Positions 1-64,000 of a stretch of DNA of 64,000 nucleotides are shown here, in pieces. Each line of letters opens with the position of its first letter. Positions within the stretch are counted from its first letter, which is position 1. The stretch covers positions 8,942-72,941 of the forward strand of contig JAVHLJ010000004.1 of the NCBI GenBank assembly GCA_031082205.1. Direction: 5' to 3'. Source of the stretch: Elusimicrobiales bacterium. GTDB taxonomy: Bacteria > Elusimicrobiota > Elusimicrobia > Elusimicrobiales > UBA9959. The translations under genes and the position numbers were made by a program. The notes beneath the pieces are model-generated. The model searched no databases, was not told the DNA's origin, and worked only from the letters and a program-made list of their open reading frames with translations.

Positions 1-1
1 C

Positions 2-781
2 GGCTCGCACGCGCTGGCGGAGAAATGGCTCAAAGAGATAAAGCGGCGCGCCCGGGGAGGGGGGAAGGATTCTCTGCCCTCGGCCCTCATGACCACGACG
101 CGTCTTTCGCTCGGCCGGGAGAAAGAGATCGTCGACGAGTACCGCCGGCTCGGTCTGGGCGGAGTTTTCCTGCGTCCCCTCTCGCCCATAGGCTACGCCG
201 GCTCGGTCTGGGAGGAGATAGGGTATCCTCCTTCCGCTTTCGCCGCTTTCTACGACAAGGCCCTGTCGTATATCATGCGGATAAACCTCGCGGGCGAGCG
301 CTTCGTCGAGCGCAACGCCGCGCTGCTGGCGCGCAAGATACTCTCGCGCGAGGACCCCAACTACCTCGACCTGCGCTCGCCCTGCGGCGCCGCCGCCGGC
401 CAGCTGGCCTATAACTGGGACGGGCAGGTCTATACCTGCGACGAAGGGCGCATGGTCGGCGCGCGCGGCGACCTGCTTTTCAGGACGGGTTCCTGCCGGG
501 ACTCCTCGGCGGCCGATCAGGCCGCCTCGCCCGCGTCCCGGCTCTGCGCCATGGCGTCCTGCCTGGAATCGCAGCATCACTGCTTCCGCTGCGCGTACAA
601 GCCCTACTGCGGGGTCTGCCCCGTCCATAATTACGAGACGCAGGGCTCGCCCTGGGGGAACATCGCCGCCGGCTCCTGGTGCGCCGTGCAGAAGGGGATA
701 TTCGCCGCGGTGTTCCGGCGGCTTTCCTCGCCGCGCGAGCGGCGGGTCATCGAGTCGTGGATAAAAGGGGACGGACGCTGA
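2..781 (+). CDS. hxsB: His-Xaa-Ser system radical SAM/SPASM maturase HxsB-like, 5'-truncated by the window edge
   Basis: Frame is open from position 2 (GSHALAEKW...SALMTTTRLSL). YLDLRSPCGAAAGQLAYNWDGQVYTCDEGRM and CFRCAYKPYCGVCPV match the HxsB SPASM region. Confidence 0.85.
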   Translation, partial: GSHALAEKWLKEIKRRARGGGKDSLPSALMTTTRLSLGREKEIVDEYRRLGLGGVFLRPLSPIGYAGSVWEEIGYPPSAFAAFYDKALSYIMRINLAGERFVERNAALLARKILSREDPNYLDLRSPCGAAAGQLAYNWDGQVYTCDEGRMVGARGDLLFRTGSCRDSSAADQAASPASRLCAMASCLESQHHCFRCAYKPYCGVCPVHNYETQGSPWGNIAAGSWCAVQKGIFAAVFRRLSSPRERRVIESWIKGDGR

Positions 782-1680
782 TGCCCGATATCCCCGTCTG
801 GCACAAGTGCGACAACCGCTGCGTGATGTGCACCAACGGGCCCGAGTTCGCGCGCCAGGAGGCGTCGCAGTACGGCCTGCGCTGCCAGGTGGGCAAGCTG
901 GAGCGCTACCTCAGCGGGCGCTACGGCAAGGTCTATCTCAAGAATCCCGACAAGCCTTTCTTCGTCAGCCTGACCGGCGGCGAGCCCACCATGCATCCAG
1001 AATTCATCAAGCTGCTGGCCTATTTCAGGCGCCGGCTTCCGGGCACCAGGCTGACGCTGCTGACCAACGGCCGCAGGCTGGGAGATAAAGCCTTTGCCCG
1101 CAGGGTGATGGCCGTGGCGGCTCCGCCCTTCTCCCTGGGAGTGCCGGTGCACGGGCCGGACGCGCGGACGCACGACGCCGTCGCGGGCGTGCGCGGCGCT
1201 TTCCGCCAGACCATGGCGGGCCTGCGCAACTTCATGGGGCTGCGCGCCGGCCAGGAACTGGAGATACGCGTCGTCCTGCACCGTCTCAACATAAAGAAGC
1301 TCGGCCCGCTGCTCGGGTTGCTGCTGAGGGAATTCCCGGACACCGCCGGCTACCGCGTCGTCCTTATCCATTACGAGATAGAGGGGATGTCTTCGGCGAA
1401 CAATAAAAAACTTTCGCTGCGCCTGTCGGATTCTGCCGAGGCCATAGCCCGGCTGCGCCCGCTGCTGGCCCGCTTCGCCGAACTGAGGCTCTATCATTTC
1501 CCGAGGTGCGTCCTGCCCGCGGACCTGCGCGGCCTCTGCTGGGTGACGCTGCCCGAAGAGGACCGGCTCTACCCGCCGGGGGCCTGCGGGGGCTGCGCGC
1601 TGAGGCGCGGGTGCGCCGGCCTCATGAAGGATTACGCCGCCGTTTACGGGACCGGCGAGCTGCGGAAGGTGCGCCGGTGA
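781..1680 (+). CDS. Radical SAM protein, HxsC-like
   Basis: Start moved to ATG 781 (TGATG overlap). CDNRCVMC, LTGGEPT, FPRC and C-terminal CGGCALRRGCAG. Confidence 0.85.
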   Translation: MPDIPVWHKCDNRCVMCTNGPEFARQEASQYGLRCQVGKLERYLSGRYGKVYLKNPDKPFFVSLTGGEPTMHPEFIKLLAYFRRRLPGTRLTLLTNGRRLGDKAFARRVMAVAAPPFSLGVPVHGPDARTHDAVAGVRGAFRQTMAGLRNFMGLRAGQELEIRVVLHRLNIKKLGPLLGLLLREFPDTAGYRVVLIHYEIEGMSSANNKKLSLRLSDSAEAIARLRPLLARFAELRLYHFPRCVLPADLRGLCWVTLPEEDRLYPPGACGGCALRRGCAGLMKDYAAVYGTGELRKVRR

Positions 1681-2834
1681 AATACCTGGCCCTGCTCACC
1701 TTCGCCGCTTTCCTCCTCTGGGGGCTGGGCGTGGTGCGCGAGGACGCCGAGCGGCGCAAGATCCCCAACGCCAGGATAGCCGCGGGTCTGAAGCTGCTGT
1801 TCTTCGCGCTGGCGCTTCAGGCGCTCAATACCGCGCTCGGGATGTCCGGCCGCGCCGACAGTTTCCTCAACCCGGAGTTCTACCGGCTGCTGGCCGGCCA
1901 CCTGGCCTGGACCGCGGCCGCCGGGATGGTGCTCTGGTACTCCGAGCTCTGGCCGGCCGGCGACGCCAAGTTCTTCATGGTCGCCTCGGCTTTCCTGCCG
2001 CTCATCCACCCGTTCGTCGGCGGCATGCCCGGATACCTCTTCCTGGTCTTCCTCATAAACACCTTCATAGCCGCCTCGCTTTACGTGCTGGGGTCCTATG
2101 TCGCCGAAGGGTTCCGGTCCGCGGCCCCCTCCGAGTTCTTCGCCAAGCTGCGCGGCGACGCGCGGCAGCGCCTGGCCGCCATAGCCGGCGAGAACGGCCG
2201 CGCGGCCGTGGCCCCGTACCTGCTCAATCTCGGTTTCATCTTCCTGCTGCAGCAGATACTCATGAAGGAGCTCAGCGGCGCGCTGTTCAGGGTCTTCAGC
2301 CACACGGGCGTGCTGTTCTTCTTCATGTTCTTCCTCTGGGACAAGATAGCGCCGTATTTCCGCAGCCGGGCATGGATGAGGGTCTCGGCGGTGTCTTACG
2401 CCCTCTATTTCGGCCTGGGCCTGCTTTTCTTCAGCGAGAGGCTTTTCGAGGTGGTCCTGGGCGCCGGGTCCAATGTCGCCAGGTTCAGCGCGCTGATCTT
2501 CGTCGGGCGTTTCATGCTGGAATACCTGATGGAGAAGAAGGACCTGGTCTACCTGCCGGCCGCCGAGGTGAAAGAGGGAGTGATCCTTTCCGCGGCCGAG
2601 CTGCGCGTCGCCCGCAACAACCCCGTTTTCGAAGGGGCCTTCGAGGACTGTTTCAAGGACGGTCTTTCGGAGGAGCAGGCCCGGCTCCTGCGCGAGTGGA
2701 TGGGCCGCCTGGCGGAGAAAGTGCCCGACCCCAAGATAGAGACCGTCAAGGGCAGACCTTTCGCCCTCTGGATATACGCGGGCGCGCTGCTGACGCTTTT
2801 CCTGGACAGGAACCTGGGACATTACATCAGATGA
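1677..2834 (+). CDS. A24-family prepilin/preflagellin (FlaK/PibD-like) aspartyl peptidase, polytopic membrane protein
   Basis: GTG start overlaps the upstream TGA. REDAERRKIPN and WPAGDAKF carry the two catalytic-type Asp. C-terminal VKEGVIL...GLSEEQ...PFALWIYAG resembles the FlaK C-terminal domain. Confidence 0.75.
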   Translation: MKYLALLTFAAFLLWGLGVVREDAERRKIPNARIAAGLKLLFFALALQALNTALGMSGRADSFLNPEFYRLLAGHLAWTAAAGMVLWYSELWPAGDAKFFMVASAFLPLIHPFVGGMPGYLFLVFLINTFIAASLYVLGSYVAEGFRSAAPSEFFAKLRGDARQRLAAIAGENGRAAVAPYLLNLGFIFLLQQILMKELSGALFRVFSHTGVLFFFMFFLWDKIAPYFRSRAWMRVSAVSYALYFGLGLLFFSERLFEVVLGAGSNVARFSALIFVGRFMLEYLMEKKDLVYLPAAEVKEGVILSAAELRVARNNPVFEGAFEDCFKDGLSEEQARLLREWMGRLAEKVPDPKIETVKGRPFALWIYAGALLTLFLDRNLGHYIR

Positions 2835-3781
2835 AAAAGAAAAAAACCTCCGCGCGCCCGAAGCGGCTGAAAATAGTCCTGTTCACCGGCTACCGGTGCA
2901 ACAACAACTGCCGCTTCTGCATCGACGCCGACAAGCGGGACCTGCCCGAGAAGACCACGGCGGAGCTGCTGCGCGACCTTTACGCCGCCAGACGCAAGGG
3001 GGCGAAGATAGTGGAGATAATCGGCGGGGAGTCCACGATAAGGCCCGATTTCCCGGCGCTGGTGCGGGCCGCCAGGCGGCTGGGGATAAAGGACGTGGTC
3101 GCGGCCACCAACGGCCGCGTCTTCTCCGATCCGGCGGCCGCCCGCGCGATAGTGAAGTCCGGCATCGGCGCTCTTATCTTCTCCGTGCACGGGCCCGACG
3201 CCCGCGTTCACGACGCGCTCACCCGTTCGCCCGGCAGCTTCCGCGAGCTCTCGCGGGGGCTCGAGAACCTGCGCGCGCTGGGCTTCCGCAATATCAACGG
3301 CAACACCACGGTGGTCAAGCGGAACATGCGCCGCCTGCCGGATATCGCCCGGTTCTACGCGCGCAACGGCGTGCGCAACGTGGAGTATATCTTCGTGGAC
3401 CCCAATTACGGCGGCGCGAAGAACGATTTCCGCGCCCTGGTGCCGCGCATCTCCGACGCGGCGCCGTACATGAGGCGGGCGCTGGACATCGGCAACAAGG
3501 CCGGCTTCACGGAGTGGAAGGTCCGCTACGTCCCGCTCTGTCATTTCGCCGGCTACCTCGGCCAGATAAGCGAGATCAACGAGCGGGCCCTTTTCGAGAC
3601 CGAACACTGGGCCCCCGATTTCATCAATCCCGACGCCATCGCCTCGCGCCGCGCCGTGGGCAGGCGCAGGACGGAGCGCTGCCGCGGCTGCGCGGCCTGG
3701 GACGCCTGCGAAGGCATCTGGACCGAATACTTCTCGCGATACGGCGACTCCGAACTCCGCCCAATGAAGAGGTACCCGTGA
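2831..3781 (+). CDS. Radical SAM protein, HxsC-like
   Basis: ATGA overlap start. CNNNCRFC, IIGGEST, VPLC, CRGCAAWDACEG. Confidence 0.85.
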   Translation: MKKKKTSARPKRLKIVLFTGYRCNNNCRFCIDADKRDLPEKTTAELLRDLYAARRKGAKIVEIIGGESTIRPDFPALVRAARRLGIKDVVAATNGRVFSDPAAARAIVKSGIGALIFSVHGPDARVHDALTRSPGSFRELSRGLENLRALGFRNINGNTTVVKRNMRRLPDIARFYARNGVRNVEYIFVDPNYGGAKNDFRALVPRISDAAPYMRRALDIGNKAGFTEWKVRYVPLCHFAGYLGQISEINERALFETEHWAPDFINPDAIASRRAVGRRRTERCRGCAAWDACEGIWTEYFSRYGDSELRPMKRYP

Positions 3782-4818
3782 GGACGCCCTCGCATCTGAC
3801 CGTTTACCTGTCGCGCGCCTGCGACATGGCCTGCGCGTACTGCTTCGTGCCCGGCGGCCGCGGCTCTGTGAAGCCCGCCGCGCTGAACGGTAAGATAGAT
3901 TCTTTCGTGCGGGCCGGCGGCGATAAGATCACTTTTCTCGGCGGCGAGCCGCTCCTGCGCTGGGGAGTGCTGCGGGCCGCGGTCGCGCGGCTGGCCAGGC
4001 TGTATCCCGGCGTCGGCGCGACCGTCTTCACCAACGGCGCGGCGCTTTCGCGCGGTCGCGCGGAGGAACTGCTGCGACTGGGAGCCAGGATAGTGCTCAG
4101 CCTCGACGGGGGCAGGGCCGACAACGACAGGTTCCGCAGGCTGAAGGCCGGGGGGTCGGCCTACGCGGCCGCGCTGCGGGACCTGCCGCGCGGGCTCAGG
4201 GCCCGCATGACCGTTTCCGCGGTGGTGCGGCCGGAGAACGCCGGGCGCCTGGCCGCCAATGTAATGTCCCTCTACTCGGCCGGTTTCCGCTCGATAGCCT
4301 GGGCGCCGGACATCAAGGCCTCCTGGGGCCCCGCCGAAGCCCGCGTTCTTTCGGCCGAACTCCTGCGTGTCGGGCGCGACTACGCCGCCCTGGACCGCGC
4401 CGGCCGGCCCGTCTACGAGATAGCCAATATCTACGAGCTCCTGGGTTCCATGCGCGGGGAGGACACCGCCGGCTGCGCCTCGATGACGCTGTCTCCGGAG
4501 GGGGCCGTCCTGCCCTGCGACAAGCTGCTGGCGGCGCCCGGTGCCTCGCGCCGCCGTTTCTCCGGCGCCGCGGGGCGCGCGAAGTTCTTCGCCGAGGCCG
4601 CCGCGGCGGGGGCCTCTCCGTCCGAACCGCTCTGTCCCGCCGGCTATTATTCGCTGCTGCGCCACGCCGGCGGGCTGGCCCAGTCCGACCTGCGCGCGGC
4701 CATGGACCTCCGCCTCTCATTCTCCAGGGCCTACGGCGCGGCTATGCGCCGACTGGTGAAGGCCCTCTCCCGCTTGCCGGCCTTCCGCCGCCGTCAGGGA
4801 CTGGAGGGGCCGCTATGA
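3778..4818 (+). CDS. Radical SAM protein
   Basis: GTGA overlap start. CDMACAYC, FLGGEPL, SLDG, and a GCASMTLSPEGAVLPC region. Confidence 0.8.
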   Translation: MRTPSHLTVYLSRACDMACAYCFVPGGRGSVKPAALNGKIDSFVRAGGDKITFLGGEPLLRWGVLRAAVARLARLYPGVGATVFTNGAALSRGRAEELLRLGARIVLSLDGGRADNDRFRRLKAGGSAYAAALRDLPRGLRARMTVSAVVRPENAGRLAANVMSLYSAGFRSIAWAPDIKASWGPAEARVLSAELLRVGRDYAALDRAGRPVYEIANIYELLGSMRGEDTAGCASMTLSPEGAVLPCDKLLAAPGASRRRFSGAAGRAKFFAEAAAAGASPSEPLCPAGYYSLLRHAGGLAQSDLRAAMDLRLSFSRAYGAAMRRLVKALSRLPAFRRRQGLEGPL

Positions 4819-6017
4819 AAAAGGGAGCCGGGGTGAAGGGGAAGTGCTACGAGCTGATATTAAATTACAACTGCAGCGCGCGCTGCCTGTTCTGTTCGCA
4901 GGGCAGCTTCGATAAATCTCTCAACGCCCCGACGCCGCGGCTGCTGGCCGATATCCGCGCCGCCTACAAGGGAGGCTACCGCCGTCTCGGCCTGACCGGC
5001 GGCGAGCCGCTCATCCGCCCCGACATGGAGAAGATAGTCGCCGCGGGCAGGCGGGCGGGTTTCGGGTTCATCCGCGTCCAGACCAACGGCATCCGGCTGG
5101 CCGACGAGGCTTTCTGCCGCCGGCTGGCCAGGGCGGGCCTGACGCTCGTTAAATTCTCTTTCACCAGCGACAGGGCCGCCGAGCACGACCTGCTCGTGGG
5201 GGTTAAAGGCGCTTTCGCGAAGGCCTCCGCCGGGGTGGAGAACCTGCGCGGGCTGGGCCTGCGCGTCGCCAATAATATCCTGGTCAACCGGCTCAATTAC
5301 CGCCGGCTGGACTCCGTCATCGACTACTGGCTGCGCAAAGGGATAAGCAGTTTCGTGGTCATCTATCCCGTCTATATCGGCAGCATGCGGGCCAATCACT
5401 CCAGGCTGGGGGTGAGCCTGCCCGACTGCGCGCCTTATTTCAAAAAAGCCGCCGAGCTGATGGAGCGGCGCGGGCTGGGCGGCGAGATCCTTTTCCTCAA
5501 CGTGCCGCCCTGCTTCCTCAAGGGCCGCGAGTCGCTGGCGATAGGGCTCGATAAGTTCAACACTACGGTCACGGACCCCGAAGGCGGGAGCAGCGACCTC
5601 GACGCCAACGCCGAGGAGGCCAAGGTCCACGGCCCGCCGTGCCGGCGCTGCGCGCTGGCCGCGCGCTGCCGCGGCGCCGACCGCAATTACGCGGAGCTCT
5701 ACGGCTGGCGCGGCTTCAGGCCTTTCAGGTCGCTCCCCCGGCCCCGCAGGGAAAAGGGCGGCCCCTCGGAGAGGACTTTCTTCTCCGACAATGAACGCTG
5801 CATGGTGAAAATACTCGAAGGGGGAGGATGGAAGACCACCGCCGCCGTGCTGGCCTTCTCCAAAAAGATGGCCATCTGCCGCGACTGCTCCGACGGCAAC
5901 GCCGTGCTCAACGCCGGCCTGTCGCTGGAGAAGAAGGGCCTTGTGGAGAAGAAACTGGAGCGCGGCGTATTCCTCTGGCGGACCAGGCCCGGCGCGGGCT
6001 CGGAGGAACGCGCATGA
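4815..6017 (+). CDS. Radical SAM protein (HxsC-like) with an extra C-terminal wHTH-like/CxxC domain
   Basis: CSARCLFC, LTGGEPL, VPPC, CRRCALAARCRG, followed by a tail of about 80 aa containing CRDC. Confidence 0.8.
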   Translation: MKKGAGVKGKCYELILNYNCSARCLFCSQGSFDKSLNAPTPRLLADIRAAYKGGYRRLGLTGGEPLIRPDMEKIVAAGRRAGFGFIRVQTNGIRLADEAFCRRLARAGLTLVKFSFTSDRAAEHDLLVGVKGAFAKASAGVENLRGLGLRVANNILVNRLNYRRLDSVIDYWLRKGISSFVVIYPVYIGSMRANHSRLGVSLPDCAPYFKKAAELMERRGLGGEILFLNVPPCFLKGRESLAIGLDKFNTTVTDPEGGSSDLDANAEEAKVHGPPCRRCALAARCRGADRNYAELYGWRGFRPFRSLPRPRREKGGPSERTFFSDNERCMVKILEGGGWKTTAAVLAFSKKMAICRDCSDGNAVLNAGLSLEKKGLVEKKLERGVFLWRTRPGAGSEERA

Positions 6018-6856
6018 GCCCTCTCGTGCACCTTCTGACCGCCTGCGACCAGCGCTGCGTGTTCTGTTCCTACCCGGCCGAGACCTCGGCCCCGGAAGGG
6101 GAGGGTCTCGCCTCGTGGGCGGCGGCGCTCAAAGAGCCGGGCCTGGTCCAGATATCGGGCGGCGAGCCGCTGCTGGCCGACAGGGGCGCGCTGCTTAAAT
6201 TCGTCCTCTACTGCGCCGGCCGTAAGCGGCGGGTGGAGCTGCAGACCAACGGCGTTCTTCTCGCGGGGCTGCCGGAGGCTTATTTCAGGCGGCTGGTCCG
6301 GGCGGTCGGTCTGTCCGGCGGCTATTTCAACGTCAATTTTCCGTCTGACACGGCCGCGGCCGATCTTAAGATAACCCGGGCCCGCGGGGCTTTCGCCGCA
6401 AGATCGCGCGGCGTTCGCCGGCTGATAAAAGCCGGGGCGGCGGTGCGGCTGACCCACGTGATAAATTCGCTCAATTACCGGCGCCTGCCGGCCTTCGTCG
6501 AATTCGCGGCGGGCCGGCTCGAGGGCGTATCCTGGATACAGTTCAGTTTCATAAAGGCTTCGGGCCGGTCCGGCGGCGGCCGGCATGTGCCGCGCTACGG
6601 GGCCGTTTCGCCTTACCTCGTAAAAGCGCTGGGGCTTTGCCGGGAGCGGGGGCTGGTCTGCGAGACCGACCACATACCGCCGTGTTTCCTCGGCGGGTTC
6701 GCGCTTTCAAGCGTGGACGCCAAAAAACTATCATCTGGAGAGCGGGGCCCGCAGCTGGCCGAGAAGGCCTATGTCGCCGCCTGCCGGGGCTGCCGCATGA
6801 AAAATATCTGCCCCGGTCCCCGAAAGGACTATATAAAGGTCCACAAGACGCTATGA
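6014..6856 (+). CDS. Radical SAM protein, HxsC-like
   Basis: ATGA overlap start. CDQRCVFC, ISGGEPL, IPPC, CRGCRMKNICPG. Confidence 0.8.
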   Translation: MSPLVHLLTACDQRCVFCSYPAETSAPEGEGLASWAAALKEPGLVQISGGEPLLADRGALLKFVLYCAGRKRRVELQTNGVLLAGLPEAYFRRLVRAVGLSGGYFNVNFPSDTAAADLKITRARGAFAARSRGVRRLIKAGAAVRLTHVINSLNYRRLPAFVEFAAGRLEGVSWIQFSFIKASGRSGGGRHVPRYGAVSPYLVKALGLCRERGLVCETDHIPPCFLGGFALSSVDAKKLSSGERGPQLAEKAYVAACRGCRMKNICPGPRKDYIKVHKTL

Positions 6857-8097
6857 ACAAGTCCCTCGCCGCGCTCAACAAGGAATTCCCCGTCCTGAAG
6901 GCCCGCTTCTCCGGGCGCAGGCTGGTGTATCTCGACAGCGCCTGCACCGTCCTCAAGATGCGCGGCGCGGCCGACGCGCAGCGGGAGAACCTGCTGCGGC
7001 TGGGCGGCTGCGGCGGGCGCCGCTCCTTCTATTCGCTGTCCGCCGGCATGGAGGAGGAGTTCGAGTCCGCTCGGCGCGCCGTCGCGGACTTCATGGGCGC
7101 CGCTTCGCCCGACGAGGTCATCTTCGCCGGCGGCGTCACCGACGCGGCCAACCTGCTGGCCAACTCTTTTCCCTTCACGAAAGAACGCGACGAGGTGGTC
7201 CTGTCGCCGCTGGAGCATAACGCCGTTTTCCTTCCTTTCGAGCGGCTGGCCGCCGCCGGGCGGGTGAAACTGAAGGTCCTCCCGCTCAAAGGGCTCGCCC
7301 CCGACCTGGACGCCCTGCCCCGGCTGCTGGGCCGCCGCACAGCGCTGGTCTGCCTCAACCACGCCTCCAATATCTTCGGCGGCAGGCAGGAGATCCGCCG
7401 CGCGGCGGCTGTTACGCGCGCGGCCGGCGCTTATCTCTTTTCCGACGACGCGCAGTTCGCCCCCACCCACGGCTCGGGCGCCGCGGCCGAGGGGGCCGAC
7501 GCCTGCGCCTTTTCCGGCCACAAACTGGGCGCGCCCTACTGCACCGGCGCGCTTTACGTCCGCCGGGAGCTGATGGCGAAGCTGCGCCCCTGGCGCGTCG
7601 GCGGCGGCACCGTGGAGGGAGTGGAACGCGACGGAGGCTACAAGGCTAAATATATCGGCGGCAACAGGGGTTTCGAGGCCGGCGTTCAGAATTACGCCGG
7701 CGCGGCCGGCCTGGCCGCGGCGATACGGCGGCTGGAACTTGCCGGCTTCGGCAATATCCGGGCGCATGTCTCCGGGCTGGTCATGGACGCTCATGACAGG
7801 CTGTCGGCCGTAAAAGGCGTCCGCGTTCTGGGCGACCGGGCCGCCCTGGCGGAGGGCTCGCTCATATCGATAGTCCCGGAGAAACGCGGCTTCTCGGCTC
7901 AGGACTTCGCTCTCTTCCTGGACTCGAGCGTCAAAGGGCTTTCGATAGCCGTGCGCTCCGGCCGCCACTGCGCCGACCTGGCCTGCCTGGCCTCGGGCGT
8001 GAAGGAAACCCTGCGGCTGTCGTATTTCACCTACAATACGCCGGCCGACACCGAGACCTTCGCGCGGGCGCTGGAACGCTACCTGCGGATGCTCTAA
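6853..8097 (+). CDS. SufS-like PLP-dependent cysteine desulfurase (aminotransferase class V)
   Basis: ATGA overlap start. YLDSAC, EHNA, FSGHK (PLP Lys), FEAG, RSGRHCA (type II catalytic Cys). Confidence 0.85.
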   Translation: MNKSLAALNKEFPVLKARFSGRRLVYLDSACTVLKMRGAADAQRENLLRLGGCGGRRSFYSLSAGMEEEFESARRAVADFMGAASPDEVIFAGGVTDAANLLANSFPFTKERDEVVLSPLEHNAVFLPFERLAAAGRVKLKVLPLKGLAPDLDALPRLLGRRTALVCLNHASNIFGGRQEIRRAAAVTRAAGAYLFSDDAQFAPTHGSGAAAEGADACAFSGHKLGAPYCTGALYVRRELMAKLRPWRVGGGTVEGVERDGGYKAKYIGGNRGFEAGVQNYAGAAGLAAAIRRLELAGFGNIRAHVSGLVMDAHDRLSAVKGVRVLGDRAALAEGSLISIVPEKRGFSAQDFALFLDSSVKGLSIAVRSGRHCADLACLASGVKETLRLSYFTYNTPADTETFARALERYLRML

Positions 8098-8104
8098 GAC
8101 AGGC

Positions 8105-8145
8105 CCAATTATATAGAATATATTCAGCACATCTACGGAGGAAAA
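8105..8145 (+). promoter_or_regulatory. AT-rich promoter-like spacer and RBS for ygeY
   Basis: TATAGAAT in an AT-rich island, and GGAGG upstream of ATG 8146. Confidence 0.4.
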
Positions 8146-9336
8146 ATGGACAAGAAAGAACTGCTGCACAAGACCGCTTTGAAATACAGGAACGACATGG
8201 TGAAGTTCGCCTCGGACCTGGTCAAGATCCCCAGCTTCTCCTGCAAGGAAGGCCCGCTGGTGGAGCGCATCAAGAAAGAGATGATAAAGGTCGGCTTCGA
8301 CAAGGTGAAGATCGACGCGATGGGCAATATCATCGGCTTCCTCGGCAAGGGGAAGAAGAAGATCATGATGGACGCCCATATCGACACCGTCGGCATAGGC
8401 GACCCCAAGGCCTGGAAGATAAACCCGTTCGCCGGCCTGGTCAAGAACGGCCATATCTACGGCCGCGGCGCCACCGACCAGAAGCTCTCCATGGTCCCGA
8501 TGGTCTACGCCGCCAAGATGATAAAGGAACTCGGCCTCGAGGGCGACTATACGCTTATGGTCGTCGGCTCCGTCATGGAGGAGGACTGCGACGGCCTCCC
8601 GATACTGCATATCGTCAACAAGGAGAAGATCCGCCCGGACTTCGTGGTCATCACCGAGCCGACCGACCTCAAGGTGTACCGCGGCCACCGCGGCCGCATG
8701 GAGATGAAGGTCGTGACCAAGGGACGCAGCTGCCACGCCAGCGCGCCCGAGCGCGGCGACAACGCCGTGGTCAAGATGGCCGACATCACCAAGGAGATCA
8801 CCGCCCTCAACAAGCGGCTCAAGAACGACAAGTTCATCGGCAAGGGCACCGTCGCCGTCACCTCGATAGAGTGCAAGACGCCGTCGCTCAACGCCGTGCC
8901 CGACGAGTGCACGATATACCTGGACCGCCGCCTGACCGTGGGCGAGACGCTCAAGAGCTCGGTCGCCGAGATAAAGCGGCTGCCTTCCGTGAAGAAGGCG
9001 AAGGCCTCCGTCGAGGTGCTGCAGTACTCCGAGACCGCCTGGACCGGCCTGAAGGTCGGCCAGGAGAAATACTTCCCGACCTGGGTGCTGCCGGAGAACC
9101 ACAAGCTGGTGCAGGCCGGCGCCCGCGCCGCGGCCATAGCGCTCAAGAAGAAGCCGGTCATAGACCGCTGGGTGTTCTCCACCAACGGCGTGGCTTCGGC
9201 CGGCCGCCTGGGCATCCCTACGATAGGCTTCGGCCCGTCCAACGAGATCTACGCCCACACGGTCAACGAGAACATGCCGATAGACCACCTGGTCAAGGCG
9301 GCCGTGTTCTACGCCGCGCTGCCCGGCGAGCTCTGA
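8146..9336 (+). CDS. ygeY: YgeY-family M20 metallohydrolase
   Basis: DAHIDTV, GRGATDQK, VMEEDCDG, TEPT, GHRGR, HASAPERGDNA, FSTNG, GFGP...AH. Confidence 0.85.
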   Translation: MDKKELLHKTALKYRNDMVKFASDLVKIPSFSCKEGPLVERIKKEMIKVGFDKVKIDAMGNIIGFLGKGKKKIMMDAHIDTVGIGDPKAWKINPFAGLVKNGHIYGRGATDQKLSMVPMVYAAKMIKELGLEGDYTLMVVGSVMEEDCDGLPILHIVNKEKIRPDFVVITEPTDLKVYRGHRGRMEMKVVTKGRSCHASAPERGDNAVVKMADITKEITALNKRLKNDKFIGKGTVAVTSIECKTPSLNAVPDECTIYLDRRLTVGETLKSSVAEIKRLPSVKKAKASVEVLQYSETAWTGLKVGQEKYFPTWVLPENHKLVQAGARAAAIALKKKPVIDRWVFSTNGVASAGRLGIPTIGFGPSNEIYAHTVNENMPIDHLVKAAVFYAALPGEL

Positions 9337-9365
9337 GCGCCGGCGCGGTCCCGTACGCGGTATGA

Positions 9366-9399
9366 CCCCCCGCGCGAGGGCGCGGGGGGGACGGTTTTT
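9366..9399 (+). terminator. GC-rich hairpin between ygeY and the next rSAM gene
   Basis: CCCCCCGCGC-GAGG-GCGCGGGGGG (perfect 10-bp stem); the T5 tract is offset by 5 nt. Confidence 0.5.
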
Positions 9400-9401
9400 C
9401 C

Positions 9402-10490
9402 ATGAAGTCCAACCCGTTCGTCAAAAAGAACCTCGCGGCCGCGCTCGCGGCAGCACCGGGCGCGCCCGCCGCGGAGCTTCGCCGCCGCCTGGCCCGCGTG
9501 CGCTGGCCGGTGTACCGCAAGCCGAAGGTCTGCGAGGTCACGGTCAATTACCGCTGCAATCTCCGCTGCGTCTTCTGCTATAACCCCGCCGATTTCCACG
9601 CCTCCGACGCGCCGCCGGCGGACATGAAGGACATAGCCCGGGCTCTCTACGCCGGGCGCAGGAGCGGGGCCTGGATAGCCAGCCTCATCGGCGGCGAGCC
9701 CACGCTGCGCCCGGACCTGCCGGAGATAGCCCGACTGGCCCGGAAGATGGGCTACCCGCTGGTGAAGGTCTGCACCAACAGCGTCAATTTTTCCGACAGG
9801 ACGCTGATGCCGCGGCTGCGGGCCGCCGGCGTCAACATGCTCGACGTTTCGCTGCACGGGCCTTCGGCCGCGGTGCACGACCGGCTGGTCGGCGTGAAGG
9901 GCGCTTTCGACCGGGTGGTCGCCACCGTGCGCGCCGCCCAGGCCGCCGGCCTGGAAGTGGGCCTGGCGCAGGTCGTCAACCGCCTGAACTACCGGCGTTT
10001 TCCTGAATTCTTCCGTTTCGTCTTCGGGGAGCTGAAGATCAACTACTACAACATCATCTACGGCCATTACGCCGGCCTGATGGCCGGCAACGCGGCCCTG
10101 CTGCGGACGAGGATATCCTCCACGGTGCCCTATGTCAGGCGGGGCCTGGCCCATATCGCCTCTTCCGGGCTGCCGTCCTTCGCCCGGATGGTGGTCAATT
10201 TTCCGCCCTGCCTGATGCCGGAGTATTTCAACGTCATGGCCGACTGGGAACTGCCATCGTCCGGCGAGGCGCAGGAGGAACTGATGCTGCCCGACGGCAC
10301 CATGCGCGGGCTGCAGGAGATGAAGGCCGAAGGCTCCGCGAAAGTTAAGGGCTGCCGCGGCTGCCTGCTCTACGACAGGTGCAAGGGCGTGGAGAAGAGC
10401 TACATAAAACTTTACGGCGGTTCCGAGTTCAAAGCGATAAAGGCGCTGCCGCCCCAGGAACTGGCCGCGGCCTGGGAGAGGGGCGCCTGA
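9402..10490 (+). CDS. Radical SAM protein, HxsC-like
   Basis: CNLRCVFC, LIGGEPT, SLHGP, FPPC, CRGCLLYDRCKG. Confidence 0.85.
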   Translation: MKSNPFVKKNLAAALAAAPGAPAAELRRRLARVRWPVYRKPKVCEVTVNYRCNLRCVFCYNPADFHASDAPPADMKDIARALYAGRRSGAWIASLIGGEPTLRPDLPEIARLARKMGYPLVKVCTNSVNFSDRTLMPRLRAAGVNMLDVSLHGPSAAVHDRLVGVKGAFDRVVATVRAAQAAGLEVGLAQVVNRLNYRRFPEFFRFVFGELKINYYNIIYGHYAGLMAGNAALLRTRISSTVPYVRRGLAHIASSGLPSFARMVVNFPPCLMPEYFNVMADWELPSSGEAQEELMLPDGTMRGLQEMKAEGSAKVKGCRGCLLYDRCKGVEKSYIKLYGGSEFKAIKALPPQELAAAWERGA

Positions 10491-11527
10491 TGCCGACGCG
10501 CGAGCTGGACCTCTGCGTAACCAACGCCTGCAACCTGCGCTGCCGCTACTGCTACGCGGCGGGCCGCAATATGGGCCGGACCGCGCTGACCGCGGCCGAG
10601 ATGCGCCGCGCCGTCGATCTCTATCTCGAGGGGGCCGCCCGCACCTGCGACAAGATAAGCGTCAGCGGCGGCGAGCCGCTGCTGCTCTGGCGGCTGATGC
10701 CCGGCCTGCTGGGCCACATAAAGTCCGCCAGGCCCCGCGGCGCCGGCACCGAGCTTTTCACCAACGGCCTGCTGCTTTCCCCGGACAAGGCGCGCGCCAT
10801 GCTCAAGGCGGGCGTGAAGGTCAGGCTGAGCCTTGACGGCGAGAAGGAGAGCCACGACGCCTGCCGCCCTTCGGCCTCGGGGCGCTCGTCCTTCGGCTCC
10901 GTCATCGGCCGCGTCCTGGCGCTGCCCCCGGAGCTGCGCGCCCGGCTGGACGCGGTACCCACGGTCTCCATAGTCAGCTACCGCCGCATGACCGAGAACA
11001 TGCTCTTCCTGCTGGCGCTGGGCCTGCAGGCGGTCAAGCCTTCCTTCGTCCTCGACGAGGTCTGGCCGGCCGCCGACCTGCGCGAACTGAGGCGGGTGCT
11101 GGCCGCGCTCAAACGGACCGCCGCGAAGCATCTGCGCTCCGGGCGCCTCAACAGGGTGGCGCTAAAGGACCTCTCCGGCGGCGCCGCGGATTTCAGGATG
11201 TCCAACGAGATATCGATAGGCACCGACAGGTTCTTCTACCCCAGTTCGCTGGTCGCCGCCTCCTCGCCCGCGCTGCCGAAATCCCTCCTCGACGAATGGA
11301 GGATCGGCAGCCTGTCGGAGGGGATAGACTGGGAGAGGCTCGACGCCCTGCGCGACCGGGCCTACGCCGAGATAAAGTCCTGCGGCGCCGACCTCTACCT
11401 CGGCTGCCTGCTCTGCATGTATTACAGCTCCCGGATAAGGAAGGTACCGCTGAAGCCCCTGCTTAAAAGCGGGGAGAAGGTGGCGCGCGCCGTGCTCGAG
11501 GCCGGCCTGGGCGAGGTGTCGCCCTGA
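10490..11527 (+). CDS. Radical SAM protein
   Basis: TGATG overlap start. CNLRCRYC, VSGGEPL, LSLDG. Confidence 0.8.
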   Translation: MPTRELDLCVTNACNLRCRYCYAAGRNMGRTALTAAEMRRAVDLYLEGAARTCDKISVSGGEPLLLWRLMPGLLGHIKSARPRGAGTELFTNGLLLSPDKARAMLKAGVKVRLSLDGEKESHDACRPSASGRSSFGSVIGRVLALPPELRARLDAVPTVSIVSYRRMTENMLFLLALGLQAVKPSFVLDEVWPAADLRELRRVLAALKRTAAKHLRSGRLNRVALKDLSGGAADFRMSNEISIGTDRFFYPSSLVAASSPALPKSLLDEWRIGSLSEGIDWERLDALRDRAYAEIKSCGADLYLGCLLCMYYSSRIRKVPLKPLLKSGEKVARAVLEAGLGEVSP

Positions 11528-12978
11528 TGAAGAGGCCGTCGGTCATCCTGTTCAAAAGCCGCAGCGTCGTCTCCAAGGTGACCGGCGTGACCCCGCCGCT
11601 GGGACTGCTCTATATCGCCGCTTATCTGCGCGACCGCCTCGGGGCGGAGGTGCGCGTGGTGGACGGCACCCTGGAGCCCGAGCCCCTTAAAGCCCTGGCG
11701 GCCGCCGCCCGCTCTTCGCGCCCCGACGTCGTGGGGATAAGCGCGCTGACCCCCGAGGCCTTCCTCGCGCACAAGGCCTCGGCCGCCGTGAAAGAGATCG
11801 ACCCGTCCATCCCGGTGATACTGGGCGGTCCTCACCCGTCGGCCGATCCCGCGGCAGCGCTCTCCGACCCCAATACCGACGCCGCCGTCATAGGCGAAGG
11901 CGAGGAAACTTTCGCGGACCTGGTGCAGCTGATAATATCGGAAGGCCCTGGCTGGGCGCGGCCGGAACTCCTGCGCGCCCTGCCCGGCCTCGCATTCCGC
12001 GCCGATGGCCGCGTCGAACTCTCCGCGCCGCGCGCCCCCATCGCCGACCTGGATTCGCTCCCCTTCCCGGCCTGGGACCTCATCGACTATAAAAAATTCT
12101 GGGGCCGCGGCAGCATGACCAGCGCCGGTTTCAGGCCGTATTTCACCATGTTCACCAGCCGCGGCTGCCCGTATCATTGCGTGTACTGCCACCAGATATT
12201 CGGCAAGAGGTTCCGCGCCCGGTCGCCGGAAAGCGTGGCGGAGGAAACGGCCCGCCTGCTGGCGATGGGAGCGCGCGATATAGAGGTGCTCGACGATATA
12301 GCAAATTTCGACCAGCGGCGGTTCGACCGGATGCTGGAACTGATGCTGGAAAGGGGGCTCCGCCCGGTGCTGAGTTTTCCCAACGCCATACGCGCCGACA
12401 TCATGCGCGAGCGTTCGGTGGAGCTGCTGACGCGCGTCGGCGCCGGCGAGGTCTCCGTCGCCATAGAGACCGCCTCGCCTCGGCTGCAGCGGCTGCTGGG
12501 CAAAGACCTGGATCTCGGGAAGGCCTCGCGCACGATAGACATGCTGGCGGACCGCAGGATCTTCACGCGCGGCTTCTTCATGCTCGGGTTCCCGACCGAG
12601 ACGGAAGCGGAGATGCGCGCGACCATAAAGTTCGCGCACGCCTCGCGTCTGCACCTGGCGATGTTCTTCACCCCCAATCCTTTCCGCAACACCGGCCTCT
12701 ACGGCCTTTTCGAGAAGGCCGGCAAGCTGCCGAAGGACGCGCGAAGCATCGACTACGAGTACTACGGCGCGCCGTTCAACGCCAGCGAGATGTCCGACGC
12801 CCGGTACCGCGCGCTCTACCGCTGGGCCTATTACGGTTTCTATTTTAACCCCCTCCGTGCCCTGCGCATACTGCGCGACAGGCCCAGCCGGCTGGACATA
12901 CCGCTGCGGGCCTGGCGGCTGCTGCGGAACGTGGTATCTTTCAGGAGGCTGAGCGAGGCCGAAGGCGGAGGGGCATGA
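11527..12978 (+). CDS. B12-binding radical SAM protein (class B methyltransferase-like)
   Basis: PPLGLLYIAAYL, ILGGPHPS, IGEGEETF, TSRGCPYHCVYC, GFFMLGFPTET. Confidence 0.9.
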   Translation: MKRPSVILFKSRSVVSKVTGVTPPLGLLYIAAYLRDRLGAEVRVVDGTLEPEPLKALAAAARSSRPDVVGISALTPEAFLAHKASAAVKEIDPSIPVILGGPHPSADPAAALSDPNTDAAVIGEGEETFADLVQLIISEGPGWARPELLRALPGLAFRADGRVELSAPRAPIADLDSLPFPAWDLIDYKKFWGRGSMTSAGFRPYFTMFTSRGCPYHCVYCHQIFGKRFRARSPESVAEETARLLAMGARDIEVLDDIANFDQRRFDRMLELMLERGLRPVLSFPNAIRADIMRERSVELLTRVGAGEVSVAIETASPRLQRLLGKDLDLGKASRTIDMLADRRIFTRGFFMLGFPTETEAEMRATIKFAHASRLHLAMFFTPNPFRNTGLYGLFEKAGKLPKDARSIDYEYYGAPFNASEMSDARYRALYRWAYYGFYFNPLRALRILRDRPSRLDIPLRAWRLLRNVVSFRRLSEAEGGGA

Positions 12979-14525
12979 GCTCCGGTTACGACGCGATAGT
13001 TGTGGGCGCCGGCGCCGGCGGCCTCTCGGCCGCCCTCTCGCTGGCCGGGCGCGGCCTCAAGGTCCTGGTCGCCGAGAAGGGCGGCGCGCCGGGCGGCAAC
13101 TGCACCTCCGTCACGGAAGGCGGCTACACCTTCGACCTGGCCGTGCACCAGCTCTCCGGCGCCGGCGGGGACGGCGTCTGCTCCTCCATACTGAAAGAGT
13201 ACGGGGTGTCCGACCGCGTGGAACTGCGCAGGGTGGACCCTTTCCTGGTCGTGGACATGCCCGACCGCTCCTACGAGATACGCTGCGGCCGCGCCGCTTT
13301 CCGCGACGAACTGGTCAAGGCCTTCCCCGGCGACGCCGGCGACATAGAGCGGATGATAGACGGCCTCGATTCTCTGCGCAAGGACGCGCTCATCGCCCAG
13401 CGTATCGTATACGGCGGGAACCGCTGGATGGACGAGGCCCTGCGGCGCGAGATCGGCGCCGGGAAACTGCTTTCCTTCCCTTTCACCGCGTTCGCCGGGC
13501 TGGTCCTGCGGCAGCGCTCCGACGCCGACTCTGTGCTGCGGCGCTGGGTGAGAGACCCCAGGCTTCGCGCCGTCGTGCACGCCTCGTGGCCGTATCTCGG
13601 TCTGCCGCCGTCGCGCCTTTCCGGCCTGATGATGAACATCTTCGTTTCCATGCAGCACATGTGCGGCGGTTATTATCCGGCCGGCGGCTCCCAGAGGCTG
13701 GCCGACGCCATGGCGGAAGCGCTGCGCCGGAAAGGCGGGGAGCTCCTGCTGGGCGCGCCCGTGAAGCGCATCGTGACCGAAGACGGCCGCGCGCGCGGCG
13801 TGGAGCTGGAGGACGGCCGGCGCTTCGCGTCGGAAACCGTCGTTTCCAACACGGACATCCTCGCCACTTACCGCCGGCTGCTGGACCCCTCCTCCCTGCC
13901 CGCGGGGTTCCTGGCCCGGCTGGAGAGCATGCCTCCCTCCATAGCTCCGTTCCGGGTCTGCCTCGGGCTGGACCGCGACCCTTCGGACGAGGGGCTGGAA
14001 CATCACGAGTACATGATACTGCCCGGCTACGATCACGAATCCACCTTCGCCGCCATGGAGCGCGGAGAGGTTCCGGGCGTCAGCCTCTATTCGCCCTCCA
14101 GAATATCCCCGGACCTGTCGCCGCCGGGATGCGGCACGCTGATACTCACGGCGCTGATGCCCTGGCGGCCCGCGCGGGACTGGCGGGGACGCGAGGAGGA
14201 GATAGCCTCCCGGATGATTGAGATAGCGGAAAAGCGCCGGCTCCCCGGCCTTTCCTCGCGTGTGAAGGTCAAAAAGATCATGACGCCGGAGGACCTTTTC
14301 CGCATCACAGGTTCGCACATGGGCGCGATGTACGGCTGGGCCAATACCCCGGGCCAGACCCTTATGAAGAGGCTTTCCATGTATTCGCCCGTGAAGGGCC
14401 TCTATCACGCCGGCCATTGGACGCGGCCCGGGACCGGCGTCACGGGCGCCATACTCTCCGGCTGGATACTCGGGCGGAGGCTGGCCAGCCCGGCGGGCCG
14501 GCTCTTCGACAGGTTCTTCTCATGA
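12975..14525 (+). CDS. Phytoene desaturase/CrtISO-like FAD oxidoreductase (copy 1)
   Basis: DAIVVGAGAGG Rossmann motif, YYPAGGSQRLADA, TP...GAMYG, GLYHAGHWTRPGTGV. Confidence 0.85.
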   Translation: MSSGYDAIVVGAGAGGLSAALSLAGRGLKVLVAEKGGAPGGNCTSVTEGGYTFDLAVHQLSGAGGDGVCSSILKEYGVSDRVELRRVDPFLVVDMPDRSYEIRCGRAAFRDELVKAFPGDAGDIERMIDGLDSLRKDALIAQRIVYGGNRWMDEALRREIGAGKLLSFPFTAFAGLVLRQRSDADSVLRRWVRDPRLRAVVHASWPYLGLPPSRLSGLMMNIFVSMQHMCGGYYPAGGSQRLADAMAEALRRKGGELLLGAPVKRIVTEDGRARGVELEDGRRFASETVVSNTDILATYRRLLDPSSLPAGFLARLESMPPSIAPFRVCLGLDRDPSDEGLEHHEYMILPGYDHESTFAAMERGEVPGVSLYSPSRISPDLSPPGCGTLILTALMPWRPARDWRGREEEIASRMIEIAEKRRLPGLSSRVKVKKIMTPEDLFRITGSHMGAMYGWANTPGQTLMKRLSMYSPVKGLYHAGHWTRPGTGVTGAILSGWILGRRLASPAGRLFDRFFS

Positions 14526-15079
14526 GGCGGGCTCTTACCAGGGAGAATTTATTTTTCGGGCTGTCGCTGGTCCCGCTCGCCGTTTTCCTCCGCCTGGCGG
14601 GGATGGGCGGATATACCGACGAAGCCTGGGCCCTCTCGTTCAGGACCGGTGCCGCGCTCTGCGCCGGCTTCGCCGTCCTTTCACTTCGCGCCCGGGTCAA
14701 ACCCCGGGACGTATTCGGCGCCGCCGCGCTGCTGCTCTGCACCGGCGCCCTGTCTTTCCTGGCCGGCCTGGCCCCCGTCATAGACCTTTACCGCGAGTAC
14801 CAGGGGGCGGTGTTCATGTTCTGGTACGCGGCGCTGCGCCTGGCGCTCGCCCTGCGCCCAGTTCTCTTCGCCGTCTGGCTCGACGACAGGTTCTCCCGCC
14901 GCCGCGGCCTGGCCGCCCTGCTGGCGGCCGCCGCCTTCGCCTGGTCCTTCTTTTTCCACCGCGATCTGCTGGCCGGTACCGCCGCGCCGTTCATCCTCAT
15001 GAACGCCGCGCTGCACCTGGCCTGCCGCCAGCCGGCCGGCGGCGCGGGCGCCCGCGGGGACGAGGAGCCGTCGGCATGA
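14522..15079 (+). CDS. Hypothetical membrane protein (about 5 TM segments)
   Basis: ATGA overlaps at both ends; hydrophobic segments. Confidence 0.7.
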   Translation: MRRALTRENLFFGLSLVPLAVFLRLAGMGGYTDEAWALSFRTGAALCAGFAVLSLRARVKPRDVFGAAALLLCTGALSFLAGLAPVIDLYREYQGAVFMFWYAALRLALALRPVLFAVWLDDRFSRRRGLAALLAAAAFAWSFFFHRDLLAGTAAPFILMNAALHLACRQPAGGAGARGDEEPSA

Positions 15080-16626
15080 ACGGGACTGTTTACGACGCGG
15101 TGATAGTGGGGGCCGGGGCAGGGGGCCTCTCGGCCGGGCTGGGCCTGGCGCGCCGCGGCTGGAAAGTCCTCGTCGCCGAGAAGAACGCCTGGGCCGGAGG
15201 CAACTGCACGGCCCGGGATTACGGCGGCTACACCTTCGACCTGGCCGTGCACCAGCTGACCGGCATCGGCGGCGGGGGGATGAGCGCGGAGATACTTAAG
15301 GAATACGGAGTTTACGACAGGGTAAGGTTCCTCCGGGTGGAGCCTTTCCTGGTGGTGGACATGCCGGACCGCTCTTACAGGCTGCCGGGGGACCGGGAGG
15401 GGCTTCGCGCGGAGCTGAAAAAGGATTTTCCGGATGACGCCGCGGACATCGACCGCATGCTGTCCGGGCTGGCCACGCTCAAAAAGGACGCGGTCATAGC
15501 GCAGCGCCTGCTCTACGGCGCCAACGCGATAGCGGACTCTATGGTCATGCGGGTGGCCGGCCCGGCCGGCCTCGCCTCCTTCCCGTTCACTTTCCCCTGG
15601 GGCATAGCCTCGCGCGTGCGGTCCGGCGCCGACGCCATGCTGAGGCGCTGGGTCCGGAACCCGCGGCTGCGCGCGGTGATGCATTCCTCCTGGCTTTACC
15701 TGGGCCTGCCTCCGCGGCGGGTGGCCGGCGTCATGATGGACGTTTTCGTGGCGATGCAGCACATGGAGCACAGCTACTACCCGGCCGGCGGCTCGCACCG
15801 CCTGGCCGAGGCCATGGCGGACGCTTTCAGGGAGGCCGGCGGCGAGCTGCTGCTCTCCTCCCCGGCGGCCCGCATCCTGACCGAAGGGGGGCGCGCGTCC
15901 GGCGTGGAACTGGCCGGCGGGCGCCGTATCCATGCGCGGGTGGTTATCTCGAACGCCGACGCCAGGCACACCTATTCGGAACTGCTGCGGCCGGGCGACG
16001 CGCCCGGCCGGTTCGCGCGCGGACTGGCGCGGATGAAGCCTTCCATGGGGCCCTTCCGCGTCTGCCTGGGGCTGGACTACGACGTGTCGAAGAACGGACT
16101 CGAAGAACACGAATACATGATCTACCCCGGCTACGACCACGAGGAGACCTTCGCCGCCATGGAGCGCGGCGAGCCCGCCGCCGTCAGCGCCTATTCGCCG
16201 ACCCGCATCTCGCCGGAACTGGCCCCGCCCGGCCACAGCACGCTGATACTGACGACGCTGCTGCCCTGGAAACCGGAGCGCGACTGGCGCGGCCGGGAGG
16301 ATGAGATCGCGGCGGAGATGATCGCGGCCGTGGAGAGCCGCCGCCTCCCCGGGCTGTCTTCGCATATAAAGGTCAGGAAGATCATGACGCCGGGGGACAT
16401 GAACAGGCTGACCAATTCCTCCGGCGGCGCCATGTACGGCTGGGAGAACTCGCCCGGGCAGGCGCTGACTTTCCGCATGCCCCAGAAGTCGCCCTTAAAA
16501 GGCCTTTATCACGCCGGCCACTGGACGCGCCCGGGTACCGGCGTGACCACGGCGATACTTTCCGGCTGGCTTCTGGCCAACCGCCTCAATGACTGGAGGG
16601 GAAAGGTCCTCGACAGGATACTCTGA
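15076..16626 (+). CDS. Phytoene desaturase/CrtISO-like FAD oxidoreductase (copy 2)
   Basis: Same motifs and same length (516 aa) as 12975..14525. Confidence 0.85.
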   Translation: MNGTVYDAVIVGAGAGGLSAGLGLARRGWKVLVAEKNAWAGGNCTARDYGGYTFDLAVHQLTGIGGGGMSAEILKEYGVYDRVRFLRVEPFLVVDMPDRSYRLPGDREGLRAELKKDFPDDAADIDRMLSGLATLKKDAVIAQRLLYGANAIADSMVMRVAGPAGLASFPFTFPWGIASRVRSGADAMLRRWVRNPRLRAVMHSSWLYLGLPPRRVAGVMMDVFVAMQHMEHSYYPAGGSHRLAEAMADAFREAGGELLLSSPAARILTEGGRASGVELAGGRRIHARVVISNADARHTYSELLRPGDAPGRFARGLARMKPSMGPFRVCLGLDYDVSKNGLEEHEYMIYPGYDHEETFAAMERGEPAAVSAYSPTRISPELAPPGHSTLILTTLLPWKPERDWRGREDEIAAEMIAAVESRRLPGLSSHIKVRKIMTPGDMNRLTNSSGGAMYGWENSPGQALTFRMPQKSPLKGLYHAGHWTRPGTGVTTAILSGWLLANRLNDWRGKVLDRIL

Positions 16627-18074
16627 TGGCTAAAGTCTTCCTGACCACTCCGCCCTGGCAGCCTTTCCATACGCTGCAGGGGCTTTTCCCCGAGGTCCCG
16701 CCGCTGGGCCTGCAGGTGGTGGCCGGCGCGCTGCGCGCCGCGGGCCACGAGGCGAGGGTTTTCAGCGCGCAGCACCTGCGGCCGATGCACCCCGACCTTC
16801 TGCGGGCCGTGGGCGAATTTTCCCCCGACGTCATAGGCTTCTCCAATTCCGAGCTTCCCAACGCCCCTATGGTGCTGAAGGTGGCGGGCGAACTGAGGCG
16901 GCGCCTGCCGGCCGTTAAGTTTTTCGTGGGCGGCCAGGCCCCCAGTTTTTCGCCCGATATATTCCTGGCCCCGGGCTCGCCTTTCGACGCGGCGGTGCTC
17001 TACGAGGCGGAGAACACCGTCTCCCCCGTCGTGGAAGCGCTGGCGGCCGGCCGGCCGCTGGACGGCCTGAAGGGGTGCGCCTGGCGGGACCCCGGCGGCG
17101 AGCTGCGCGTCGCCCCTCCCGGCGAGCCGCCGGCCGACCTGGACGCCGTCCCCCTGCCCTACCGCGAAGGCTCGCTTTACCGGGCGCGCTTCACCGACGG
17201 ACTTTACGCCGCGGTGGAGACATCGCGCGGCTGCCCGTATCAATGCTCTTTCTGTTCCATCCCCGGCTATTACGGCGCCCCGCGCTACAAATCCGCCTCC
17301 CGGATAATAGCCGAACTCCGCGAGCTTAAAAGGATGGGCGTCACCGAGTTCTCGATAAACGACGATTCTTTCGGCACCCGCCCCGATATCGTGCGCGAAG
17401 TTCTGGATGCCATGCTGCGCGATAACATGGGTTTCCGGTTCGGCGTGCAGATACGCGCCGATATAATCGCGGCCGAGCCCTGGCTGATAGAGATGGGCGC
17501 GCGGGCGGGGCTTCACATAGCCGTTGTCGGCTTCGAAGGCTATACCCGTAAGGTGCATGACGAGGCGCGCAAGGGCAACTCGGCGGATATCAACAGGGAG
17601 GCGTCGCGGATACTGCGGCGCAACGGCGTGGCCGTATACGGCACGCACGTCTTCGGCGGCCCCGGCACCTCCATGCGGGATAACCTGGCGACCTTCTTCC
17701 ACGGCCGCCGCAATTCCGACATCTTCCGCATGACCATATACACGCCGCTGCCCGGGTCGAAGCTGTACGAAGAGCTGTCCGCCGCGGGCAGGCTGGCCGA
17801 GAGCCGGCCGGAGGATTTCTACGAGGGCAAGTACCTGATAAAGGACGCGCACAGCCCGCTGCTGGTGCAGCTGGCCTATTTCGGCCTGCTCGCCCTGCAT
17901 TACGCGCTGCCGGACACGCTGCTCAAGCTTTTCCACCGGCGCGAGGTGATACGGGAGTTCAACCGGCGCGCCTACCGCGGCGCGTTCCATTTCGTGCTGG
18001 GGAAGTTATTCCCTTTCCTCTACGGCCGCGGGGTCAGCGCAGCGCCCCGTCCAGCTCCGCGGCGGGTATCCTGA
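16626..18074 (+). CDS. B12-binding radical SAM protein
   Basis: PPLGL, VGG, TSRGCPYQCSFC, INDDSF, VGFEG. Confidence 0.9.
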   Translation: MAKVFLTTPPWQPFHTLQGLFPEVPPLGLQVVAGALRAAGHEARVFSAQHLRPMHPDLLRAVGEFSPDVIGFSNSELPNAPMVLKVAGELRRRLPAVKFFVGGQAPSFSPDIFLAPGSPFDAAVLYEAENTVSPVVEALAAGRPLDGLKGCAWRDPGGELRVAPPGEPPADLDAVPLPYREGSLYRARFTDGLYAAVETSRGCPYQCSFCSIPGYYGAPRYKSASRIIAELRELKRMGVTEFSINDDSFGTRPDIVREVLDAMLRDNMGFRFGVQIRADIIAAEPWLIEMGARAGLHIAVVGFEGYTRKVHDEARKGNSADINREASRILRRNGVAVYGTHVFGGPGTSMRDNLATFFHGRRNSDIFRMTIYTPLPGSKLYEELSAAGRLAESRPEDFYEGKYLIKDAHSPLLVQLAYFGLLALHYALPDTLLKLFHRREVIREFNRRAYRGAFHFVLGKLFPFLYGRGVSAAPRPAPRRVS

Positions 18075-19668
18075 ACAGGCCGCCGGCGCCGGCCACGTAA
18101 AGATATTTTTCCGTGACCGCCAGAGCCGACGGCCGCGGCGTGGCGTAGAAAGAGCCCAGCCTCGCCATCGAGACCGCGTCGTAGGCGACGATTTCCCCGT
18201 CCAGGTAGGCGGCGGCGTACATTCTTTTCCCGTCGGGCGAGAATTTAAGCGAGCGGACGTGGGAGGGGGACGGTATTACGCGGCGGAAGGCCAGCGTGGC
18301 CGCGTCCAGCTCGTATATGCCGTACTTGAACACGCCGGGGGCGTAGAGCCTTTTCCCGTCCGGTGAAAGGGCGAGGTCCATCGACGGGTAACCCGTTTCC
18401 GCGGAATTCACCAGGGAGAAGGTCCTTTCGTCCAGCTCCAGTATGCGGCGGCCCGGCAGGGCGCCCCAGCCCAGCGCCATTCGCTCCCTGTCCGAGGCTC
18501 CCGGGTCCCTGCCGTATACCGCCAGCAGCAGCGTTCCCCGGAACGGGTTGCGTATCAGCTGGAATACCACCGAGCCCTTCTCCAGCAGTCCGGCCTCGTG
18601 CAGCGAAAGCGCCCTGAGCAGGCGGCCGCCGCCGTCGAGCTCGAAGAGGGCGGGATTGACGTTGTTAAGCGCGAACACCCTGCCGCAGGCGTTGTGAACG
18701 GAGAACAGTTCGTTCACCGGGGAGCCCGCGGAGGAAGGGGGCAGCGGATGACGCCGCAGTTCTCCCGCGCCGGGCCTGTACTCCAGCACTTCGGCGCGGT
18801 GCCAGGGCGCGAAGTAGAGCCGGTCCGCGCATTCGGACGAAAAGCGCCTGACCTGGGTCCCCTCTCGGAAGGAGCGGTAGGTCCCGCCGCGCAGGTCCAG
18901 CCAGGCGAAAGTGGGCGGCGGGGAAGGCTTCGGCCCGAAGGTCGCGCCGAAAGATGCCGCCGCCCATGAATCGTCCGGCGCGGCGTACACGTCGTGCGGG
19001 AACATGGCTCCGGCCGGCCAGGCTTCGCCGTCCGCCGGGACCAGTCCCGGGGACGGGAAGATTTTTTCAAGGACCGCCGGCGGAGCGCGATGCGGGCGCA
19101 GGGGGCTTTCGGGGAAGAAATAGAGCAGGGAGAAAAGGCCGGCCGTGGCCAGTCCGGGCAGCAGTATCGTCGCGGTCAGGCGGAACGAGGCGCGCCTGTA
19201 GGTCAGCAGCCAGTAGACGGCCGCTATGGCCGCGCCCGCCGCGGCCGCCGGCAGGGGGCTGGCGGCCCACACGGTCCGCGCCACGAAATGCCAGAGGCCG
19301 ACCAGTGGAAGAAAGACCGAATCGGCGCCCTGCGCGGCGGCGGGGTAAAAGAAGAAGAGGCCGCAGAGCGCGGCGAAGAAGAGCAGCCGTGCGTACAGGC
19401 CAAAGCGCACGGCGGGAGTCATTCCCAGGCGGCGCCCCTCTATGAGACGGGTGGCGGCGTATTCCAGGGCCAGCAGCGGCAGCGGGGGGATCAGCGCGGC
19501 CCAGAGAGGCAGCGGCAGGGAATGGTAGAAATAGATGTGCGCGGAACGGATGTAGTACAATTGTGCCAGCGCGAAGGCGGCCGGCGCCAGCAGGTAATAA
19601 GCCGCTTCGCCGCGGCTCCGCGGTGCGGGGGCTTTCCTTAAAATTTTTCCGAGTTCCTTTTTCATCAT
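18034..19668 (-). CDS. Membrane protein with N-terminal TM helices and a C-terminal YVTN/WD-like beta-propeller
   Basis: Start moved to ATG 19668/19665 (MMKKELGK). Hydrophobic N-half; repeats such as LALSPDGKRLY and LKFSPDGKRMY. Confidence 0.65.
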   Translation of the reverse strand: MMKKELGKILRKAPAPRSRGEAAYYLLAPAAFALAQLYYIRSAHIYFYHSLPLPLWAALIPPLPLLALEYAATRLIEGRRLGMTPAVRFGLYARLLFFAALCGLFFFYPAAAQGADSVFLPLVGLWHFVARTVWAASPLPAAAAGAAIAAVYWLLTYRRASFRLTATILLPGLATAGLFSLLYFFPESPLRPHRAPPAVLEKIFPSPGLVPADGEAWPAGAMFPHDVYAAPDDSWAAASFGATFGPKPSPPPTFAWLDLRGGTYRSFREGTQVRRFSSECADRLYFAPWHRAEVLEYRPGAGELRRHPLPPSSAGSPVNELFSVHNACGRVFALNNVNPALFELDGGGRLLRALSLHEAGLLEKGSVVFQLIRNPFRGTLLLAVYGRDPGASDRERMALGWGALPGRRILELDERTFSLVNSAETGYPSMDLALSPDGKRLYAPGVFKYGIYELDAATLAFRRVIPSPSHVRSLKFSPDGKRMYAAAYLDGEIVAYDAVSMARLGSFYATPRPSALAVTEKYLYVAGAGGLFRIPAAELDGALR

Positions 19669-20413
19669 GAACGATCTCGCGGTGATAATGCCCGCCTTCA
19701 ACTCCGCCGCCGGCGTGGGCCGCACCCTGTCGCGGCTGTCGGCCGTAAGACCCTCCCTGCCGCCGCTGCGCGTCCTGCTGGTGGACGACGGCAGCGCCGA
19801 CGATACCGCCGCCGCGGCCGGGTCCGCCGCGCGGGACCTGGGCCTGGACCTGCGCGTGCTCAGCCACGGGTCCAACCGCGGCTACGGCGCCGCGCAGAAG
19901 ACCGGCCTCGCCGCCGCGCTGGAGGACGGCTGCCGCGCCGCCGTACTCCTCCATTCCGACGGCCAGTACGCCCCCGAAGAACTGGCCGGGGTCTGCGGCC
20001 CCGTCCTTTCCGGCCAGGCGGAGGTATGCCTCGGCTCGCGCCTTCTCTCCGGCCGCGCCCGCGAGCAGGGCATGCCCTTCGCGCGCTACTGGGCAAACCG
20101 CGGCCTGACCGCGCTGGAGAACCTGGTCTTCGGCCTGGACTTCGCCGAATACCACAGCGGCTACATGGCCTATTCCGCCGCCGCGCTGCGCGCGATAAAA
20201 TTCGGGACCCTTACCGACCGCTTCCACTTCGACGGCGAGATGCTGCTCTGCGCCGGCAAGCTCGGCCTGCGCGTGGCGCAGGTGCCGGTCTCCGCTTACT
20301 ACGGCCCCGGCTCTTCCAGCCTGTCGCCGGCGCCCTATCTCGCCGAGGTGGCGGGCGTCATGCTGCGCTACCTGCGCCGCGGCTACTATTTCCAGCGCCC
20401 GGTCACTTCCTGA
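19667..20413 (+). CDS. GT2 glycosyltransferase (DPM1-like)
   Basis: VIMPAFN, VDDGSAD, NRGYGAA, HSDGQY, GSR, FHFDGE. Confidence 0.9.
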   Translation: MNDLAVIMPAFNSAAGVGRTLSRLSAVRPSLPPLRVLLVDDGSADDTAAAAGSAARDLGLDLRVLSHGSNRGYGAAQKTGLAAALEDGCRAAVLLHSDGQYAPEELAGVCGPVLSGQAEVCLGSRLLSGRAREQGMPFARYWANRGLTALENLVFGLDFAEYHSGYMAYSAAALRAIKFGTLTDRFHFDGEMLLCAGKLGLRVAQVPVSAYYGPGSSSLSPAPYLAEVAGVMLRYLRRGYYFQRPVTS

Positions 20414-21860
20414 GCGACTTCAGCGCCTCGTAGGCCAGCCGTTCCGGCAGCGGCCTCAGGAAATTATTCTTCAGCCTGAACCTCGCCACCGGCCTGTACA
20501 TATTGTAGAGCGCTCGCAGGAGCGCCGAGCCGGCCCCGTAATCGTCCATCTTCCGGTCGAGGAACCTGCTGACGAAGCAGGCGCGCTCGAGGAAATCCTT
20601 CAGTCCCGGTTCGCCCGCGTGCATGTGGGAGGTGTCCCACTCGTAACGCCCCCATTCCTCCAGCCGCGACGGGAAGCGGACGCCGTCCTTCAAAAGCCTG
20701 TCGTATATCTCGGTGCCGGGATAGGGCGAAAAGATGTAGAACTGCGGTATGCGGAAGTTGGGGCCCAGGTCCAGTATCCAGAGGCCGAAATCCATGGAGG
20801 CGCGCATCTCCGCCGGCGTCTCGGTGGGCAGGCCGACTATGAGCGAGCAGAGCACGTCTATCCGCCTGCCGCGGAAGCGGGCCAGCTGTTCCCGCGCCAG
20901 CCGCAGGTCTCCCGCCTTGTTCAGTACGTCGCGGCGCACGCGGTCCACGCCGGACTCCACCCCGACCGCCAGGCGCACCACGCCGGCCGACTCGAGGAAG
21001 TCGAGGTCGGCGTCCGTGAGCCGCGCCAGCGTCTCTATGTCAACGCCCTGCAGCACCGAGCCCAGCCCCATCTCCTTCAGGCCGGCCAGTATGGCCATGG
21101 CCCGGCGCTGGTCGATGAAGAAATTGTCGTCGAGGAAATAGACCAGCGAGAAATCGTAGCGGCCGCGCAGTTCGCGTATCTCGGCCAGGGCGCGTTCGGC
21201 CGTCTTCTCGCGCAGGCGGCCGCGGTTATATGCGCGGTTGTAGCAGTAGGCGCAGCGGCAGGGGCAGCCGCGGCCCGACTGGTAGAAGAACATCCGCCGG
21301 CCCTTGTAGGTCTGGGCGTAACGCTCCATGCCGGCCAGGTGATAGGCGGCCATGGGCAGCGAGCCGATCTCGAGCAGGTCCCGGCGTTCCGGCGGCAGCG
21401 GCAGGCCGTCCTTCTTGGTCCAGACGCCCGGTATTCCGGCCGCGTCCGTGCCGGCGGCCAGCCTGCGCGCCAGTTCCGCCAGCGCCAGCTCGCCCTCTCC
21501 CTCCACCACGTAGTCGGCCAGTTCATGCGCAAGCGTGGTCTCCGGCAGCAGCGAGGCGTGTATGCCGCCCCAGACCAGCGGGGCGGCCGTCAGGCGGCGC
21601 GCCTCGCGCGCCATCTCGAGGGCGTGGAAGATCATGCGTCCGGTCATGGCGGTCAGGCCGACCAGCACGGTGCCGCCGTCTATGGCCGCGGCCAGCGCGG
21701 CCCGCCAGTCCCGCTCGACGCGCTGGTCCACAAGCCGCACCTCCATCTCGCGGCAGATCACGGCGGCGGCCGCCAGCGGCCCCAGCGGCGGCGTCGGCCT
21801 GTCGCGGAACATGTCCATGTCGCCGATGCCGGGCTGCAGCAGGACGATATTGTGCTTCAC
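20403..21860 (-). CDS. B12-binding radical SAM protein
   Basis: GTG start. PPLG, VWGGIHAS, GEGE, SGRGCPCRCAYC, LDDNF, IVGLPTET. Confidence 0.9.
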   Translation of the reverse strand: MKHNIVLLQPGIGDMDMFRDRPTPPLGPLAAAAVICREMEVRLVDQRVERDWRAALAAAIDGGTVLVGLTAMTGRMIFHALEMAREARRLTAAPLVWGGIHASLLPETTLAHELADYVVEGEGELALAELARRLAAGTDAAGIPGVWTKKDGLPLPPERRDLLEIGSLPMAAYHLAGMERYAQTYKGRRMFFYQSGRGCPCRCAYCYNRAYNRGRLREKTAERALAEIRELRGRYDFSLVYFLDDNFFIDQRRAMAILAGLKEMGLGSVLQGVDIETLARLTDADLDFLESAGVVRLAVGVESGVDRVRRDVLNKAGDLRLAREQLARFRGRRIDVLCSLIVGLPTETPAEMRASMDFGLWILDLGPNFRIPQFYIFSPYPGTEIYDRLLKDGVRFPSRLEEWGRYEWDTSHMHAGEPGLKDFLERACFVSRFLDRKMDDYGAGSALLRALYNMYRPVARFRLKNNFLRPLPERLAYEALKSLRK

Positions 21861-22801
21861 GGAGCGTCCTCCGCCTGGACGACGAGGTCTTCAAGTACGA
21901 GCGCTCCGTAAAGCGAGGTCCCGGCCGGCACCGAGGCGCCTGGGAAGACGACGCAGTCCTTCAGCCTGGCCCGGGCCCCTATCCTGGAGCCGGCCGCTGC
22001 GACGGAATTTTCCAGCGCCGCGCCTTCGCCGGTCTCCGCCGAGGGGTGCGCGTAGGAGGCCAGGCCGCGCTCGGCTAGCCAGGCCCGGTTGGCCTTGATG
22101 ACGTCGGCGGGCCGCGTGACGTTGACGTCGAGACGCATCGTCTCCATCGTGCGCACGACGCCGCCGGCGGATATGAGCCCCTGTATAGCGTCGGTAAGTT
22201 CTATCTCGCCGCGCAGGGCGGAGGCCGGAGTGGCTTTGAGCGCGGGCATGAAGCGGGGGCCGAAGAAATAGACGCCGCAGGGTTTGGTCATGCTGAGGGC
22301 CCGCTCCGGCTTCTCTATGATGCGGGCGACGCGGCCGTCGGGGGCCAGCTCTATGGTGCACTCCTTCCTGATCTCCGCCTCGTCGCCCACTTCCCGCACG
22401 GACAGAAAGGCGTCGGCGCCGCCGGCGGCCATGGCCGCGCAGGCCGGCCCGAAATCCGCGCCGGAATAATATGTGTCGCCCAGGACCAGAGCGAAAGGCC
22501 CGCCGCCCAGGAAGGGTTCGGCCAGCGAGGCCGCGTGGCCTATGCCGCGCCGCTCGGCCTGGCGCGCCTCGCGGAGTACGGCGCCGGTGCCGTACAGCGC
22601 GCGGGCCGCCTCGGCCGCGGGGCGCGGGTCGGACGGGTCGGTGACGATGACGAATTTCCTGGTGCCGGCGGAGAGGAAGGAGCGGAGATGCATCTCCAGC
22701 AGCGTGCCGTCGCCGACGGGCAGCAGCGCCTTGGGGACGCGCCGTCCGGTCTCCCCCAGCCGGCTGCCGCCGCCGGCCGCCAGTATGACCGCGGGGATCA
22801 T
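21857..22801 (-). CDS. Sugar-1-phosphate nucleotidyltransferase (RmlA/GalU-like) with a short C-terminal hexapeptide-like tail
   Basis: ILAAGGGSRL, PKALL, LGD, IIEKP, RGEIELTDA. Confidence 0.9.
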   Translation of the reverse strand: MIPAVILAAGGGSRLGETGRRVPKALLPVGDGTLLEMHLRSFLSAGTRKFVIVTDPSDPRPAAEAARALYGTGAVLREARQAERRGIGHAASLAEPFLGGGPFALVLGDTYYSGADFGPACAAMAAGGADAFLSVREVGDEAEIRKECTIELAPDGRVARIIEKPERALSMTKPCGVYFFGPRFMPALKATPASALRGEIELTDAIQGLISAGGVVRTMETMRLDVNVTRPADVIKANRAWLAERGLASYAHPSAETGEGAALENSVAAAGSRIGARARLKDCVVFPGASVPAGTSLYGALVLEDLVVQAEDAP

Positions 22802-24123
22802 GAGAGCGCCTTGCCGGCCGCGGCGATGCCCGCCTCGATGCTGTGGTCCATGTTATAGACGGACCATTCGCCGAAACGCCCGGCGGAGATGATCCCCGCC
22901 GAGGCCAGGCGGCCCAGGCAGAAAGGAACGTCCTCGCCGTGGCGGACATGCGGCACCGGGTAGGCCGGGAAATGAGGGTAGAGCCAGGTCCTGACGATGT
23001 CGCGCCGCTTTATGACCCCGGAGCGGACCAGCCCGTCGGTGACCCTGCGCTCCAGCCCGGCGACGGAGCCGCCCGGCGGCAGCGCGCATTCCACGATCAG
23101 GGCTTTCCCGCCGGGCACGGCCCGGGGATTGAGCAGGTCCTCGCGCGTGAGCCTGTAGAACGGCAGCGCCGGGTCCGGCACGTATATCCAGTGGTAGGGA
23201 GGGAGGTCGACCGCCCGCAGGGCGTAATGGAAGCAGGCCACCTTGGTGGCGCGCAGCCGCCCGGCGGCCGGGTAGCACTCTTTCAGGCCGGCCATGCGCA
23301 CGGCGCGGTCGAGCGGCAGAGTGGAGATGAGCCGGTCATAGCGCACGGTCCCGGCGGAGGTGCGCACCGCTTTTTCGGCCGGGTCGATGGACAGCGCCTC
23401 GACGCCGCACAGCGGGCGCAGGGGTTCCAGGCCGGCCAGCAGCCCTTCGATGAGGGACTCTATCCCGCCGCGGCGCGGGTAGATGAAACTGGCGTGAGGA
23501 GCCGGGGCGGGCCGCCCGCCGTCCTTTATTCCGAGTATGCTGTCGGCGAGACCGGACGGGCCGGGGAGCCTTATCTTGGCCGCCATCCAGCCGTAGCCCA
23601 TGCCGGCGAGAGGCGTCTGCCAGAGCTTCTCGTTGTACGGACGGAAAAAGAGGTCCACTATGCCGGAGCCCAGCTCGTTCAGAGCGTATTCTCCCAGGTC
23701 GCGCGGCGCGGCAGCGCCCGGCCCCCCGCGCCGCTCCAGCAGGCTGCGCAGCACCGCGCGCCTGTCCTCGAGCGACAGCTGGCTTATATGGTCCTGGAAG
23801 GGGAAATCCACCCAGCCCCCCTTCCACATCACGCCCAGCCGGTGGCGGAATTCACGCACGGGCCCGGCCATGCGCCTGAACAGTTTCTCCGCGCGGGCGT
23901 TGCCGCCGAAAAAAAGGTGGGGCAGCTCGTCTATGGTCACGCCGTCGCGGTTGGTCTTGAGCAGTCCGCCCGGACGGGAGTCGCGCTCGAGCAGGAGGAT
24001 GTCGCGGCGCCCGGCGCGCAGCAGTTCGCGCGCGGCGACCAGGCCGGTCAGCCCGGCGCCCAGGATAACGACCCCGGCCTTCGCCGGCGGCGCGGAGGTT
24101 TCTTTTCGGGCCTTTTTTGCCAT
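22798..24123 (-). CDS. FAD-dependent oxidoreductase (protoporphyrinogen oxidase / UDP-galactopyranose mutase-like)
   Basis: ILGAGLTG, LLER...GGL, FRPYNEKLW, YPRRGG, AYPV, GRFGEW.YNMDHS. Confidence 0.8.
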   Translation of the reverse strand: MAKKARKETSAPPAKAGVVILGAGLTGLVAARELLRAGRRDILLLERDSRPGGLLKTNRDGVTIDELPHLFFGGNARAEKLFRRMAGPVREFRHRLGVMWKGGWVDFPFQDHISQLSLEDRRAVLRSLLERRGGPGAAAPRDLGEYALNELGSGIVDLFFRPYNEKLWQTPLAGMGYGWMAAKIRLPGPSGLADSILGIKDGGRPAPAPHASFIYPRRGGIESLIEGLLAGLEPLRPLCGVEALSIDPAEKAVRTSAGTVRYDRLISTLPLDRAVRMAGLKECYPAAGRLRATKVACFHYALRAVDLPPYHWIYVPDPALPFYRLTREDLLNPRAVPGGKALIVECALPPGGSVAGLERRVTDGLVRSGVIKRRDIVRTWLYPHFPAYPVPHVRHGEDVPFCLGRLASAGIISAGRFGEWSVYNMDHSIEAGIAAAGKALS

Positions 24124-24220
24124 CGGGAGGTACCTTAGGACAATATTAGCAAATAGGGGGGGAGGCCCCGCAGCGCCGCGGCGTTGGCGGCCCTCTCTCC
24201 AATTGTTATAGAATCAAAAG

Positions 24221-25258
24221 ATGGCCACAAGGGCGAGACCTTCCGGCGCGGATCCCCGCGCCCCGGTGAAGAACTGCGAGATCATCCTCAATTACGACTG
24301 CAACGCGCGCTGCGTCTTCTGCTACCAGCCCGAGGACGACCTGAAGCCCTGTTCCGAGAAGAGGATGCCGTTCGCCGCGGCCTCGAAAGCGCTTTACCAG
24401 GGCTACGCGCGCGGCTGCAGGTGCGCATATTTCATCGGCGGCGAGATCACCCTGCTGCCGGACCTGCCCAAGATAATAAAGCTGGCGGCTAAGATCGGCT
24501 ACCCATGGATACAGGTGATGAGCAACGGCCTGCGCCTGGCCGAAAAGGCTTACACGGACGATCTGATAGCCGCGGGGGCCAACCTGTTCAGGCTGTCGCT
24601 GCACGGGCCGTCCGAAAAGATACACGACAGGCTTGTGGGCGTGCCGGGGGCTTTCGCCAGGCTGACGGCCGCTTTCGACAACATAAAGTCCGGCGGAGCG
24701 GAACTCTGCGTCAACATGGCGCTCAACAAGGTCAATTACCGGTCGCTGCCGGAGATGGTGAAGCTGGTGACGGGCCGCTTCGGGGTCCGGGACTTCAATA
24801 TCATCTTCCCGCATTACAGCGGGATGATGGCCAAGAACTCCGGCCTCCTGAAGGTCAGCGTCGGCCAGGCCGTGCCGTACCTGCGCAGGACGCTGGCCTA
24901 TATGAAGAAGGCCGGCGTGCGGCCCGAGAGCCGCGTGCTCATAAATTTCTGTCCCTGCAATATCCCGGAGGCCGCGCACCTGATGGCCGAGTGGGACCGC
25001 CCCTCCCGTCCGGAGGACGACGAGCCGCTCTATTACGTGGAGGGACAGACCGACGCCGTCTATTCGGTGAAGGAGCGGATAAGGGTGAAGAACCCGTCCT
25101 GCTCCCGCTGCGTCTACGACCCGGTCTGCATGGGTTTCGAGAAGTGGTACGCCGACGTCTTCGGCCGCCGCGAGTTCCGGCCCGTGCTGAAAAAGCCGGA
25201 GCCGTTCCCCCTATTCCCGCTGCCGCGCCGCAAGCCGGCCCGAGAGGGCGGGCGATAA
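24221..25258 (+). CDS. Radical SAM protein, HxsC-like (close paralog of 9402..10490)
   Basis: CNARCVFC, FIGGE, SLHGP, FCPC, CSRCVYDPVCMG. Confidence 0.85.
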   Translation: MATRARPSGADPRAPVKNCEIILNYDCNARCVFCYQPEDDLKPCSEKRMPFAAASKALYQGYARGCRCAYFIGGEITLLPDLPKIIKLAAKIGYPWIQVMSNGLRLAEKAYTDDLIAAGANLFRLSLHGPSEKIHDRLVGVPGAFARLTAAFDNIKSGGAELCVNMALNKVNYRSLPEMVKLVTGRFGVRDFNIIFPHYSGMMAKNSGLLKVSVGQAVPYLRRTLAYMKKAGVRPESRVLINFCPCNIPEAAHLMAEWDRPSRPEDDEPLYYVEGQTDAVYSVKERIRVKNPSCSRCVYDPVCMGFEKWYADVFGRREFRPVLKKPEPFPLFPLPRRKPAREGGR

Positions 25259-25289
25259 AAAAACCCCGGGGCGGTCCCCGGGGTTTTTT
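25257..25289. terminator. Bidirectional intrinsic terminator
   Basis: A7-CCCCGGGG-CGGT-CCCCGGGG-T5 between convergent genes. Confidence 0.85.
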
Positions 25290-25310
25290 ATGGCGACTGC
25301 CGTCCGCGCT

Positions 25311-26522
25311 TTACAGGACCCTTCCGCGGTTCTGCTTCATCAGCCCGGCCAGGACGGCGGCCGGGTCCTTCTTGGTGCAGGCGGCTATCATCGCCGCGAT
25401 GACGAAGGGCTTGTAGCCGGCTTCCTTGTAGGTGCCGATGCGGGCCTTCTCGAAGGTGTCGGCCGCGACCTCGCCGGCCTTGCAGCTGACGCCGGTGATG
25501 TCGGCCGGCAGGCAGTGCATGTACACGGCCTTGCCGCCCCTGGTGAGGGCCATCTTCTTCTCGTCGCATTCCCAGTTCTTGAACTTCGCGTTGTTCTCGA
25601 GGCACTCCTTCTCCAGCGTCTTGAGGCCGGCGTGGTCGCCCTGCTCGAGCAGCGCGGTGCGGCGCTCCATCACCTTGAACGGCGCCCAGCTCTTCGGGTA
25701 GACGATATCGGCGTCCTTGAACGCGCTCTCCATGCTGTTGGAGACCTTGAACGAGCCGCCGGACTTCTTCGCGTGCTTCTCGGCCACCTTGATGGTGTCG
25801 GGCAGCAGGTCGTAGCCCTCCGGGTAGGCCAGCTCCACTTCCATGCCGAAGCGGCTCATAAGGGTGATGACGCCCTGCGGCACGCTCAGCGGCTTGCCGT
25901 AGCTGGGAGAGTAGGCCCAGGTCATGGCGATCTTCTTGCCCTTGAGCTTGTCGAAGCCGCCGAAATGGTTCTTTATGAAGAGCAGGTCGGACATGCTCTG
26001 CGTCGGGTGGTCGAGGTCGCACTGGAGGTTGACCACGCAGGGGCGCTGGTTCAGCACGCCCCGCTTGTGGCCGTCGTCGAGGGCCTCGGCCACTTCCTTC
26101 ATGTAGGTGTGGCCCTTGCCGATGAACATGTCGTCGCGTATGCCGATCGCCTCGGTGAGGAAGGAGATCATGTTGGCGGTCTCGCGCACGGTCTCGCCGT
26201 GGGCTATCTGCGACTTGCCCTCGTCGAGGTCCTGCACGGCCAGGCCCAGCAGGTTGCAGGCGCTCGAGAAAGAGAAGCGGGTGCGGGTGGAGTTGTCGCG
26301 GAAGTTGGAGACGGCCAGGCCGGTCTCGAACATCCGGGCGCTGATATTGCGCGCGTGCATCTCCTTGAGTATCTCGGCTATCTTCAGCACGGCGTGTATC
26401 TCCGCGTCGTTCTTCTGCCAGGTCAGCAGGAAGTCCTTGTGGTAAAGGTCGGCCCCGAGCTTCTGCAGCTCGGCTACGGCTTTCTTGATGTCGAATTTCT
26501 GTGTCGCTGTGGCGGTAGGCAT
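25311..26522 (-). CDS. ygeW: YgeW-family knotted carbamoyltransferase
   Basis: Start moved to ATG 26522 (MPTATAT). FRDNSTRTRFS, HGETVRET, IGIRDDM, NLQCDLDHPTQ, WAYSPSYGKPLSVPQG, MHCLP. Confidence 0.9.
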   Translation of the reverse strand: MPTATATQKFDIKKAVAELQKLGADLYHKDFLLTWQKNDAEIHAVLKIAEILKEMHARNISARMFETGLAVSNFRDNSTRTRFSFSSACNLLGLAVQDLDEGKSQIAHGETVRETANMISFLTEAIGIRDDMFIGKGHTYMKEVAEALDDGHKRGVLNQRPCVVNLQCDLDHPTQSMSDLLFIKNHFGGFDKLKGKKIAMTWAYSPSYGKPLSVPQGVITLMSRFGMEVELAYPEGYDLLPDTIKVAEKHAKKSGGSFKVSNSMESAFKDADIVYPKSWAPFKVMERRTALLEQGDHAGLKTLEKECLENNAKFKNWECDEKKMALTRGGKAVYMHCLPADITGVSCKAGEVAADTFEKARIGTYKEAGYKPFVIAAMIAACTKKDPAAVLAGLMKQNRGRVL

Positions 26523-26624
26523 TTTTTCTCCTCTTTTATCGTTCCCAACGGAAATCTTACGGCGGCGCCCGGCCTCCCGGGTGCCTAATGGATTAAATAT
26601 ATTGTATCGTTTTATTGTCAAGGT

Positions 26625-27293
26625 ATGCGCCATATCACGCTCGCGGCCCTGCTGGCCGCCATATTGTCCGGCTGCGCCGCCCCCTACCGCCTGGGCCCCG
26701 ATTCCCTGGCCGGGTTCGGGCAGCTGGAATCCTCCTACACGGAGGGCCGCGACTATTCCGTCGAGGCCTATGACCGCGGCTCCGCCATAACGGTACTGGC
26801 CCCGCACGGCGGCGACCTGGAGCGCGGCACCTCGCGGCTGGCCCGGGCCGTGGCCGGCGCCGACTGGAACCTCTACATCTTCAACGCCTGGCTGGGCCGC
26901 GGCAGCGGGCGGCTCCACCTCACCTCCGCCAATTTCGACGACCCCAGGGCCCTGGACCTGGCCGGCCGGTCCCGGCTGGCGGTCTCGCTGCACGGCCAGG
27001 CGGAGAAGGGGAAATGGATATGCGTGGGCGGCGCCAACGCGGAGGCCGGACGGCTGGTCTCGGAGGCCCTGGCGAGGGCGGGTTTCAGGACGCAGTTCCC
27101 CTGCCGGCGCCTGCCCGGCAGGTCTTCGAAGAACATCACCAACCGGGCCGCCGCGGGCGGCGTCCAGCTGGAAGTGAGCCTCTCCCTGCTGCGGGAACTT
27201 GATAAAGGGGGGGCGGATTTACCAAAATTTACGCTTGCCGTCAGGGAAGCCCTGTCGGCCGCTTTAAAGGACATCAAGGAGAATCCCAGATGA
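26625..27293 (+). CDS. Poly-gamma-glutamate hydrolase family (PghP/DUF867-like) lipoprotein
   Basis: Lipobox LSGC; APHGGDLERGTS, HLTSANFDDP, SLHG, QLEVS. Confidence 0.8.
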   Translation: MRHITLAALLAAILSGCAAPYRLGPDSLAGFGQLESSYTEGRDYSVEAYDRGSAITVLAPHGGDLERGTSRLARAVAGADWNLYIFNAWLGRGSGRLHLTSANFDDPRALDLAGRSRLAVSLHGQAEKGKWICVGGANAEAGRLVSEALARAGFRTQFPCRRLPGRSSKNITNRAAAGGVQLEVSLSLLRELDKGGADLPKFTLAVREALSAALKDIKENPR

Positions 27294-28390
27294 AAAAGAT
27301 AAGGATATTCGCTTTCGGCGGCAACGAGGTCGCCCCGGTCGGCCTCAAGGACAAGGACGGCAAGACCATAAATCCAGACATAGCCATGCAGTGGCAGCGC
27401 ACGGCCGAGACCGGCAAGCTGGTGGCCGACATCTTCGAGAAGCATCCCGGGGACCGCTACGTCATCACCCACGGCAACGGCCCGCAGGTCGGCAATATCC
27501 TGCAGCGCGCCGAGATGTGCCGCCCTACTCTCTTCCCTCTCCCGCTCGACGTCTGCGTGGCCGACACGCAGGGCGCCATGTCGTTCATGATGGCCCAGCT
27601 CAACAACGAGCTCAATATCCGCGGCATAGACAATATCCTGGCCGGGGTCGTCACGCAGGTGGTGGTCAACAAGGACGACCCTGATTTCCAGAACCCCTCC
27701 AAGTACGTCGGCCAGTCCTATACCGCCGAAGAGGCGAAGCAGCGCATGGCCGAGGGCTGGGTCATGAAGATGTACAAGAAGGACGACAAGGGCAACGAGA
27801 TCTGGCGCCGCGTCGTGCCCTCGCCGGCCCCGGTCGACATAGTCGAGATAGACGCCATCGAGGCCCTGCTCGACAAGGGCATAGTGCCGATAACCGTCGG
27901 CGGCGGCGGCATACCGGTGCGCGAGGTGCCGGTGGAGGTGCGGGACGGCAAAGAGGTCTACACGACCAATTACGGCGTTAAGTATTCCCGCCCCCACAAG
28001 GGCGGCAAGCCGCTCAAGATGTACACCGGGGTCGAGGCCGTCATAGACAAGGACCTGGCCAGCGCCCTGCTGGGCTGCATGCTGATGAAGCGCGCCAAGG
28101 CCCGCGGCGAAGAGGTCGAGGTCAGCCTGACCATCTTCACCGGCGAGGACGGGGCGAAGCTCAATTACCAGAAGCCCGACGAGAAGGCGCTGCGGGTGAT
28201 CAAGGCCTCGGAGCTGGAGGCCATCTATGACCGGAAGCCGGCCCCCTTCCCGCCCGGCTCGATGGGCCCCAAGATCAAGGCCGTCATAGAGTTCATCAAG
28301 AACGGCGGTTCGGTCGCCTATATCTCCAAGACCGAGCTCTTCGAGGAGACGCTCGCCGGAAAGGCCGGCACCACGGTGCTGCCGGGCTGA
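27290..28390 (+). CDS. arcC: Carbamate kinase
   Basis: AFGGN, ITHGNGPQVG, QNPSKYVG, RRVVPSP, GGGGIPV, VIDKD, GSMGPK. Confidence 0.9.
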   Translation: MKKIRIFAFGGNEVAPVGLKDKDGKTINPDIAMQWQRTAETGKLVADIFEKHPGDRYVITHGNGPQVGNILQRAEMCRPTLFPLPLDVCVADTQGAMSFMMAQLNNELNIRGIDNILAGVVTQVVVNKDDPDFQNPSKYVGQSYTAEEAKQRMAEGWVMKMYKKDDKGNEIWRRVVPSPAPVDIVEIDAIEALLDKGIVPITVGGGGIPVREVPVEVRDGKEVYTTNYGVKYSRPHKGGKPLKMYTGVEAVIDKDLASALLGCMLMKRAKARGEEVEVSLTIFTGEDGAKLNYQKPDEKALRVIKASELEAIYDRKPAPFPPGSMGPKIKAVIEFIKNGGSVAYISKTELFEETLAGKAGTTVLPG

Positions 28391-28400
28391 GGCGCGAATA

Positions 28401-29642
28401 ATGAAAAAAATAAAGACGCTGCAGTGCATACACTGCGGCAAGGACCATAAGCTCTCCGAGACGGAGTACAACTGCACGGCCTGCGGCGGGAACCTCCAGG
28501 TCATCTACGACTACAACCTGATAAAGAAGCGCCTCAACTACGAGGTGCTGCAGGAGAACTGGGACCGCAGCATCTGGCGCTACGCCGAACTGCTGCCGCT
28601 GCCCAACCTGAAGCATGTCCCGCCGGTGCAGATAGGCTGGACGCCCCTCTACCGGGCGGAGAAGCTGGGCCAGACGATAAACGTCCCCAATCTCTTCGTG
28701 AAGGACGACGGGCGCAACCCCTCGGCCTCGTTCAAGGACAGGGCCAACGCCATCGTAGTGGCGAGGGCCATGGACCAGAAGGAGAAGGTCATAACGACGG
28801 CCTCCACGGGCAACGCCGCGTCGTCGCTGGCCTGCCTGACCGGCAACCTCGACATCTCCACCGTCATCTTCATGCCCGAGAACGCGCCGCCGGCCAAGAT
28901 AGCCCAGGTGCTGGTCTTCGGCGCGACGGTAATACTGGTCAAGGGCAATTACGACGACGCCTTCGACCTCTGCCTCAAGGCCAGCCGCGAGTACGGCTGG
29001 TACAACCGCAGCACCGGCTACAACCCCTTCACCCGCGAGGGCAAGAAGACCTGCGCCTTCGAGATCTGCGAGCAGATGAAGTGGGAGGTGCCGGACAAAG
29101 TGGTGGTGCCCGTCGGCGACGGCAACATCATCAGCGGCATCTGGAAAGGTTTCGTGGAGTTCCAGAACCTCGACATCATAGAGAAGCTGCCGCAGCTGGT
29201 GGCCGTGCAGGCCGAGGGCAGCGACGCCGTCAAGCGCGCCTGCGAGTCGGGCTCGGACATACAGGCCGTCAGCGGCAAGACTCTGGCCGACAGCATCTCG
29301 GTCTGCGTGCCGCGCGACGGGCAGGCCGCCGTCAGCGCCATAAAGGATTCCGGCGGCTTCGCGGTCTCGGTCACCGACGAAGAGATAATAGCCGCCATAC
29401 CGGAGCTGGCCCGCGGCTCCAACGTCTTCGCCGAGCCCGCCGGTGCCTCCTCCTGGGCCGGCCTCAAGAAGGCCGCGGCGCAGGGTCTGGTCAGGGAGAA
29501 CGAGAGCGTGGTCCTGCTGGTCACCGGCAGCGGCCTCAAGGACGTCGGCGCCGCCATGAAGTCGGTCGGCAAACCGCACGTGATAAAGCCCGACCTCGGC
29601 GAACTGAAGAAGCTCGTCGCCGGGCTGAAACTGCCCGCCTGA
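28401..29642 (+). CDS. Threonine synthase-like fold-type II PLP enzyme
   Basis: N-terminal CxxC/CxxC ribbon, NPSASFKDRA, ASTGNA, EGKKT, VPVGDGN, AEPA, TGSGLK. Confidence 0.85.
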   Translation: MKKIKTLQCIHCGKDHKLSETEYNCTACGGNLQVIYDYNLIKKRLNYEVLQENWDRSIWRYAELLPLPNLKHVPPVQIGWTPLYRAEKLGQTINVPNLFVKDDGRNPSASFKDRANAIVVARAMDQKEKVITTASTGNAASSLACLTGNLDISTVIFMPENAPPAKIAQVLVFGATVILVKGNYDDAFDLCLKASREYGWYNRSTGYNPFTREGKKTCAFEICEQMKWEVPDKVVVPVGDGNIISGIWKGFVEFQNLDIIEKLPQLVAVQAEGSDAVKRACESGSDIQAVSGKTLADSISVCVPRDGQAAVSAIKDSGGFAVSVTDEEIIAAIPELARGSNVFAEPAGASSWAGLKKAAAQGLVRENESVVLLVTGSGLKDVGAAMKSVGKPHVIKPDLGELKKLVAGLKLPA

Positions 29643-29659
29643 AGGCCGGCGCCCGAAGG

Positions 29660-29688
29660 AAAGGCCGCCCCGGCGGGGGCGGCCTTTT
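29660..29688. terminator. Bidirectional intrinsic terminator
   Basis: AAAGGCCGCCCC-GGCG-GGGGCGGCCTTTT between convergent genes. Confidence 0.85.
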
Positions 29689-31761
29689 CTAATTCTTCTT
29701 TTTTACGTATTTGAGGCGGCTTATCGAAGTGCCGGGGAAGTAGAAATCCAGGATCTCCCTGTAGAGTTTCCCGTGCCTGCCGGCCATGCCGGCGGCGCCG
29801 GACTGGCACAGCCCTATGCCGTGCCCCCAGCCGCCGCCGTAAAGCCAGTAATTGCGGACCCTGCCGTCGGGGAACCTGTTGGTCTCCATCGAGAAAAGCG
29901 TGCTCTTGAGGGAGCCGAAGCCCAGGATATTGCGTATCAGGTGCTCGCGGTCTATGTCCACGGTCTTCCTGGAGCCTACGAACCGTATGGAGTTTACGTT
30001 GCCGGCCGCCGCCCGGCGCAGCGGTATCGCTTCCTTGAGCGAGCCTATGCCGTAGCTCCGGTTGACCCTGAACTCTATGTCCTTGTGCTTGAGTATGCGC
30101 AGCCACCTGTATTCCGAAGAACGCACGGCTTCGGGGTAATTGCAGTTGGCCGGCGGCTCGCCTGTTATCCAGAGATGGAAATCCCACGGGCCCCGCGCGG
30201 CCGACGCGGCGGCCGGCGTCATGTCGGGCCGGCCCTGCAGGTAGGCCAGCTTGCCCCAGCCCGTGACCTCGCCCGAGGACTGGGTGTGCCCGCCGCAGTT
30301 GGAATGGTAGAAGGTCCAGGCCGGCTTGCCCTTGTAGGTCAGTATCTCCGACTCCGTCTCCAGCACGGCCTTGTTGGTAGAATTCGCCTCGTGGCCGACG
30401 CCGCGGTAGACCTGGCAGTGCTGGCTGTCGCAGATATGGTAGCCGTCGGCCTTGTGCGGGCCGCTGCGCGAGCGCAGCACGGCCTGGGTGCGCGCGATGA
30501 CGGCCTGCGCCTTGAGCGACTCGTAGGCCCACTGCGGCGAGACTTCCGCCGGCACCACTCCCAGCAGGTAGAGTTCCATGTCGATATGGTTGCGCACGCC
30601 TATGCCGCGGCCCGGCATGGGGTAGAGTTCCAGCGCCCCGCGGTACTGCCTGTCGGAATGGCGGAAGTAGGGGTTCCTGGACGTCTTTACCGCCTCTATT
30701 ATCACCGAGCCTGACTTCGGGTCCGTAGATTCCAGCGTTATCGGGCCCTGGAAGCGCCCGTACACGGTGCCAGCGGCGTTCTTCACCACTATCCTGTCCT
30801 GCTCGAAGAGCGCCGTCCAGCTCTCTCCCGCCGGCACGGCCGCGTAGAGCTTCCCGCTGGCCCTGCCCTTTATGGTGAAGCCCTCGAAGGAGCGCAGCCG
30901 CAGGATATTGTTCCGGGCCTGCTTGCCGGTATTGTCGGTGCCGACGCCCACCTTCAGCTTCACGGATTTCTCCAGCGCCTGCACCGCGTCCACGAAACCC
31001 ACGCGCGTCGGGCTGGTTATGCGGAAGGGCGGCCTTATGTCCTCGGGCTGCTTCGTCAGCTTGCCTTCCAGGACCTTGATGTTCTCGGCGGCTATCGGGT
31101 GGCCCGGCGCGTAGTCCAGCACCCTGTAGTACTGGTTCCAGGCCTCGTCGAACTTCCTCTGGCGGGCGTATATGCCGGCCAGAGGAAGCCGGGCTTCGAC
31201 GAAAGACGGGTCCTGCCGCAGGACATCTATGAGTTTCTCTTCGGCTTCCCTGTACATCTGGAAATTGACATAGTTCCAGGCGATGATATAATCGACGCCC
31301 GAGAAGTCCGGCCTCAGTTCCTTGTACCGGGCCAGCAGGCGCATGGTGCCGGCCCTGTCGCCGAGATGAGCCAGTACGCTGGCCCTGCCCAGTACCGCGC
31401 GCGCGTGGCCGCGGTCCAGCGCCAGGGCCTTCTCGAAGAAGGAGTCCGCTCTCGCGTAGGAAGCTTCGTGGAAATAGAGCCAGCCGGTCTCGCAGAGTAT
31501 GTCGGGATTCCCCGGCTCCTTAAGGGAGGCCTTCTCCAGCAGTTCCGCGGCGCGCAGGCCCTTGCCCAGCTGCCGGAACACCATGGCGGCGTCCAGGAGC
31601 GGCTTCACTGAAGAGGGGTCGGCGAGGAAGGCGTCCTGGTAGGCCCGGGCCGAGTCCGTCAGCCTGCCCTCGAGGTATAGGCGGTAGCCGTCGGCCGACG
31701 CGGCGGCCGGGCCGGCCGCCGCCAGCGAGAGGAACAGCGCGAGCGGAATGTTCTTAGCCAT
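29689..31761 (-). CDS. TPR-containing SpoIID/LytB family peptidoglycan lytic protein
   Basis: Signal peptide and TPR helices; YLLGVVPAEV, LKAQAVIART, CDSQHCQVY, YHSNCGG, GGGWGHGIGLCQSGA. Confidence 0.9.
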   Translation of the reverse strand: MAKNIPLALFLSLAAAGPAAASADGYRLYLEGRLTDSARAYQDAFLADPSSVKPLLDAAMVFRQLGKGLRAAELLEKASLKEPGNPDILCETGWLYFHEASYARADSFFEKALALDRGHARAVLGRASVLAHLGDRAGTMRLLARYKELRPDFSGVDYIIAWNYVNFQMYREAEEKLIDVLRQDPSFVEARLPLAGIYARQRKFDEAWNQYYRVLDYAPGHPIAAENIKVLEGKLTKQPEDIRPPFRITSPTRVGFVDAVQALEKSVKLKVGVGTDNTGKQARNNILRLRSFEGFTIKGRASGKLYAAVPAGESWTALFEQDRIVVKNAAGTVYGRFQGPITLESTDPKSGSVIIEAVKTSRNPYFRHSDRQYRGALELYPMPGRGIGVRNHIDMELYLLGVVPAEVSPQWAYESLKAQAVIARTQAVLRSRSGPHKADGYHICDSQHCQVYRGVGHEANSTNKAVLETESEILTYKGKPAWTFYHSNCGGHTQSSGEVTGWGKLAYLQGRPDMTPAAASAARGPWDFHLWITGEPPANCNYPEAVRSSEYRWLRILKHKDIEFRVNRSYGIGSLKEAIPLRRAAAGNVNSIRFVGSRKTVDIDREHLIRNILGFGSLKSTLFSMETNRFPDGRVRNYWLYGGGWGHGIGLCQSGAAGMAGRHGKLYREILDFYFPGTSISRLKYVKKKN

Positions 31762-31867
31762 CTAAATCTTATAATATCTTATGAAATTACCGGGGGCCAG
31801 CGAAAAATCCCCCGCGTCACGCAATAAAACATGACCCCCGCGCGTTACACTTATGAGAGGAGGCCCG

Positions 31868-32431
31868 ATGCTGGAAGACGCTGAACTGGTCCGGGCCTTC
31901 AATGGCGGCGACGAGGCCGCGCTGGGAGAACTGATAGCGAGGCACAGGGACAGGCTTTACGCCTACCTGCGCCGGCTGGCGGGGGACGATGCGGGAGCCG
32001 AGGATATGTTCCAGGACACTTGGATAAAGGTCGCGCGAAACATGGGCGCCTACAGGGAGGAGAACAGGTTCTCCGCCTGGCTCTTTTCGGTGGCGCGCAA
32101 CACCGCGATGGACGCGCTCAGGCGCCGCCGGCCGGAGAGCGTTTCGCTGGACGCCGCCGTGGCGGAGGACGGCAGACCGCTGGCCGAGACCATAGGTTCG
32201 GCCGAGCCGGGCCCCGAGGCGTCCTACGCGGCCGCCGAATCCCGCCGGGCCATAGACGCGGCCCTGGCGGAGCTTTCCCCGGAGCAGCGCGAAGTATTCC
32301 TGCTGAGGCATTACTCGGGAATGTCGTTCAAGGAGATAGCCGACGCCCTCGGCGTGCCGATAGGGACCGTGCTGGCCCGGGCCTCCAGGGCCGCGGCCAA
32401 ACTCAGGGACAAGCTGGCGGGGGAAATATGA
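31868..32431 (+). CDS. ECF RNA polymerase sigma factor (sigma-70 family)
   Basis: GAGGAGG RBS; DAELV, AEDMFQDTW, FSAWLFSVARN, region 4 SFKEIA..LGVPIGTV. Confidence 0.9.
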   Translation: MLEDAELVRAFNGGDEAALGELIARHRDRLYAYLRRLAGDDAGAEDMFQDTWIKVARNMGAYREENRFSAWLFSVARNTAMDALRRRRPESVSLDAAVAEDGRPLAETIGSAEPGPEASYAAAESRRAIDAALAELSPEQREVFLLRHYSGMSFKEIADALGVPIGTVLARASRAAAKLRDKLAGEI

Positions 32432-32901
32432 GCTGCGAGAAAGAAGGTAAAACGCTTTTGCTCCATTACGGCGAACTGCCCGCGGCGGAAGCCTCCGCCG
32501 CGCGCGCGCACGCGGCGGTCTGCCCGGACTGCCGCCGGCTGCTGGAAGGGCTCGGCAGGGCCGAAGCCATGCTGTCCGCTTCCGACGCCCCCGCGCCCGC
32601 CGGCCTCGCCGCGGCGGCGCTCGAGCGCGCCCTGGCCGGGAGCCAGGGGCTGTTGTCCTGGCTTTTCACTGACTGGCGCCGCGCCGCGGCTGCGGCCGCC
32701 GGCGTCATGCTTATGTTCGCCGTCTTCCGCGGCGCCGCCCCTGAGCCGGCGCAGCAGGTGGCCTCGCTGGAGATCATCGAGGAGAGCCTGGATAACCTGG
32801 AATATTCCATCTACCAGGCCCGGGTGGACTTCTCCACCCGGGAGATACAGGATTTCGACTATAAGTACGCGGATATGGAGTCGAGAAAAGAAAGCGTCTA
32901 G
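32428..32901 (+). CDS. Zinc-finger (HxxxCxxC) transmembrane anti-sigma factor
   Basis: ATGA overlap; MSC...LLHYGEL...HAAVCPDC followed by one TM helix. Confidence 0.8.
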   Translation: MSCEKEGKTLLLHYGELPAAEASAARAHAAVCPDCRRLLEGLGRAEAMLSASDAPAPAGLAAAALERALAGSQGLLSWLFTDWRRAAAAAAGVMLMFAVFRGAAPEPAQQVASLEIIEESLDNLEYSIYQARVDFSTREIQDFDYKYADMESRKESV

Positions 32902-32916
32902 TATAACGGAGGGGTT

Positions 32917-33648
32917 ATGAAGAGGCTGTTCGCGGTGTTCTTCGGTTCGCTGTTCGTTTTCGCGGCGTCGCTGCCTTACGCGGCGGCGCAGGGCGAGGGC
33001 ATGGACGAGGAGATAGAGATAGAAGAGGCGTTCGAGGGCGGCCCCGGCATGGGCCCGGGCGGCAGGCAGGGCGGCGGCCCCGGCATGCGGGGGCCCATGG
33101 GCGGCCCCGGGATGGGCGGCCCGCAGCAGCGGCAGATGAACGTCAAGGTGCGCAAGGTTATGCGCCAGGGCGAGGGAGGCCCCGGCTGGCAGGACGACGG
33201 GGGCGCCGAGGAGAAGGGCCTGGAGCTCATCAAGAAGCACGACCCTGCCTTCCACGGCAAGCTGCTCAAGCTGCGCGAATCGGCCCCGGCCAAGTATAAA
33301 ATGGCCATGCGCATGGCCGGCAAGACGCTGATCATGGCGAAGATGGACCAGGACCCGGTCCTGGAGAAGAATACCGTCCGCATGCTGGCGCTGGAATACG
33401 AGACCCGCGAGCTCGGGCTGGCCTACGAGAAGGCCAAGGACTCCGAGAAAGCGAAGATAAAGGCCGACCTCAAGAAAGGCCTCTCCGAGCTTTTCGACCT
33501 GCGCCTCGGCAACCAGGAGGTGCGCGTCAAGCGCATGGAGAAGGACCTGGCCCGCCTCAAGGCCCAGATAGATAAGCGCAAGGCCTCCAAGGCCAAGCTC
33601 GTAGAGGCGCGCCTGGAGCAGATGACCGGCGAAGCCGAGACCTGGTAA
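32917..33648 (+). CDS. Periplasmic Spy/CpxP/heavy-metal-sensor-like helical protein
   Basis: Signal peptide, Gly/Pro/Met-rich linker, coiled-coil C-half; third gene of the ECF operon. Confidence 0.6.
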   Translation: MKRLFAVFFGSLFVFAASLPYAAAQGEGMDEEIEIEEAFEGGPGMGPGGRQGGGPGMRGPMGGPGMGGPQQRQMNVKVRKVMRQGEGGPGWQDDGGAEEKGLELIKKHDPAFHGKLLKLRESAPAKYKMAMRMAGKTLIMAKMDQDPVLEKNTVRMLALEYETRELGLAYEKAKDSEKAKIKADLKKGLSELFDLRLGNQEVRVKRMEKDLARLKAQIDKRKASKAKLVEARLEQMTGEAETW

Positions 33649-33667
33649 GCCGGTCCTCAAGGACGAT

Positions 33668-33703
33668 AAAAAAACCCCCGCGGGGATACCGCGGGGGTTT
33701 TTT
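33668..33703. terminator. Bidirectional intrinsic terminator
   Basis: A7-CCCCCGCGG-GGATA-CCGCGGGGG-T6. Confidence 0.9.
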
Positions 33704-33720
33704 ATTGATGCCGACGCGGT

Positions 33721-33802
33721 TTACTTTACCAGCTTGGCCGCGTCGACCATGCCGGCGCCCTGGTGGACGGGCTGAACGGCCGGGAGCTGCGTGGCCGCGC
33801 CC
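33721..33802 (-). pseudogene. Orphan original 3' end of the S8 peptidase gene (GAATQLPAVQPVHQGAGMVDAAKLVK*)
   Basis: In-frame copy of the S8 C-terminus with its own TAA, followed 17 nt later by the terminator. Confidence 0.85.
33731..33802. repeat. 72-bp perfect direct repeat, copy 1
   Basis: Identical by eye to 34883..34954. Confidence 0.95.
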
Positions 33803-33885
33803 AGGAGCCTGTCCGACATAAGCAATTTCAGCTGCAATTGCCGCTTTTGGCCTGCGCCCTTGCGCCGCTCGACTCGCAGGCTCCT
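33803..33885. mobile_element. 83-bp MITE/IS-end-like element with 9-bp terminal inverted repeats
   Basis: AGGAGCCTG ... CAGGCTCCT; the right end lies in CTAG; no transposase. Confidence 0.45.
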
Positions 33886-34597
33886 AGGACCATAGATGTT
33901 TAATGGTGGTCGAAATGTTCATAAGGGAGTGCAGCAATATGGTGAGGCGGATGTCCGATTTCGCCTCGTAGATCGCCGTGATGTAGCACGAAAATAGAAA
34001 TACGATCCAACCGCTCTCTTGATGAAGCGCCGAGAACAGGATCGAAACAAAGAGAACGGCCGGAACGGGGCTCAGAACGCTTCTCATTCGTGTATATATA
34101 AAGCGGCGGAACAAGAGCTCCTCTCCTACTGGGGCGAATATGCACGCGGATATCAGAAAGAGCGCGGATAATATCGGGGCGGCGGAGGGATCTGCCGCGA
34201 GGATGCCGCCGGAGGCGTCCCCCGATATGGCGACCCTAATCGCCGCAGGCGTTAATGAATCCGGCAGTTTTTCGGCAAGGAAGAGCAGTAATGACGCTCC
34301 ACCATAGTAGAGGGCGAAAAGCTTTGCCGACGCGAACAAGGCGGAAAAGAACCTCGTTTTCCAGTGGGAAAGCGTGAATTCCGGTTCCAGTCTTTTAAAG
34401 TATCTGTAAGCGAGGCCGGCCGCCACGATGCTTTGCGCTGAGAGGTAGAAGAGGGTCGATTCTTCGCGGCTCAATTGAGATCCAAGGTGCCGCATGATCA
34501 TGAATCCGCATGCGAAAATAAGAGCGGAAACGAAGATTATTTGCGCGACAAGAATCAATACGTCTGCCAGCGGGGGCGGGGCGGGTTTGTTTGTCAT
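33884..34597 (-). CDS. CPBP (CAAX protease / Abi) family intramembrane metalloprotease
   Basis: GEELLFR, FSALH and LHSLMN motifs; multiple TM helices; AT-richer than the flanks. Confidence 0.85.
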   Translation of the reverse strand: MTNKPAPPPLADVLILVAQIIFVSALIFACGFMIMRHLGSQLSREESTLFYLSAQSIVAAGLAYRYFKRLEPEFTLSHWKTRFFSALFASAKLFALYYGGASLLLFLAEKLPDSLTPAAIRVAISGDASGGILAADPSAAPILSALFLISACIFAPVGEELLFRRFIYTRMRSVLSPVPAVLFVSILFSALHQESGWIVFLFSCYITAIYEAKSDIRLTILLHSLMNISTTIKHLWS

Positions 34598-34612
34598 GCC
34601 GGGTGTCGGGCC

Positions 34613-34653
34613 AAAAGAAAAAGGGGAGGAGATTCTCCTCCCCTTTTTCTTTT
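34613..34653. terminator. Perfect 19-bp inverted repeat / terminator after the S8 gene
   Basis: AAAAGAAAAAGGGGAGGAG-ATT-CTCCTCCCCTTTTTCTTTT. Confidence 0.8.
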
Positions 34654-34662
34654 GATATCAGG

Positions 34663-36075
34663 CTACTGCGCCCGCTGGATGTTGTGCAGGATTTCGGTCT
34701 GACTGTAAGGGTGCGGTTGCGGTGAGCTGGGCTGTTGCTGCGGCGCTTCGCCGTTGCCGCTCGGCCGCGGGATATTTATATCCGGGCAGCCGGTGGTGAC
34801 ACAGGCGTATACATAGTTTGCCACTACTCCGCCGGCCACGGTCCAAGCGAACGCCCCCGGGTTTTTGGCCGCCGCCGGGATGAGCTTGGCCGCGTCGACC
34901 ATGCCGGCGCCCTGGTGGACGGGCTGAACGGCCGGGAGCTGCGTGGCCGCGCCCTTGAGCGCCTCGCGCACGGCTTCCGCGCCGGTATTGCCGGCTTCCA
35001 CCGCCAGCGCCGCCAGGCCCGCCGCGTGGGGGCTGGCCATCGAGGTGCCGGACATGCTGGTGTAGCCGCCGCCGCGCCTGGTCGAGTAGACGCTCACGCC
35101 GGGGGCGATGACCGCTATCTCGGGGCCGCGGGAGGAGAAGGAGGCTATGCTGTCGTTGGAGGCGCTGGCCGAGACGGCTATGGCCTCCGGGTAGCGGGCC
35201 GGGAAGTTGACCGCGCCCGAGTCGTTGCCCGCGGCGCAGACTATGGCGATGCCGGCCTTGTGGGCGACCTTCATGACCTCGGCGAGAGCGGCGGTGCCGC
35301 TGCGGCCGCCCAGGCTCATGTTGATGACCTGCATCTTGTTCTCCACGGCCCACTCGATGCCGGCGACGATCCAGGAATACTGGCCGGAGCCGTTCTTGTC
35401 GAGGACCTTGACGCCGTAGAGCTCGGCGCGGGGGGCCACGCCGGCCACGCCCTTGCCGTCGCGCACCGCGCCGACCGTGCCGGCCACGTGCGTGCCGTGG
35501 CCCTGGTCGTCCATCGGGTCGCTGGTCTGGGTGACCGCGTTCCAGCCGCCCTTGTAGTTGGGGGCCAGGTCGGGGTGGGTGTAGTCTATGCCGGTGTCTA
35601 TCACGGCGACTTTGACGCCGGCGCCGGTGACGTAGGGCCAGGCGCCGGCGGCGTTAACGCGCTTTACGCCCCAGGGCAGCTCGGCGTCCTCCTGCCTGGT
35701 GAAGGAGAGGACCGGCTCGGCGGCCGGGGTCTCGAGTTCGCCCGCGGAGGCCAGAACGGACTCCAGGGTCGGCAGGGGGGAGGCCTGCAGCGAGGCTTCG
35801 TTGAGCCAGGGCAGGTAGAGGTCGTCCTCGACGTTGGTCACGCCCTTGAGCGACCAGATCTTGAAATCCTTGACGTCCTCGGGGAAGACGGCCGCGACGG
35901 CGCCTATGAGCTTGAGCTCGCGCTCCACGGTGCCGCCGAGGCTGTTTATCTGGACGAACTTCTCCGACGACTTCATGTGCCTGTCGAACGTCACTATCTT
36001 GTTTCCGCCGGCGAAAGCCGATGCCGCGAAGGACAGGGCCAGTACCAGCGCTAACGCTATTTTAAGACGCTTCAT
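34663..36075 (-). CDS. Secreted S8 subtilisin-like serine protease with I9 propeptide and an acquired 72-aa C-terminal tail
   Basis: Signal peptide; VAVIDTG (Asp), GHGTHVAG (His), AAGN, GTSMASPH (Ser). Confidence 0.95.
   Translation of the reverse strand: MKRLKIALALVLALSFAASAFAGGNKIVTFDRHMKSSEKFVQINSLGGTVERELKLIGAVAAVFPEDVKDFKIWSLKGVTNVEDDLYLPWLNEASLQASPLPTLESVLASAGELETPAAEPVLSFTRQEDAELPWGVKRVNAAGAWPYVTGAGVKVAVIDTGIDYTHPDLAPNYKGGWNAVTQTSDPMDDQGHGTHVAGTVGAVRDGKGVAGVAPRAELYGVKVLDKNGSGQYSWIVAGIEWAVENKMQVINMSLGGRSGTAALAEVMKVAHKAGIAIVCAAGNDSGAVNFPARYPEAIAVSASASNDSIASFSSRGPEIAVIAPGVSVYSTRRGGGYTSMSGTSMASPHAAGLAALAVEAGNTGAEAVREALKGAATQLPAVQPVHQGAGMVDAAKLIPAAAKNPGAFAWTVAGGVVANYVYACVTTGCPDINIPRPSGNGEAPQQQPSSPQPHPYSQTEILHNIQRAQ
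34883..34954. repeat. 72-bp perfect direct repeat, copy 2 (inside the S8 gene)
   Basis: Identical by eye to 33731..33802; offset 1152 bp. Confidence 0.95.
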
Positions 36076-36127
36076 GAGGGACCTCCGTTCGGGCCGGCCG
36101 CGGGGCCTGCCCTTTGTACCTAAGGCA

Positions 36128-36157
36128 TTTATAGGACTTTTGGTTGACAGGTGTCAA
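36128..36157 (-). promoter_or_regulatory. Putative sigma70 promoter of the S8 gene with a palindrome over the -35 box
   Basis: Minus strand TTGACA-N18-TATAAA; plus strand TTGACA-GG-TGTCAA palindrome. Confidence 0.45.
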
Positions 36158-36200
36158 GCGCCGGCTTGACCGGGGGCAAGGGAGCGGGGCGGCCGCGGTA

Positions 36201-37091
36201 TCAGCGGCTTCCTTTGACCAGGCTGGTGTCGAATTTATAGACGATGCCGCTGACTTCGGGGTTGGACATGAGCGTGGACATCAGCATCGGGTCCTGCATC
36301 GCCATGCTTATGAGGTCCGGGTTCGAATTGACCAGGTCGGCCACCGCCGCCGGGTCCTTCATCAGCTGCCTGCCGGCCGGGGTGTCGAGCAGCGCGGCGA
36401 CCATGCCGCTGGAGGCGACGGCGCTGACCACGGCGGGGTTGTTCAGGGCGGCTTTAACCACCGGGTTGTTGACGAAATTGGCGGGGCCGGGGCCTTTCAG
36501 GTACTCTTTGAGCGCCTCGGGGCTGGAGGTGGCCTGTTTTACCGTGGAGCGGGCCATGAAGCCTTCCACCACGTACTTGTTGTTGAGAAGCGCTTTGACC
36601 GCGGCCGGGCTCTTCATCGCGGCCCCGACGGCCTTGGTCAGGTAGCCGGTCTGATGGCCCACGGACATCTGCTCCCGCTTCCTTATATCGTCCATGTCCG
36701 GGCGCTGCACGCCCGCCGCGGCGGCTTTGGCCGCCGACATTCCGGAAGAGCCCTTGCCGGCCCCGCCGGAGCCTTCCGGCGCCGCCGTCCCCCGGCCCCC
36801 GGTTCCCCCGGACTCTCCGCCTGCGCGCACCAGGGGCTTTTCCGGGGCTTCCCCGCCGGTGCGGTAGCGCACGCGCAGCACGCCGTCCACGAATTCGGGT
36901 TCGGTAAGCTCGCCCCAGTTCTTTATCTCTCCCTCCGACGAGGCGAAGGCGCCGTAGTCCTCCTGGGACATCTCCAGGTCCCCCGCCTTCATCTGCATGC
37001 TCCACCTGGCCAGCGGCCAGAGCAGCAGCAGGTATACCGGGGTGAGGTAGATCCAGATGCGCCAGCCGGACTTTTTTTCCTGGTTCTCCAT
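36201..37091 (-). CDS. Hypothetical single-pass membrane protein
   Basis: Start moved to ATG 37091 (MENQEKK); N-terminal TM helix, low-complexity linker, helical C-half. Confidence 0.7.
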   Translation of the reverse strand: MENQEKKSGWRIWIYLTPVYLLLLWPLARWSMQMKAGDLEMSQEDYGAFASSEGEIKNWGELTEPEFVDGVLRVRYRTGGEAPEKPLVRAGGESGGTGGRGTAAPEGSGGAGKGSSGMSAAKAAAAGVQRPDMDDIRKREQMSVGHQTGYLTKAVGAAMKSPAAVKALLNNKYVVEGFMARSTVKQATSSPEALKEYLKGPGPANFVNNPVVKAALNNPAVVSAVASSGMVAALLDTPAGRQLMKDPAAVADLVNSNPDLISMAMQDPMLMSTLMSNPEVSGIVYKFDTSLVKGSR

Positions 37092-37144
37092 AAGGGTAAA
37101 TATGATATAACACCAATTGAGGCGCGCTGTCAATACGCGGAGAT

Positions 37145-38398
37145 ATGGCGGAAACTTTACTCCACTACCCGGCCCTGCTGCTGGCCAACCTGCTGCAGGC
37201 CTTCCTGTTCTTCACGGGCATCTATTATCTTTTTCTCAGCTTCCGGGGCCTGGGGCCTCGCCCGGCCAGGCCGGCCGATCCGGGCCGCCGCGCGGTCTTC
37301 GCGGTGATGCTGCCGGCCTACAACGAGGAGAAGGTCATCGCCTACTCCCTGGAGAGCCTGGTGAAGATGGATTACCCGCCGGGGCTCTTCGACGTCTGGC
37401 TGGTCGCCGACCACTGCACCGACGCCACCGCCGCGCTGGGAGAAGAGGCCGGCGTGAAGGTGCTGCGCTACGGCCACGGCGACGGTCCCGCCGGCAAGGC
37501 TCACGCCCTGGCCTGGGCCACGGGAAAGGTGATGGCCGCCCGCCGCTACGACGCCTTCTGCTATTTCGACGCCGACTCGCTGGCCCATCCCGGTTTCCTG
37601 AACGCGATGAACGCCCGCCTGGCCGCGGGCGACAAGGCGGTGCAGGGGCGGCAGCTCTCCAAGAACAAGCGCGAGGGGATACTGCCCCGCATACTGGCGG
37701 CCGGCCACTGCATAACCAACCGCTTCTTCCAGCGGCCGAAGCTGGCGCTGGGGCTGTCGGCCACGCTGCACGGCAAGGGCATCTGCCTGGACGCCGCCAC
37801 GGCGGCGGCCTTCCCCTGGGACGGGCACAGCCTTACCGAGGACCTGGAGATGCAGATGAGGCTGGCCCGTCACGGCGTGCGCATAGGCTGGTCCCACGAG
37901 GCGGTGGTCTACGACGAGGAGCCGGTGACGCTGTCCCAGTACGTCCGGCGCTGCGTCCGCTGGACCCGCGGCGCGCTGGATACGGCCCGCAAGCATCTCT
38001 GGGGGCTCTGGAAGCGGGCCGTTCTAAAAAGGGACCCGCGGGCCTTCGAGGCCTGGCTCTATTGCGCCCAGGCCTACAAGTTCGCGATAGTTTTGCTAAC
38101 CGCCGCCCTTATTTATTACACTAGGGACGGCTTCAACCTCATAGTGTGGTTCTACGGGGTTCTGCCCGGCGCCGAGGCCGCGATGAAGGCCCTGGCGCTG
38201 GTCCCGTTGCTGGTCTACCCTTCGGCCGCCATACTGCTGGAGGGGGAAGGGTGGGACATCTTCGCGGCCTATTTCCTGCAGCCGGTGCTTACCGCGCTGC
38301 GGCTGCCCATATTCGCCGCCGGCCTTCTGAGGGGCCGGGACTGGTGGGGCAGGACCGAACACGCCAGCCAAGTGGCCATTTCGGAGCTGGCGGAATAA
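37145..38398 (+). CDS. Processive-type GT2 glycosyltransferase (PgaC/cellulose synthase-like)
   Basis: LPAYNEE, ADHCTD, GKA, FDADS, TEDL, QYVRRCVRW (QxxRW-like); TM helices at both ends. Confidence 0.9.
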   Translation: MAETLLHYPALLLANLLQAFLFFTGIYYLFLSFRGLGPRPARPADPGRRAVFAVMLPAYNEEKVIAYSLESLVKMDYPPGLFDVWLVADHCTDATAALGEEAGVKVLRYGHGDGPAGKAHALAWATGKVMAARRYDAFCYFDADSLAHPGFLNAMNARLAAGDKAVQGRQLSKNKREGILPRILAAGHCITNRFFQRPKLALGLSATLHGKGICLDAATAAAFPWDGHSLTEDLEMQMRLARHGVRIGWSHEAVVYDEEPVTLSQYVRRCVRWTRGALDTARKHLWGLWKRAVLKRDPRAFEAWLYCAQAYKFAIVLLTAALIYYTRDGFNLIVWFYGVLPGAEAAMKALALVPLLVYPSAAILLEGEGWDIFAAYFLQPVLTALRLPIFAAGLLRGRDWWGRTEHASQVAISELAE

Positions 38399-38438
38399 AA
38401 GACCGGGGCGCGGCGCGCCCCGCGGACGGAGGGAGAAA

Positions 38439-39041
38439 ATGAAGAAGATCCTGTTGCCGGCGGCGTTTATCGCCGCGGCCGTTATAACCGCGGTTTTCGC
38501 CGCCGACCTGAACATTCCCGAGGAGCCCGGTGCTTTCAATATCCCAAGGCCCGAGGCCCGCAGCGTCATCTCCGACCTTGGGGTGCGCCTGCGCCTGAGC
38601 GCCAAGCAGGAAGAACGCATCTCGTCCGCCATACAGAAGCAGACCCGCGACTTTGACAGGATATTCAAGGAGTACGAGCAGGCCGCGGCCGAAGAGAAGA
38701 AATGGCGCTACAAGATGAACGAGCACCGCTATAAACTTTCGCTGATAAGCAGGGGCATCCCGGACCTGGTGCGGGAATACCTGGACTCGGAACAGCGCGA
38801 GGCGTTCGACACGCTGCTGGACGAAAGGCGCAAGCCTATAGCCGAGGTTAAGAAGGACGAGGCCCCGGCCGCCGGGAAAGCCGCCGAGATGAAGCCGGCG
38901 CCTAAGAAGAAGGTCCTGGTGCGCAAGAAGAAGGTCCCGGCCAAGGCCAGGCCCGCTCCGGCCGCGCCCGCGGCTCCGGAACCGGCCGAAGAGCCGGCCA
39001 TGCCGGACGAGGAGTACGAGGACCTGGGGTCCTATCCCTGA
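38439..39041 (+). CDS. Exported hypothetical protein with a helical core and Lys/Pro/Ala-rich tail
   Basis: GGAGG RBS, signal peptide, typical codon usage. Confidence 0.7.
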   Translation: MKKILLPAAFIAAAVITAVFAADLNIPEEPGAFNIPRPEARSVISDLGVRLRLSAKQEERISSAIQKQTRDFDRIFKEYEQAAAEEKKWRYKMNEHRYKLSLISRGIPDLVREYLDSEQREAFDTLLDERRKPIAEVKKDEAPAAGKAAEMKPAPKKKVLVRKKKVPAKARPAPAAPAAPEPAEEPAMPDEEYEDLGSYP

Positions 39042-39141
39042 CGGCCTTTTTGCCCGGATTTGAACCGGATTTGCGTTTTCTTTGCGGTTCGGGGGGTAAA
39101 CTATCGCGAGCCCCGGCCCCCGGCCGCGGAGCGGTGATCGG

Positions 39142-41643
39142 ATGAGAACTGCCTTTAAAAAAACTCGCTCTTCAGGCGGGGGATTCACGCTGCTGGAACT
39201 CCTGCTGGCCTCGGCCATCATGTCGATAGGCATACTCGGCATGGTCGCCTCTTTCCGCTATTTCAATGTCGGCATACAGAGCGCCAAGGGCCGGTCGCTG
39301 GCCAATAACCTGGCGCAGGAGAGGGTCGAATACCTTAAGAACCGCTCCTATTACCGGGTGCTGGTCACCACCGCCACGGCCAGCGACGATAATTTTTCCC
39401 CCGCGCTCACGTACGACCAGGCTCCCAACGGGGAGGAGGACCTGACCGTCGGCGGCATAAACTTCAAGCGCCGCGTTCATATCCGGAAGGTGAGCGAAAA
39501 TCCCGCCACGGGGCAGCTGGAGCACAAGAGCTGGAACGACCCGGATACCGGCCTCAAAGAAATATCGGTCTTCGTGACCTGGTTCGAGGGCGGGACCTGG
39601 AAGAAGACGGAACTGCGCAACCTGCTTGAGAACCCGGACCGCGTAAATCTCAGCGCCTCGTTCGCCGGCAATATCAAGGACGCGGCCTCGAGCGTCAATA
39701 TTTCCAGCGCGGTGGTGCGCGCCCAGGAGAACCCGTCGCGTTACGACTATACCGACGACGACGGGAATTATTATTTCGACATAGAGCCCGGCACCTATAC
39801 GCTGATGGCCTCCAGGGAAGGCTATTTTCTCAAGACCCGCCCGACCGAGGTCATCGCGGAGGGGGATTCTCTCGCCGCCCGCGACTTCCTGCTGACGCGC
39901 ATGTCCAGCGGGACCATAACCGGTACCGTCTACAAGCGAGACCACATGGTGGTCTACATGGTGGTGGGTTCCACGGTGATGGTCAACGGGGACGATATAG
40001 AGTTCGTCTCCCTCTACAATCCCACCACGGCCGCCATGGACGTGGCGGCGGCCGCGGGCAACAATATAAAACTCGCCTATCACGGCGAGAGCGGCCTCGG
40101 CCGCGACGTGAACGAGTTCGCGCTGAACTATATCTCGACCTATGTCCCGGCCGGCCACTATTTCCTGATAGCCAGCTCGGGCTCCTTCACCTACAAGGGG
40201 CACGCCGTCACGGCCGACGCCGTTTACGCCCCTTCCAACTCGCCGCCCTGCTCCTCCGTCGGCTCTCTCATGAACTGTATCCGTACGGGCGAGGCCGGTT
40301 CGGTGAGGATACGGGACTCTTCCGGCGGCGTCATAGACACCCTCGGCTGGAATAATTCCTCGACCGGCAAACTGCCCCAGTATTACGAGGGGACCTACAA
40401 GACCGCGGCCAACGGCATAGAGGTGAACGGCCAGTTCTTCCGCTATACCGCCCCCGGGTCCGGCAGCGAGGGAGCGGGCAGCTGCTACGATACCGACGTC
40501 AACAGCTCCAATTTCTTCTATTTCTCCTCCGCCATTTTCCGGACCATGTCCACCGCTTCCGGCTACAAGGCCCCGGTAACCGGAACACCGGCCGCCGGGG
40601 CCGTCGTTTTCGCCGAGGACGGGCTCTCCTCCGCGGTAACGGCCAATTCGGCCGGCTATTTCAATCTCAAGAGCGTGGCCACCGGCTACTGGACGGTGTA
40701 CGCCAGCAGCGGGCCGCTTATGATCAGTACCGGCCCGGTGGGCGGCGCTTCAGCCAGCTTCTCCCACTCCGTCGGGAATCTGGTGCTTTCCTCGGACACG
40801 CTGTACGGCTATGTGACCGGCCGGGTCACCGACGTTAACGGCGTTCCGATGCCGAACGTCAGGATGTACGCCGGCGGCGCCCTCGGCTACACCGGCGCCG
40901 ACGGGCGCTATACGATAACCGCCCCCGAGGGCTCGGCGAACGTGGTGGCCAATTACCAGACCCACGACCCGGCCTATATCGAGTATTCCTCCATGGGCGT
41001 CGTCATAGCGGCCGGCGGCGTCGCCGATCCCCCCGTGGATTTCACCCTGATGCAGGGCGGCCGGCTGACCGGCTGGGTGACCACCAACGGCGTGGACCCG
41101 CTGCCCAACGTGCCGGTCATCGCGCTGAAGAACGGGGTGGAACAGGGCAATACCGTGACCGGCTCCGACGGTTATTTTACGGTCTGGGGCGCCGGGATCT
41201 CCACCGGCACCTACGAGGTGATACCCAAGCTGGAAGCCGGGGAGGCGTCCTCGCCCTCCACCCACACCATTACGCTTTCGGCCGGCGAGACCCTTTTCGT
41301 CGGCACCTTCACCGTCACCGGCGCAATGGGCTACATCGAGGGCTCGGTCGCCGCCGGGGCGGCGCCCATAACCACCGGCGTGCTGATATACGCCACCACC
41401 GGCACCATCACATCCACGCCGCCGACGCTGGACAGCTCGCTGCGGTCCGGCGTCGTGGCCTATTACGCGGTCTCCTCCGACGCCGCGGGCAGTTACCGGC
41501 TCGCCGTGCGCGGCGGCTATTCCTACAATGTCTACGCCTGGTATACGGCGTGGAGCGGGGAAACCCCGTCCACATCCAGGCTCGATCATTCCGGCGTGGC
41601 CGTTACGCCCGGGGGAACGGTGACGAGGGATTTCTCATGGTGA
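39142..41643 (+). CDS. PilV-like prepilin fused to carboxypeptidase-regulatory-like Ig domains and a lamin-tail-like domain
   Basis: GG|FTLLELL class III signal; repeated G.ITG.V.D..G.P motifs; EFVSLYNPT. Confidence 0.8.
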   Translation: MRTAFKKTRSSGGGFTLLELLLASAIMSIGILGMVASFRYFNVGIQSAKGRSLANNLAQERVEYLKNRSYYRVLVTTATASDDNFSPALTYDQAPNGEEDLTVGGINFKRRVHIRKVSENPATGQLEHKSWNDPDTGLKEISVFVTWFEGGTWKKTELRNLLENPDRVNLSASFAGNIKDAASSVNISSAVVRAQENPSRYDYTDDDGNYYFDIEPGTYTLMASREGYFLKTRPTEVIAEGDSLAARDFLLTRMSSGTITGTVYKRDHMVVYMVVGSTVMVNGDDIEFVSLYNPTTAAMDVAAAAGNNIKLAYHGESGLGRDVNEFALNYISTYVPAGHYFLIASSGSFTYKGHAVTADAVYAPSNSPPCSSVGSLMNCIRTGEAGSVRIRDSSGGVIDTLGWNNSSTGKLPQYYEGTYKTAANGIEVNGQFFRYTAPGSGSEGAGSCYDTDVNSSNFFYFSSAIFRTMSTASGYKAPVTGTPAAGAVVFAEDGLSSAVTANSAGYFNLKSVATGYWTVYASSGPLMISTGPVGGASASFSHSVGNLVLSSDTLYGYVTGRVTDVNGVPMPNVRMYAGGALGYTGADGRYTITAPEGSANVVANYQTHDPAYIEYSSMGVVIAAGGVADPPVDFTLMQGGRLTGWVTTNGVDPLPNVPVIALKNGVEQGNTVTGSDGYFTVWGAGISTGTYEVIPKLEAGEASSPSTHTITLSAGETLFVGTFTVTGAMGYIEGSVAAGAAPITTGVLIYATTGTITSTPPTLDSSLRSGVVAYYAVSSDAAGSYRLAVRGGYSYNVYAWYTAWSGETPSTSRLDHSGVAVTPGGTVTRDFSW

Positions 41644-42146
41644 AGAAAAGGCCGGGCTACACGCTGATGGAGCTGATGCTGGTGGTGGCCATCCTGGGCG
41701 TGCTGACGCTGGGGGCGCCGCAGCTCTTCACCCGCGTCTACCAGTTCGTCCGCCTTACCATGGCCCGGGCCGAGATACAGAAGAACGCGCGCGAGGCCCT
41801 CTCCAACGTCAACCGCGAGCTGCGCCAGGCCGTCGCCACTTCTGTCGTCATAGACCAGGTCAGCGGCCAGCCGCCGCATTCCAGGATAACCTTCGACTAC
41901 TACAAGTCCGACGGCACGGTGGAGCAGATGTCCTACTACCAGAGAGGCAGGCAGCTTTTCCAGGCCAGGCAGGGCGCCGCGGAGGGAAGGCTGGTAGCCG
42001 ACAGCCTGCGCTACCTGGCCTTCAGCTACCCCCGCACCGACGACGACACGATAATATCGCTTTCGGTCACTTTCGAGAAAGACACTTACGAGGGCGGGAC
42101 CAAGGCCCTCCAGATGGCGGTGGAAAAAGTGAGGATAATGAATTGA
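41637..42146 (+). CDS. PilW/GspJ-like minor pilin
   Basis: PG|YTLMELMLVVAILG class III signal with E5. Confidence 0.85.
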   Translation: MVKKRPGYTLMELMLVVAILGVLTLGAPQLFTRVYQFVRLTMARAEIQKNAREALSNVNRELRQAVATSVVIDQVSGQPPHSRITFDYYKSDGTVEQMSYYQRGRQLFQARQGAAEGRLVADSLRYLAFSYPRTDDDTIISLSVTFEKDTYEGGTKALQMAVEKVRIMN

Positions 42147-43582
42147 GGCCATACTTGACTACGATGCGAGGGAAGATCGCCGGGCTGGCCCGGCGCGCCG
42201 GCAGGGGGCAGATGGCCATAGTGATGGTGCTGGTCATCCTTCTTTTCCTGCTGATAATGATCCCGGTCATAGAGATGTTCGTGCGCAACGAGGCGGTCTG
42301 GACCGTCAAGGAAAAGAAGAACACCACGGCCTTCCACCTGGCCGAGGCCGGCGTGGACAGGGCGTACTGGAAGCTCATCGAGAAGCAGGATAATTTCAAG
42401 GACATAACCGAAGGAGCGGTCATCCCCGGCTACGCCGACGACGTGGAGTACGCCGACATAGAGGGCGGCGTGTACAAGATCAACATGACCGTCGGCGACA
42501 CGAACACCAAGGTCCAGGTCATAGCCACCGGCAAGGACGTCTCCTCCAAGGAGTTCCGGGCCATAAAGGCCGTCTTCTCCAAGGCGGCGATAGACGCCGC
42601 GCTGCAGGCGCCGTCCATCTCCGGCGCCGGCAACGCCAATATACACTGGGGCCCCGTCATGTCCATGAGCGGCATGAACCTGGCCGGCGGCGCCAACGAG
42701 CTTTACCCGCGCAAGTACGCCCGCGGCGCCATAACCGCCTCCGGCGGCTACCCGGACAGGGACACCGACCCCAACGCCCCGAACAAGGGCCCTTATACGA
42801 ACAATGTGAAGACCGAGTGGTGGTCCTATAACGAGCCGCCGGGCGTGCCGGACATACTTACACCGGACACTTCCCACTACGCTTCGCTGGCCCAGGCGCA
42901 GGGCTACTATTACCCGAACGCCAGCTACACCATGAACAATGTCGTGGATACGGTTTGCACGGTAGGGGCCAATCCCAAGGTGCGTTTCTTCCAGGGCAAC
43001 GTCACTTTCGGCGGCAGCAAGTATTTCTGCGGCATACTGATAGTGATGGGCAATCTCACCTTCAGTTCCGGCGGCAGGCGGCCGGAAGGCGAAGTTACCG
43101 TCACTCCTCCGGCCAACGCCTGGCAGGAATACCAGCTGAACGTTCCCGTCCATTCGGGCGCGTCCTCGGGCGGGGCGATGGATTCCTGGACCTACGAGGC
43201 CGCCGGCGTGCATCCCGGCGCCTGCGGCGGCGGGCCGCACGGCGACACGGCCGCCGTGGACGAGTACCCCGGAGACGCGGGCTATCACACGGTCAGCGAC
43301 TACAACTTCTATACCTGCAGGGTCGCCTCCGGCCATTGCGGACTCGGCAATAACGCTACCGCCGGCCGCCGCGAGCTTTCTTTCAAGGGTTACATATACG
43401 CGGCCAACGGCTTCACCGGCAGCGGCTCTACCAGGATATTCGGGGCCGTGCACGTGGCTCAGGGCGCGGCCTTCAGCGGCGGCGGCATGGATATCTTCTA
43501 CGACGACAATCTGAACGTCCGCTTCCTCAACGACAATATCCGGCGCGTCAGCTGGCATGAAGTGCGGCCGACCGAGTTCTGA
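42143..43582 (+). CDS. PilX/GspK-like minor pilin with a large C-terminal domain
   Basis: TTG start in a TTGA overlap; GRG|QMAIVMVLVILLFLL (no E5); AFHLAEAGV. Confidence 0.75.
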   Translation: MRPYLTTMRGKIAGLARRAGRGQMAIVMVLVILLFLLIMIPVIEMFVRNEAVWTVKEKKNTTAFHLAEAGVDRAYWKLIEKQDNFKDITEGAVIPGYADDVEYADIEGGVYKINMTVGDTNTKVQVIATGKDVSSKEFRAIKAVFSKAAIDAALQAPSISGAGNANIHWGPVMSMSGMNLAGGANELYPRKYARGAITASGGYPDRDTDPNAPNKGPYTNNVKTEWWSYNEPPGVPDILTPDTSHYASLAQAQGYYYPNASYTMNNVVDTVCTVGANPKVRFFQGNVTFGGSKYFCGILIVMGNLTFSSGGRRPEGEVTVTPPANAWQEYQLNVPVHSGASSGGAMDSWTYEAAGVHPGACGGGPHGDTAAVDEYPGDAGYHTVSDYNFYTCRVASGHCGLGNNATAGRRELSFKGYIYAANGFTGSGSTRIFGAVHVAQGAAFSGGGMDIFYDDNLNVRFLNDNIRRVSWHEVRPTEF

Positions 43583-44366
43583 GCCGGCCCCCTCCGGCCT
43601 GGGCCTTTCCCTGGCCGGCCGGCGTTTCGGCTTCGCCTTCGATACCGCCTCTTTCGCCGCGGCCATGTCCCGGCGTTACGCCGCTTTCCTGGCCCCGCCC
43701 CCGGCCGGCACGGTGGAGGTGCGGGCCGGGGGTCCCGTCCGGCCGCCCTTCCTTCCGCGCGTTTCGGGCTGGCCTCTCATATCGGGCCGGCGCGGCGACT
43801 TCGGGTTCTCCTTCGACGCCGTTTCCGGTTCAGGCCGCGCCGTGGTCTCGCCTCGGGCCCAGAGCTTCGATTCTTTCCTGCGGACTCTCTGCTCGGCCCT
43901 GCTCAACGGGAGCGGCGGCGCGCTGGTACACGCCTGCGGGCTTGCCGTGAGCGGACGGGCCCATGTGTTCATCGGCCGCAGCGGGGCCGGCAAGTCCACC
44001 CTCGCGCGGCTGGCCGCCGCGGCGGGAGCGGAAGTGATAAGCGACGAGATCGTTCCGCTGCGCCTTGAGCGCGGGCGGTTCTACGTTCACGGCTCGCCTT
44101 TCTGGGGCGAGCTGCGCTCGGCCGGCCGGCCGCTGCGGCTGCCGCTGGGAGGGATATACGCGTTGCGTAAATCCCGGATAAATTCCCTTCGCGCGGGGCC
44201 CGTCGCCGGCTTTATCCCGCTTTTCATGCGCTGCTCCCTGAATTTCTCCAAAGAGCCTGCCGCCTCCTCCGGCCTGCTGGACGCCGCCGCCCGGGCCGCG
44301 CGGCTCTATAAGGGAGCCTTCTCCTTCTCCAAAAAGAACGCCTCGTTCCTGCGGCTGCTGAAATGA
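43557..44366 (+). CDS. HPr-kinase-like P-loop protein (ScmC-like, RiPP cassette)
   Basis: VHACG, GRSGAGKST Walker A, ISDE, HGSPFWGE; start uncertain (alternative ATG 43665). Confidence 0.75.
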   Translation: MKCGRPSSEPAPSGLGLSLAGRRFGFAFDTASFAAAMSRRYAAFLAPPPAGTVEVRAGGPVRPPFLPRVSGWPLISGRRGDFGFSFDAVSGSGRAVVSPRAQSFDSFLRTLCSALLNGSGGALVHACGLAVSGRAHVFIGRSGAGKSTLARLAAAAGAEVISDEIVPLRLERGRFYVHGSPFWGELRSAGRPLRLPLGGIYALRKSRINSLRAGPVAGFIPLFMRCSLNFSKEPAASSGLLDAAARAARLYKGAFSFSKKNASFLRLLK

Positions 44367-44641
44367 TTTATAATCAAAGCATGGGGTGGAAGCCTAAAAA
44401 GGGCCTGGCGCACAGGGAAATAGACGGGGCGGTCTACATCGTGGACGCGGCCGGCTCGCGCCTGCACCGTCTAAACGAGACCGGCTCTTTCATCTGGAAG
44501 TCTCTGGCCGCCGGCCGCCCGCGCGCAGGGATAGCCGCAGCCCTGGCCGACGAGTTCGAAGTTGACGGGCCCGCCGCCGAAGCCGACGCGGAAAGTTTCA
44601 TCCGGGAACTGGAAAAAGCCGGATTGCTGGAAGAACGATGA
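44363..44641 (+). CDS. PqqD-family RiPP recognition element (RRE)
   Basis: REIDGAVYIVD, LNETGSFIW, LADEFEVD, FIRELEKAGLL; alternative start ATG 44381. Confidence 0.9.
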   Translation: MIYNQSMGWKPKKGLAHREIDGAVYIVDAAGSRLHRLNETGSFIWKSLAAGRPRAGIAAALADEFEVDGPAAEADAESFIRELEKAGLLEER

Positions 44642-44775
44642 AGAAAAAACGCAAGTATTCAAAGCCGGCGATGAAGACGGAGAGGGTGTTCGAGACCGCC
44701 GCGCTCGCCTGCGGCAAATGCCAGAGCGGTCCTACCGGCCAGGCGGCCTGCAAGACGCTCAGGCGCTGGTCCTGA
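44638..44775 (+). CDS. 45-aa RiPP precursor peptide MKKKRKYSKPAMKTERVFETAALACGKCQSGPTGQAACKTLRRWS (absent from the ORF track)
   Basis: ATGA overlap with the RRE gene; stops 1 nt before the peptidase ATG; YxxP-type leader motif; three Cys in the core. Confidence 0.85.
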   Translation: MKKKRKYSKPAMKTERVFETAALACGKCQSGPTGQAACKTLRRWS

Positions 44776-44776
44776 A

Positions 44777-45121
44777 ATGCCCGTCGGCCGGGAACCGAAA
44801 GCGTTCCGCCTGGAAGGGAGCAGCATGCGGCCCCTGTTCCGGGATGGCGATACCGCGCTGGTGCGGCGGGGGCGGCTGCGGCGCGGCGACTGCGCGGTAT
44901 ACCTGGCCGGCGGCCGGACGCTGCTGCACCGGGTAGCCGGTTTCGCCGGTGAGCGGGTAGTCCTGCGCGACGACGGCTGGGAGACTCCGCCGCACGCGGT
45001 CCACCCAAGGAACATCGTCGGACGCGTCGTATCCGGCAATCCCCTAAAGAGCGGGCTGCCCGGTTACGCCTGGTTCCTCGCCCGCGGCCTGTTGAAATGG
45101 TTCAGAAAGAATCCCTGTTAG
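44777..45121 (+). CDS. S24/S26-family peptidase (RiPP cassette)
   Basis: GSSMRPLFRDGD (Ser nucleophile), LLHRV, RDDG. Confidence 0.8.
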   Translation: MPVGREPKAFRLEGSSMRPLFRDGDTALVRRGRLRRGDCAVYLAGGRTLLHRVAGFAGERVVLRDDGWETPPHAVHPRNIVGRVVSGNPLKSGLPGYAWFLARGLLKWFRKNPC

Positions 45122-46137
45122 CCGGGCTTAACCGCGCTTCCCTTGAAAAGAACATCCCCCTGACGGCGGTCGTCGAGCTGACGCGCCGCTGTCCCCTCTC
45201 CTGCGTCCATTGCTGCCTGCCGGAGACCCGCGGCCGCGCCGAGCCCGGCCGCGAATTGACCGCCCGGCAATGGCTGAAAATTTTCAAAGAGCTGGCCGGG
45301 CTGGGCTCCATGAACCTGGTGCTGACCGGCGGGGAGCCGCTGCTGCGGCCCGATCTTCCCGCAATAGCGGCCGGCGCGGCGGACCTGGGTTTCGGCGTGA
45401 CCGTGTTCACCACCGGCCTCCCCGCGGCGCCGGCCCCGCTGCGCGCGCTGAAAAAAGCCGACGTCTCTTCCTTCGAGCTCAGCCTCTACGGCCGCCCGGC
45501 GGCGCATGACGGGATAACGGGGCTGAAAGGATCGCAGCGGCGCACGCTGGCCGCCGCCCGGCTTATGCGGCGGCTGGGTTTCAAAGTGAAACTGAAATGC
45601 CCGCTGATGTCGGTGAACGCGGGCGAGGCTTCATATATCATGAGAACGGCGAAGAAATCGGGCTTTGAATTCTCCTTCGATATCTCCATGGCCCCCGGGA
45701 ACGACGGCGAGCGGACCCCGCTGTCCCTGAAACTGCCGGATAAGCGACTGAAGCGATTGCTGGGCCTTCCGACCCTGCGGCCGGAGCCGAATACGGAAGG
45801 CGGGGCGGGGGACCTGATCTGCGGCGCCGGGCGCAATACCGTCGCTTTCGCCCCGGACGGAACGGTCTATCCCTGTCTTCAATTGCCGCTGCCCCTCGGC
45901 AATGCCGTGAAGACCCCTCTGTGCCGTATCTGGAAAGGTTCCGGACGGCTCCGCTGGTGGCGTTCCCGGCGCCGGCGGAATATAGAAAAATGCCGTTCCT
46001 GCCGCCTCTGGGATATCTGTTCGCGCTGCCCGGGGTTGGCCCTGCTGGAGGACGGCGACATGATGGGCCCTTCCGCGCAGGCCTGCCGTTCGGCGGCCAT
46101 AGCCGGCCGTATCTTCAAAAAACGGCTGGGGAGGTAG
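45097..46137 (+). CDS. Radical SAM/SPASM peptide maturase
   Basis: CPLSCVHC, LTGGEPL; SPASM CGAG...PDG.VYPC...CRSCRLWDICSRCPG...C. Confidence 0.9.
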   Translation: MVQKESLLAGLNRASLEKNIPLTAVVELTRRCPLSCVHCCLPETRGRAEPGRELTARQWLKIFKELAGLGSMNLVLTGGEPLLRPDLPAIAAGAADLGFGVTVFTTGLPAAPAPLRALKKADVSSFELSLYGRPAAHDGITGLKGSQRRTLAAARLMRRLGFKVKLKCPLMSVNAGEASYIMRTAKKSGFEFSFDISMAPGNDGERTPLSLKLPDKRLKRLLGLPTLRPEPNTEGGAGDLICGAGRNTVAFAPDGTVYPCLQLPLPLGNAVKTPLCRIWKGSGRLRWWRSRRRRNIEKCRSCRLWDICSRCPGLALLEDGDMMGPSAQACRSAAIAGRIFKKRLGR

Positions 46138-46150
46138 CCCTTTCCGGCAC

Positions 46151-46183
46151 TTGACATCGCCGGGCGGGGTGCTATACTATAAT
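46151..46183 (+). promoter_or_regulatory. sigma70 promoter upstream of the Rrf2/adhesin operon
   Basis: TTGACA-N16-TATACT with a TGn extension; an overlapping TATAAT at 46178. Confidence 0.7.
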
Positions 46184-46189
46184 GAATCA

Positions 46190-46276
46190 ATGGACGGCGC
46201 CCGCCGCGGGCGCTCTTTTTTGGGTTTTTCATCGGACACCGCCTATCCAATGGACTTCTTATGCCCGTCAAAATGA
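46190..46276 (+). CDS. Possible 28-aa leader peptide MDGARRGRSFLGFSSDTAYPMDFLCPSK
   Basis: ATG 6 nt after TATAAT; spans the hairpin; its TGA overlaps Rrf2 ATG 46273. Confidence 0.3.
   Translation: MDGARRGRSFLGFSSDTAYPMDFLCPSK
46197..46221 (+). terminator. Terminator-like hairpin in the 5' leader of the Rrf2 operon
   Basis: GCGCCCG-CCG-CGGGCGC followed by TCTTTTTT. Confidence 0.6.
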
Positions 46277-46659
46277 ACCGCACCCTCGCCTATGGGCTGG
46301 CCTGCCTGGATCACCTGGGCCGGAACAATGGCGGACAGTGGAACCAGGTTACCGATATCTGCCGCTGCCAGGGCCTGCCTGTCGCCTACTGCAACAAGGT
46401 GCTGCAGGCTTTGGTCCACGCGGGCCTGGTGGAATCGCAGAAGGGCAGGGGCTACCGGCTCAACAAGGAACTCGATGACATCAGCGTCTGGGACCTGATG
46501 GAGGCCTTCACGCTCAACGGCGCGCCGAAAGCGGAGCGGGCCGAATCCGCGGGCAAGCTTTACCGCAAGCTGAAGGAGCGGGTCGACCATTGGCTGGTCG
46601 GCCTGACCGTGAAGGACATCGTGGAGATGGTCAAAGAAGAGGAGGGCGGCGGGGATTGA
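46261..46659 (+). CDS. Rrf2-family transcriptional regulator
   Basis: YGL.CL..L, wHTH, KVLQALVHAGLVESQKGRGYRL, ISVWDLMEA; alternative start 46273. Confidence 0.85.
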   Translation: MPVKMNRTLAYGLACLDHLGRNNGGQWNQVTDICRCQGLPVAYCNKVLQALVHAGLVESQKGRGYRLNKELDDISVWDLMEAFTLNGAPKAERAESAGKLYRKLKERVDHWLVGLTVKDIVEMVKEEEGGGD

Positions 46660-46663
46660 TCTT

Positions 46664-49600
46664 ATGAGTCCGGCCGGAATAAAGAGGAGCGTTCCGCGCG
46701 GCGGCCTTAGGGGCCTGCCGGCGGCTCTCTTTTTCCTGCTGCTGCCGGCGCTGGCGCCCCGCGCCGCCGCCCAGACCACGGTATATCTGAGCGATACGGT
46801 CTCGCCGATAAATCCCGGCGCCGACGACGAACGCAGGCTGAACCGGCTGCGCGGCGCCGCGGCGGTCACCTATACCAAGGCCACCATGGCGGGCCCGGTG
46901 ACGCCGCCGACCTCGGCCACTCAGATGACCAAGATCTCCGGGGGCACGCCGATGGTCTGGTACACGGACCCGCTGGACGCGGTGACGATAGGCGGCAATA
47001 TAACTTTCAACTTCTGGGCGCGGGAAAGCCATAACCAGGCCAATGCCGGCCTTACCGGCGAGCTCTGGCGCGCCAGCGGCTCGGGCGCCCTGCTCGAGCT
47101 GATCGCCGCGGTTCACGACGTGTCACTTTCGGAGCTCGGCACCACGCTCTCCGCCCAGAACTGGGTCCGTACTCCGGCCCCGACGGCCCTGGCCAACGGC
47201 GAACGCCTGTCCCTGCGCCTCTACATAGACGACGCCGGCGGCACGATGACCAGCGGCCGCTTCGTCGAGTTCACGCTCGACGGCCCGACGGCCGGCGCGA
47301 GCGGCGACAGCTGGTTCAGGACCGCCGAGGCGCTGGCGCCGGCCCGGCCGGTCGTCGGTTCGGTGACGGGCCTGACCCAGACCGGCTTCTCCGCCTCGTG
47401 GACGCTGGTGGAGGGCGCCACCGGCTATACGCTGGCGGTTTCTCCCAATCCGGGGAATCCGCCCTCGCCCATAAGCGCCTCGCTCAGCGCCTCGGACAAT
47501 TCGGGCGCCTTTTCCTCGCTGACTTCCAATACGACCTATTATCCCTTCGTGCGTACCAACGGTCCCGGCGCTTCCAGTTCCTGGTCTGCCTACCCCGTTC
47601 AGGTTACGCCGGCCTACGCCCCGTCCTTCTCCAATTTTACGAACGTCTCGTCCCATACCGCCCGGTTCAACTGGAACGCCAACGGCAATCACGCGGCCAC
47701 GCTCTACCATGTCGTCATGTCCACGGCGGCCGACCCCCTTTCGCCTTTCGGCGCGCCGGTGACCTCGTCGTTCACCTACAACACTTTTCTTTCCTCTTCG
47801 GGGCTCCTGGCCAACAGGTCATATTCTTTCAGGGTGGCGGCCGTAAATCACGGCGGGGTATATACCTCCTATACCTCCGTGGTCTCGACCTATACGCTGG
47901 CCGGCCAGCCGGCGGCGGGGCTTTTCTCCGGCGTATCGGAGACCGGGGTCACGGCCTCCTGGACGGACGGCGGCAATCCGTCCGGGACCCTCTACCGCCT
48001 TTTCGTCTCTACCGCGCCGGACCCGCTATCGCCTCTCGGGGCGGCCTTCAGCGAGCATGAGACCTATAACCTGTCTTTCAGCACCGCGGGCCTCGCGCCG
48101 AATACGACCTATTATTTCAGGGCGGCCGCGGTGAACGGCGACGGGGCGGCTACGCTCTATTTCTCCGCCGCCTCCACTGCCACGCTGGCGGCGGCGCCGG
48201 TATTCTCCGCTTTCGGCAGTGAAACCTCTTCTTCGCTGTCTTTCTCCTGGAACGGCGGCGGGAACCCGGCCGGGACGCTGTACCGCGTGCTGTCGTCCAC
48301 CGCCGCGGACCCCCTCTCGCCTTCGGGCGCCAGGGTGGCCTCGTCCGACACCTACAATCTGTCGCTTTCCTCCGCCGTCCTGGTCCCGGACACCCGCTAT
48401 TATTTCCGCGCGGCGGCGGTCAACCGCAACGGCGTGCTCACGGCCTACAGCGCGCCGGAGGGCCGGGCGACGCTGCTGGCCGCCGCGCCGGCCGCGCCCG
48501 CTTTCGGCGCCGTATCGGAAACCGGGATCGGCTTCTCTTTCTCGGCCAACGGGAACGCCTATCCAGGCACGCTGTTCAGGGTGCTCTCTTCGACCGCGCC
48601 TGACCCGGCGAACCCCGGGGGCGCGGCCGCCGTCTCGTCCGACACCTACAATAATTCGCTGGCGCTGTCCGGCCTGGTCCCCAACGCCACTTATTATTTC
48701 CGCGCGGCCGGCGTGAACAAGGACGGCGTCCTGACCGCCTACACCGCCATAGCCGGCACCTCCACGCTGGCCGCCGCGCCCTCCGGCCTGGTCTTCACCG
48801 AGACCACGCAGGAGAAAGTCCGCCTGGAATGGGCCGCCTCCAACGGTCCCGGCACGCTTTATACGGTGCGGGTCTCGACTGCGCCGGACCCGCTCGCGCC
48901 GGGGGGCGCGGTCGTGACCAGTTCCGACACTTATAACCTTTATCTGTCCACGGAAGGGCTCGCGTACAGCACGGAGTATTTTTTCAGGGTGCGCGCCGTG
49001 AACAATAACGGGATACTTACCGCCTGGTCGGCCATAGCATCCACCACCACGCTGGCGCCCGGCACGCTGGCCGCCCCGCTGGCCGGCGAGCTGGAGCCGC
49101 ATGTCTCGTCCATGACCGCGGCCTGGTCGCTGGTGGTCGGCGCCACCGGCTATACGCTGGCGGCCGCGCTGTCGCCGGACAATCCGCCGGCCGTCTTCGC
49201 CTCCAGCACCGTACTGGCCCAGGCCTACGCGCAGGTCGCGGGGCTGGTCCCCGATACCGTCTATTACCTCTTTGTCAGGGCTAACGGCCCCGGGCTGGCC
49301 AGCGCCTGGAACCCCTATTCCCCGGCGGCCACGCGGCTGCAATACGCGCCTGCTTTCGGCTCTTTCACCGGGACCGCGGCGGATTCGATATCCTTGTCCT
49401 GGACCGCGGCCAATCCGGCCGGCACTCTTTACCGCGTGGTCTCGTCCACGGCGGCGGACCCGCTGTCTCCCGCGGGCGCGGCCGTGGTCTCGTCGGACAC
49501 CTATAACCTCTCCCTCTCGTCCGCCGGCCTGACGGCCAATACCGCCCATTATTTCAGGATAGCCGGCGTCAATAAGGACGGCGTTCTTACGGCCTGGACG

Positions 49601-52600
49601 GCCGCGCGGGGCACCTCCACGCTGGCCGCCCAGCCGGTGTTCTCTGGTTTCTCCGGGACCGGGACCTCTGCCATTACCTTCGACTGGACGGCCGCCGGCA
49701 ATCCGGCCGGCACGCTCTACCGCGTTCTTTCCTCCAGGGCGCCCGATCCGCTGAACCCCGGCGGGCAGCCGGTAGTTTCTTCCGACACCTATAACCTCTC
49801 GCTGTCCACCGCGGGCCTGTCGCCGAATACCAGCTATTATTTCATGGCCGCCGCGGTAAACAACGACGGAGTTCTCACGGCTTTCTCCGCGCCGCAGGTC
49901 AATCCCACCCTGCCGGAGGACGCCGCCTTCCCCGGTTTCGGGACGATCACCGATTCTTCGGTGGATTTCATGTGGTCCGGCGGGGCCAATCCGTCCGATA
50001 CTCTCTACCGCGTCCTGGTCTCGCCGGCGCCCGATCCCCTGAACCCCGGCGCCGAGCCGGTGACTTCCTCCGACACCTATAACCTCTACCTCAGCTCGGC
50101 CGGGCTGGGCGTGGACAGGGATTACCATTTCATCGTCGCCGCCCTGCGGCGCGGCGGCCAGCCGGGGGCCTGGACCTCGCCGGAGCGGGCGCACACCCTG
50201 TCCCGCCAGCCGGTATTCTCGGGTTTCGGTACGGTCTCGGCCGGCGCCATAGAAGCGCAGTGGTCGGCCAACGGGAATCCCGCCGGTACGCTCTACCGCG
50301 TGGCCGTTTCGCCGGCGCCGGACCCGCTGGACCCGGGCGCCGAGCCGGTCACGACGCTGGAATCCTACGGACTCTCGGTCAGCAGCGCCGGCCTGGCGGC
50401 CGACACCACTTACTACTTCCGCGTCGCCGCGGTGAACGGGGACGGCGTGGCGACGGCTTATACCGCCCCCCGGGGCACGGCCACGCTGGTCTCCTATCCG
50501 CCGCTGTTCCAAGGGTTCAGCGACCTGCAGACCGACGCCATACGCGTATTGTGGGGGCCGAACAGCAACGCCGAGGGCACGCTCTACCGCGTGGCCGTCT
50601 CCACCGCGCCGGACCCGCTGGCCCCGGGCGGGGCGGCGGTCACCTATGAGGACACCTACGAACTTTCGCTCGCTTCTTCCGGTCTTCGCACGAACACGCT
50701 CTATTACTTCCGCCTGGCCGCGGTGAACAAGAACGGCGTGGCGACCGTCTATACCTCCACGCAATCTGAGCGCACCCTGCAGTCGGTGACCAAGCTGTAC
50801 CTGCGCGACACGGTCTCCGCCGCGAACCCGGCCGGCGATTCCGGCGAGGAGCGCCGGCTCTCCACGGTTCGCGGCGCCGCCTCCGTCACCTACACGAAAG
50901 CCACGCTTTCAGGCACCGTCACGCCGCCGACCTCCGCCACGCAGTTCACGCGCGCGTCCGGCGGGGCGGTACAGACCTGGTACACCTACCCGCTTGGGGC
51001 CGTGACGATAGTCAGCAGCGTCACCTTCAATCTCAGGGCCTGGGAGAGCGCCGCCCAGGCCAACGCCGCGGTCACCGCGGTCCTTTACCGCACGGACTCA
51101 GCCGGCGTGGTCATCTCCACCGTCGCCACGGCCCTGATCCCGAGAACTGAGTTGGGAACCGGCGACGCGGCCCAGACATGGAGCCGGGAGCCCGCGCCCA
51201 CCGCGCTGGCCGAAGGAGACCGGCTGGCCCTGCGCGTCTATATAGACGACGGCGACGGCGTAACCATGGCCAGCGGCCGCAGCGTCTACATGTCCATAGA
51301 CGGCCCCACCGCCAACGCGCCCGGCGACTCCTGGGTGCAGCTGCTGGAGGAACTGCGGCCGGCCAGCCCGGCCGCGCTGACGGTGACCGGGGTCACGGCC
51401 TCGCAGATGTCCGCCTCCTGGCCATTGGTAGCCGAAGCTACCGGCTATACTCTTATCTCCTCGGTGGAGCCCGGCGGCGACCCGGTCTATTCGTCCAGCC
51501 GTACGCTGGGCAACCTCTCGGCCGCGCTGGCCTCGCCGTCCATGGCGGCCAATACCACTTATTACCTTTTCGTCCGCAGCGAGATGGAGGGGGCGTCCGG
51601 CGGCTGGCGCTCCCATCCCGCAACGGCCACGCTGCTCGCTTTCTCGCCGGCCTTCTCCGGCTTCGGCCCGGTGGCGGCCGGTTCCATCCGTTTCGACTGG
51701 TCGCATAACGGCAATCCGGCCGGCACTCTCTACCGCGTGTTGTCCTCGACGGCGCCGGACCCGCTCTCGCCCGGCGGCGCGGCGGTCTCGGCGGCCCTGA
51801 CTTACGACACTTTCCTGAGCTCGTCGGGGTTGTCGGCCGACACCACCTATTATTTCCGCGTGGCCGGCCTGAACCACGGCGGCGTGCCGACTGCCTATAC
51901 GGCGGCGGCGGGCACGGCTACATTGCTGGCCTATGCGCCGGCCTTCTCCGCTTTCAGCGGCGTCGGCCAGACCTCCATGCAGTTCGAGTGGTCGCATAAC
52001 GGCAACGCGCCCGGTACTCTCTACCGCGTGGTCTCGTCCACGGCGCCCGACCCGCTGGCTCCCGGCGGAGCGGTGGCGGTCAGCTCGCTGACCTACAACA
52101 CTTTCCTGAGCACGGCCGGGTTGTCGGCGAACACGACCTATTACTTCAGGGTGGCCGGCGTTAACAAGAACGGCGTCTCCACGGCCTACACTTTGGCGGC
52201 GGGGACCGCGACGCTGGCGTACGCCCCGGTCTTCGGCTCTTTCACCGGCGTCTCCGCCGCGGCGGTCTCTCTCTCCTGGACTTCCGGCGGCAATCCGGCC
52301 GGCACTCTCTACCGCGTGCTGTCCTCCACCGCGCCCGACCCGGCCTCGCCCCAAGGTGCCGTCGCGGCCTCTTCGGACACTTATAACCTGTCGCTGTCCT
52401 CCTCCGGCCTGGCCGCCGATACCACCTATTATTTCCGGGTGGCGGCGCTCAACCGCGGGGGGGTTCCCAGCGCGTACACGGTCCCGGCCGGCACGGCCAC
52501 GCTGCTGGGCTTCGCCCCGGTCTTCTCCGGCTTCGCGGACGTCGCCGCCGGTTCGATGCGCGCGGACTGGTCGCATAACGGCAACGCGCCCGGCACGCTC

Positions 52601-55600
52601 TACCGCGTGGTCTCGTCCACGGCCCCGGACCCGCTGTCGCCGGCGGGGGCGCTGGCCGTCAGTTCGCTGACCTACAACACTGCCCTGAGCACGGCCGGGC
52701 TGTCGGCCGACACCACCTATTATTTCCGCGTGGCCGGCGTGAACAAGAACGGGGTCCTTACGGCTTACACGGCGCCGGCGGGCACGGCGACGCTGCTGGG
52801 CTTCGCGCCCGTCTTTGCTGGTTTCAGCGGCGTGGCTGAAGGCGCCATGCAGTTCGGCTGGTCGCATAACGGCAACGCGCCCGGCACGCTCTACCGCGTG
52901 GTCTCGTCCACGGCGCCGGACCCGCTGTCGCCGGCGGGCGCGGTGGCCGTCAGTTCGCTGACCTACAATGTCGCGCTGACCACGGCGGGGCTGTCGGCGA
53001 ACACCACTTATTATTTCCGCGCGGCAGGCGTGAACAAGAACGGGGTCCTTACGGCTTACACGGCGGGGGCCGGAACCTCCACTTTGGCGAATGCGCCGAC
53101 CGGACTCTACGAGACCGGCGTCACCAGCTATACGGTGCAGCTCAACTGGTCCGGCTCCGGCAACGGCCCGGCCGCGCTCTACGAGGCCCGTGTTTCTCGG
53201 GCGGCTGACCCGCTGGACCCAGGGGGATTCCCGGTCACTTCCTCGGCGACCTACAACCTTTATTTTTCCACCGCCGGGCTCGCGCCCTCTACGGCCTATT
53301 ATTTCCGCGCCAGAGCGCTCAATAACAACGGCGTCTATACGGCCTGGACGGACCCGCCTTACCGCGTGGATACGCTGGGCGCGGACGAGATCGGCAGCCC
53401 GGCCTCGGGCGAGATCTCGGGCGTGCATGTCAGTTCGCTGGCCGCGACCTGGTCGCTGGTCTCCGGCGCCACGGGCTATACGCTGGCCGCCTCGTTGTCC
53501 CCGGATAACCCGCCTCTGTCCATAGAGGCTTCCAGCGAGACCGTGAACAACGGGTCTTACGCCCAGGTTCCGGGGCTGGCCGCCGATACGGTATACCATC
53601 TCTTTGTGCGGGCCAACGGCCCGGGCATTTCCGGCGACTGGTTCGCTTTCCCGGCCCGGGCCACGCTGCTGGAATTCCCGCCGGCCTTCGTCTCCTTCTC
53701 GGGCGTCGCGGCCGGCTCGGCGCGGTTCAATTTCTCGCTTAACGGCAACGCGGCCGGCACGCTGCACCGGGTGCTGGTCTCAACGGCGCCCGACCCGCTC
53801 TCGCCCGGCGCGGCGGCTTTCAGCTCCTCGGACACCTACAATGTCGCGCTGACCACGGCGGGGCTGTCGGCCGATACCACCTACTATTTCACGGCGGCGG
53901 GGGTGAACAAGGACGGCGTGCTCACGGCCTATGCCGCCGTACAGGCCACGGCCACGCCGGCCAATATCCCGGTCTTCGCCGGCTTTACCGGCGTCGGCGC
54001 GTCGGAACTGACGTTCAACTGGTCGCGCAACGGCAACCGCAACCCCGGCACGCTTTACCGCGTGCTGGTCTCTACGGCGCCGGACCCGGCCAGCCCCGGC
54101 GGCGCGGTGTTCACCAGTTCCGAGACCTATAACCTGCACCTGACCACGGCGGGCCTGTCAGCGGACACCACTTATTATTTCCGCGCCGCGGCGCTGGGCG
54201 TCAACGGCCTCTCCACGGCCTATTCGGCGGCGGCGGGCACGGCCACGCTGGTAGCCTACCCGCCGGTATTCGCCGGCTTTACCGGCGTCGGCACGGGCGC
54301 GATGCAGGCGAACTGGTCGGCCAACGGCAACCGCGATCCAGGAACGCGCTATCGCGTCCTGGTCTCTACGGCCGCTAACCCTTTGAGCCCGGCCGGGGCC
54401 GTTGTGACCAGTTCCGAGACTTTCAACCTCTACCTGAGCAGTTCGCCGCTGACGCCCAATTCGACGCGCTACTTCATGATCGCGGGCGTCAATCATAACG
54501 GCGTCCTGACGGACTGGACCGCCGTCGCCGGCACGGCCACCCTCGCTAATATCCCTCTGACGGCCGTCTCCACTTTCAGCGCGGTCACCTCCGGCGGCTT
54601 CAGCGCGGCCTGGGCGGCCAATGGCAACCCGGCCGGCACGCTCTACCAGGTGCAGGTCTCCACCGCCCAGGACTTCAATCCCGGCGCGCACGGCCAGACG
54701 GCCTCCACGGCTCCGGCGGACGGCTACTCCTACGCCTTCAGCGGCCTGCTCTCCAACCGGGATTATTATTTCCGCGCGCGCGCTCTCAACCATAACGGCG
54801 TCTACAGCGATTACGCGCAGCTCGGCTCCACGCGCACGCTCGGCCTCTCCGCGCCGTCCGTGCTGCCGGTCACCCAGGTTTCCACCTTCTCCATAACCGC
54901 GTCCTGGACCCTGATTGCCGGGGCGACGGGCTATACGCTGGCCGCCTCGGAAGATTCCGGCGTCGAGCCTTCGTCCGTTTACGCCTCCAGCGCGACGGTC
55001 GGGACGTCGGCCGCGGTGTTCAGCCCGGCCCTCGCTCTCAACACCACTTACTACCTGTTCGTCAGAGCCGGCGGCCCCGGCGACTCAAGCCCCTGGGCCG
55101 TCTACCCCGCCACCTCGACGCTCGCCAATACGCCGACGGCGCCGGGCTCCCCGTTCGGCAGCGTTACGGATAACGGCTTCACGCTCAGCTGGGGGGCCAA
55201 TTCCAATCCGCTGGGAGACACGCTGTACACGGTGCAGGTCTCGACCGCCGTGGATTTCAACTCCGGCGTGACCAACCAGCTGACGCTGACCACGGCGCCG
55301 GCCGGCGGCCCCATGGCGACTTTCAGCAGCCTGAGCAGCGATACCTTCTACTACGCCAGGGTCAGGGCGCATCACAACAACGGCAACTTCACCGACTGGG
55401 TGAGCCTGGGCAACGCCAAGACGCTGATCCTGGCCGAACTGCACGAGGCCGGCGACGGGGTGCTGTTCTACGGTCAGAGCGGCAACAGCACGCCGCAGTT
55501 CAGGGACTATGTCTACGCTTCCAATTCGTTCAGCTCCGTCCGCCAGACCATAACGGGCGCGGCCGGGCGGCTTTTCACGATAAGGACCAACCCGCTGACC

Positions 55601-58600
55601 ACCAAGCAGGAGGCCGTGGCCGCCTATGTGCGCGACGGCACGCTGCGCGTGCTCTGCACCGACGGCGCCAACTGGTACGAGGAGTGGACGCAGACCGTCG
55701 GCGGCACCGACGGCACGCGCCGTTTCGACGTGGCCTTCGAGACCGCCAGCGGCGACGCCGTTGTGCTGTACTCGCGCAATGTTTCGGGCGCGAACGAACT
55801 CGGTTACCGCACCAAGCCCGGTTCCGCAGCATGCGGTTCGGCCAACTGGTCTTCCGCGCAAACGCTGGACCCCGTCCGCACCTCCGGCGTAGTGCAATGG
55901 GTCAGGATGGCGCCCGACCGCCGGGCGGACCGCGACCATGTCGCGGCCATCTGGGCCGACGCCAATTCCGCGCTTTCGGCCATGGTCTGGAACGGCGCCG
56001 CCTGGGAGAACGAGCCGTCCGCGGCGCTGGAGACCTCGTTGGAGACGGCCGCGGCCGCGCAGGACGTGGAAAGCTTCGCCGTGGAAACCGAGTCTCTTTC
56101 CGGGGACCTCATGGTCATCTGGGGGCATAGCGGCGGCACGGACGGGATCAACGGCGTGCGCTACGCCACGGCGGCTTTTACCGGCGGCAGCCCGGCGCAC
56201 GCCTGGGGCGGCGTCGTCAACGCGCCGGCTTTCCTCGACGACGCCACGAACCTGGACCTGGCCGCCAACCCGGCCACCGACGAGCTGGTCTTCGCCTCGA
56301 TAGGCAACGCGGGCTCCGACCTGCAGGCCGGCTACTGGAACGGCTCGGCCTGGACCAATACGGCCAACCTCGACACAACGGCGCAGACGCCGGCGGCCGG
56401 CAACAAACTGGTGGCCGCCGCCTGGATAAGCTCCGGCACGGCCACGCGCAGCGTCATAGTCTACAACGACGCGGCCGCGACGAACGTCGGCTGGTACACG
56501 GGCAACGCCGGCGTCTTCACGGCCCAGACCGATTTCACCCCGGCGCCGGCCTTCGCCAACCCGCAGCGCTATTACGGCCTGCAGCAGGACCCGGTGCACC
56601 GCGACAGGCTGATGCTGACCGTGGCCGACGCCAACGCCGACCTGTTCGCCAAGCGGCTGGTCATGACCGCCGCGGCGGCCTTCACCTGGACCAACGCGGA
56701 CGGCGGCGCGGCGCTGGAGACCAATCTCGGCTCCGCGCTGGCCGGCGGCCACGCCTTCGTCTTCTGGCCGGCCCCGCCGACCACCACTTTCGAGGCTAGC
56801 GCCCACCGGTTCTACGCCAATACGGATTCGACGGACGTCGGAATTCCCCTGGCCGCGCAGGACGCGCTGGCCGTGCTCCCCTCTTCCGGCTCGGCTTTCC
56901 GCCTGCGCCCGCTGGTCACCATAGGGCAGGTGGACCTGCCGCAGTCCGGCCAGAGCTTCAAGCTGCAGTTCGCGGGGCAGGGTTCCGGCACCTGCGCTTC
57001 CCCGTCCGGCGGCTCGCCGGCCTCCTGGACCGATGTCACGGCCGTGACGGCGGTGGCCTTCAACGATAATCCCTCCCCGGCGTCCGGGGCCCCGCTGACG
57101 GCCAACGCCGCCGACCCGGCCTACGGCGTGCAGGCCAATCTGAACCAGACCTACGCCGAGGCCGGCGGCTTCTCCAACTCCGTCTCGGGCGTGGCCCGCA
57201 ACCGCAACGCGATGTGGGACCTGGCGCTAAAAGACAACGGCATGGCGCCCGGGGCCGTCTACTGCCTGCGCCTGGTAAAGAGCGACGGCGTTCCGCTCGA
57301 GTTCTACACCTCTTATCCGCGCGTGGCCGCTCCGTCGGCCGTAGTTCTCAACGAGGTCTATCCCGCCGGGGCCTCCTCCTCCGCGGACTGGGTGGAGCTT
57401 TACAATAATTCGCACAGCACGGCGCCGCTGCTGGGCTGGCGGCTGGAATACGTGGAGAACACGATAGCCCTGGGAGGCTCGGCCAATACCGTCTGGACCG
57501 GGGGGGCGGACCAGTTCGTCAACGCCCTCTCCACTTTCCTGGTCAGCGGTCTGTCCGCGGACCTCAACGGCGCCCAGGGTTATCACGTGCGGCTGCTGGA
57601 CGCCTCGGGCGCGCTCGTCGACCGCGCGCAGTGGCCGGCCGGACTGACCGCCGGCCAGTCCTTCGCCAGGATAAGCGACGGGCATCCGGACTATTTCGAG
57701 ATAGACCCGACCCCTACGCCGGGATATTTCAACTCCGTCTCCACCGACGCCCTTCATATCAACGAACTGGCCTACGGCGACGCCATATCGGAGTTCGTCG
57801 AGCTTTACAGCCTCGACGCGGTCTCCACCCGCGCCCTCACCGGCTACTCTCTGCGCAACGCGGCCTCTTCGGCCGCCGGAAAGGTCTTCCGTTTCGACAG
57901 GCGCGTCTACCCGCTGGACTTCACGGCGCTGGACGGCTCCTCGCTCAGCCGCGACGGCCTGACCTGGACGCAGGTCTTCGGCGCGGAGGGACTGGCGGCC
58001 GCGGGCGACTTCCTGGCGCTGGAGAACTCGACGGGCGCCGTGGTGAGCCGCGTGACCTGGCAGTCCGGGTCCGCCTACAGCCGCTACAATTACGCCGCCC
58101 AGCTCGTGCCTTACGCCAACCCGGCTCCGGCCAACGCCGTTCACTCCATAGCGAGGGGGCCGTCGGAGGGCGCTCATTCCGGAGTGGATTCCGCGGACTT
58201 CAGCGCCTCGGCCGCGACGACGCTGGTATCGCGCAATAATAACGCCGGGACGGGCGCCGCCAACGCGCTGTATTATCCGGACCCCTCGTCTTCCGTGCGC
58301 CACCTGTCGCGCTATTTCCCGCTGCGGCTGACGCTGGGCGCGGACGCCTCGGCCGGCCGGGGAAATAATATCGTGCTGTCGCGCCGAGGCGGGACGGCCG
58401 ACCCCGGCTCGCCTCACATCTACCGGCTCGAGGATATCGGCTTCAGCCTGTCGTCCCTGCTGGAGCAGGCCACGGCGCAGTTCGGCCTGTCCTTCCCGGA
58501 CCAGGACGGCAATTCCCTCGTGAACGGGAGCTGGTACAGGCTGGTCCTGAACTCCGACACAGGCTCCGCCTCCGCGCCGCAGGTCGTCATCGCTTCGGCC

Positions 58601-60310
58601 GCCTACGACGCCTCGGTTCATTCGGCCTCGGCCGCCGGTCCGGCCGGCTATACGCTCATCAACGACGATACGCGCAGTTCGGCGCTGCGGCTGGAGGTCT
58701 CCAATAATTCGCCGGCGGGTTTCAACGGCGTGGAGATAGCCACAGTGTCATTCCGCCTGTACGACGCGGACCTCGCCGCGCCTCTGACCGCCGCCGGGGC
58801 GGCGGCGCTTTTCGACGCCATTGCGCTGGTGGCCGACAGCACCCATACCGGCCTCTCCGGCACCTATGAGCCGGCCATAGACCTGGCCACGGCCGCCTGG
58901 GTGCCCATGTCCTCGATAACCCTCGACGCCGACGGCCGTTCCACTCTGACCGTCCCGACGGCCGGCCTCGGAGCCTCCTTCGTCGCGGCCGGTTCCACGC
59001 GGCCCTTCTACATCGTTTTTGTCACGACCCGGAACGCTTCGTCGAAGTCGCCGGACACTTTCCGCGTCCGGTTCGACCCCTCCTCCGGGGTGAGCGTGCG
59101 CGACGCCTCCGGCCTGCTGGTCCAGGACTTCGTTCCCGGCGCGCAGGTGGACACGGCCTCGTTCACCGTCATAGCCCCGGCCCTGCCGCCGCCGGACACG
59201 GATTGGCCCTACGTAAGCGAGTCTTCCGCGCCTATAACGGGCGGCGTAATGTCGTGGGTGGGCGCGCCTCTGGACGAGGGCAGGCTCTACCTGCCGTCCA
59301 GCGACGGCACCGTGGTCGCTTTGAGCACGACCGGCGCGCTCAGGTGGGCCTTCACCACCTCGCCGCTTACTTCCGTAGGGGCGACGCCGTCCTTTCCCGC
59401 CAAGGAGGGCGCGGAGCTCTACCTGTACTTCACCGGCGCCAACGGCGACGTCTACAAGATCGAGGATGAGGGGGGTTCGGTCCGCCAGGCCTGGAAAGTC
59501 CCGCTCGGCGCGGAGGCCGTATCCATCCTGGACACCGACGCCAGGGTGTACGTGCCCACCGTAGACAAGAGAATTCATTGCCTCAACAAGTCGGACGGTT
59601 CGGCCTGCTCCCCCTGGGCCTTCTCTTCGGCCCTGACCGGCGTGCCGTCCGGCACCCCGTCGGTGGACGAAAGGGCCACGGTCGCCACGGCCTGGATAGG
59701 CCTTGAGGACGGCAAGGTCGTCAGTATAAAGACGGGTGACGGTACTTCCGACACCGCCTTCCAGGCCGGCGGCCCCATCAGGTCGTCGCCCTACCTGGAC
59801 GCCTATGCCGCCAGTCCCGACAACGCCCTCTACATAACTTCCACGGACGGCCGTATCTACGCGCTTAATTCCGGCAATATGACGAAGGTGGACACCTGGG
59901 AGCACTACGACACGTTCTCTTCGATACACACCTCTCCCTTCGTCTGGCCTCTGGGCGGGACCAAGTATGTCTTCTTCGGCGCGGACAACGGACGACTGTA
60001 TAAGCTGAACGCCGCCACCGGCGATCTGGTCTGGTCCTTCCAGGCCGGCGGGGCGATAAGGTCTTCGCCGGTAGTGGTACCGTCCAATTTCGAAGGGCTC
60101 GGCCTGGCCGAGGGCGAGGATTACGTCTATTTCGGCTGCGACGACGGGAAGATATACGCCGTCAACGGCAATACGGGCGCGATCAGGACGGGTTGGCCGG
60201 TCTCCACCGGGGGGGCCGTCCGCGCGGACCCGGTCTACGACCCGGACTCCAAGACCATTTCCGTGGGCTCCAATGACGGCAGGCTGTACACTCTGTACGT
60301 GGGACCGTGA
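46664..60310 (+). CDS. Giant secreted surface protein/adhesin (4548 aa): two copies of an unknown domain, about 26 FN3-like repeats, propeller-like region, two lamin-tail domains, C-terminal PQQ/BamB-like propeller
   Basis: Signal peptide; recurring W..N.NP.GTLYRV..STAPDP...L..DTTYYFR; VVLNEVYP and LHINELAY; YFG.DNG.LY / W.F.AGGAIRSSP blades. Confidence 0.9.
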   Translation: MSPAGIKRSVPRGGLRGLPAALFFLLLPALAPRAAAQTTVYLSDTVSPINPGADDERRLNRLRGAAAVTYTKATMAGPVTPPTSATQMTKISGGTPMVWYTDPLDAVTIGGNITFNFWARESHNQANAGLTGELWRASGSGALLELIAAVHDVSLSELGTTLSAQNWVRTPAPTALANGERLSLRLYIDDAGGTMTSGRFVEFTLDGPTAGASGDSWFRTAEALAPARPVVGSVTGLTQTGFSASWTLVEGATGYTLAVSPNPGNPPSPISASLSASDNSGAFSSLTSNTTYYPFVRTNGPGASSSWSAYPVQVTPAYAPSFSNFTNVSSHTARFNWNANGNHAATLYHVVMSTAADPLSPFGAPVTSSFTYNTFLSSSGLLANRSYSFRVAAVNHGGVYTSYTSVVSTYTLAGQPAAGLFSGVSETGVTASWTDGGNPSGTLYRLFVSTAPDPLSPLGAAFSEHETYNLSFSTAGLAPNTTYYFRAAAVNGDGAATLYFSAASTATLAAAPVFSAFGSETSSSLSFSWNGGGNPAGTLYRVLSSTAADPLSPSGARVASSDTYNLSLSSAVLVPDTRYYFRAAAVNRNGVLTAYSAPEGRATLLAAAPAAPAFGAVSETGIGFSFSANGNAYPGTLFRVLSSTAPDPANPGGAAAVSSDTYNNSLALSGLVPNATYYFRAAGVNKDGVLTAYTAIAGTSTLAAAPSGLVFTETTQEKVRLEWAASNGPGTLYTVRVSTAPDPLAPGGAVVTSSDTYNLYLSTEGLAYSTEYFFRVRAVNNNGILTAWSAIASTTTLAPGTLAAPLAGELEPHVSSMTAAWSLVVGATGYTLAAALSPDNPPAVFASSTVLAQAYAQVAGLVPDTVYYLFVRANGPGLASAWNPYSPAATRLQYAPAFGSFTGTAADSISLSWTAANPAGTLYRVVSSTAADPLSPAGAAVVSSDTYNLSLSSAGLTANTAHYFRIAGVNKDGVLTAWTAARGTSTLAAQPVFSGFSGTGTSAITFDWTAAGNPAGTLYRVLSSRAPDPLNPGGQPVVSSDTYNLSLSTAGLSPNTSYYFMAAAVNNDGVLTAFSAPQVNPTLPEDAAFPGFGTITDSSVDFMWSGGANPSDTLYRVLVSPAPDPLNPGAEPVTSSDTYNLYLSSAGLGVDRDYHFIVAALRRGGQPGAWTSPERAHTLSRQPVFSGFGTVSAGAIEAQWSANGNPAGTLYRVAVSPAPDPLDPGAEPVTTLESYGLSVSSAGLAADTTYYFRVAAVNGDGVATAYTAPRGTATLVSYPPLFQGFSDLQTDAIRVLWGPNSNAEGTLYRVAVSTAPDPLAPGGAAVTYEDTYELSLASSGLRTNTLYYFRLAAVNKNGVATVYTSTQSERTLQSVTKLYLRDTVSAANPAGDSGEERRLSTVRGAASVTYTKATLSGTVTPPTSATQFTRASGGAVQTWYTYPLGAVTIVSSVTFNLRAWESAAQANAAVTAVLYRTDSAGVVISTVATALIPRTELGTGDAAQTWSREPAPTALAEGDRLALRVYIDDGDGVTMASGRSVYMSIDGPTANAPGDSWVQLLEELRPASPAALTVTGVTASQMSASWPLVAEATGYTLISSVEPGGDPVYSSSRTLGNLSAALASPSMAANTTYYLFVRSEMEGASGGWRSHPATATLLAFSPAFSGFGPVAAGSIRFDWSHNGNPAGTLYRVLSSTAPDPLSPGGAAVSAALTYDTFLSSSGLSADTTYYFRVAGLNHGGVPTAYTAAAGTATLLAYAPAFSAFSGVGQTSMQFEWSHNGNAPGTLYRVVSSTAPDPLAPGGAVAVSSLTYNTFLSTAGLSANTTYYFRVAGVNKNGVSTAYTLAAGTATLAYAPVFGSFTGVSAAAVSLSWTSGGNPAGTLYRVLSSTAPDPASPQGAVAASSDTYNLSLSSSGLAADTTYYFRVAALNRGGVPSAYTVPAGTATLLGFAPVFSGFADVAAGSMRADWSHNGNAPGTLYRVVSSTAPDPLSPAGALAVSSLTYNTALSTAGLSADTTYYFRVAGVNKNGVLTAYTAPAGTATLLGFAPVFAGFSGVAEGAMQFGWSHNGNAPGTLYRVVSSTAPDPLSPAGAVAVSSLTYNVALTTAGLSANTTYYFRAAGVNKNGVLTAYTAGAGTSTLANAPTGLYETGVTSYTVQLNWSGSGNGPAALYEARVSRAADPLDPGGFPVTSSATYNLYFSTAGLAPSTAYYFRARALNNNGVYTAWTDPPYRVDTLGADEIGSPASGEISGVHVSSLAATWSLVSGATGYTLAASLSPDNPPLSIEASSETVNNGSYAQVPGLAADTVYHLFVRANGPGISGDWFAFPARATLLEFPPAFVSFSGVAAGSARFNFSLNGNAAGTLHRVLVSTAPDPLSPGAAAFSSSDTYNVALTTAGLSADTTYYFTAAGVNKDGVLTAYAAVQATATPANIPVFAGFTGVGASELTFNWSRNGNRNPGTLYRVLVSTAPDPASPGGAVFTSSETYNLHLTTAGLSADTTYYFRAAALGVNGLSTAYSAAAGTATLVAYPPVFAGFTGVGTGAMQANWSANGNRDPGTRYRVLVSTAANPLSPAGAVVTSSETFNLYLSSSPLTPNSTRYFMIAGVNHNGVLTDWTAVAGTATLANIPLTAVSTFSAVTSGGFSAAWAANGNPAGTLYQVQVSTAQDFNPGAHGQTASTAPADGYSYAFSGLLSNRDYYFRARALNHNGVYSDYAQLGSTRTLGLSAPSVLPVTQVSTFSITASWTLIAGATGYTLAASEDSGVEPSSVYASSATVGTSAAVFSPALALNTTYYLFVRAGGPGDSSPWAVYPATSTLANTPTAPGSPFGSVTDNGFTLSWGANSNPLGDTLYTVQVSTAVDFNSGVTNQLTLTTAPAGGPMATFSSLSSDTFYYARVRAHHNNGNFTDWVSLGNAKTLILAELHEAGDGVLFYGQSGNSTPQFRDYVYASNSFSSVRQTITGAAGRLFTIRTNPLTTKQEAVAAYVRDGTLRVLCTDGANWYEEWTQTVGGTDGTRRFDVAFETASGDAVVLYSRNVSGANELGYRTKPGSAACGSANWSSAQTLDPVRTSGVVQWVRMAPDRRADRDHVAAIWADANSALSAMVWNGAAWENEPSAALETSLETAAAAQDVESFAVETESLSGDLMVIWGHSGGTDGINGVRYATAAFTGGSPAHAWGGVVNAPAFLDDATNLDLAANPATDELVFASIGNAGSDLQAGYWNGSAWTNTANLDTTAQTPAAGNKLVAAAWISSGTATRSVIVYNDAAATNVGWYTGNAGVFTAQTDFTPAPAFANPQRYYGLQQDPVHRDRLMLTVADANADLFAKRLVMTAAAAFTWTNADGGAALETNLGSALAGGHAFVFWPAPPTTTFEASAHRFYANTDSTDVGIPLAAQDALAVLPSSGSAFRLRPLVTIGQVDLPQSGQSFKLQFAGQGSGTCASPSGGSPASWTDVTAVTAVAFNDNPSPASGAPLTANAADPAYGVQANLNQTYAEAGGFSNSVSGVARNRNAMWDLALKDNGMAPGAVYCLRLVKSDGVPLEFYTSYPRVAAPSAVVLNEVYPAGASSSADWVELYNNSHSTAPLLGWRLEYVENTIALGGSANTVWTGGADQFVNALSTFLVSGLSADLNGAQGYHVRLLDASGALVDRAQWPAGLTAGQSFARISDGHPDYFEIDPTPTPGYFNSVSTDALHINELAYGDAISEFVELYSLDAVSTRALTGYSLRNAASSAAGKVFRFDRRVYPLDFTALDGSSLSRDGLTWTQVFGAEGLAAAGDFLALENSTGAVVSRVTWQSGSAYSRYNYAAQLVPYANPAPANAVHSIARGPSEGAHSGVDSADFSASAATTLVSRNNNAGTGAANALYYPDPSSSVRHLSRYFPLRLTLGADASAGRGNNIVLSRRGGTADPGSPHIYRLEDIGFSLSSLLEQATAQFGLSFPDQDGNSLVNGSWYRLVLNSDTGSASAPQVVIASAAYDASVHSASAAGPAGYTLINDDTRSSALRLEVSNNSPAGFNGVEIATVSFRLYDADLAAPLTAAGAAALFDAIALVADSTHTGLSGTYEPAIDLATAAWVPMSSITLDADGRSTLTVPTAGLGASFVAAGSTRPFYIVFVTTRNASSKSPDTFRVRFDPSSGVSVRDASGLLVQDFVPGAQVDTASFTVIAPALPPPDTDWPYVSESSAPITGGVMSWVGAPLDEGRLYLPSSDGTVVALSTTGALRWAFTTSPLTSVGATPSFPAKEGAELYLYFTGANGDVYKIEDEGGSVRQAWKVPLGAEAVSILDTDARVYVPTVDKRIHCLNKSDGSACSPWAFSSALTGVPSGTPSVDERATVATAWIGLEDGKVVSIKTGDGTSDTAFQAGGPIRSSPYLDAYAASPDNALYITSTDGRIYALNSGNMTKVDTWEHYDTFSSIHTSPFVWPLGGTKYVFFGADNGRLYKLNAATGDLVWSFQAGGAIRSSPVVVPSNFEGLGLAEGEDYVYFGCDDGKIYAVNGNTGAIRTGWPVSTGGAVRADPVYDPDSKTISVGSNDGRLYTLYVGP
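51650..53090 (+). repeat. High-identity intragenic tandem repeats with a 288-291 bp period
   Basis: TCGCATAACGGCAA at 51701, 51992, 52571 and 52862 with near-identical flanking sequence. Confidence 0.85.
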
Positions 60311-63300
60311 TGATTATGGAAAGGCGCAAAGAAAGGATATGTGCGGTTCTTAAAGCGGCGGGAGCGGCGGTACTGTCGCTGGCCCTGCTGCCTGCCGCCG
60401 TCCCCTGCGCGGCGGCGGACTGGCCCATGTTCCGCGGCAACGCCGGCCGCACCGGCTACGCCTCCGAGCAGGCCGCGCCGGACCTCGTAAAGGTCTGGGA
60501 ATACCAGATGCCGGGCGGCTCCGTCTCCAGCCCGGCCGTCTACGACGGCAAGGTGTACGTCGGCTCCCGCGCCAACAGGCTTTACGCCCTGGACGCGCGT
60601 ACCGGAGCGCTTCTGTGGTCGCGTCTTACCGCCGGCTGGGTGGACTCCTCGCCCTATGTCTCCGGCACGACGGTGTACGCCGCCTGCCTGGGCGGGCGCC
60701 TCTACGCCATCGACCGGCTGAGCGGCGAACTGCGCTGGATAGTGGATCTGGGCGCGGCCTCCGCCTCTTCGCCGCTGGAGCTGAACGGGCGCGTCTACGT
60801 CGGCACCGGCTCTCCCGAGAACAAGCTCAAGGTCTACTCAGCCGCCAACGGCTCCCTGCTGGCCGCCTTCCAGGCGGGTCAGCCCGTGGACTCGGCGCCG
60901 TCCACGGACGGGACTTATGTCTATTTCGGCGCCAATGACGGCAAGGTCTACGCGCTCGACGCCCTGACGCTCTCGACCCGCTGGTCCCCATATCCCACGC
61001 TCGGGGCCTTCGGCCGGAACGCGGTGGCCGTCTCTTCGGGGACCCTGTATTTCCTGCCGGGCCGCGACGTTAAGACCGCTTCGGCCTTCGACGCCGCCGC
61101 CGGGTCGCTGCTGGCCGAGTCGCCGTACCTGGTCCGGGCCTCGACCGTTAATTCCTGGGACGTGGGCGTGCCCTGGATGCAGGCCGGCTCCCCGGCCGTA
61201 AGTCCCGAAGGCTTCGCTTACTTCACGGCCGCCGGCGGCTCGGCGGCTAACGACGATCCAGCGGGCCATCTCGCGGCCCTGTCTTCGGGGACGCTTTCTG
61301 CCGTCTGGCCTTCTTCCGCCTCTCTCGGCGGCGGCTCCCCGGTAGGGGTCCTCGCTTCGCCGGCCATGGCCAACGAGGTGATATACGCGGCCACTCCGGG
61401 CGGCCGGCTGATAGCCGTCAGTTCGGCCGGTCCCGCTCTGCTGGCCGATCTCGATCTCGCCGGGCCCGCCTACGCCTCGCCCGCCGTCTCCGACGGCATG
61501 GTCATAGCCGTCAACTACGCCGGCAAGGTCTTCGGCTTCAGGGCCGGCCGCCACGCCTCCGTCTCTTCGCCGGGGGAGGGGGACGTGCTCTCCGGCATAG
61601 CCGCGGTGACGGGCTGGCTCGACTCGCCGGACCTGGCCGGTTACGAAGTCGAGTACAGCACCGGCGGCGCGCTTCCGCAGTGGACCAGGATAAGTTCCGC
61701 CGCGGTCTCCTCCGCCGTGGAGGGCTCCGCGCTGGCCGCCTGGGACGTTTCCGGCCTGGAGAACGGGGAATACCTGCTGCGCCTGCGCGGCCTGGAGGAC
61801 CCGCCCTCGGCCTACGACGCCTCCGCCGTCGTCCGCGTCCGCGTCAACGCGCCGCCGCTGCCGCCGTCGGGCCTGGCCGCCGCCGACGTGCCCGGCGACG
61901 GGGGCAATAACATAGCGCTCTCCTGGACCGCCTCGCCTTCGGCCGGAGTCGCCTCTTACCGGGTCTACCGCGACGACGGCTCCGGTTCCGGCTTCGTTCT
62001 GCTGGCCTCGACGCCGTCTCCCGCGTACGCCGACTCCGCGGCGCTCACCGGCTCCACCTTCGCCTACGCCGTCTCGGCCTGGGACGGCTGGGCCGAGTCG
62101 GCGAGGACAGAAGAGGTCTACGCTTTCTCGGTCAACGATACGGGCGACGATACTCCGCCCGCCGCCGTGACGGACCTCGCGGCCGCCCCGGGCTCCGCGG
62201 GCGGCCGCGTCTTCCTGGTCTGGACCGCGCCCGGCGACGACGGCGGCGTGGGCGAGGCCTCGCATTACCTGATACGCCGTTCCACCGACCCGGCGCAGGA
62301 CTGGGCCGCCTTCGATCCGCTGGCCGGGAGCAGCCGGCCGGTGGACGGCCCCGCCGGCATAATAGAATCGGACGAGTACGGCGGCCTGCTCGGCGGCGTC
62401 ACCTATTATTTCACGCTCAAGGCCGTCGATGACGCCGGCAATGTTTCCGCGCTCTCCAATACCGCTTCCGCCTGGGCGTCCTTCGATCCGTATCCGCCGC
62501 TGCCGCCTTCCGGGCTGACCGTCTCGGATACGCCGGGCGACGAGGGCGGCAGCCTGGACCTGGTCTGGACGCTTTCCCCCGACGACGGGGCCGGCGCCGG
62601 CGACGTTTACGGCTACCGCGTTTTCAGGCGCGCCTTCGACGGCGCCTACGACCCGGCCGCGCCTTACGCCTCCCTGGGCGCGGGGGCCAGGTCGTACAGG
62701 GACCCGGCCGCGACGGCGAACATCCGGTACTACTACGCCCTGGCCGCTTTCGACAGCACTAATCAGTCGGAACTTTCTGGCGAGGCCTCCGGCGTTTCGG
62801 CGGACAACTGGCGGTTCATGAACGCCTCCAGCGGCGGCCTGGTCCGGCTGGTCGACGGGATGGAGGTGCTCGTTCCGGGGGCCGCCCTCTCCCAGAACGA
62901 CAGGATAATGGTGACCCGGCTGGACCCGGCCACCCATGAGCCCCTGTTCAAGGCCCGGGCGGGCGGCGCGGCAAATCCTACGGACATAGTTTACGAGGTG
63001 AAATTCCAGAACCCGGCCACGAGGCTGACCGCGCCGGCCGTCATAAGCCTGCCCTATACGGACGCGGAGACGGCCGGCATGGAGACGGAGAACCTGCGCA
63101 TGTACACGCTCTCCGGGGGGGCCTGGTCCATGCTGAACACCTCTTCGGTGGACGCCGCCGCGAAGAAGGTCAGCGCCGAAGTGTCGCATTTCTCGATATT
63201 CAGGATAATGGAATACGTGCCGTCGGGCGCGGTCATCGGCGAAGGGGAGGTCTACACCTACCCGAACCCGGCGCGCGGCGGCACCGTCACCTTCAAGTTC

Positions 63301-63516
63301 ATGCCGGCCTACAAGGCGCACGTGACGATAGACGTCTATAACCCCGCCGGGGAGAAGGTGGCGCGCTTCGAGCGCGCCGACGCGCCGGCCGGCATAGCCT
63401 CCGAGATCGTGTGGCGCGCCGGAGGGATCGCCAGCGGCGTGTACGTCTACAGGGTGGAGGTCAGGACCTCCGCCGGCTCGAAGACGGTGACGAAGAAGCT
63501 GGCTGTGATCAACTGA
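60307..63516 (+). CDS. Secreted PQQ-like propeller / FN3 / ZU5-like protein with a T9SS-type (FlgD-Ig) C-terminal domain
   Basis: GTGA overlap; WPMFRGNAGRTG, SSPAV blades, PPAAVTDL FN3, VSHFSIF, VYTYPNP...ASGVYVYRV...KKLAVIN. Confidence 0.85.
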   Translation: MMIMERRKERICAVLKAAGAAVLSLALLPAAVPCAAADWPMFRGNAGRTGYASEQAAPDLVKVWEYQMPGGSVSSPAVYDGKVYVGSRANRLYALDARTGALLWSRLTAGWVDSSPYVSGTTVYAACLGGRLYAIDRLSGELRWIVDLGAASASSPLELNGRVYVGTGSPENKLKVYSAANGSLLAAFQAGQPVDSAPSTDGTYVYFGANDGKVYALDALTLSTRWSPYPTLGAFGRNAVAVSSGTLYFLPGRDVKTASAFDAAAGSLLAESPYLVRASTVNSWDVGVPWMQAGSPAVSPEGFAYFTAAGGSAANDDPAGHLAALSSGTLSAVWPSSASLGGGSPVGVLASPAMANEVIYAATPGGRLIAVSSAGPALLADLDLAGPAYASPAVSDGMVIAVNYAGKVFGFRAGRHASVSSPGEGDVLSGIAAVTGWLDSPDLAGYEVEYSTGGALPQWTRISSAAVSSAVEGSALAAWDVSGLENGEYLLRLRGLEDPPSAYDASAVVRVRVNAPPLPPSGLAAADVPGDGGNNIALSWTASPSAGVASYRVYRDDGSGSGFVLLASTPSPAYADSAALTGSTFAYAVSAWDGWAESARTEEVYAFSVNDTGDDTPPAAVTDLAAAPGSAGGRVFLVWTAPGDDGGVGEASHYLIRRSTDPAQDWAAFDPLAGSSRPVDGPAGIIESDEYGGLLGGVTYYFTLKAVDDAGNVSALSNTASAWASFDPYPPLPPSGLTVSDTPGDEGGSLDLVWTLSPDDGAGAGDVYGYRVFRRAFDGAYDPAAPYASLGAGARSYRDPAATANIRYYYALAAFDSTNQSELSGEASGVSADNWRFMNASSGGLVRLVDGMEVLVPGAALSQNDRIMVTRLDPATHEPLFKARAGGAANPTDIVYEVKFQNPATRLTAPAVISLPYTDAETAGMETENLRMYTLSGGAWSMLNTSSVDAAAKKVSAEVSHFSIFRIMEYVPSGAVIGEGEVYTYPNPARGGTVTFKFMPAYKAHVTIDVYNPAGEKVARFERADAPAGIASEIVWRAGGIASGVYVYRVEVRTSAGSKTVTKKLAVIN

Positions 63517-63536
63517 GGACGCCGGCGGTGAAATAT

Positions 63537-64000
63537 ATGGAAAGAGGGAAGGGCATCGCGATAAAGACGGGAGCGGCGGGCCGCGGACTGGCCGCCGCCG
63601 CCGTCCTGCTTGCCTTCGCCGCCGCGGCCGCGGCGCCCCTGCGCGCCGCGAAGATCCACGCGGAGGCGGGTTCCACGGCGGCGGCCTTCCTGAAGCTGCC
63701 GGTCGGCGCGCGGCCCGCCGGCATGGCGGGGGCTTTCGCCGCGGCCGAAGGAGATCCGTACTCGCTTTACTGGAACCCGGCGGGCATCGCCGGCCTGGGC
63801 GAGCGGCGCGCCGGCTTCTTCCACAACGAGCATTTCCAGGGTTTCGGGCAGGAGTTCCTCTATTACGCGGCGCCGGCCGCGGGCCTGAGGCTGCCGTTCA
63901 TCGGCCGGCTGCGCGACGGGGCCTTCGGCCTCTCGCTGAACTATTTCTATACGCCCGACGACCTGGAGAGGCGAAGCGGTCTTTACGAATCCGACCCGGC
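63537..64000 (+). CDS. PorV/PorQ-family (UPF0164) outer membrane protein, 3'-truncated by the window edge
   Basis: Manual translation: signal peptide, then AAAFLKLPVGARPAGMAGAFAA...DPYSLYWNPAG; alternative start GTG 63528. Confidence 0.8.
   Translation, partial: MERGKGIAIKTGAAGRGLAAAAVLLAFAAAAAAPLRAAKIHAEAGSTAAAFLKLPVGARPAGMAGAFAAAEGDPYSLYWNPAGIAGLGERRAGFFHNEHFQGFGQEFLYYAAPAAGLRLPFIGRLRDGAFGLSLNYFYTPDDLERRSGLYESDP

Follow-up and report, generated by a model that had tools for sequence, protein, structure and literature searches.

Comparison of related loci establishes, at the level of sequence, that the 64,000-nt stretch of DNA analysed here (the window) carries one allele of a C-terminal cassette locus driven by recombination, with a short cysteine-pair tail (tail C) and a CPBP gene in the expressed position at the end of a secreted subtilase. 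The fuller reading, in which the window holds such an allele, the exported tail is an antagonistic peptide and the CPBP protein provides immunity to it, is given even odds, a probability of roughly 0.5.

The subtilase gene of the window and its insert

The features to which the argument refers are listed below in the order in which the minus strand reads them.

34663..36075, minus strand: open reading frame of the S8 subtilase, 470 aa (Peptidase_S8, PF00082, E=1.6e-61, domain at residues 151-388)
34882..36075, minus strand: conserved subtilase core, residues 1-398, comprising signal peptide, propeptide and S8 catalytic domain
34883..34960, minus strand: copy 1 of a direct repeat, made up of the 78 nt of native subtilase coding sequence that lead up to the junction
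34663..34881, minus strand: tail C, residues 399-470 (72 codons and a stop codon), fused in frame after ..AAKL
34612..34654, no strand assigned: bidirectional hairpin resembling an intrinsic terminator, a perfect 21-nt inverted repeat between A and T runs, in the gap between tail and CPBP gene
33884..34597, minus strand: CPBP/Rce1-like intramembrane glutamic protease homologue (CPBP-237), 237 aa (PF02517, E=3.5e-16), the cassette partner in the putative immunity position
33809..33883, minus strand: 3' spacer of the cassette, from the CPBP stop codon to repeat copy 2, within a 1,074-bp segment that has no counterpart in relatives with an empty site
33721..33808, minus strand: displaced native subtilase end, a start-less orphan made up of repeat copy 2 (33731-33808) and ..L-V-K-stop (33721-33730)
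33669..33703, no strand assigned: native intrinsic terminator of the subtilase gene, a 15-nt perfect inverted repeat matched by the terminator scan, downstream of the displaced end

The subtilase core begins with a Sec-type signal peptide (MKRLKIALALVLALSFAASAFA ahead of GG), terminates at the junction ..GAGMVDAAKL and passes into tail C through the peptide ..MVDAAKLIPAAAK.., and its catalytic residues D160, H193, N284 and S345 are intact and invariant among the compared orthologues. Peptidase_S8 was the sole domain found by a Pfam search of the 470-aa protein. Orthologues of about 400 aa in syntenic Elusimicrobia loci are 83-91% identical to the core, and across the compared loci the identity of the core is 83-100%. 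The best 120 homologues are 386-415 aa each and cover just 79-85% of the query, thus the 72-residue tail is an addition, and it is missing from all 120. The initial annotation had described a secreted protease with an extra CxxxxC and Pro/Gln tail and such a tail is indeed present, it begins with IPAAAKNPGAFAWTVAGGVVANYVYACVTTGCPDINIPRPSG, runs through a G/A/V-rich stretch to C425-x4-C430 and continues into a Pro/Gln-rich end.

That the tail was acquired, as the same annotation proposed, is confirmed by the direct repeat and by base composition. The two copies of the repeat (33731-33808 and 34883-34960) are 76/78 identical at a spacing of 1152 and bracket tail, hairpin and CPBP gene, which together are a 1,074-bp insert of foreign composition, with a GC3 of 0.75 for tail C and 0.64 for CPBP-237 against 0.92 for the S8 core. 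Homology to relatives stops exactly at 34883. As a 78-nt repeat of the subtilase 3' end flanks the insert, the native end of the gene (..AAKLVK and a stop codon) now lies downstream of the CPBP gene; this displaced end, GAATQLPAVQPVHQGAGMVDAAKLVK followed by the stop, is identical to the C-terminus of a 400-aa protein in one of the compared loci (L004; L numbers denote these loci throughout) and aligns with the gene ends of L011 and L012. L009, L011 and L012 likewise have the native terminator behind the stop codon, the cassette 3' spacer is found in L004-L008, and contigs of other, independent runs (L005, L006) contain the window cassette with 99.8-100% identity. Samples in which the locus occurs include SRR22387815, SRR6828083 and SRR28842985.

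It is highly improbable that the fused arrangement is an assembly artefact, in which the assembler placed a 1.15-kb loop, which has the repeat in common with the chromosome, inside the subtilase gene. Logan assemblies do contain the repeat-flanked cassette as separate contigs of about 1.1 kb, these are broken within the repeat and the upstream context is therefore not visible in them. However, both junctions (repeat into tail C, and spacer into repeat) are present in independent runs, the right-hand junction lies within a 19-kb contig of L004, the repeat copies differ at 2/78 positions and equivalent fusions of other tails occur in four unrelated data sets (L010, L089, L173 and L174).

The partner gene was also correctly paired with the tail in the initial annotation, as the PF02517 homologue lies in the same cassette, with no gene between it and the subtilase, and has intact EExxxR (EELLFR, 159), FxxxH (FSALH, 188) and HxxxN (HSLMN, 223) motifs. 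A word-index search with CPBP-237 found no homologue at E<=1e-3 except itself, and its identity to the CPBP-239 of relatives is just 25% over 76 aa. How the gene would be expressed is puzzling, which counts against the toxin and immunity reading, as only 14 nt separate the hairpin from the CPBP start codon. The terminator scan is positive for the hairpin on both strands, with an RNA fold of -36.5 kcal/mol (z=-5.9), and a sigma-70 promoter scan across the locus returned no match. The hairpin is also the site of an ISL3 insertion in L004, L007 and L008.

Cassette exchange in related Elusimicrobia

Comparison of related assemblies shows that in a narrow clade of Elusimicrobia this site is a cassette locus. 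It holds at least four unrelated tails, of 2 or 4 Cys each, which are fused at the same ..GAGMVDAAKL(V)(K) junction or lie downstream as start-less orphans; they are 27-75 residues long across loci and their Cys count is always even. The four tail types, compared pairwise, gave no significant similarity (NYVYAC..PDINIP against NVYVCETPSADIPP, E=11). Three tail types have three different CPBP genes as partners and one has a 355-aa gene without an assigned family, the pairs being tail C with CPBP-237, tail 1 with CPBP-229, tail 3 with CPBP-239 and tail 4 with the 355-aa ORF, at gaps of 6-111 nt. The suggestion in the initial annotation that similar tails should co-occur with CPBP genes is upheld by analogy, with three unrelated Cys-pair tails each directly upstream of its own CPBP gene.

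The loci differ in which cassette is fused and in what remains downstream. Tail 3 and CPBP-239 are fused to the subtilase in L010 and L173, the latter with a displaced native end downstream, like the window, and in L024, L175 and L172 a start-less tail 3 is located past the terminator. In L004 the subtilase has its native end, and downstream of it lie three CPBP genes and three additional S8-end fragments, with tail 1 and CPBP-229 as an orphan. L089 has tail 4 (4 Cys), the 355-aa gene and a 25-nt repeat and retains its displaced native end, L169 has an altered end of about 9 residues and then a 4.1-kb island, and the site is empty in L011, L012, L090, L091, L170 and L171. The orphans hold a subtilase fragment in frame with the tail. 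Tail and partner form one foreign unit; the GC3 of the cassettes is 0.47-0.75 against 0.90-0.92 for the subtilase, and for the same genome pair the dS of the cassette is 1.0-1.2 against 0.32 for the subtilase.

As read from the aligned loci, foreign cassettes recombine in at the junction and the incoming cassette displaces the previous end, which becomes a start-less downstream orphan that still has 17-88 nt homologous to the subtilase. When such repeats recombine, the tail that is expressed changes, and most cassettes consist of a short even-Cys tail read in frame plus a downstream gene of their own as partner. A function of the hairpin akin to that of an integron or attC site was considered and rejected, since the hairpin is internal to the cassette and does not mark its edge, and the subtilase fragments on either side range in length over 17-88 nt, which points to homologous or illegitimate recombination and not to a site-specific mechanism. 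Searches of the cassette or the CPBP gene against viral contigs, plasmids and phages gave no match and so no sign of a phage or plasmid origin.

Whether the tails are genuine coding sequence bears on an alternative that we regard as unlikely, namely that the 3' end of the subtilase is a recombination hot spot for small foreign islets, with tail C a non-functional read-through that leaves the subtilase unchanged or slightly worse. The cargo is certainly heterogeneous, which also tells against the toxin and immunity reading, as it includes the non-CPBP partner of L089 (the 355-aa gene), an IS element and, beyond the short end of L169, the 4.1-kb island with MepA-like genes. The open frame of tail C is by itself weak evidence for coding, its 72 codons are stop-free in 17% of shuffles of the tail C DNA, a second reading frame is also open across it and a terminator follows directly after it. 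Sequence searches found no homologue of tail C beyond the identical copies in L005/L006, and a HMMER search of 1.84 billion cluster representatives returned 3 low-complexity repeat matches only, a search of limited value as subtilase-fused tails sit hidden inside subtilase clusters. AlphaFold2 on the 470-aa protein gave a confident core and a pLDDT of 36-55 over tail C, which is uninformative for the tail.

Set against read-through is the sister family of tail 3, four variants of 50-79% aa identity with in-frame indels and an invariant C-x28-C, for which dN/dS is 0.11-0.36 in the fused frame, that is, purifying selection, an estimate that covers tail 3 and not tail C, which is known only from identical copies. 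The mismatches among tail-3 variants pile up at third codon positions (e.g. 8/5/28) and their stop codon lies 6-22 nt upstream of the CPBP start; the purifying selection implies that tails of this kind are real coding sequence. Three independent long tails stay open and stop 6-65 nt ahead of the partner gene, with probabilities of no stop in shuffles of 0.17, 0.06 and 0.03, or about 3e-4 jointly, and the even Cys number of all tails and the in-frame subtilase fragments of the orphans likewise argue against read-through. So does the composition of tail C, as its GC1/2/3 of 0.64/0.54/0.75 is coding-like and closer to that of the CPBP gene than to that of the S8 core.

A putative antagonistic peptide and its proposed immunity protein

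In the toxin and immunity reading the fusion protein would be exported, the tail would form a disulfide and would be cut off, possibly by the subtilase itself, and the released tail would be a peptide that antagonises neighbouring cells. The producer would be shielded by the cognate CPBP of its inner membrane, in the way that Abi/CPBP proteins protect against some class II bacteriocins, and strains with CPBP genes and no expressed tail would be immune non-producers. The mechanism of Abi/CPBP bacteriocin immunity is still debated, with proteolysis, sequestration and receptor masking each put forward. The locus is laid out like those of polymorphic toxins, and genes of the Abi/CPBP type take the place of the immunity gene. 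A tentative and rather doubtful proposal is that diderm Elusimicrobia have turned a secreted subtilase of housekeeping type into both carrier and releasing enzyme for interchangeable disulfide-peptide warheads, with the CPBPs as cognate immunity.

There is published precedent for several of these parts. Subtilisin is among the built-in releasing peptidases of Sec-dependent polymorphic toxins (PMC3482391), and in the S8-PTS a diffusible toxin is activated by an S8 peptidase (PMC9424270, PMC13556192). CAAX/CPBP proteins are described as bacteriocin immunity factors in a passage of PMC9298176 that cites Kjos 2010, and bacterial CPBPs also act as peptide-processing enzymes or receptors (PMC9298176). 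With regard to delivery, the protein has a Sec signal peptide and an S8 peptidase of its own, relatives have pseudopilin-type genes close to the locus and the host is diderm. The Sec signal alone is evident, no path through the outer membrane or into target cells was identified, and there is no ABC exporter among the neighbouring genes scanned.

The behaviour of CPBP-239 is that of an immunity gene in part. It is intact, with dN/dS of 0.17-0.38, where tail 3 is orphaned or truncated, and keeping the gene intact where the tail is silent or truncated is how immunity genes behave; degradation of CPBP-239 in L169 tells against this. In L172 the tail is like that of L010 and the CPBP like that of L024, a discordance that implies no tight co-evolution within the tail-3 family.

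It is rather unlikely that the CPBP is instead a dedicated processing, maturation or anchoring partner that cleaves the extension near the Cys, after the SagE/MroQ models or the 'Mrt' models of Haft, so that the subtilase is released, activated or membrane-tethered. Processing roles are documented for bacterial CAAX proteases (PMC9298176), the CPBP catalytic motifs are intact, every CPBP-paired tail adjoins its own CPBP, and among the best NCBIfam matches of the three CPBPs are two sorting proteases, MrtJ and MrtS, and one protease of peptide maturation, MroQ. These matches are, however, far under their cut-offs, at 29-44 bits against 75-270 over the three CPBPs; for CPBP-237 nothing reached a cut-off (best MrtJ, 29.4 bits against 75, and MrtS, 22.2 against 130) and the same holds for both sister CPBPs. 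The tails also lack a sorting signal, having no helix of transmembrane grade (KD19 maximum 1.41 in tail C, 0.28-1.41 over all tails) and no terminal basic cluster, and in tail C 40 hydrophilic residues follow the Cys pair, ending ..HNIQRAQ. Furthermore, a dedicated CPBP-239 processing enzyme would be without a substrate where tail 3 is truncated or start-less, yet CPBP-239 is under purifying selection there, and one tail is paired with a gene that is not a CPBP. An anti-phage 'Abi' reading of the CPBPs is unsupported, as PADLOC gave no defence-system match for them or for the 355-aa partner.

The initial annotation had put forward the toxin and immunity reading as a peptide carrier with CPBP immunity. 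That proposal is supported in part, as the genetics and the polymorphic-toxin layout fit it, but the resemblance of tail C to a bacteriocin, on which it leaned, did not stand, and neither an exporter among the neighbouring genes scanned nor a CPBP partner for every tail was found. Searches of tail C against proteins and bacteriocin families yielded only identical copies and, as best match among Pfam bacteriocin families, MccV at E=0.11, which is not significant (score 13.5 bits, cut-off 27). The remaining isolated tails matched nothing in Pfam, a PDB sequence search with the tails gave no match, and neither did a comparison of tails and partners with toxin and immunity families. Tail C has no double-glycine leader and a net charge of 0, unlike typical cationic peptides, and tail 1 is strongly acidic (net charge -7) and not cationic either, both of which count against an antagonistic peptide.

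Relation to known systems

The closest parallel in layout is with polymorphic toxins (CdiA-CT/CdiI, Rhs, MafB and the Sec/T2SS class; Zhang et al. 2012, PMC3482391). As in these, an exported conserved N-terminus is followed past a fixed junction by a strain-variable C-terminal module, a module-specific gene lies directly downstream of the variant, start-less orphan modules carry a short conserved coding piece, and recombination swaps modules of foreign base composition. In contrast, the variable parts here are Cys-pair peptides of 27-75 residues and not enzymatic toxin domains, the carrier is an ordinary syntenic subtilase of about 400 aa whose ancestral state is without a C-terminal module, and the partners are polytopic CPBP proteases and not soluble immunity proteins; there is no T5SS, T6SS or T7SS and no RHS or filamentous delivery region.

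The class II bacteriocin and microcin loci with Abi genes (Kjos et al. 2010, as far as it is cited in PMC9298176) share with the window a small, disulfide-capable and partly amphipathic peptide just upstream of a CPBP with intact motifs, and non-producers that accumulate orphan CPBP genes. Here, however, the peptide is the C-terminus of a protease without a double-glycine or Sec leader of its own, there is no ABC/C39 exporter among the neighbouring genes scanned, the tails are not cationic and have no significant family similarity (MccV, E=0.11), and the phylum is that of the diderm Elusimicrobia and not the Firmicutes.

The S8-PTS described in Gram-positive bacteria (Li, Tan & Zhang 2022, PMC9424270; Mwangi et al. 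2026, PMC13556192) likewise link a secreted S8 peptidase genetically to a polymorphic, diffusible antibacterial module and an immunity gene, both functions being putative in our case, and proteolytic activation is proposed. They have one gene each for the peptidase, the BetaH-toxin and the immunity protein, and their toxins are enzymes such as nucleases, whereas in the window the peptidase itself carries the variable module, a BetaH domain is absent and the partner is a CPBP. Mrt sorting systems (MrtJ/JDVT-CTERM, MrtS/Synerg-CTERM and the myxosortases; NCBIfam), the best if weak matches of the CPBPs, also have a CPBP gene adjoining a single protein with a Cys-containing C-terminal extension, but the tails here lack their transmembrane helix and terminal basic cluster and are hypervariable between strains, and the CPBP persists without a target.

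If the proposed co-option of the subtilase is true, the system would be a hybrid of polymorphic toxins and Abi-protected bacteriocins that is undescribed so far. Were the tails antagonistic, the logic of polymorphic toxins would extend to very small peptide payloads and an ordinary protease carrier in a poorly studied, uncultured phylum, and the natural peptide and CPBP pairs (tail C with CPBP-237, tail 1 with CPBP-229 and the tail 3 variants with CPBP-239) could be cross-tested for peptide recognition by CPBPs. Even without toxicity the locus is a clean example of C-terminal cassette switching through short-homology recombination. It is also a warning for annotation, as wrong gene calls are easily made for the 470-aa fusion, for the displaced gene end and for start-less orphans. 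The source annotation of the window starts the CPBP gene at Met33, which gives a protein of 205 aa.

A foreign segment in the subtilase gene

The subtilase of the window runs in frame into a 72-residue extension (tail C), which is followed by a CPBP gene, and the features of the locus are as follows.

34663-36075 (-): S8 subtilase, 470 aa; Peptidase_S8, Pfam E=1.6e-61, domain 151-388
Subtilase residues 399-470: tail C; C425-x4-C430, then a Pro/Gln-rich segment
34612-34654: perfect 21-nt inverted repeat with A and T runs either side, between tail and CPBP gene
33884-34597 (-): CPBP/Rce1-like gene, 237 aa; PF02517 E=3.5e-16
33809-34882: inserted segment, 1,074 bp (tail, hairpin, CPBP, spacer)
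33669-33703: normal subtilase terminator, just after the displaced native end

The tail with its cysteine pair and Pro/Gln segment, and the CPBP gene, had been noted in the initial annotation and are confirmed. In the subtilase a Sec signal peptide is present and the catalytic residues D160/H193/N284/S345 are intact, and the CPBP retains the motifs EExxxR, FxxxH and HxxxN. The best 120 subtilase homologs are all from Elusimicrobia assemblies, are 386-415 aa long and cover 79-85% of the query. A direct repeat of 78 nt (76/78 identical) is found at 34883-34960 and 33731-33808, with the second copy, downstream of the CPBP gene, reading GAATQLPAVQPVHQGAGMVDAAKLVK and a stop, the normal C-terminus of the 400-aa protein. 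Nucleotide homology to relatives ends exactly at 34883 and returns at 33808, therefore codon L398 is now followed by 1,074 bp of inserted sequence that has displaced the native end. The base composition of the insert is foreign: GC3 drops from 0.92 in the core of the subtilase to 0.75 in tail C and 0.64 in the CPBP gene, with 0.82-0.91 in neighbouring genes. The earlier claim that the tail was acquired is thus borne out by the repeat, the homology break and the GC3. As Logan contigs from other sequencing runs (L005, L006) carry the cassette, that is tail plus downstream partner gene, at 99.8-100% identity with both junctions included, it is not peculiar to the window assembly.

The hairpin has a folding energy of -36.5 kcal/mol (z=-5.9) and matches an intrinsic terminator on both strands. 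It stops just 14 nt short of the upstream ATG of the CPBP gene, which is a caveat for any toxin/immunity reading and makes the choice of start codon matter. The true start is uncertain: the protein collection holds a 205-aa product from Met33 (P0121), whilst the identical gene is called as 237 aa in GCA_040752315.1 and the Logan contigs.

Immediately upstream of the subtilase, in a position conserved in all close relatives looked at, is a 310-aa protein (36201-37133, -) with sub-threshold matches to UBQLN1 and STI1-HOP DP domains. On the other side (31853-33648, +) an ECF sigma factor (31853-32431) precedes what is probably an anti-sigma gene, with zf-HC2 in relatives. Next, convergent with the subtilase locus, comes a 243-aa protein (32917-33648, +) that contains GPGM-type repeats and whose C-terminal half resembles a coiled coil.

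Coding status of the tails

Homolog searches with tail C found only identical copies. Its GC1/2/3 of 0.64/0.54/0.75 is of coding type and resembles the CPBP gene more than the subtilase, and its frame stops 65 nt ahead of the CPBP start; this indirectly favours tail C being coding. Its open frame alone is weak evidence, with 17% of shuffles stop-free. A second frame (231-aa ORF, 34658-35353, -) is open over the tail and a large part of the subtilase gene, apparently as a result of the high GC content, so open frames alone count for little in this genome. AlphaFold2 predicts a helix at 406-428 and no confident structure (pLDDT 36-55).

Judged by sequence comparison, it is tail 3, an unrelated tail in relatives, that settles the general point that tails of this locus are real protein-coding sequence. 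Four variants share 50-79% protein identity with dS >1 and dN/dS of 0.11-0.36, their indels are in frame, C-x28-C is invariant and the core DGVKWV.(Q/K)Y..(Q/E).(V/E)YVC is conserved. Mismatches fall mostly at third codon positions (8/5/28, L010 vs L172) and the stop lies 6-22 nt ahead of CPBP-239, a 239-aa CPBP. The joint chance of three long tails all staying open is ~3e-4 from shuffles. The tails all contain 2 or 4 Cys, and none reaches TM-grade hydrophobicity.

Cassette exchange among relatives

The strain comparison was limited to subtilases at least 83% identical to that of the window, and the following states were found.

L011/L091, L012, L090, L170, L171: empty site, convergent 240-247-aa gene directly after the subtilase
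L010: 461-aa subtilase with fused tail 3 (VCKWVVQSIISGMIWDGVKWVYQYTTQNVYVCETP); CPBP-239 starts 22 nt on
L173/L174: diverged tail 3 fused to the subtilase, then CPBP-239; in L173 the displaced subtilase end follows, exactly the layout of the window
L024/L175, L172: native end and terminator, 17-22-nt subtilase fragment in frame with start-less tail 3, CPBP-239
L001-L003/L009: as L024/L175, with tail 3 cut to its last ~20 codons; CPBP-239 intact
L089: 427-aa subtilase with 27-residue tail (4 Cys), 355-aa secreted protein of unassigned family, 25-nt repeat of the subtilase end
L169: altered subtilase end GMVDAKILAKIPQP and stop, 4.1-kb island, repeat of the subtilase end
L004: native end and terminator; 22-nt subtilase fragment in frame with 70-codon orphan tail 1 (LFGAGVACLSDSDCNG); CPBP-229, then CPBP-239; 45-nt fragment; ISL3 element, then the window's CPBP (100% identical); 88-nt fragment with native stop

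More distant subtilase orthologs (<=61% identity) have no cassette, so the tail-less state is ancestral for the family. L004 (GCA_040752315.1), 97.5% identical to the window in nucleotides, has three CPBP genes and zero expressed tails. The three CPBPs differ greatly from one another (window CPBP vs CPBP-239: 25% identity over only 76 residues), and the CPBP-239 family is restricted to this clade. GC3 of all cargo is 0.47-0.75 against 0.90-0.92 for the subtilase. Between L010 and L024, tail 3 and CPBP-239 have diverged to a dS of 1.0-1.2 and the subtilase to 0.32, thus the history of the cassette is deeper than that of its carrier.

Recombination at or near the DNA encoding GAGMVDAAKL brings cassettes in and out, and the displaced module stays on as an orphan. 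Flanking pieces of the subtilase range in length from 17 to 88 nt, and tails are joined after L, LV or LVK, which favours homologous or illegitimate recombination and argues against a site-specific enzyme for the exchange. That this is a cassette-swapping locus is well supported, with a probability of about 0.85. Similarities of tail 3 and CPBP-239 are discordant among L010, L024, L172 and L173, which implies recombination between tail and CPBP within the cassette family and is a caveat for a toxin/immunity pairing; tail 3 of L172 shares 79% identity with the L010 tail, its CPBP-239 85% with the CPBP-239 of L024.

The ISL3-family element (L004:6624-7981; transposase 6874-8004, DDE_Tnp_ISL3 E=1.4e-70) has on one side a piece of the subtilase end and on the other the 3' half of the cassette hairpin, the junction corresponding to window position 34625. 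Tail C is absent there, and Logan contigs L007 and L008 have the same junction. In L172:1-97, at a contig end, non-subtilase sequence (LSIDWGPWK) runs in frame into GAGMVDAAKLAK and a stop, and may represent flanking sequence of another cassette, a carrier gene of another kind or a chimeric join.

A possible toxin/immunity function

As in polymorphic toxin systems, the exported protein is conserved up to a fixed junction and variable beyond it, each module has its own gene downstream, and orphans without a start codon keep some conserved sequence. For polymorphic toxins that depend on Sec, Zhang et al. (PMC3482391) count subtilisin as one of the in-built peptidases for processing. In the S8-PTS of Gram-positives a separate S8 peptidase is tied to a BetaH-toxin and immunity gene (PMC9424270, PMC13556192), whereas the window locus is without a BetaH protein and has its module fused to the peptidase. 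The locus does not fit the Mrt-type sorting systems, the tails having neither TM helix nor terminal basic cluster and the CPBP scoring below cut-off, and by sequence the tails belong to no described bacteriocin family. The literature searched gave no description of a subtilase whose peptide tails are interchangeable and paired with CPBPs.

The fused protein would be exported via Sec, the tail would form its disulfide and be released, plausibly by the subtilase, and the released tail would then target competitors whilst the CPBP shields the producer. CAAX/CPBP proteins of bacteriocin loci are reported as immunity factors, processing enzymes and receptors (PMC9298176), so the family alone does not settle the role of the partner. 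Immunity is preferred over processing mainly because CPBP-239 is retained full-length and under purifying selection (dN/dS 0.17-0.38) where tail 3 is start-less or truncated, and L004 has its CPBPs with no expressed tail. Retention without a partner is the usual pattern of orphan immunity genes and is unexpected for an enzyme that has lost its sole substrate.

The initial annotation had proposed an antimicrobial peptide carried by the subtilisin, with the CPBP as immunity or maturation factor; this is partly supported, by the cassette genetics and, for immunity, by CPBP retention, whilst no tail resembles a known toxin (best match MccV, E=0.11, not significant). Tail C is uncharged and tail 1 acidic, and in these diderm bacteria a Sec signal is the one export feature evident. 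From the sequences compared, a toxin/immunity function of tails and CPBP is plausible, and the complete statement, cassette locus and function together, stands at roughly even odds.

The cargo of the site is not always a CPBP, as in L089 and L169. The L169 island (L169:8557-12300) may be further antagonism-type cargo. Two of its ORFs (396 and 260 aa) have Cys-rich C-termini and resemble Peptidase_M74/MepA below threshold, a third of 303 aa matches FG-GAP at the Pfam cut-off and a fourth is 119 aa long; the island also contains CPBP-239, decayed to a frameshifted remnant.

Follow-up and report, generated by a model that had tools for sequence, protein, structure and literature searches.

The stretch of DNA analysed here (the window) comprises 64,000 nt from an Elusimicrobiales bacterium (UBA9959), positions 8,942–72,941 of the forward strand of contig JAVHLJ010000004.1 in assembly GCA_031082205.1. 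Open reading frames and family profiles place a pilin-like trio, a five-gene cassette, an Rrf2-type regulator and a 4548-aa giant protein one after another. The features are listed below, with positions counted from the first letter of the window.

38439–39041, plus strand: p200, a 200-aa secreted helical protein, conserved as upstream neighbour at the family level; no Pfam or NCBIfam match
39142–41643, plus strand: 833-aa modular prepilin-type protein, PilV/GspI-like at its N-terminus only, with an N_methyl motif
41637–42146, plus strand: 169-aa prepilin-type protein, PilW/GspJ-like (N_methyl, E = 3.2e-6), overlapping the 833-aa gene by 7 nt
42143–43582 (the start may be 42164 or 42212), plus strand: 479-aa membrane-anchored PilX/GspK-like protein, in third place in the trio
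43557–44366, plus strand: 269-aa ScmC/HprK-related P-loop kinase-like protein (HprK_rel_A and HprK_rel_B, E about 1e-5, below cut-off)
44363–44641, plus strand: 92-aa PqqD-family leader-recognition protein (RRE; PF05402, E = 2.6e-16)
44638–44775, plus strand: 45-aa Cys-rich precursor, MKKKRKYSKPAMKTERVFETAALACGKCQSGPTGQAACKTLRRWS, a previously unannotated ORF whose ATG overlaps the PqqD stop codon
44777–45121, plus strand: 114-aa S24/S26-type (SipW/archaeal-like) peptidase without N-terminal membrane anchor (Peptidase_S24, E = 7.5e-6)
45097–46137, plus strand: 346-aa radical SAM/SPASM peptide maturase (Radical_SAM, PF04055, E = 7.8e-20; SPASM, PF13186, E = 4.1e-11)
46151–46180, plus strand: near-consensus predicted sigma-70 promoter for the Rrf2-giant unit, TTGACA-16 nt-TGcTATACT (11/12 positions, extended -10)
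46196–46222, plus strand: GC-rich hairpin and T run just 3′ of the promoter (terminator scan)
46230–46252, no strand: imperfect palindrome, CATCGGACA-N5-TATCCAATG, a likely Rrf2 operator, also palindromic in relatives
46261–46659, plus strand: 132-aa Rrf2-family transcriptional regulator (PF02082, E = 3e-17)
46664–60310, plus strand: 4548-aa secreted giant, rich in fn3 repeats, also containing an LTD domain and ending in a PQQ/BamB-type beta-propeller (Pfam)
60307–63516, plus strand: 1069-aa protein, with a propeller of the PQQ type at the N-terminus and, as a weak match, a T9SS-type domain at the C-terminus (Pfam)

The initial annotation had read the region as pilV-pilW-pilX, a RiPP cassette and a giant gene, and all of these ORFs were found in that order. 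Within the cassette, the ScmC/HprK-like kinase gene is followed by those for PqqD, the 45-aa precursor, the S24/S26-type peptidase and the radical SAM (rSAM)/SPASM protein. Neighbouring genes from the pilV-like to the rSAM gene overlap or lie at most 1 nt apart. The reported overlap of kinase and pilX-like genes was confirmed: the kinase gene starts with the ATG at 43557, 26 nt inside the pilX-like 3′ end (stop codon 43580–43582), and no other canonical start was found ahead of the conserved part of the kinase. The same arrangement recurs in at least nine related genomes and therefore does not reflect chance. At the upstream edge, p200 is syntenic in L001 and L036–L042, and in the pilin-free locus L044 it lies directly 5′ of the kinase gene. 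At the downstream edge, the GTG start of the gene for the 1069-aa protein (PQQ_2, E = 8.7e-29; Por_Secre_tail, E = 1e-4, 23 bits against a cut-off of 27) overlaps the stop codon of the giant gene.

The 833-aa protein opens with a prepilin segment (PF07963, GFTLLELL) and in Pfam has four CarboxypepD_reg domains as well as a weak match to LTD. It scored 24.9 bits with the PilV model TIGR02523 (cut-off 52.2) and 18.1 with GspI (cut-off 44.35), and homologues of about 850 aa were found across the phylum. The 169-aa protein likewise matches PF07963 (GYTLMELM) and reached 30.2 bits with GspJ (cut-off 64.85); a profile of its family, built from 12 homologues, matched nothing in the PDB other than pilin N-terminal helices. 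The 479-aa protein lacks the class III signal/N-methyl motif of the other two, and gave no match in Pfam, NCBIfam or the PDB, either by itself or, against the PDB, as a family profile. PilX/GspK-type proteins are often without an N-methyl motif, and the gene is third in the trio without exception. The names pilV, pilW and pilX thus derive solely from the N-terminal pilin helix, as all the specific models score below cut-off.

The trio resembles fimU-pilVWXY1 operons and the GspI-J-K tip in its three consecutive overlapping genes, two with a class III signal/N-methyl motif and the third PilX/GspK-like, and it resembles the former also in having, a few kb downstream, a gene for a large secreted protein that ends in a propeller. 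It differs from both in that the PilV, PilW, PilX, GspI, GspJ and GspK models all stay under cut-off and that the leading pilin is modular and 833 aa long. Unlike in fimU-pilVWXY1 operons, moreover, the trio is set apart from the giant gene by the five genes of the cassette, a promoter and a regulator gene, and the propeller is not of the PilY1 type. Assembly machinery is encoded on contig C11 (Secretin, E = 1.9e-42; T2SSE, E = 5.4e-126; T2SSF, E = 2.7e-51), together with pilins; the genome holds one secretin-ATPase-platform cluster, plus a partial duplicate contig. No large gene adjoins the other pilin loci.

For the 269-aa protein, structure modelling predicts an HprK/PEPCK-type fold with a GxSGxGKS/T P-loop, and it is a putative kinase. 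Its AlphaFold (AF2) model has a pLDDT of 94, and Foldseek returned PEP carboxykinase first (E = 1e-6) and HPr kinase/phosphorylase 1knx at 5.6e-5. PEPCK_ATP matched 6 of 24 family members, and in the PDB the family profile gave nothing but P-loop matches. G140, G145 and K146 of the P-loop (GRSGAGKST) are invariant, and a homologue carries the precomputed Pfam annotation PF27840 (ScmC). The top NCBIfam match of the PqqD protein is a lasso-peptide PqqD chaperone (E = 5.9e-12). The peptidase matches sigpep_I_arch (E = 3.9e-4), and its GxSMRP, LHR and DD motifs are conserved. The best NCBIfam matches of the rSAM protein, which contains a CPLSCVHC motif, are PqqE, ScmE and GeoRSP_rSAM, all below cut-off; in its relatives beyond the phylum (a Myxococcales and an Acidobacteria MAG; L003, L004) neither the precursor nor the cassette was found. 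The cassette contains no exporter gene, and no immunity or transporter genes accompany it.

Precursor homologues are present in 27 of 40 loci. Y7, P10, E19, L23, C25, K27, C28, P32 and C38 never vary, and every homologue ends in Ser. The precursor is the most conserved part of the cassette: in L047, L048 and L055 it is 49–58% identical, as against 28–40% for the enzymes, a pattern atypical of fast-evolving bacteriocins. No curated family covers it, all database matches being ‘hypothetical’, and the SCIFF model TIGR03973 gave E = 0.81 and 9.7 bits against a cut-off of 50. AALAC was considered as a lipobox and rejected, because no hydrophobic signal segment precedes it. The coupled 45-aa ORF, the PF05402, PF04055 and PF13186 domains and the conservation of the precursor in 27 loci bear out the initial assignment: judged by its genes this is a genuine RiPP-type cassette, in which the precursor is predicted to be modified.

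Several known systems share part of this make-up. Phosphorylated lasso peptides of the paeninodin type likewise combine an HPr-kinase homologue with a PqqD-type RRE reading a YxxP leader; the C-terminal Ser that is phosphorylated there is invariant here, and the best match of the PqqD protein is a lasso chaperone. In lasso systems, the C-terminal Ser of the precursor is a substrate of HPr-kinase homologues (PMC8498205). The present cassette differs in having no Asn-synthetase-like cyclase and no transglutaminase-type B2 protease, with an rSAM/SPASM protein and an S24/S26 peptidase in their stead, and phosphorylation is here a prediction. SCIFF/ranthipeptides are comparable in that a Cys-rich precursor of about 45 aa, widespread within one phylum, is paired with an rSAM/SPASM maturase, and in the core motif CGKC...ACK; the present precursor has three Cys rather than six, and a separate RRE protein, a kinase and a peptidase are added. 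The SynChlorMet (Scm)/GeoRSP/HPr-rel-A systems (TIGR04248-04251, TIGR04302-04304, TIGR04352-04355; Pfam ScmC) also join an HprK-related P-loop protein to PqqD and rSAM/SPASM, but NCBIfam scores here are far below cut-off (ScmD 17 against 100 bits, ScmE 79.7 against 400). The ScmC NCBIfam model gave no listed match to the kinase at E ≤ 0.01; only the broader Pfam ScmC covers it. What sets the present system apart from Scm/GeoRSP is its one rSAM, the S24/S26 peptidase, a 45-aa precursor family of its own and the strictness with which it accompanies giant surface proteins. The Scm system is not known to have an assigned function. Literature searches on three topics (rSAM and RiPP in Elusimicrobia; HPr kinase combined with PqqD and rSAM; SynChlorMet) returned no match.

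The 123-nt gap ahead of the Rrf2 gene holds the promoter, the hairpin and the palindrome. The promoter is conserved in L002, L036, L037, L039–L042, L052 and L084, and the hairpin with its T run lies at the same position in relatives. A perfect palindrome (CATTGGATA..TATCCAATG) occupies the same place in relatives including G228, and is likely to be the Rrf2 operator. In family f1, and also in L052, L053 and L084, the gene ahead of the giant encodes an Rrf2 ortholog; by family, this order is seen in f1, f5 and f12. G228 has both the cassette and the Rrf2-giant pair, unlinked, and keeps the control region; G114 and G180, of the same genus as the window genome, have neither cassette nor Rrf2. A single transcription unit running into the giant gene, as initially implied, is not supported: the conserved promoter, hairpin and palindrome with Rrf2 persist even where the cassette is unlinked. 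From its predicted promoter, the Rrf2-giant unit would be transcribed separately from the pilin-cassette block. Within that block, the overlap of pilX-like and kinase genes makes co-transcription plausible in this lineage.

The giant protein is 43–73% identical to giants at the same position in L002, L036, L039 and L042. It does end in a beta-propeller, as PilY1 does and as had been reported, but the propeller is of another type. Pfam assigned it to PF13570 and PF13360 (PQQ-like), with PQQ_2/Beta-prop_ACSF4 also matching, and PF05567 (PilY1) gave no match in the 4548-aa protein at E ≤ 0.01. The C-terminal 448 aa matched PQQ/BamB-type propellers among PDB sequences, and PilY1 was not among the matches; a single-sequence AF2 model of this segment was poor (pLDDT 46). 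PF05567 had no match in the whole genome either, but 14 of 14 control genomes were likewise without one, so that this absence carries no information.

Among 300 sampled genomes, 29 have giants of the "RIKTVEYNFG" type, whose open frames reach about 10,000 aa. The kinase was present in 29 of the 29 genomes with such a giant (naive hypergeometric probability 4e-23, ignoring shared ancestry), and in 20 of the 29 the giant gene lies just downstream in the cassette locus. Adjacency of cassette and giant spans about 12 families. In six genomes (L047, L048, L051, L059, L060 and L066) an in-frame fusion joins the peptidase to the protein encoded downstream, which is a giant in five of them and a 904-aa propeller protein in one. 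Phylum-wide co-occurrence, adjacency and peptidase-giant fusions thus uphold the proposed link between peptide cassette and giant, and make it far stronger than the sequence of this locus could show. No giant adjoins the cassette in L044, L049, L050 and L085. The window's own genome has no RIKTVEYNFG-type giant, its own being of the fn3/LTD/propeller type, so that here the link is drawn from position and from a shared Rrf2 control region. The giant type has been swapped within the genus while the locus was retained.

The pilins are distributed differently. Of the 27 precursor-bearing cassettes, 20 have no prepilin motif in their vicinity, and linkage of trio and cassette is confined to genera g1, g2, g6 and g8, all of one family. 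In most genomes the trio is found elsewhere, on other contigs (it is conserved in L078–L083), and G114 and G180 retain it despite lacking cassette and Rrf2. The pilX-like family spans 65 of the 97 Elusimicrobiota genera (108 of 301 genomes); it was found in 38 of 49 cassette genomes as against 69 of 251 others (naive p = 6e-11, uncorrected for phylogeny), leaving 11 of the 49 without a match and 69 pilX-family genomes without a cassette. The pilX-like and kinase genes overlap in several genomes and are separated by insertions in L001, L037, L039 and L041. In G220 and L001 a second pilin-like trio lies between the rSAM and Rrf2 genes. Genome comparison thus indicates that the trio is an independent, widespread module, though its independence is not absolute. 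Two of the initial claims, a general link of the peptide system to pilins and a dependence of the pilins on the cassette, were not sustained. Of the blocks thought to belong together, the pilin block is unlinked in relatives, contrary to the initial annotation, and the cassette-giant pair remains linked, in accordance with it; overall, its interpretation is partly supported. As a side observation, the pilin alleles and the giant most like those of the window occur together in G256, a hint drawn from very few genomes.

It therefore seems likely that the locus is built from three separable modules, with cassette and giant forming one system, the junction of trio and cassette being an operon fusion in a few genera, and the giant being no equivalent of PilY1. 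The best reading of the comparative data is that the cassette and the Rrf2-giant operon constitute one functional system conserved across the phylum. The first module, the minor-pilin-like trio, would presumably be assembled by the genome's single secretin/ATPase/platform machine on another contig. In the second, PqqD would bind the 45-aa precursor at its YxKP leader, the rSAM/SPASM protein would cross-link the three invariant core Cys, and the HprK/PEPCK-fold kinase would phosphorylate the invariant C-terminal Ser, by analogy with lasso peptides (PMC8498205). The S24/S26-type peptidase, acting in the cytoplasm, would cut the leader after Ala-Leu-Ala to release a 21-residue peptide starting with CGKC. 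The third module would be the Rrf2-controlled operon for the giant surface protein. Rather than acting as an antibiotic, the peptide probably serves the giant adhesin, either by regulating its expression or by taking part in its biogenesis.

As in tapA-sipW-tasA, an S26B-like peptidase (GxSMxP, HR, DD) is encoded beside a major surface protein, here sometimes fused to it; unlike SipW, the present enzyme lacks an N-terminal anchor and, in the fusions, precedes the signal peptide. This order predicts a cytoplasmic position, which makes the AxA site of the peptide a likelier substrate than an exported protein. The giant protein might nevertheless be the substrate instead.

A lineage-specific coupling short of PilY1 mimicry is an alternative that we consider unlikely. 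Here the trio would be an alternative pseudopilus tip of a single T2SS/T4P-like machine in four genera, and would aid export or display of the giant or of the mature peptide, whence the operon fusion. The single secretin-ATPase-platform cluster (with its partial duplicate contig) fits such a role, as do the translational coupling of trio to cassette, the two trios flanking the cassette in G220 and L001, the lack of an exporter in the cassette and the significant naive co-occurrence of pilX family and cassette. The matching pilin alleles and giant in G256 would also be expected, but this covariation comes from very few genomes. Most cassette-giant pairs, moreover, have no pilins nearby, the pilX-like and cassette sets of genomes overlap incompletely in both directions, as counted above, and insertions part the pilX-like gene from the kinase gene in four loci.

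The model first proposed for the locus went further: PilV/W/X would form a pilus tip, the giant would replace PilY1 as tip adhesin and the modified peptide would control or assist assembly. This we regard as highly improbable, and the giant itself is very unlikely to be a PilY1 stand-in, since across the phylum the peptide genes go with giants and not with pilins. The order pilV-W-X, cassette, giant in four genera, the pilX-like/kinase overlap, the terminal beta-propeller, the absence of large genes beside the other pilin loci and the second trio that adjoins Rrf2 and the giant (G220, L001) are all as this model would have them, and so is the lack of a PF05567 match in the genome, on which the control genomes are equally silent. 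However, the propeller is of the PQQ/BamB type and the giant belongs to a separate, self-regulated unit; cassette and giant are without adjoining pilins in most of the phylum, where the trio is mostly on other contigs; and the giant type is swapped within the genus. Co-inheritance with the minor-pilin operon, a trait of PilY1, was not observed either, as the congeners G114 and G180 keep their pilins without Rrf2 or cassette. Least probable of all is a stand-alone antimicrobial or signalling RiPP whose synteny reflects inheritance only, for although Cys-rich rSAM-modified peptides are often bacteriocins and no giant adjoins four of the cassettes, the 29/29 co-occurrence, the adjacency in about 12 families, the six independent peptidase fusions, the joint loss of cassette and Rrf2, the very strong conservation of the precursor and the lack of immunity or transporter genes all speak against it.

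RiPP cassettes are usually taken for antibiotic or signal factories. In the system preferred here, cassette plus giant, a precursor that is near-invariant across a phylum is instead linked, through co-occurrence, adjacency and recurrent gene fusion, with proteins that are among the largest in bacteria. This pattern points to a housekeeping role of the modified peptide, in the production or control of giant adhesins, within a phylum about which little is known. It would also give the uncharacterised pairs of ScmC/HprK-related and PqqD genes their first functional context. A wider reading, which we consider unlikely, makes the cross-linked, C-terminally phosphorylated 21-residue product an obligatory partner of adhesins of about 4,500–10,000 residues throughout the phylum, whether as a signal, as a cofactor or in their biogenesis; in this genus a minor-pilin tip set would have been recruited as well, so that tip, peptide and giant form one adhesion apparatus. 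A role of the peptide as a PQQ-like cofactor for the PQQ-type propellers was rejected as the main idea, because scans of 2,657 and 3,395 residues of the phylum-wide partner giants revealed no propeller; PQQ_2-type repeats need not bind PQQ. The locus also cautions that independent modules lying side by side can mimic a pilV-W-X-Y1 gene order. The chemical marks predicted for the mature peptide are +80 Da on Ser45, loss of H2 per cross-link and cleavage after Ala24.

The reading frames and gene order proposed in the initial annotation for the + strand between 39142 and 63516 were confirmed as described. They lie in a window of about 66% G+C, part of an Elusimicrobiota genome, whose closest public loci are in Elusimicrobiaceae and Elusimicrobiales MAGs:

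39142-41643, +, pilin-like gene 1, 833 aa; N-methyl motif GFTLLELL, four CarboxypepD_reg matches, weak LTD match
41637-42146, +, pilin-like gene 2, prepilin, 169 aa; motif GYTLMELM
42143-43582, +, pilin-like gene 3 (pilX-like), 479 aa, membrane-anchored; no family match
43557-44366, +, P-loop kinase-like protein, cassette gene 1
44363-44641, +, PqqD, cassette gene 2
44638-44775, +, 45-aa ORF (precursor), cassette gene 3
44777-45121, +, S24/S26 peptidase, cassette gene 4
45097-46137, +, rSAM/SPASM protein, cassette gene 5
46261-46659, +, Rrf2 regulator, downstream of the cassette
46664-60310, +, giant protein, 4548 aa; many fn3 repeats, LTD domain, C-terminal propeller
60307-63516, +, 1069-aa propeller protein, overlapping the stop codon of the giant gene

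All junctions from the 833-aa gene through the rSAM gene are overlaps or 1-nt gaps. The kinase gene overlaps the pilX-like gene by 26 nt, and its ATG at 43557 is the only canonical start ahead of the conserved part of the protein. The 1069-aa protein (60307-63516) has an N-terminal PQQ-type propeller and a sub-threshold T9SS-type domain at its C-terminus, and is followed by an ORF, from 63411 onward, that matches UPF0164 (PF03687, 6.2e-5). The 123-nt gap between the rSAM and Rrf2 genes contains three elements:

46151-46180, near-consensus promoter
46196-46222, GC-rich hairpin with a T run
46230-46252, palindrome

Promoter, hairpin and palindrome (CATTGGATA..TATCCAATG) are all kept in relatives, and the arrangement stands ahead of every Rrf2-giant pair examined (related loci L002, L036, L037, L039-L042, L052, L053 and L084). 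It is also kept in sampled genome G228, whose Rrf2 and giant (>4055 aa) are together on a different contig from the cassette. From this conserved gap two transcription units are predicted: the first spans the pilin and cassette genes, and the other, under its own regulation, the genes for Rrf2, the giant and the 1069-aa protein. The promoter and the hairpin are within ~15 nt of each other, and such a terminator-like structure straight after a promoter suggests that transcription is attenuated or yields a very short RNA.

The kinase-like protein is confidently predicted to adopt a PEP-carboxykinase/HPr-kinase fold (pLDDT 94); Foldseek matched the model to PEPCK (1e-6) and to HprK/P 1knx (5.6e-5), and precomputed annotation assigns a homologue to Pfam PF27840, 'ScmC'. 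The peptidase retains the motifs GxSMRP, LHR and DD, the pattern of SipW/archaeal-type signal peptidases. Homologues of the precursor were present in 27 of 40 related loci examined; no curated family was found for it, and the few entries in databases are all annotated as hypothetical. Across 25 aligned sequences Y7, P10, E19, L23, C25, K27, C28, P32 and C38 are invariant, a small-x-small site (AALA|C) stands just before the first Cys, and all full-length precursors end in Ser. In lasso-peptide precursors, the C-terminal Ser is phosphorylated by HPr-kinase homologues and PqqD-type proteins recognise the YxxP leader (PMC8498205). On this precedent, we infer that the leader of the 45-aa precursor would be bound by the RRE (PqqD), its Cys residues cross-linked by the rSAM protein, Ser45 phosphorylated, and the leader cut off after Ala24. 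The system is best classed as a variant of the ScmC/PqqD/rSAM-SPASM cassettes, from which the Elusimicrobiota system differs in its new precursor family and its association with giant adhesins.

The kinase was searched for in 300 other Elusimicrobiota genomes, and 20-kb neighbourhoods were read in 40. The full order of GT, 200-aa secreted helical protein (p200), pilin-like trio, cassette, Rrf2 and giant is kept in family f1, genera g1, g2 and g6, which genus g8 joins on the evidence of a short contig. Outside that group no prepilin motif was found near cassettes within the fetched flanks, and the genes usually run HD-GYP, kinase, PqqD, rSAM, precursor, peptidase, giant. The HD-GYP-type (HD_5) protein, of ~370 aa, lies directly upstream of the kinase gene outside f1 (L047-L050, L055, L056, L059-L062, L064, L066, L067, L069, L070, L074 and L075), and hints at c-di-GMP signalling in the cassette system.

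Giants beside distant cassettes have a common N-terminal 'RIKTVEYNFG' domain, for which the scanned parts gave no Pfam match. This domain was found in 29 of 300 genomes, always as a single copy, and the open frames that carry it reach ~10,480 aa; uninterrupted frames of ~9,200-10,480 aa include G169:C38:43113, G119:C23:89284, G230:C55, G214:C35, G003:C33 and G228:C11 (genome:contig). The kinase search had hits in 63 genomes, which include all 29 (naive hypergeometric p=4e-23), and in 20 of these 29 the giant is downstream in the same locus as the cassette. In L047, L048, L059, L060 and L066 an in-frame fusion joins the peptidase to the N-terminus of the giant, ahead of its signal peptide; the fusion partner at L051:12857-15571 is a BNR/Sortilin propeller protein of 904 aa that ends in a FlgD_ig tail. 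The RIKTVEYNFG domain is absent from the window's genome, where the slot behind Rrf2 is taken by the fn3-type giant, as it is in G256, G210, G054 and L002; the RIKTVEYNFG type fills that slot in G220 (same genus) and G214. Co-occurrence, adjacency and in-frame fusions thus bear out the proposed link of a modified-peptide cassette to a giant surface protein. The link is ancient and not dependent on pilins, and this new association with giant adhesins is strongly supported. In genera g3 and g5 (L043, L045 and L046, from G060, G118 and G156) the kinase-like gene lacks its cassette partners: it has a different, conserved set of neighbours, and within 20 kb there is neither PqqD nor rSAM nor precursor; a RIKTVEYNFG-type giant is nevertheless present elsewhere in these genomes.

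The names pilV, pilW and pilX, given initially to the trio, fit loosely: two trio members carry class III signal motifs, but all specific models score below cut-off (PilV, 24.9 against 52.2 bits; GspJ, 30.2 against 64.85). A profile of the 169-aa family had no PDB matches other than N-terminal helices of pilins, and family and PDB searches with the 479-aa family matched nothing. The giant had been read as a PilY1 substitute. Its propeller matches PQQ_2/Beta-prop_ACSF4 in Pfam, and PQQ-like and BamB propellers in the PDB, PilY1 not being among the matches; a whole-genome search with PF05567 gave no match, nor did its controls. The genome has only four prepilin loci, and no large gene lies beside those other than the trio. 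One, on contig C11, encodes a secretin, T2SSE ATPase, T2SSF platform and pilins, and could assemble the trio. Contig C78:3-5956 repeats the ATPase-platform-pilin portion of this cluster (C11:2269-8246) with slightly different sequences, which reflects either a true duplication or a mixture of strains in the MAG.

The pilX-like family occurs in 108 of 301 genomes and 65 of 97 genera; on other contigs it and its partners of ~850 and ~170 aa make up the same trio. G114 and G180 (same genus, 100% complete) keep S8, c12, GT, p200 and the trio, and lack both the kinase and the Rrf2 ortholog. Behind the pilX-like gene, where the window has the cassette, G114 has a 439-aa ORF on the reverse strand that looks transposase-like by eye (L076:9817-11136). 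Rival readings with a lineage-specific functional link of the pilins to the cassette or giant keep a low probability, favoured by the overlaps of the pilX-like and kinase genes, a second pilin-like trio in G220 and L001, and genome-level co-occurrence of the pilX family and cassette (p=6e-11, uncorrected for phylogeny). The initial interpretation is partly supported, in its link of cassette to giant; the trio is a separate, widespread module, fused into the operon of the cassette in a few genera.

Within the genus, trio identity is 32-48%, against 71-93% for flanking genes (L001:2707-7087 and L037:2145-6528 compared with window 39142-43582), and the G256 trio, though of another genus, is nearer to that of the window (50-68%). 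This pattern suggests allele replacement or diversifying selection. In two genomes of this genus the second trio separates the rSAM and Rrf2 genes (L037:13110-17579, from G220, and L001:11059-13894); it comprises an ORF whose N-methyl motif falls at residue 190-220, then a prepilin of 280 aa and an anchored protein of 429 aa. Both loci also have a 392-aa ORF between the peptidase and rSAM genes, a DUF4143 ATPase in L037, where an IS200-like transposase separates the pilX-like gene from the kinase.
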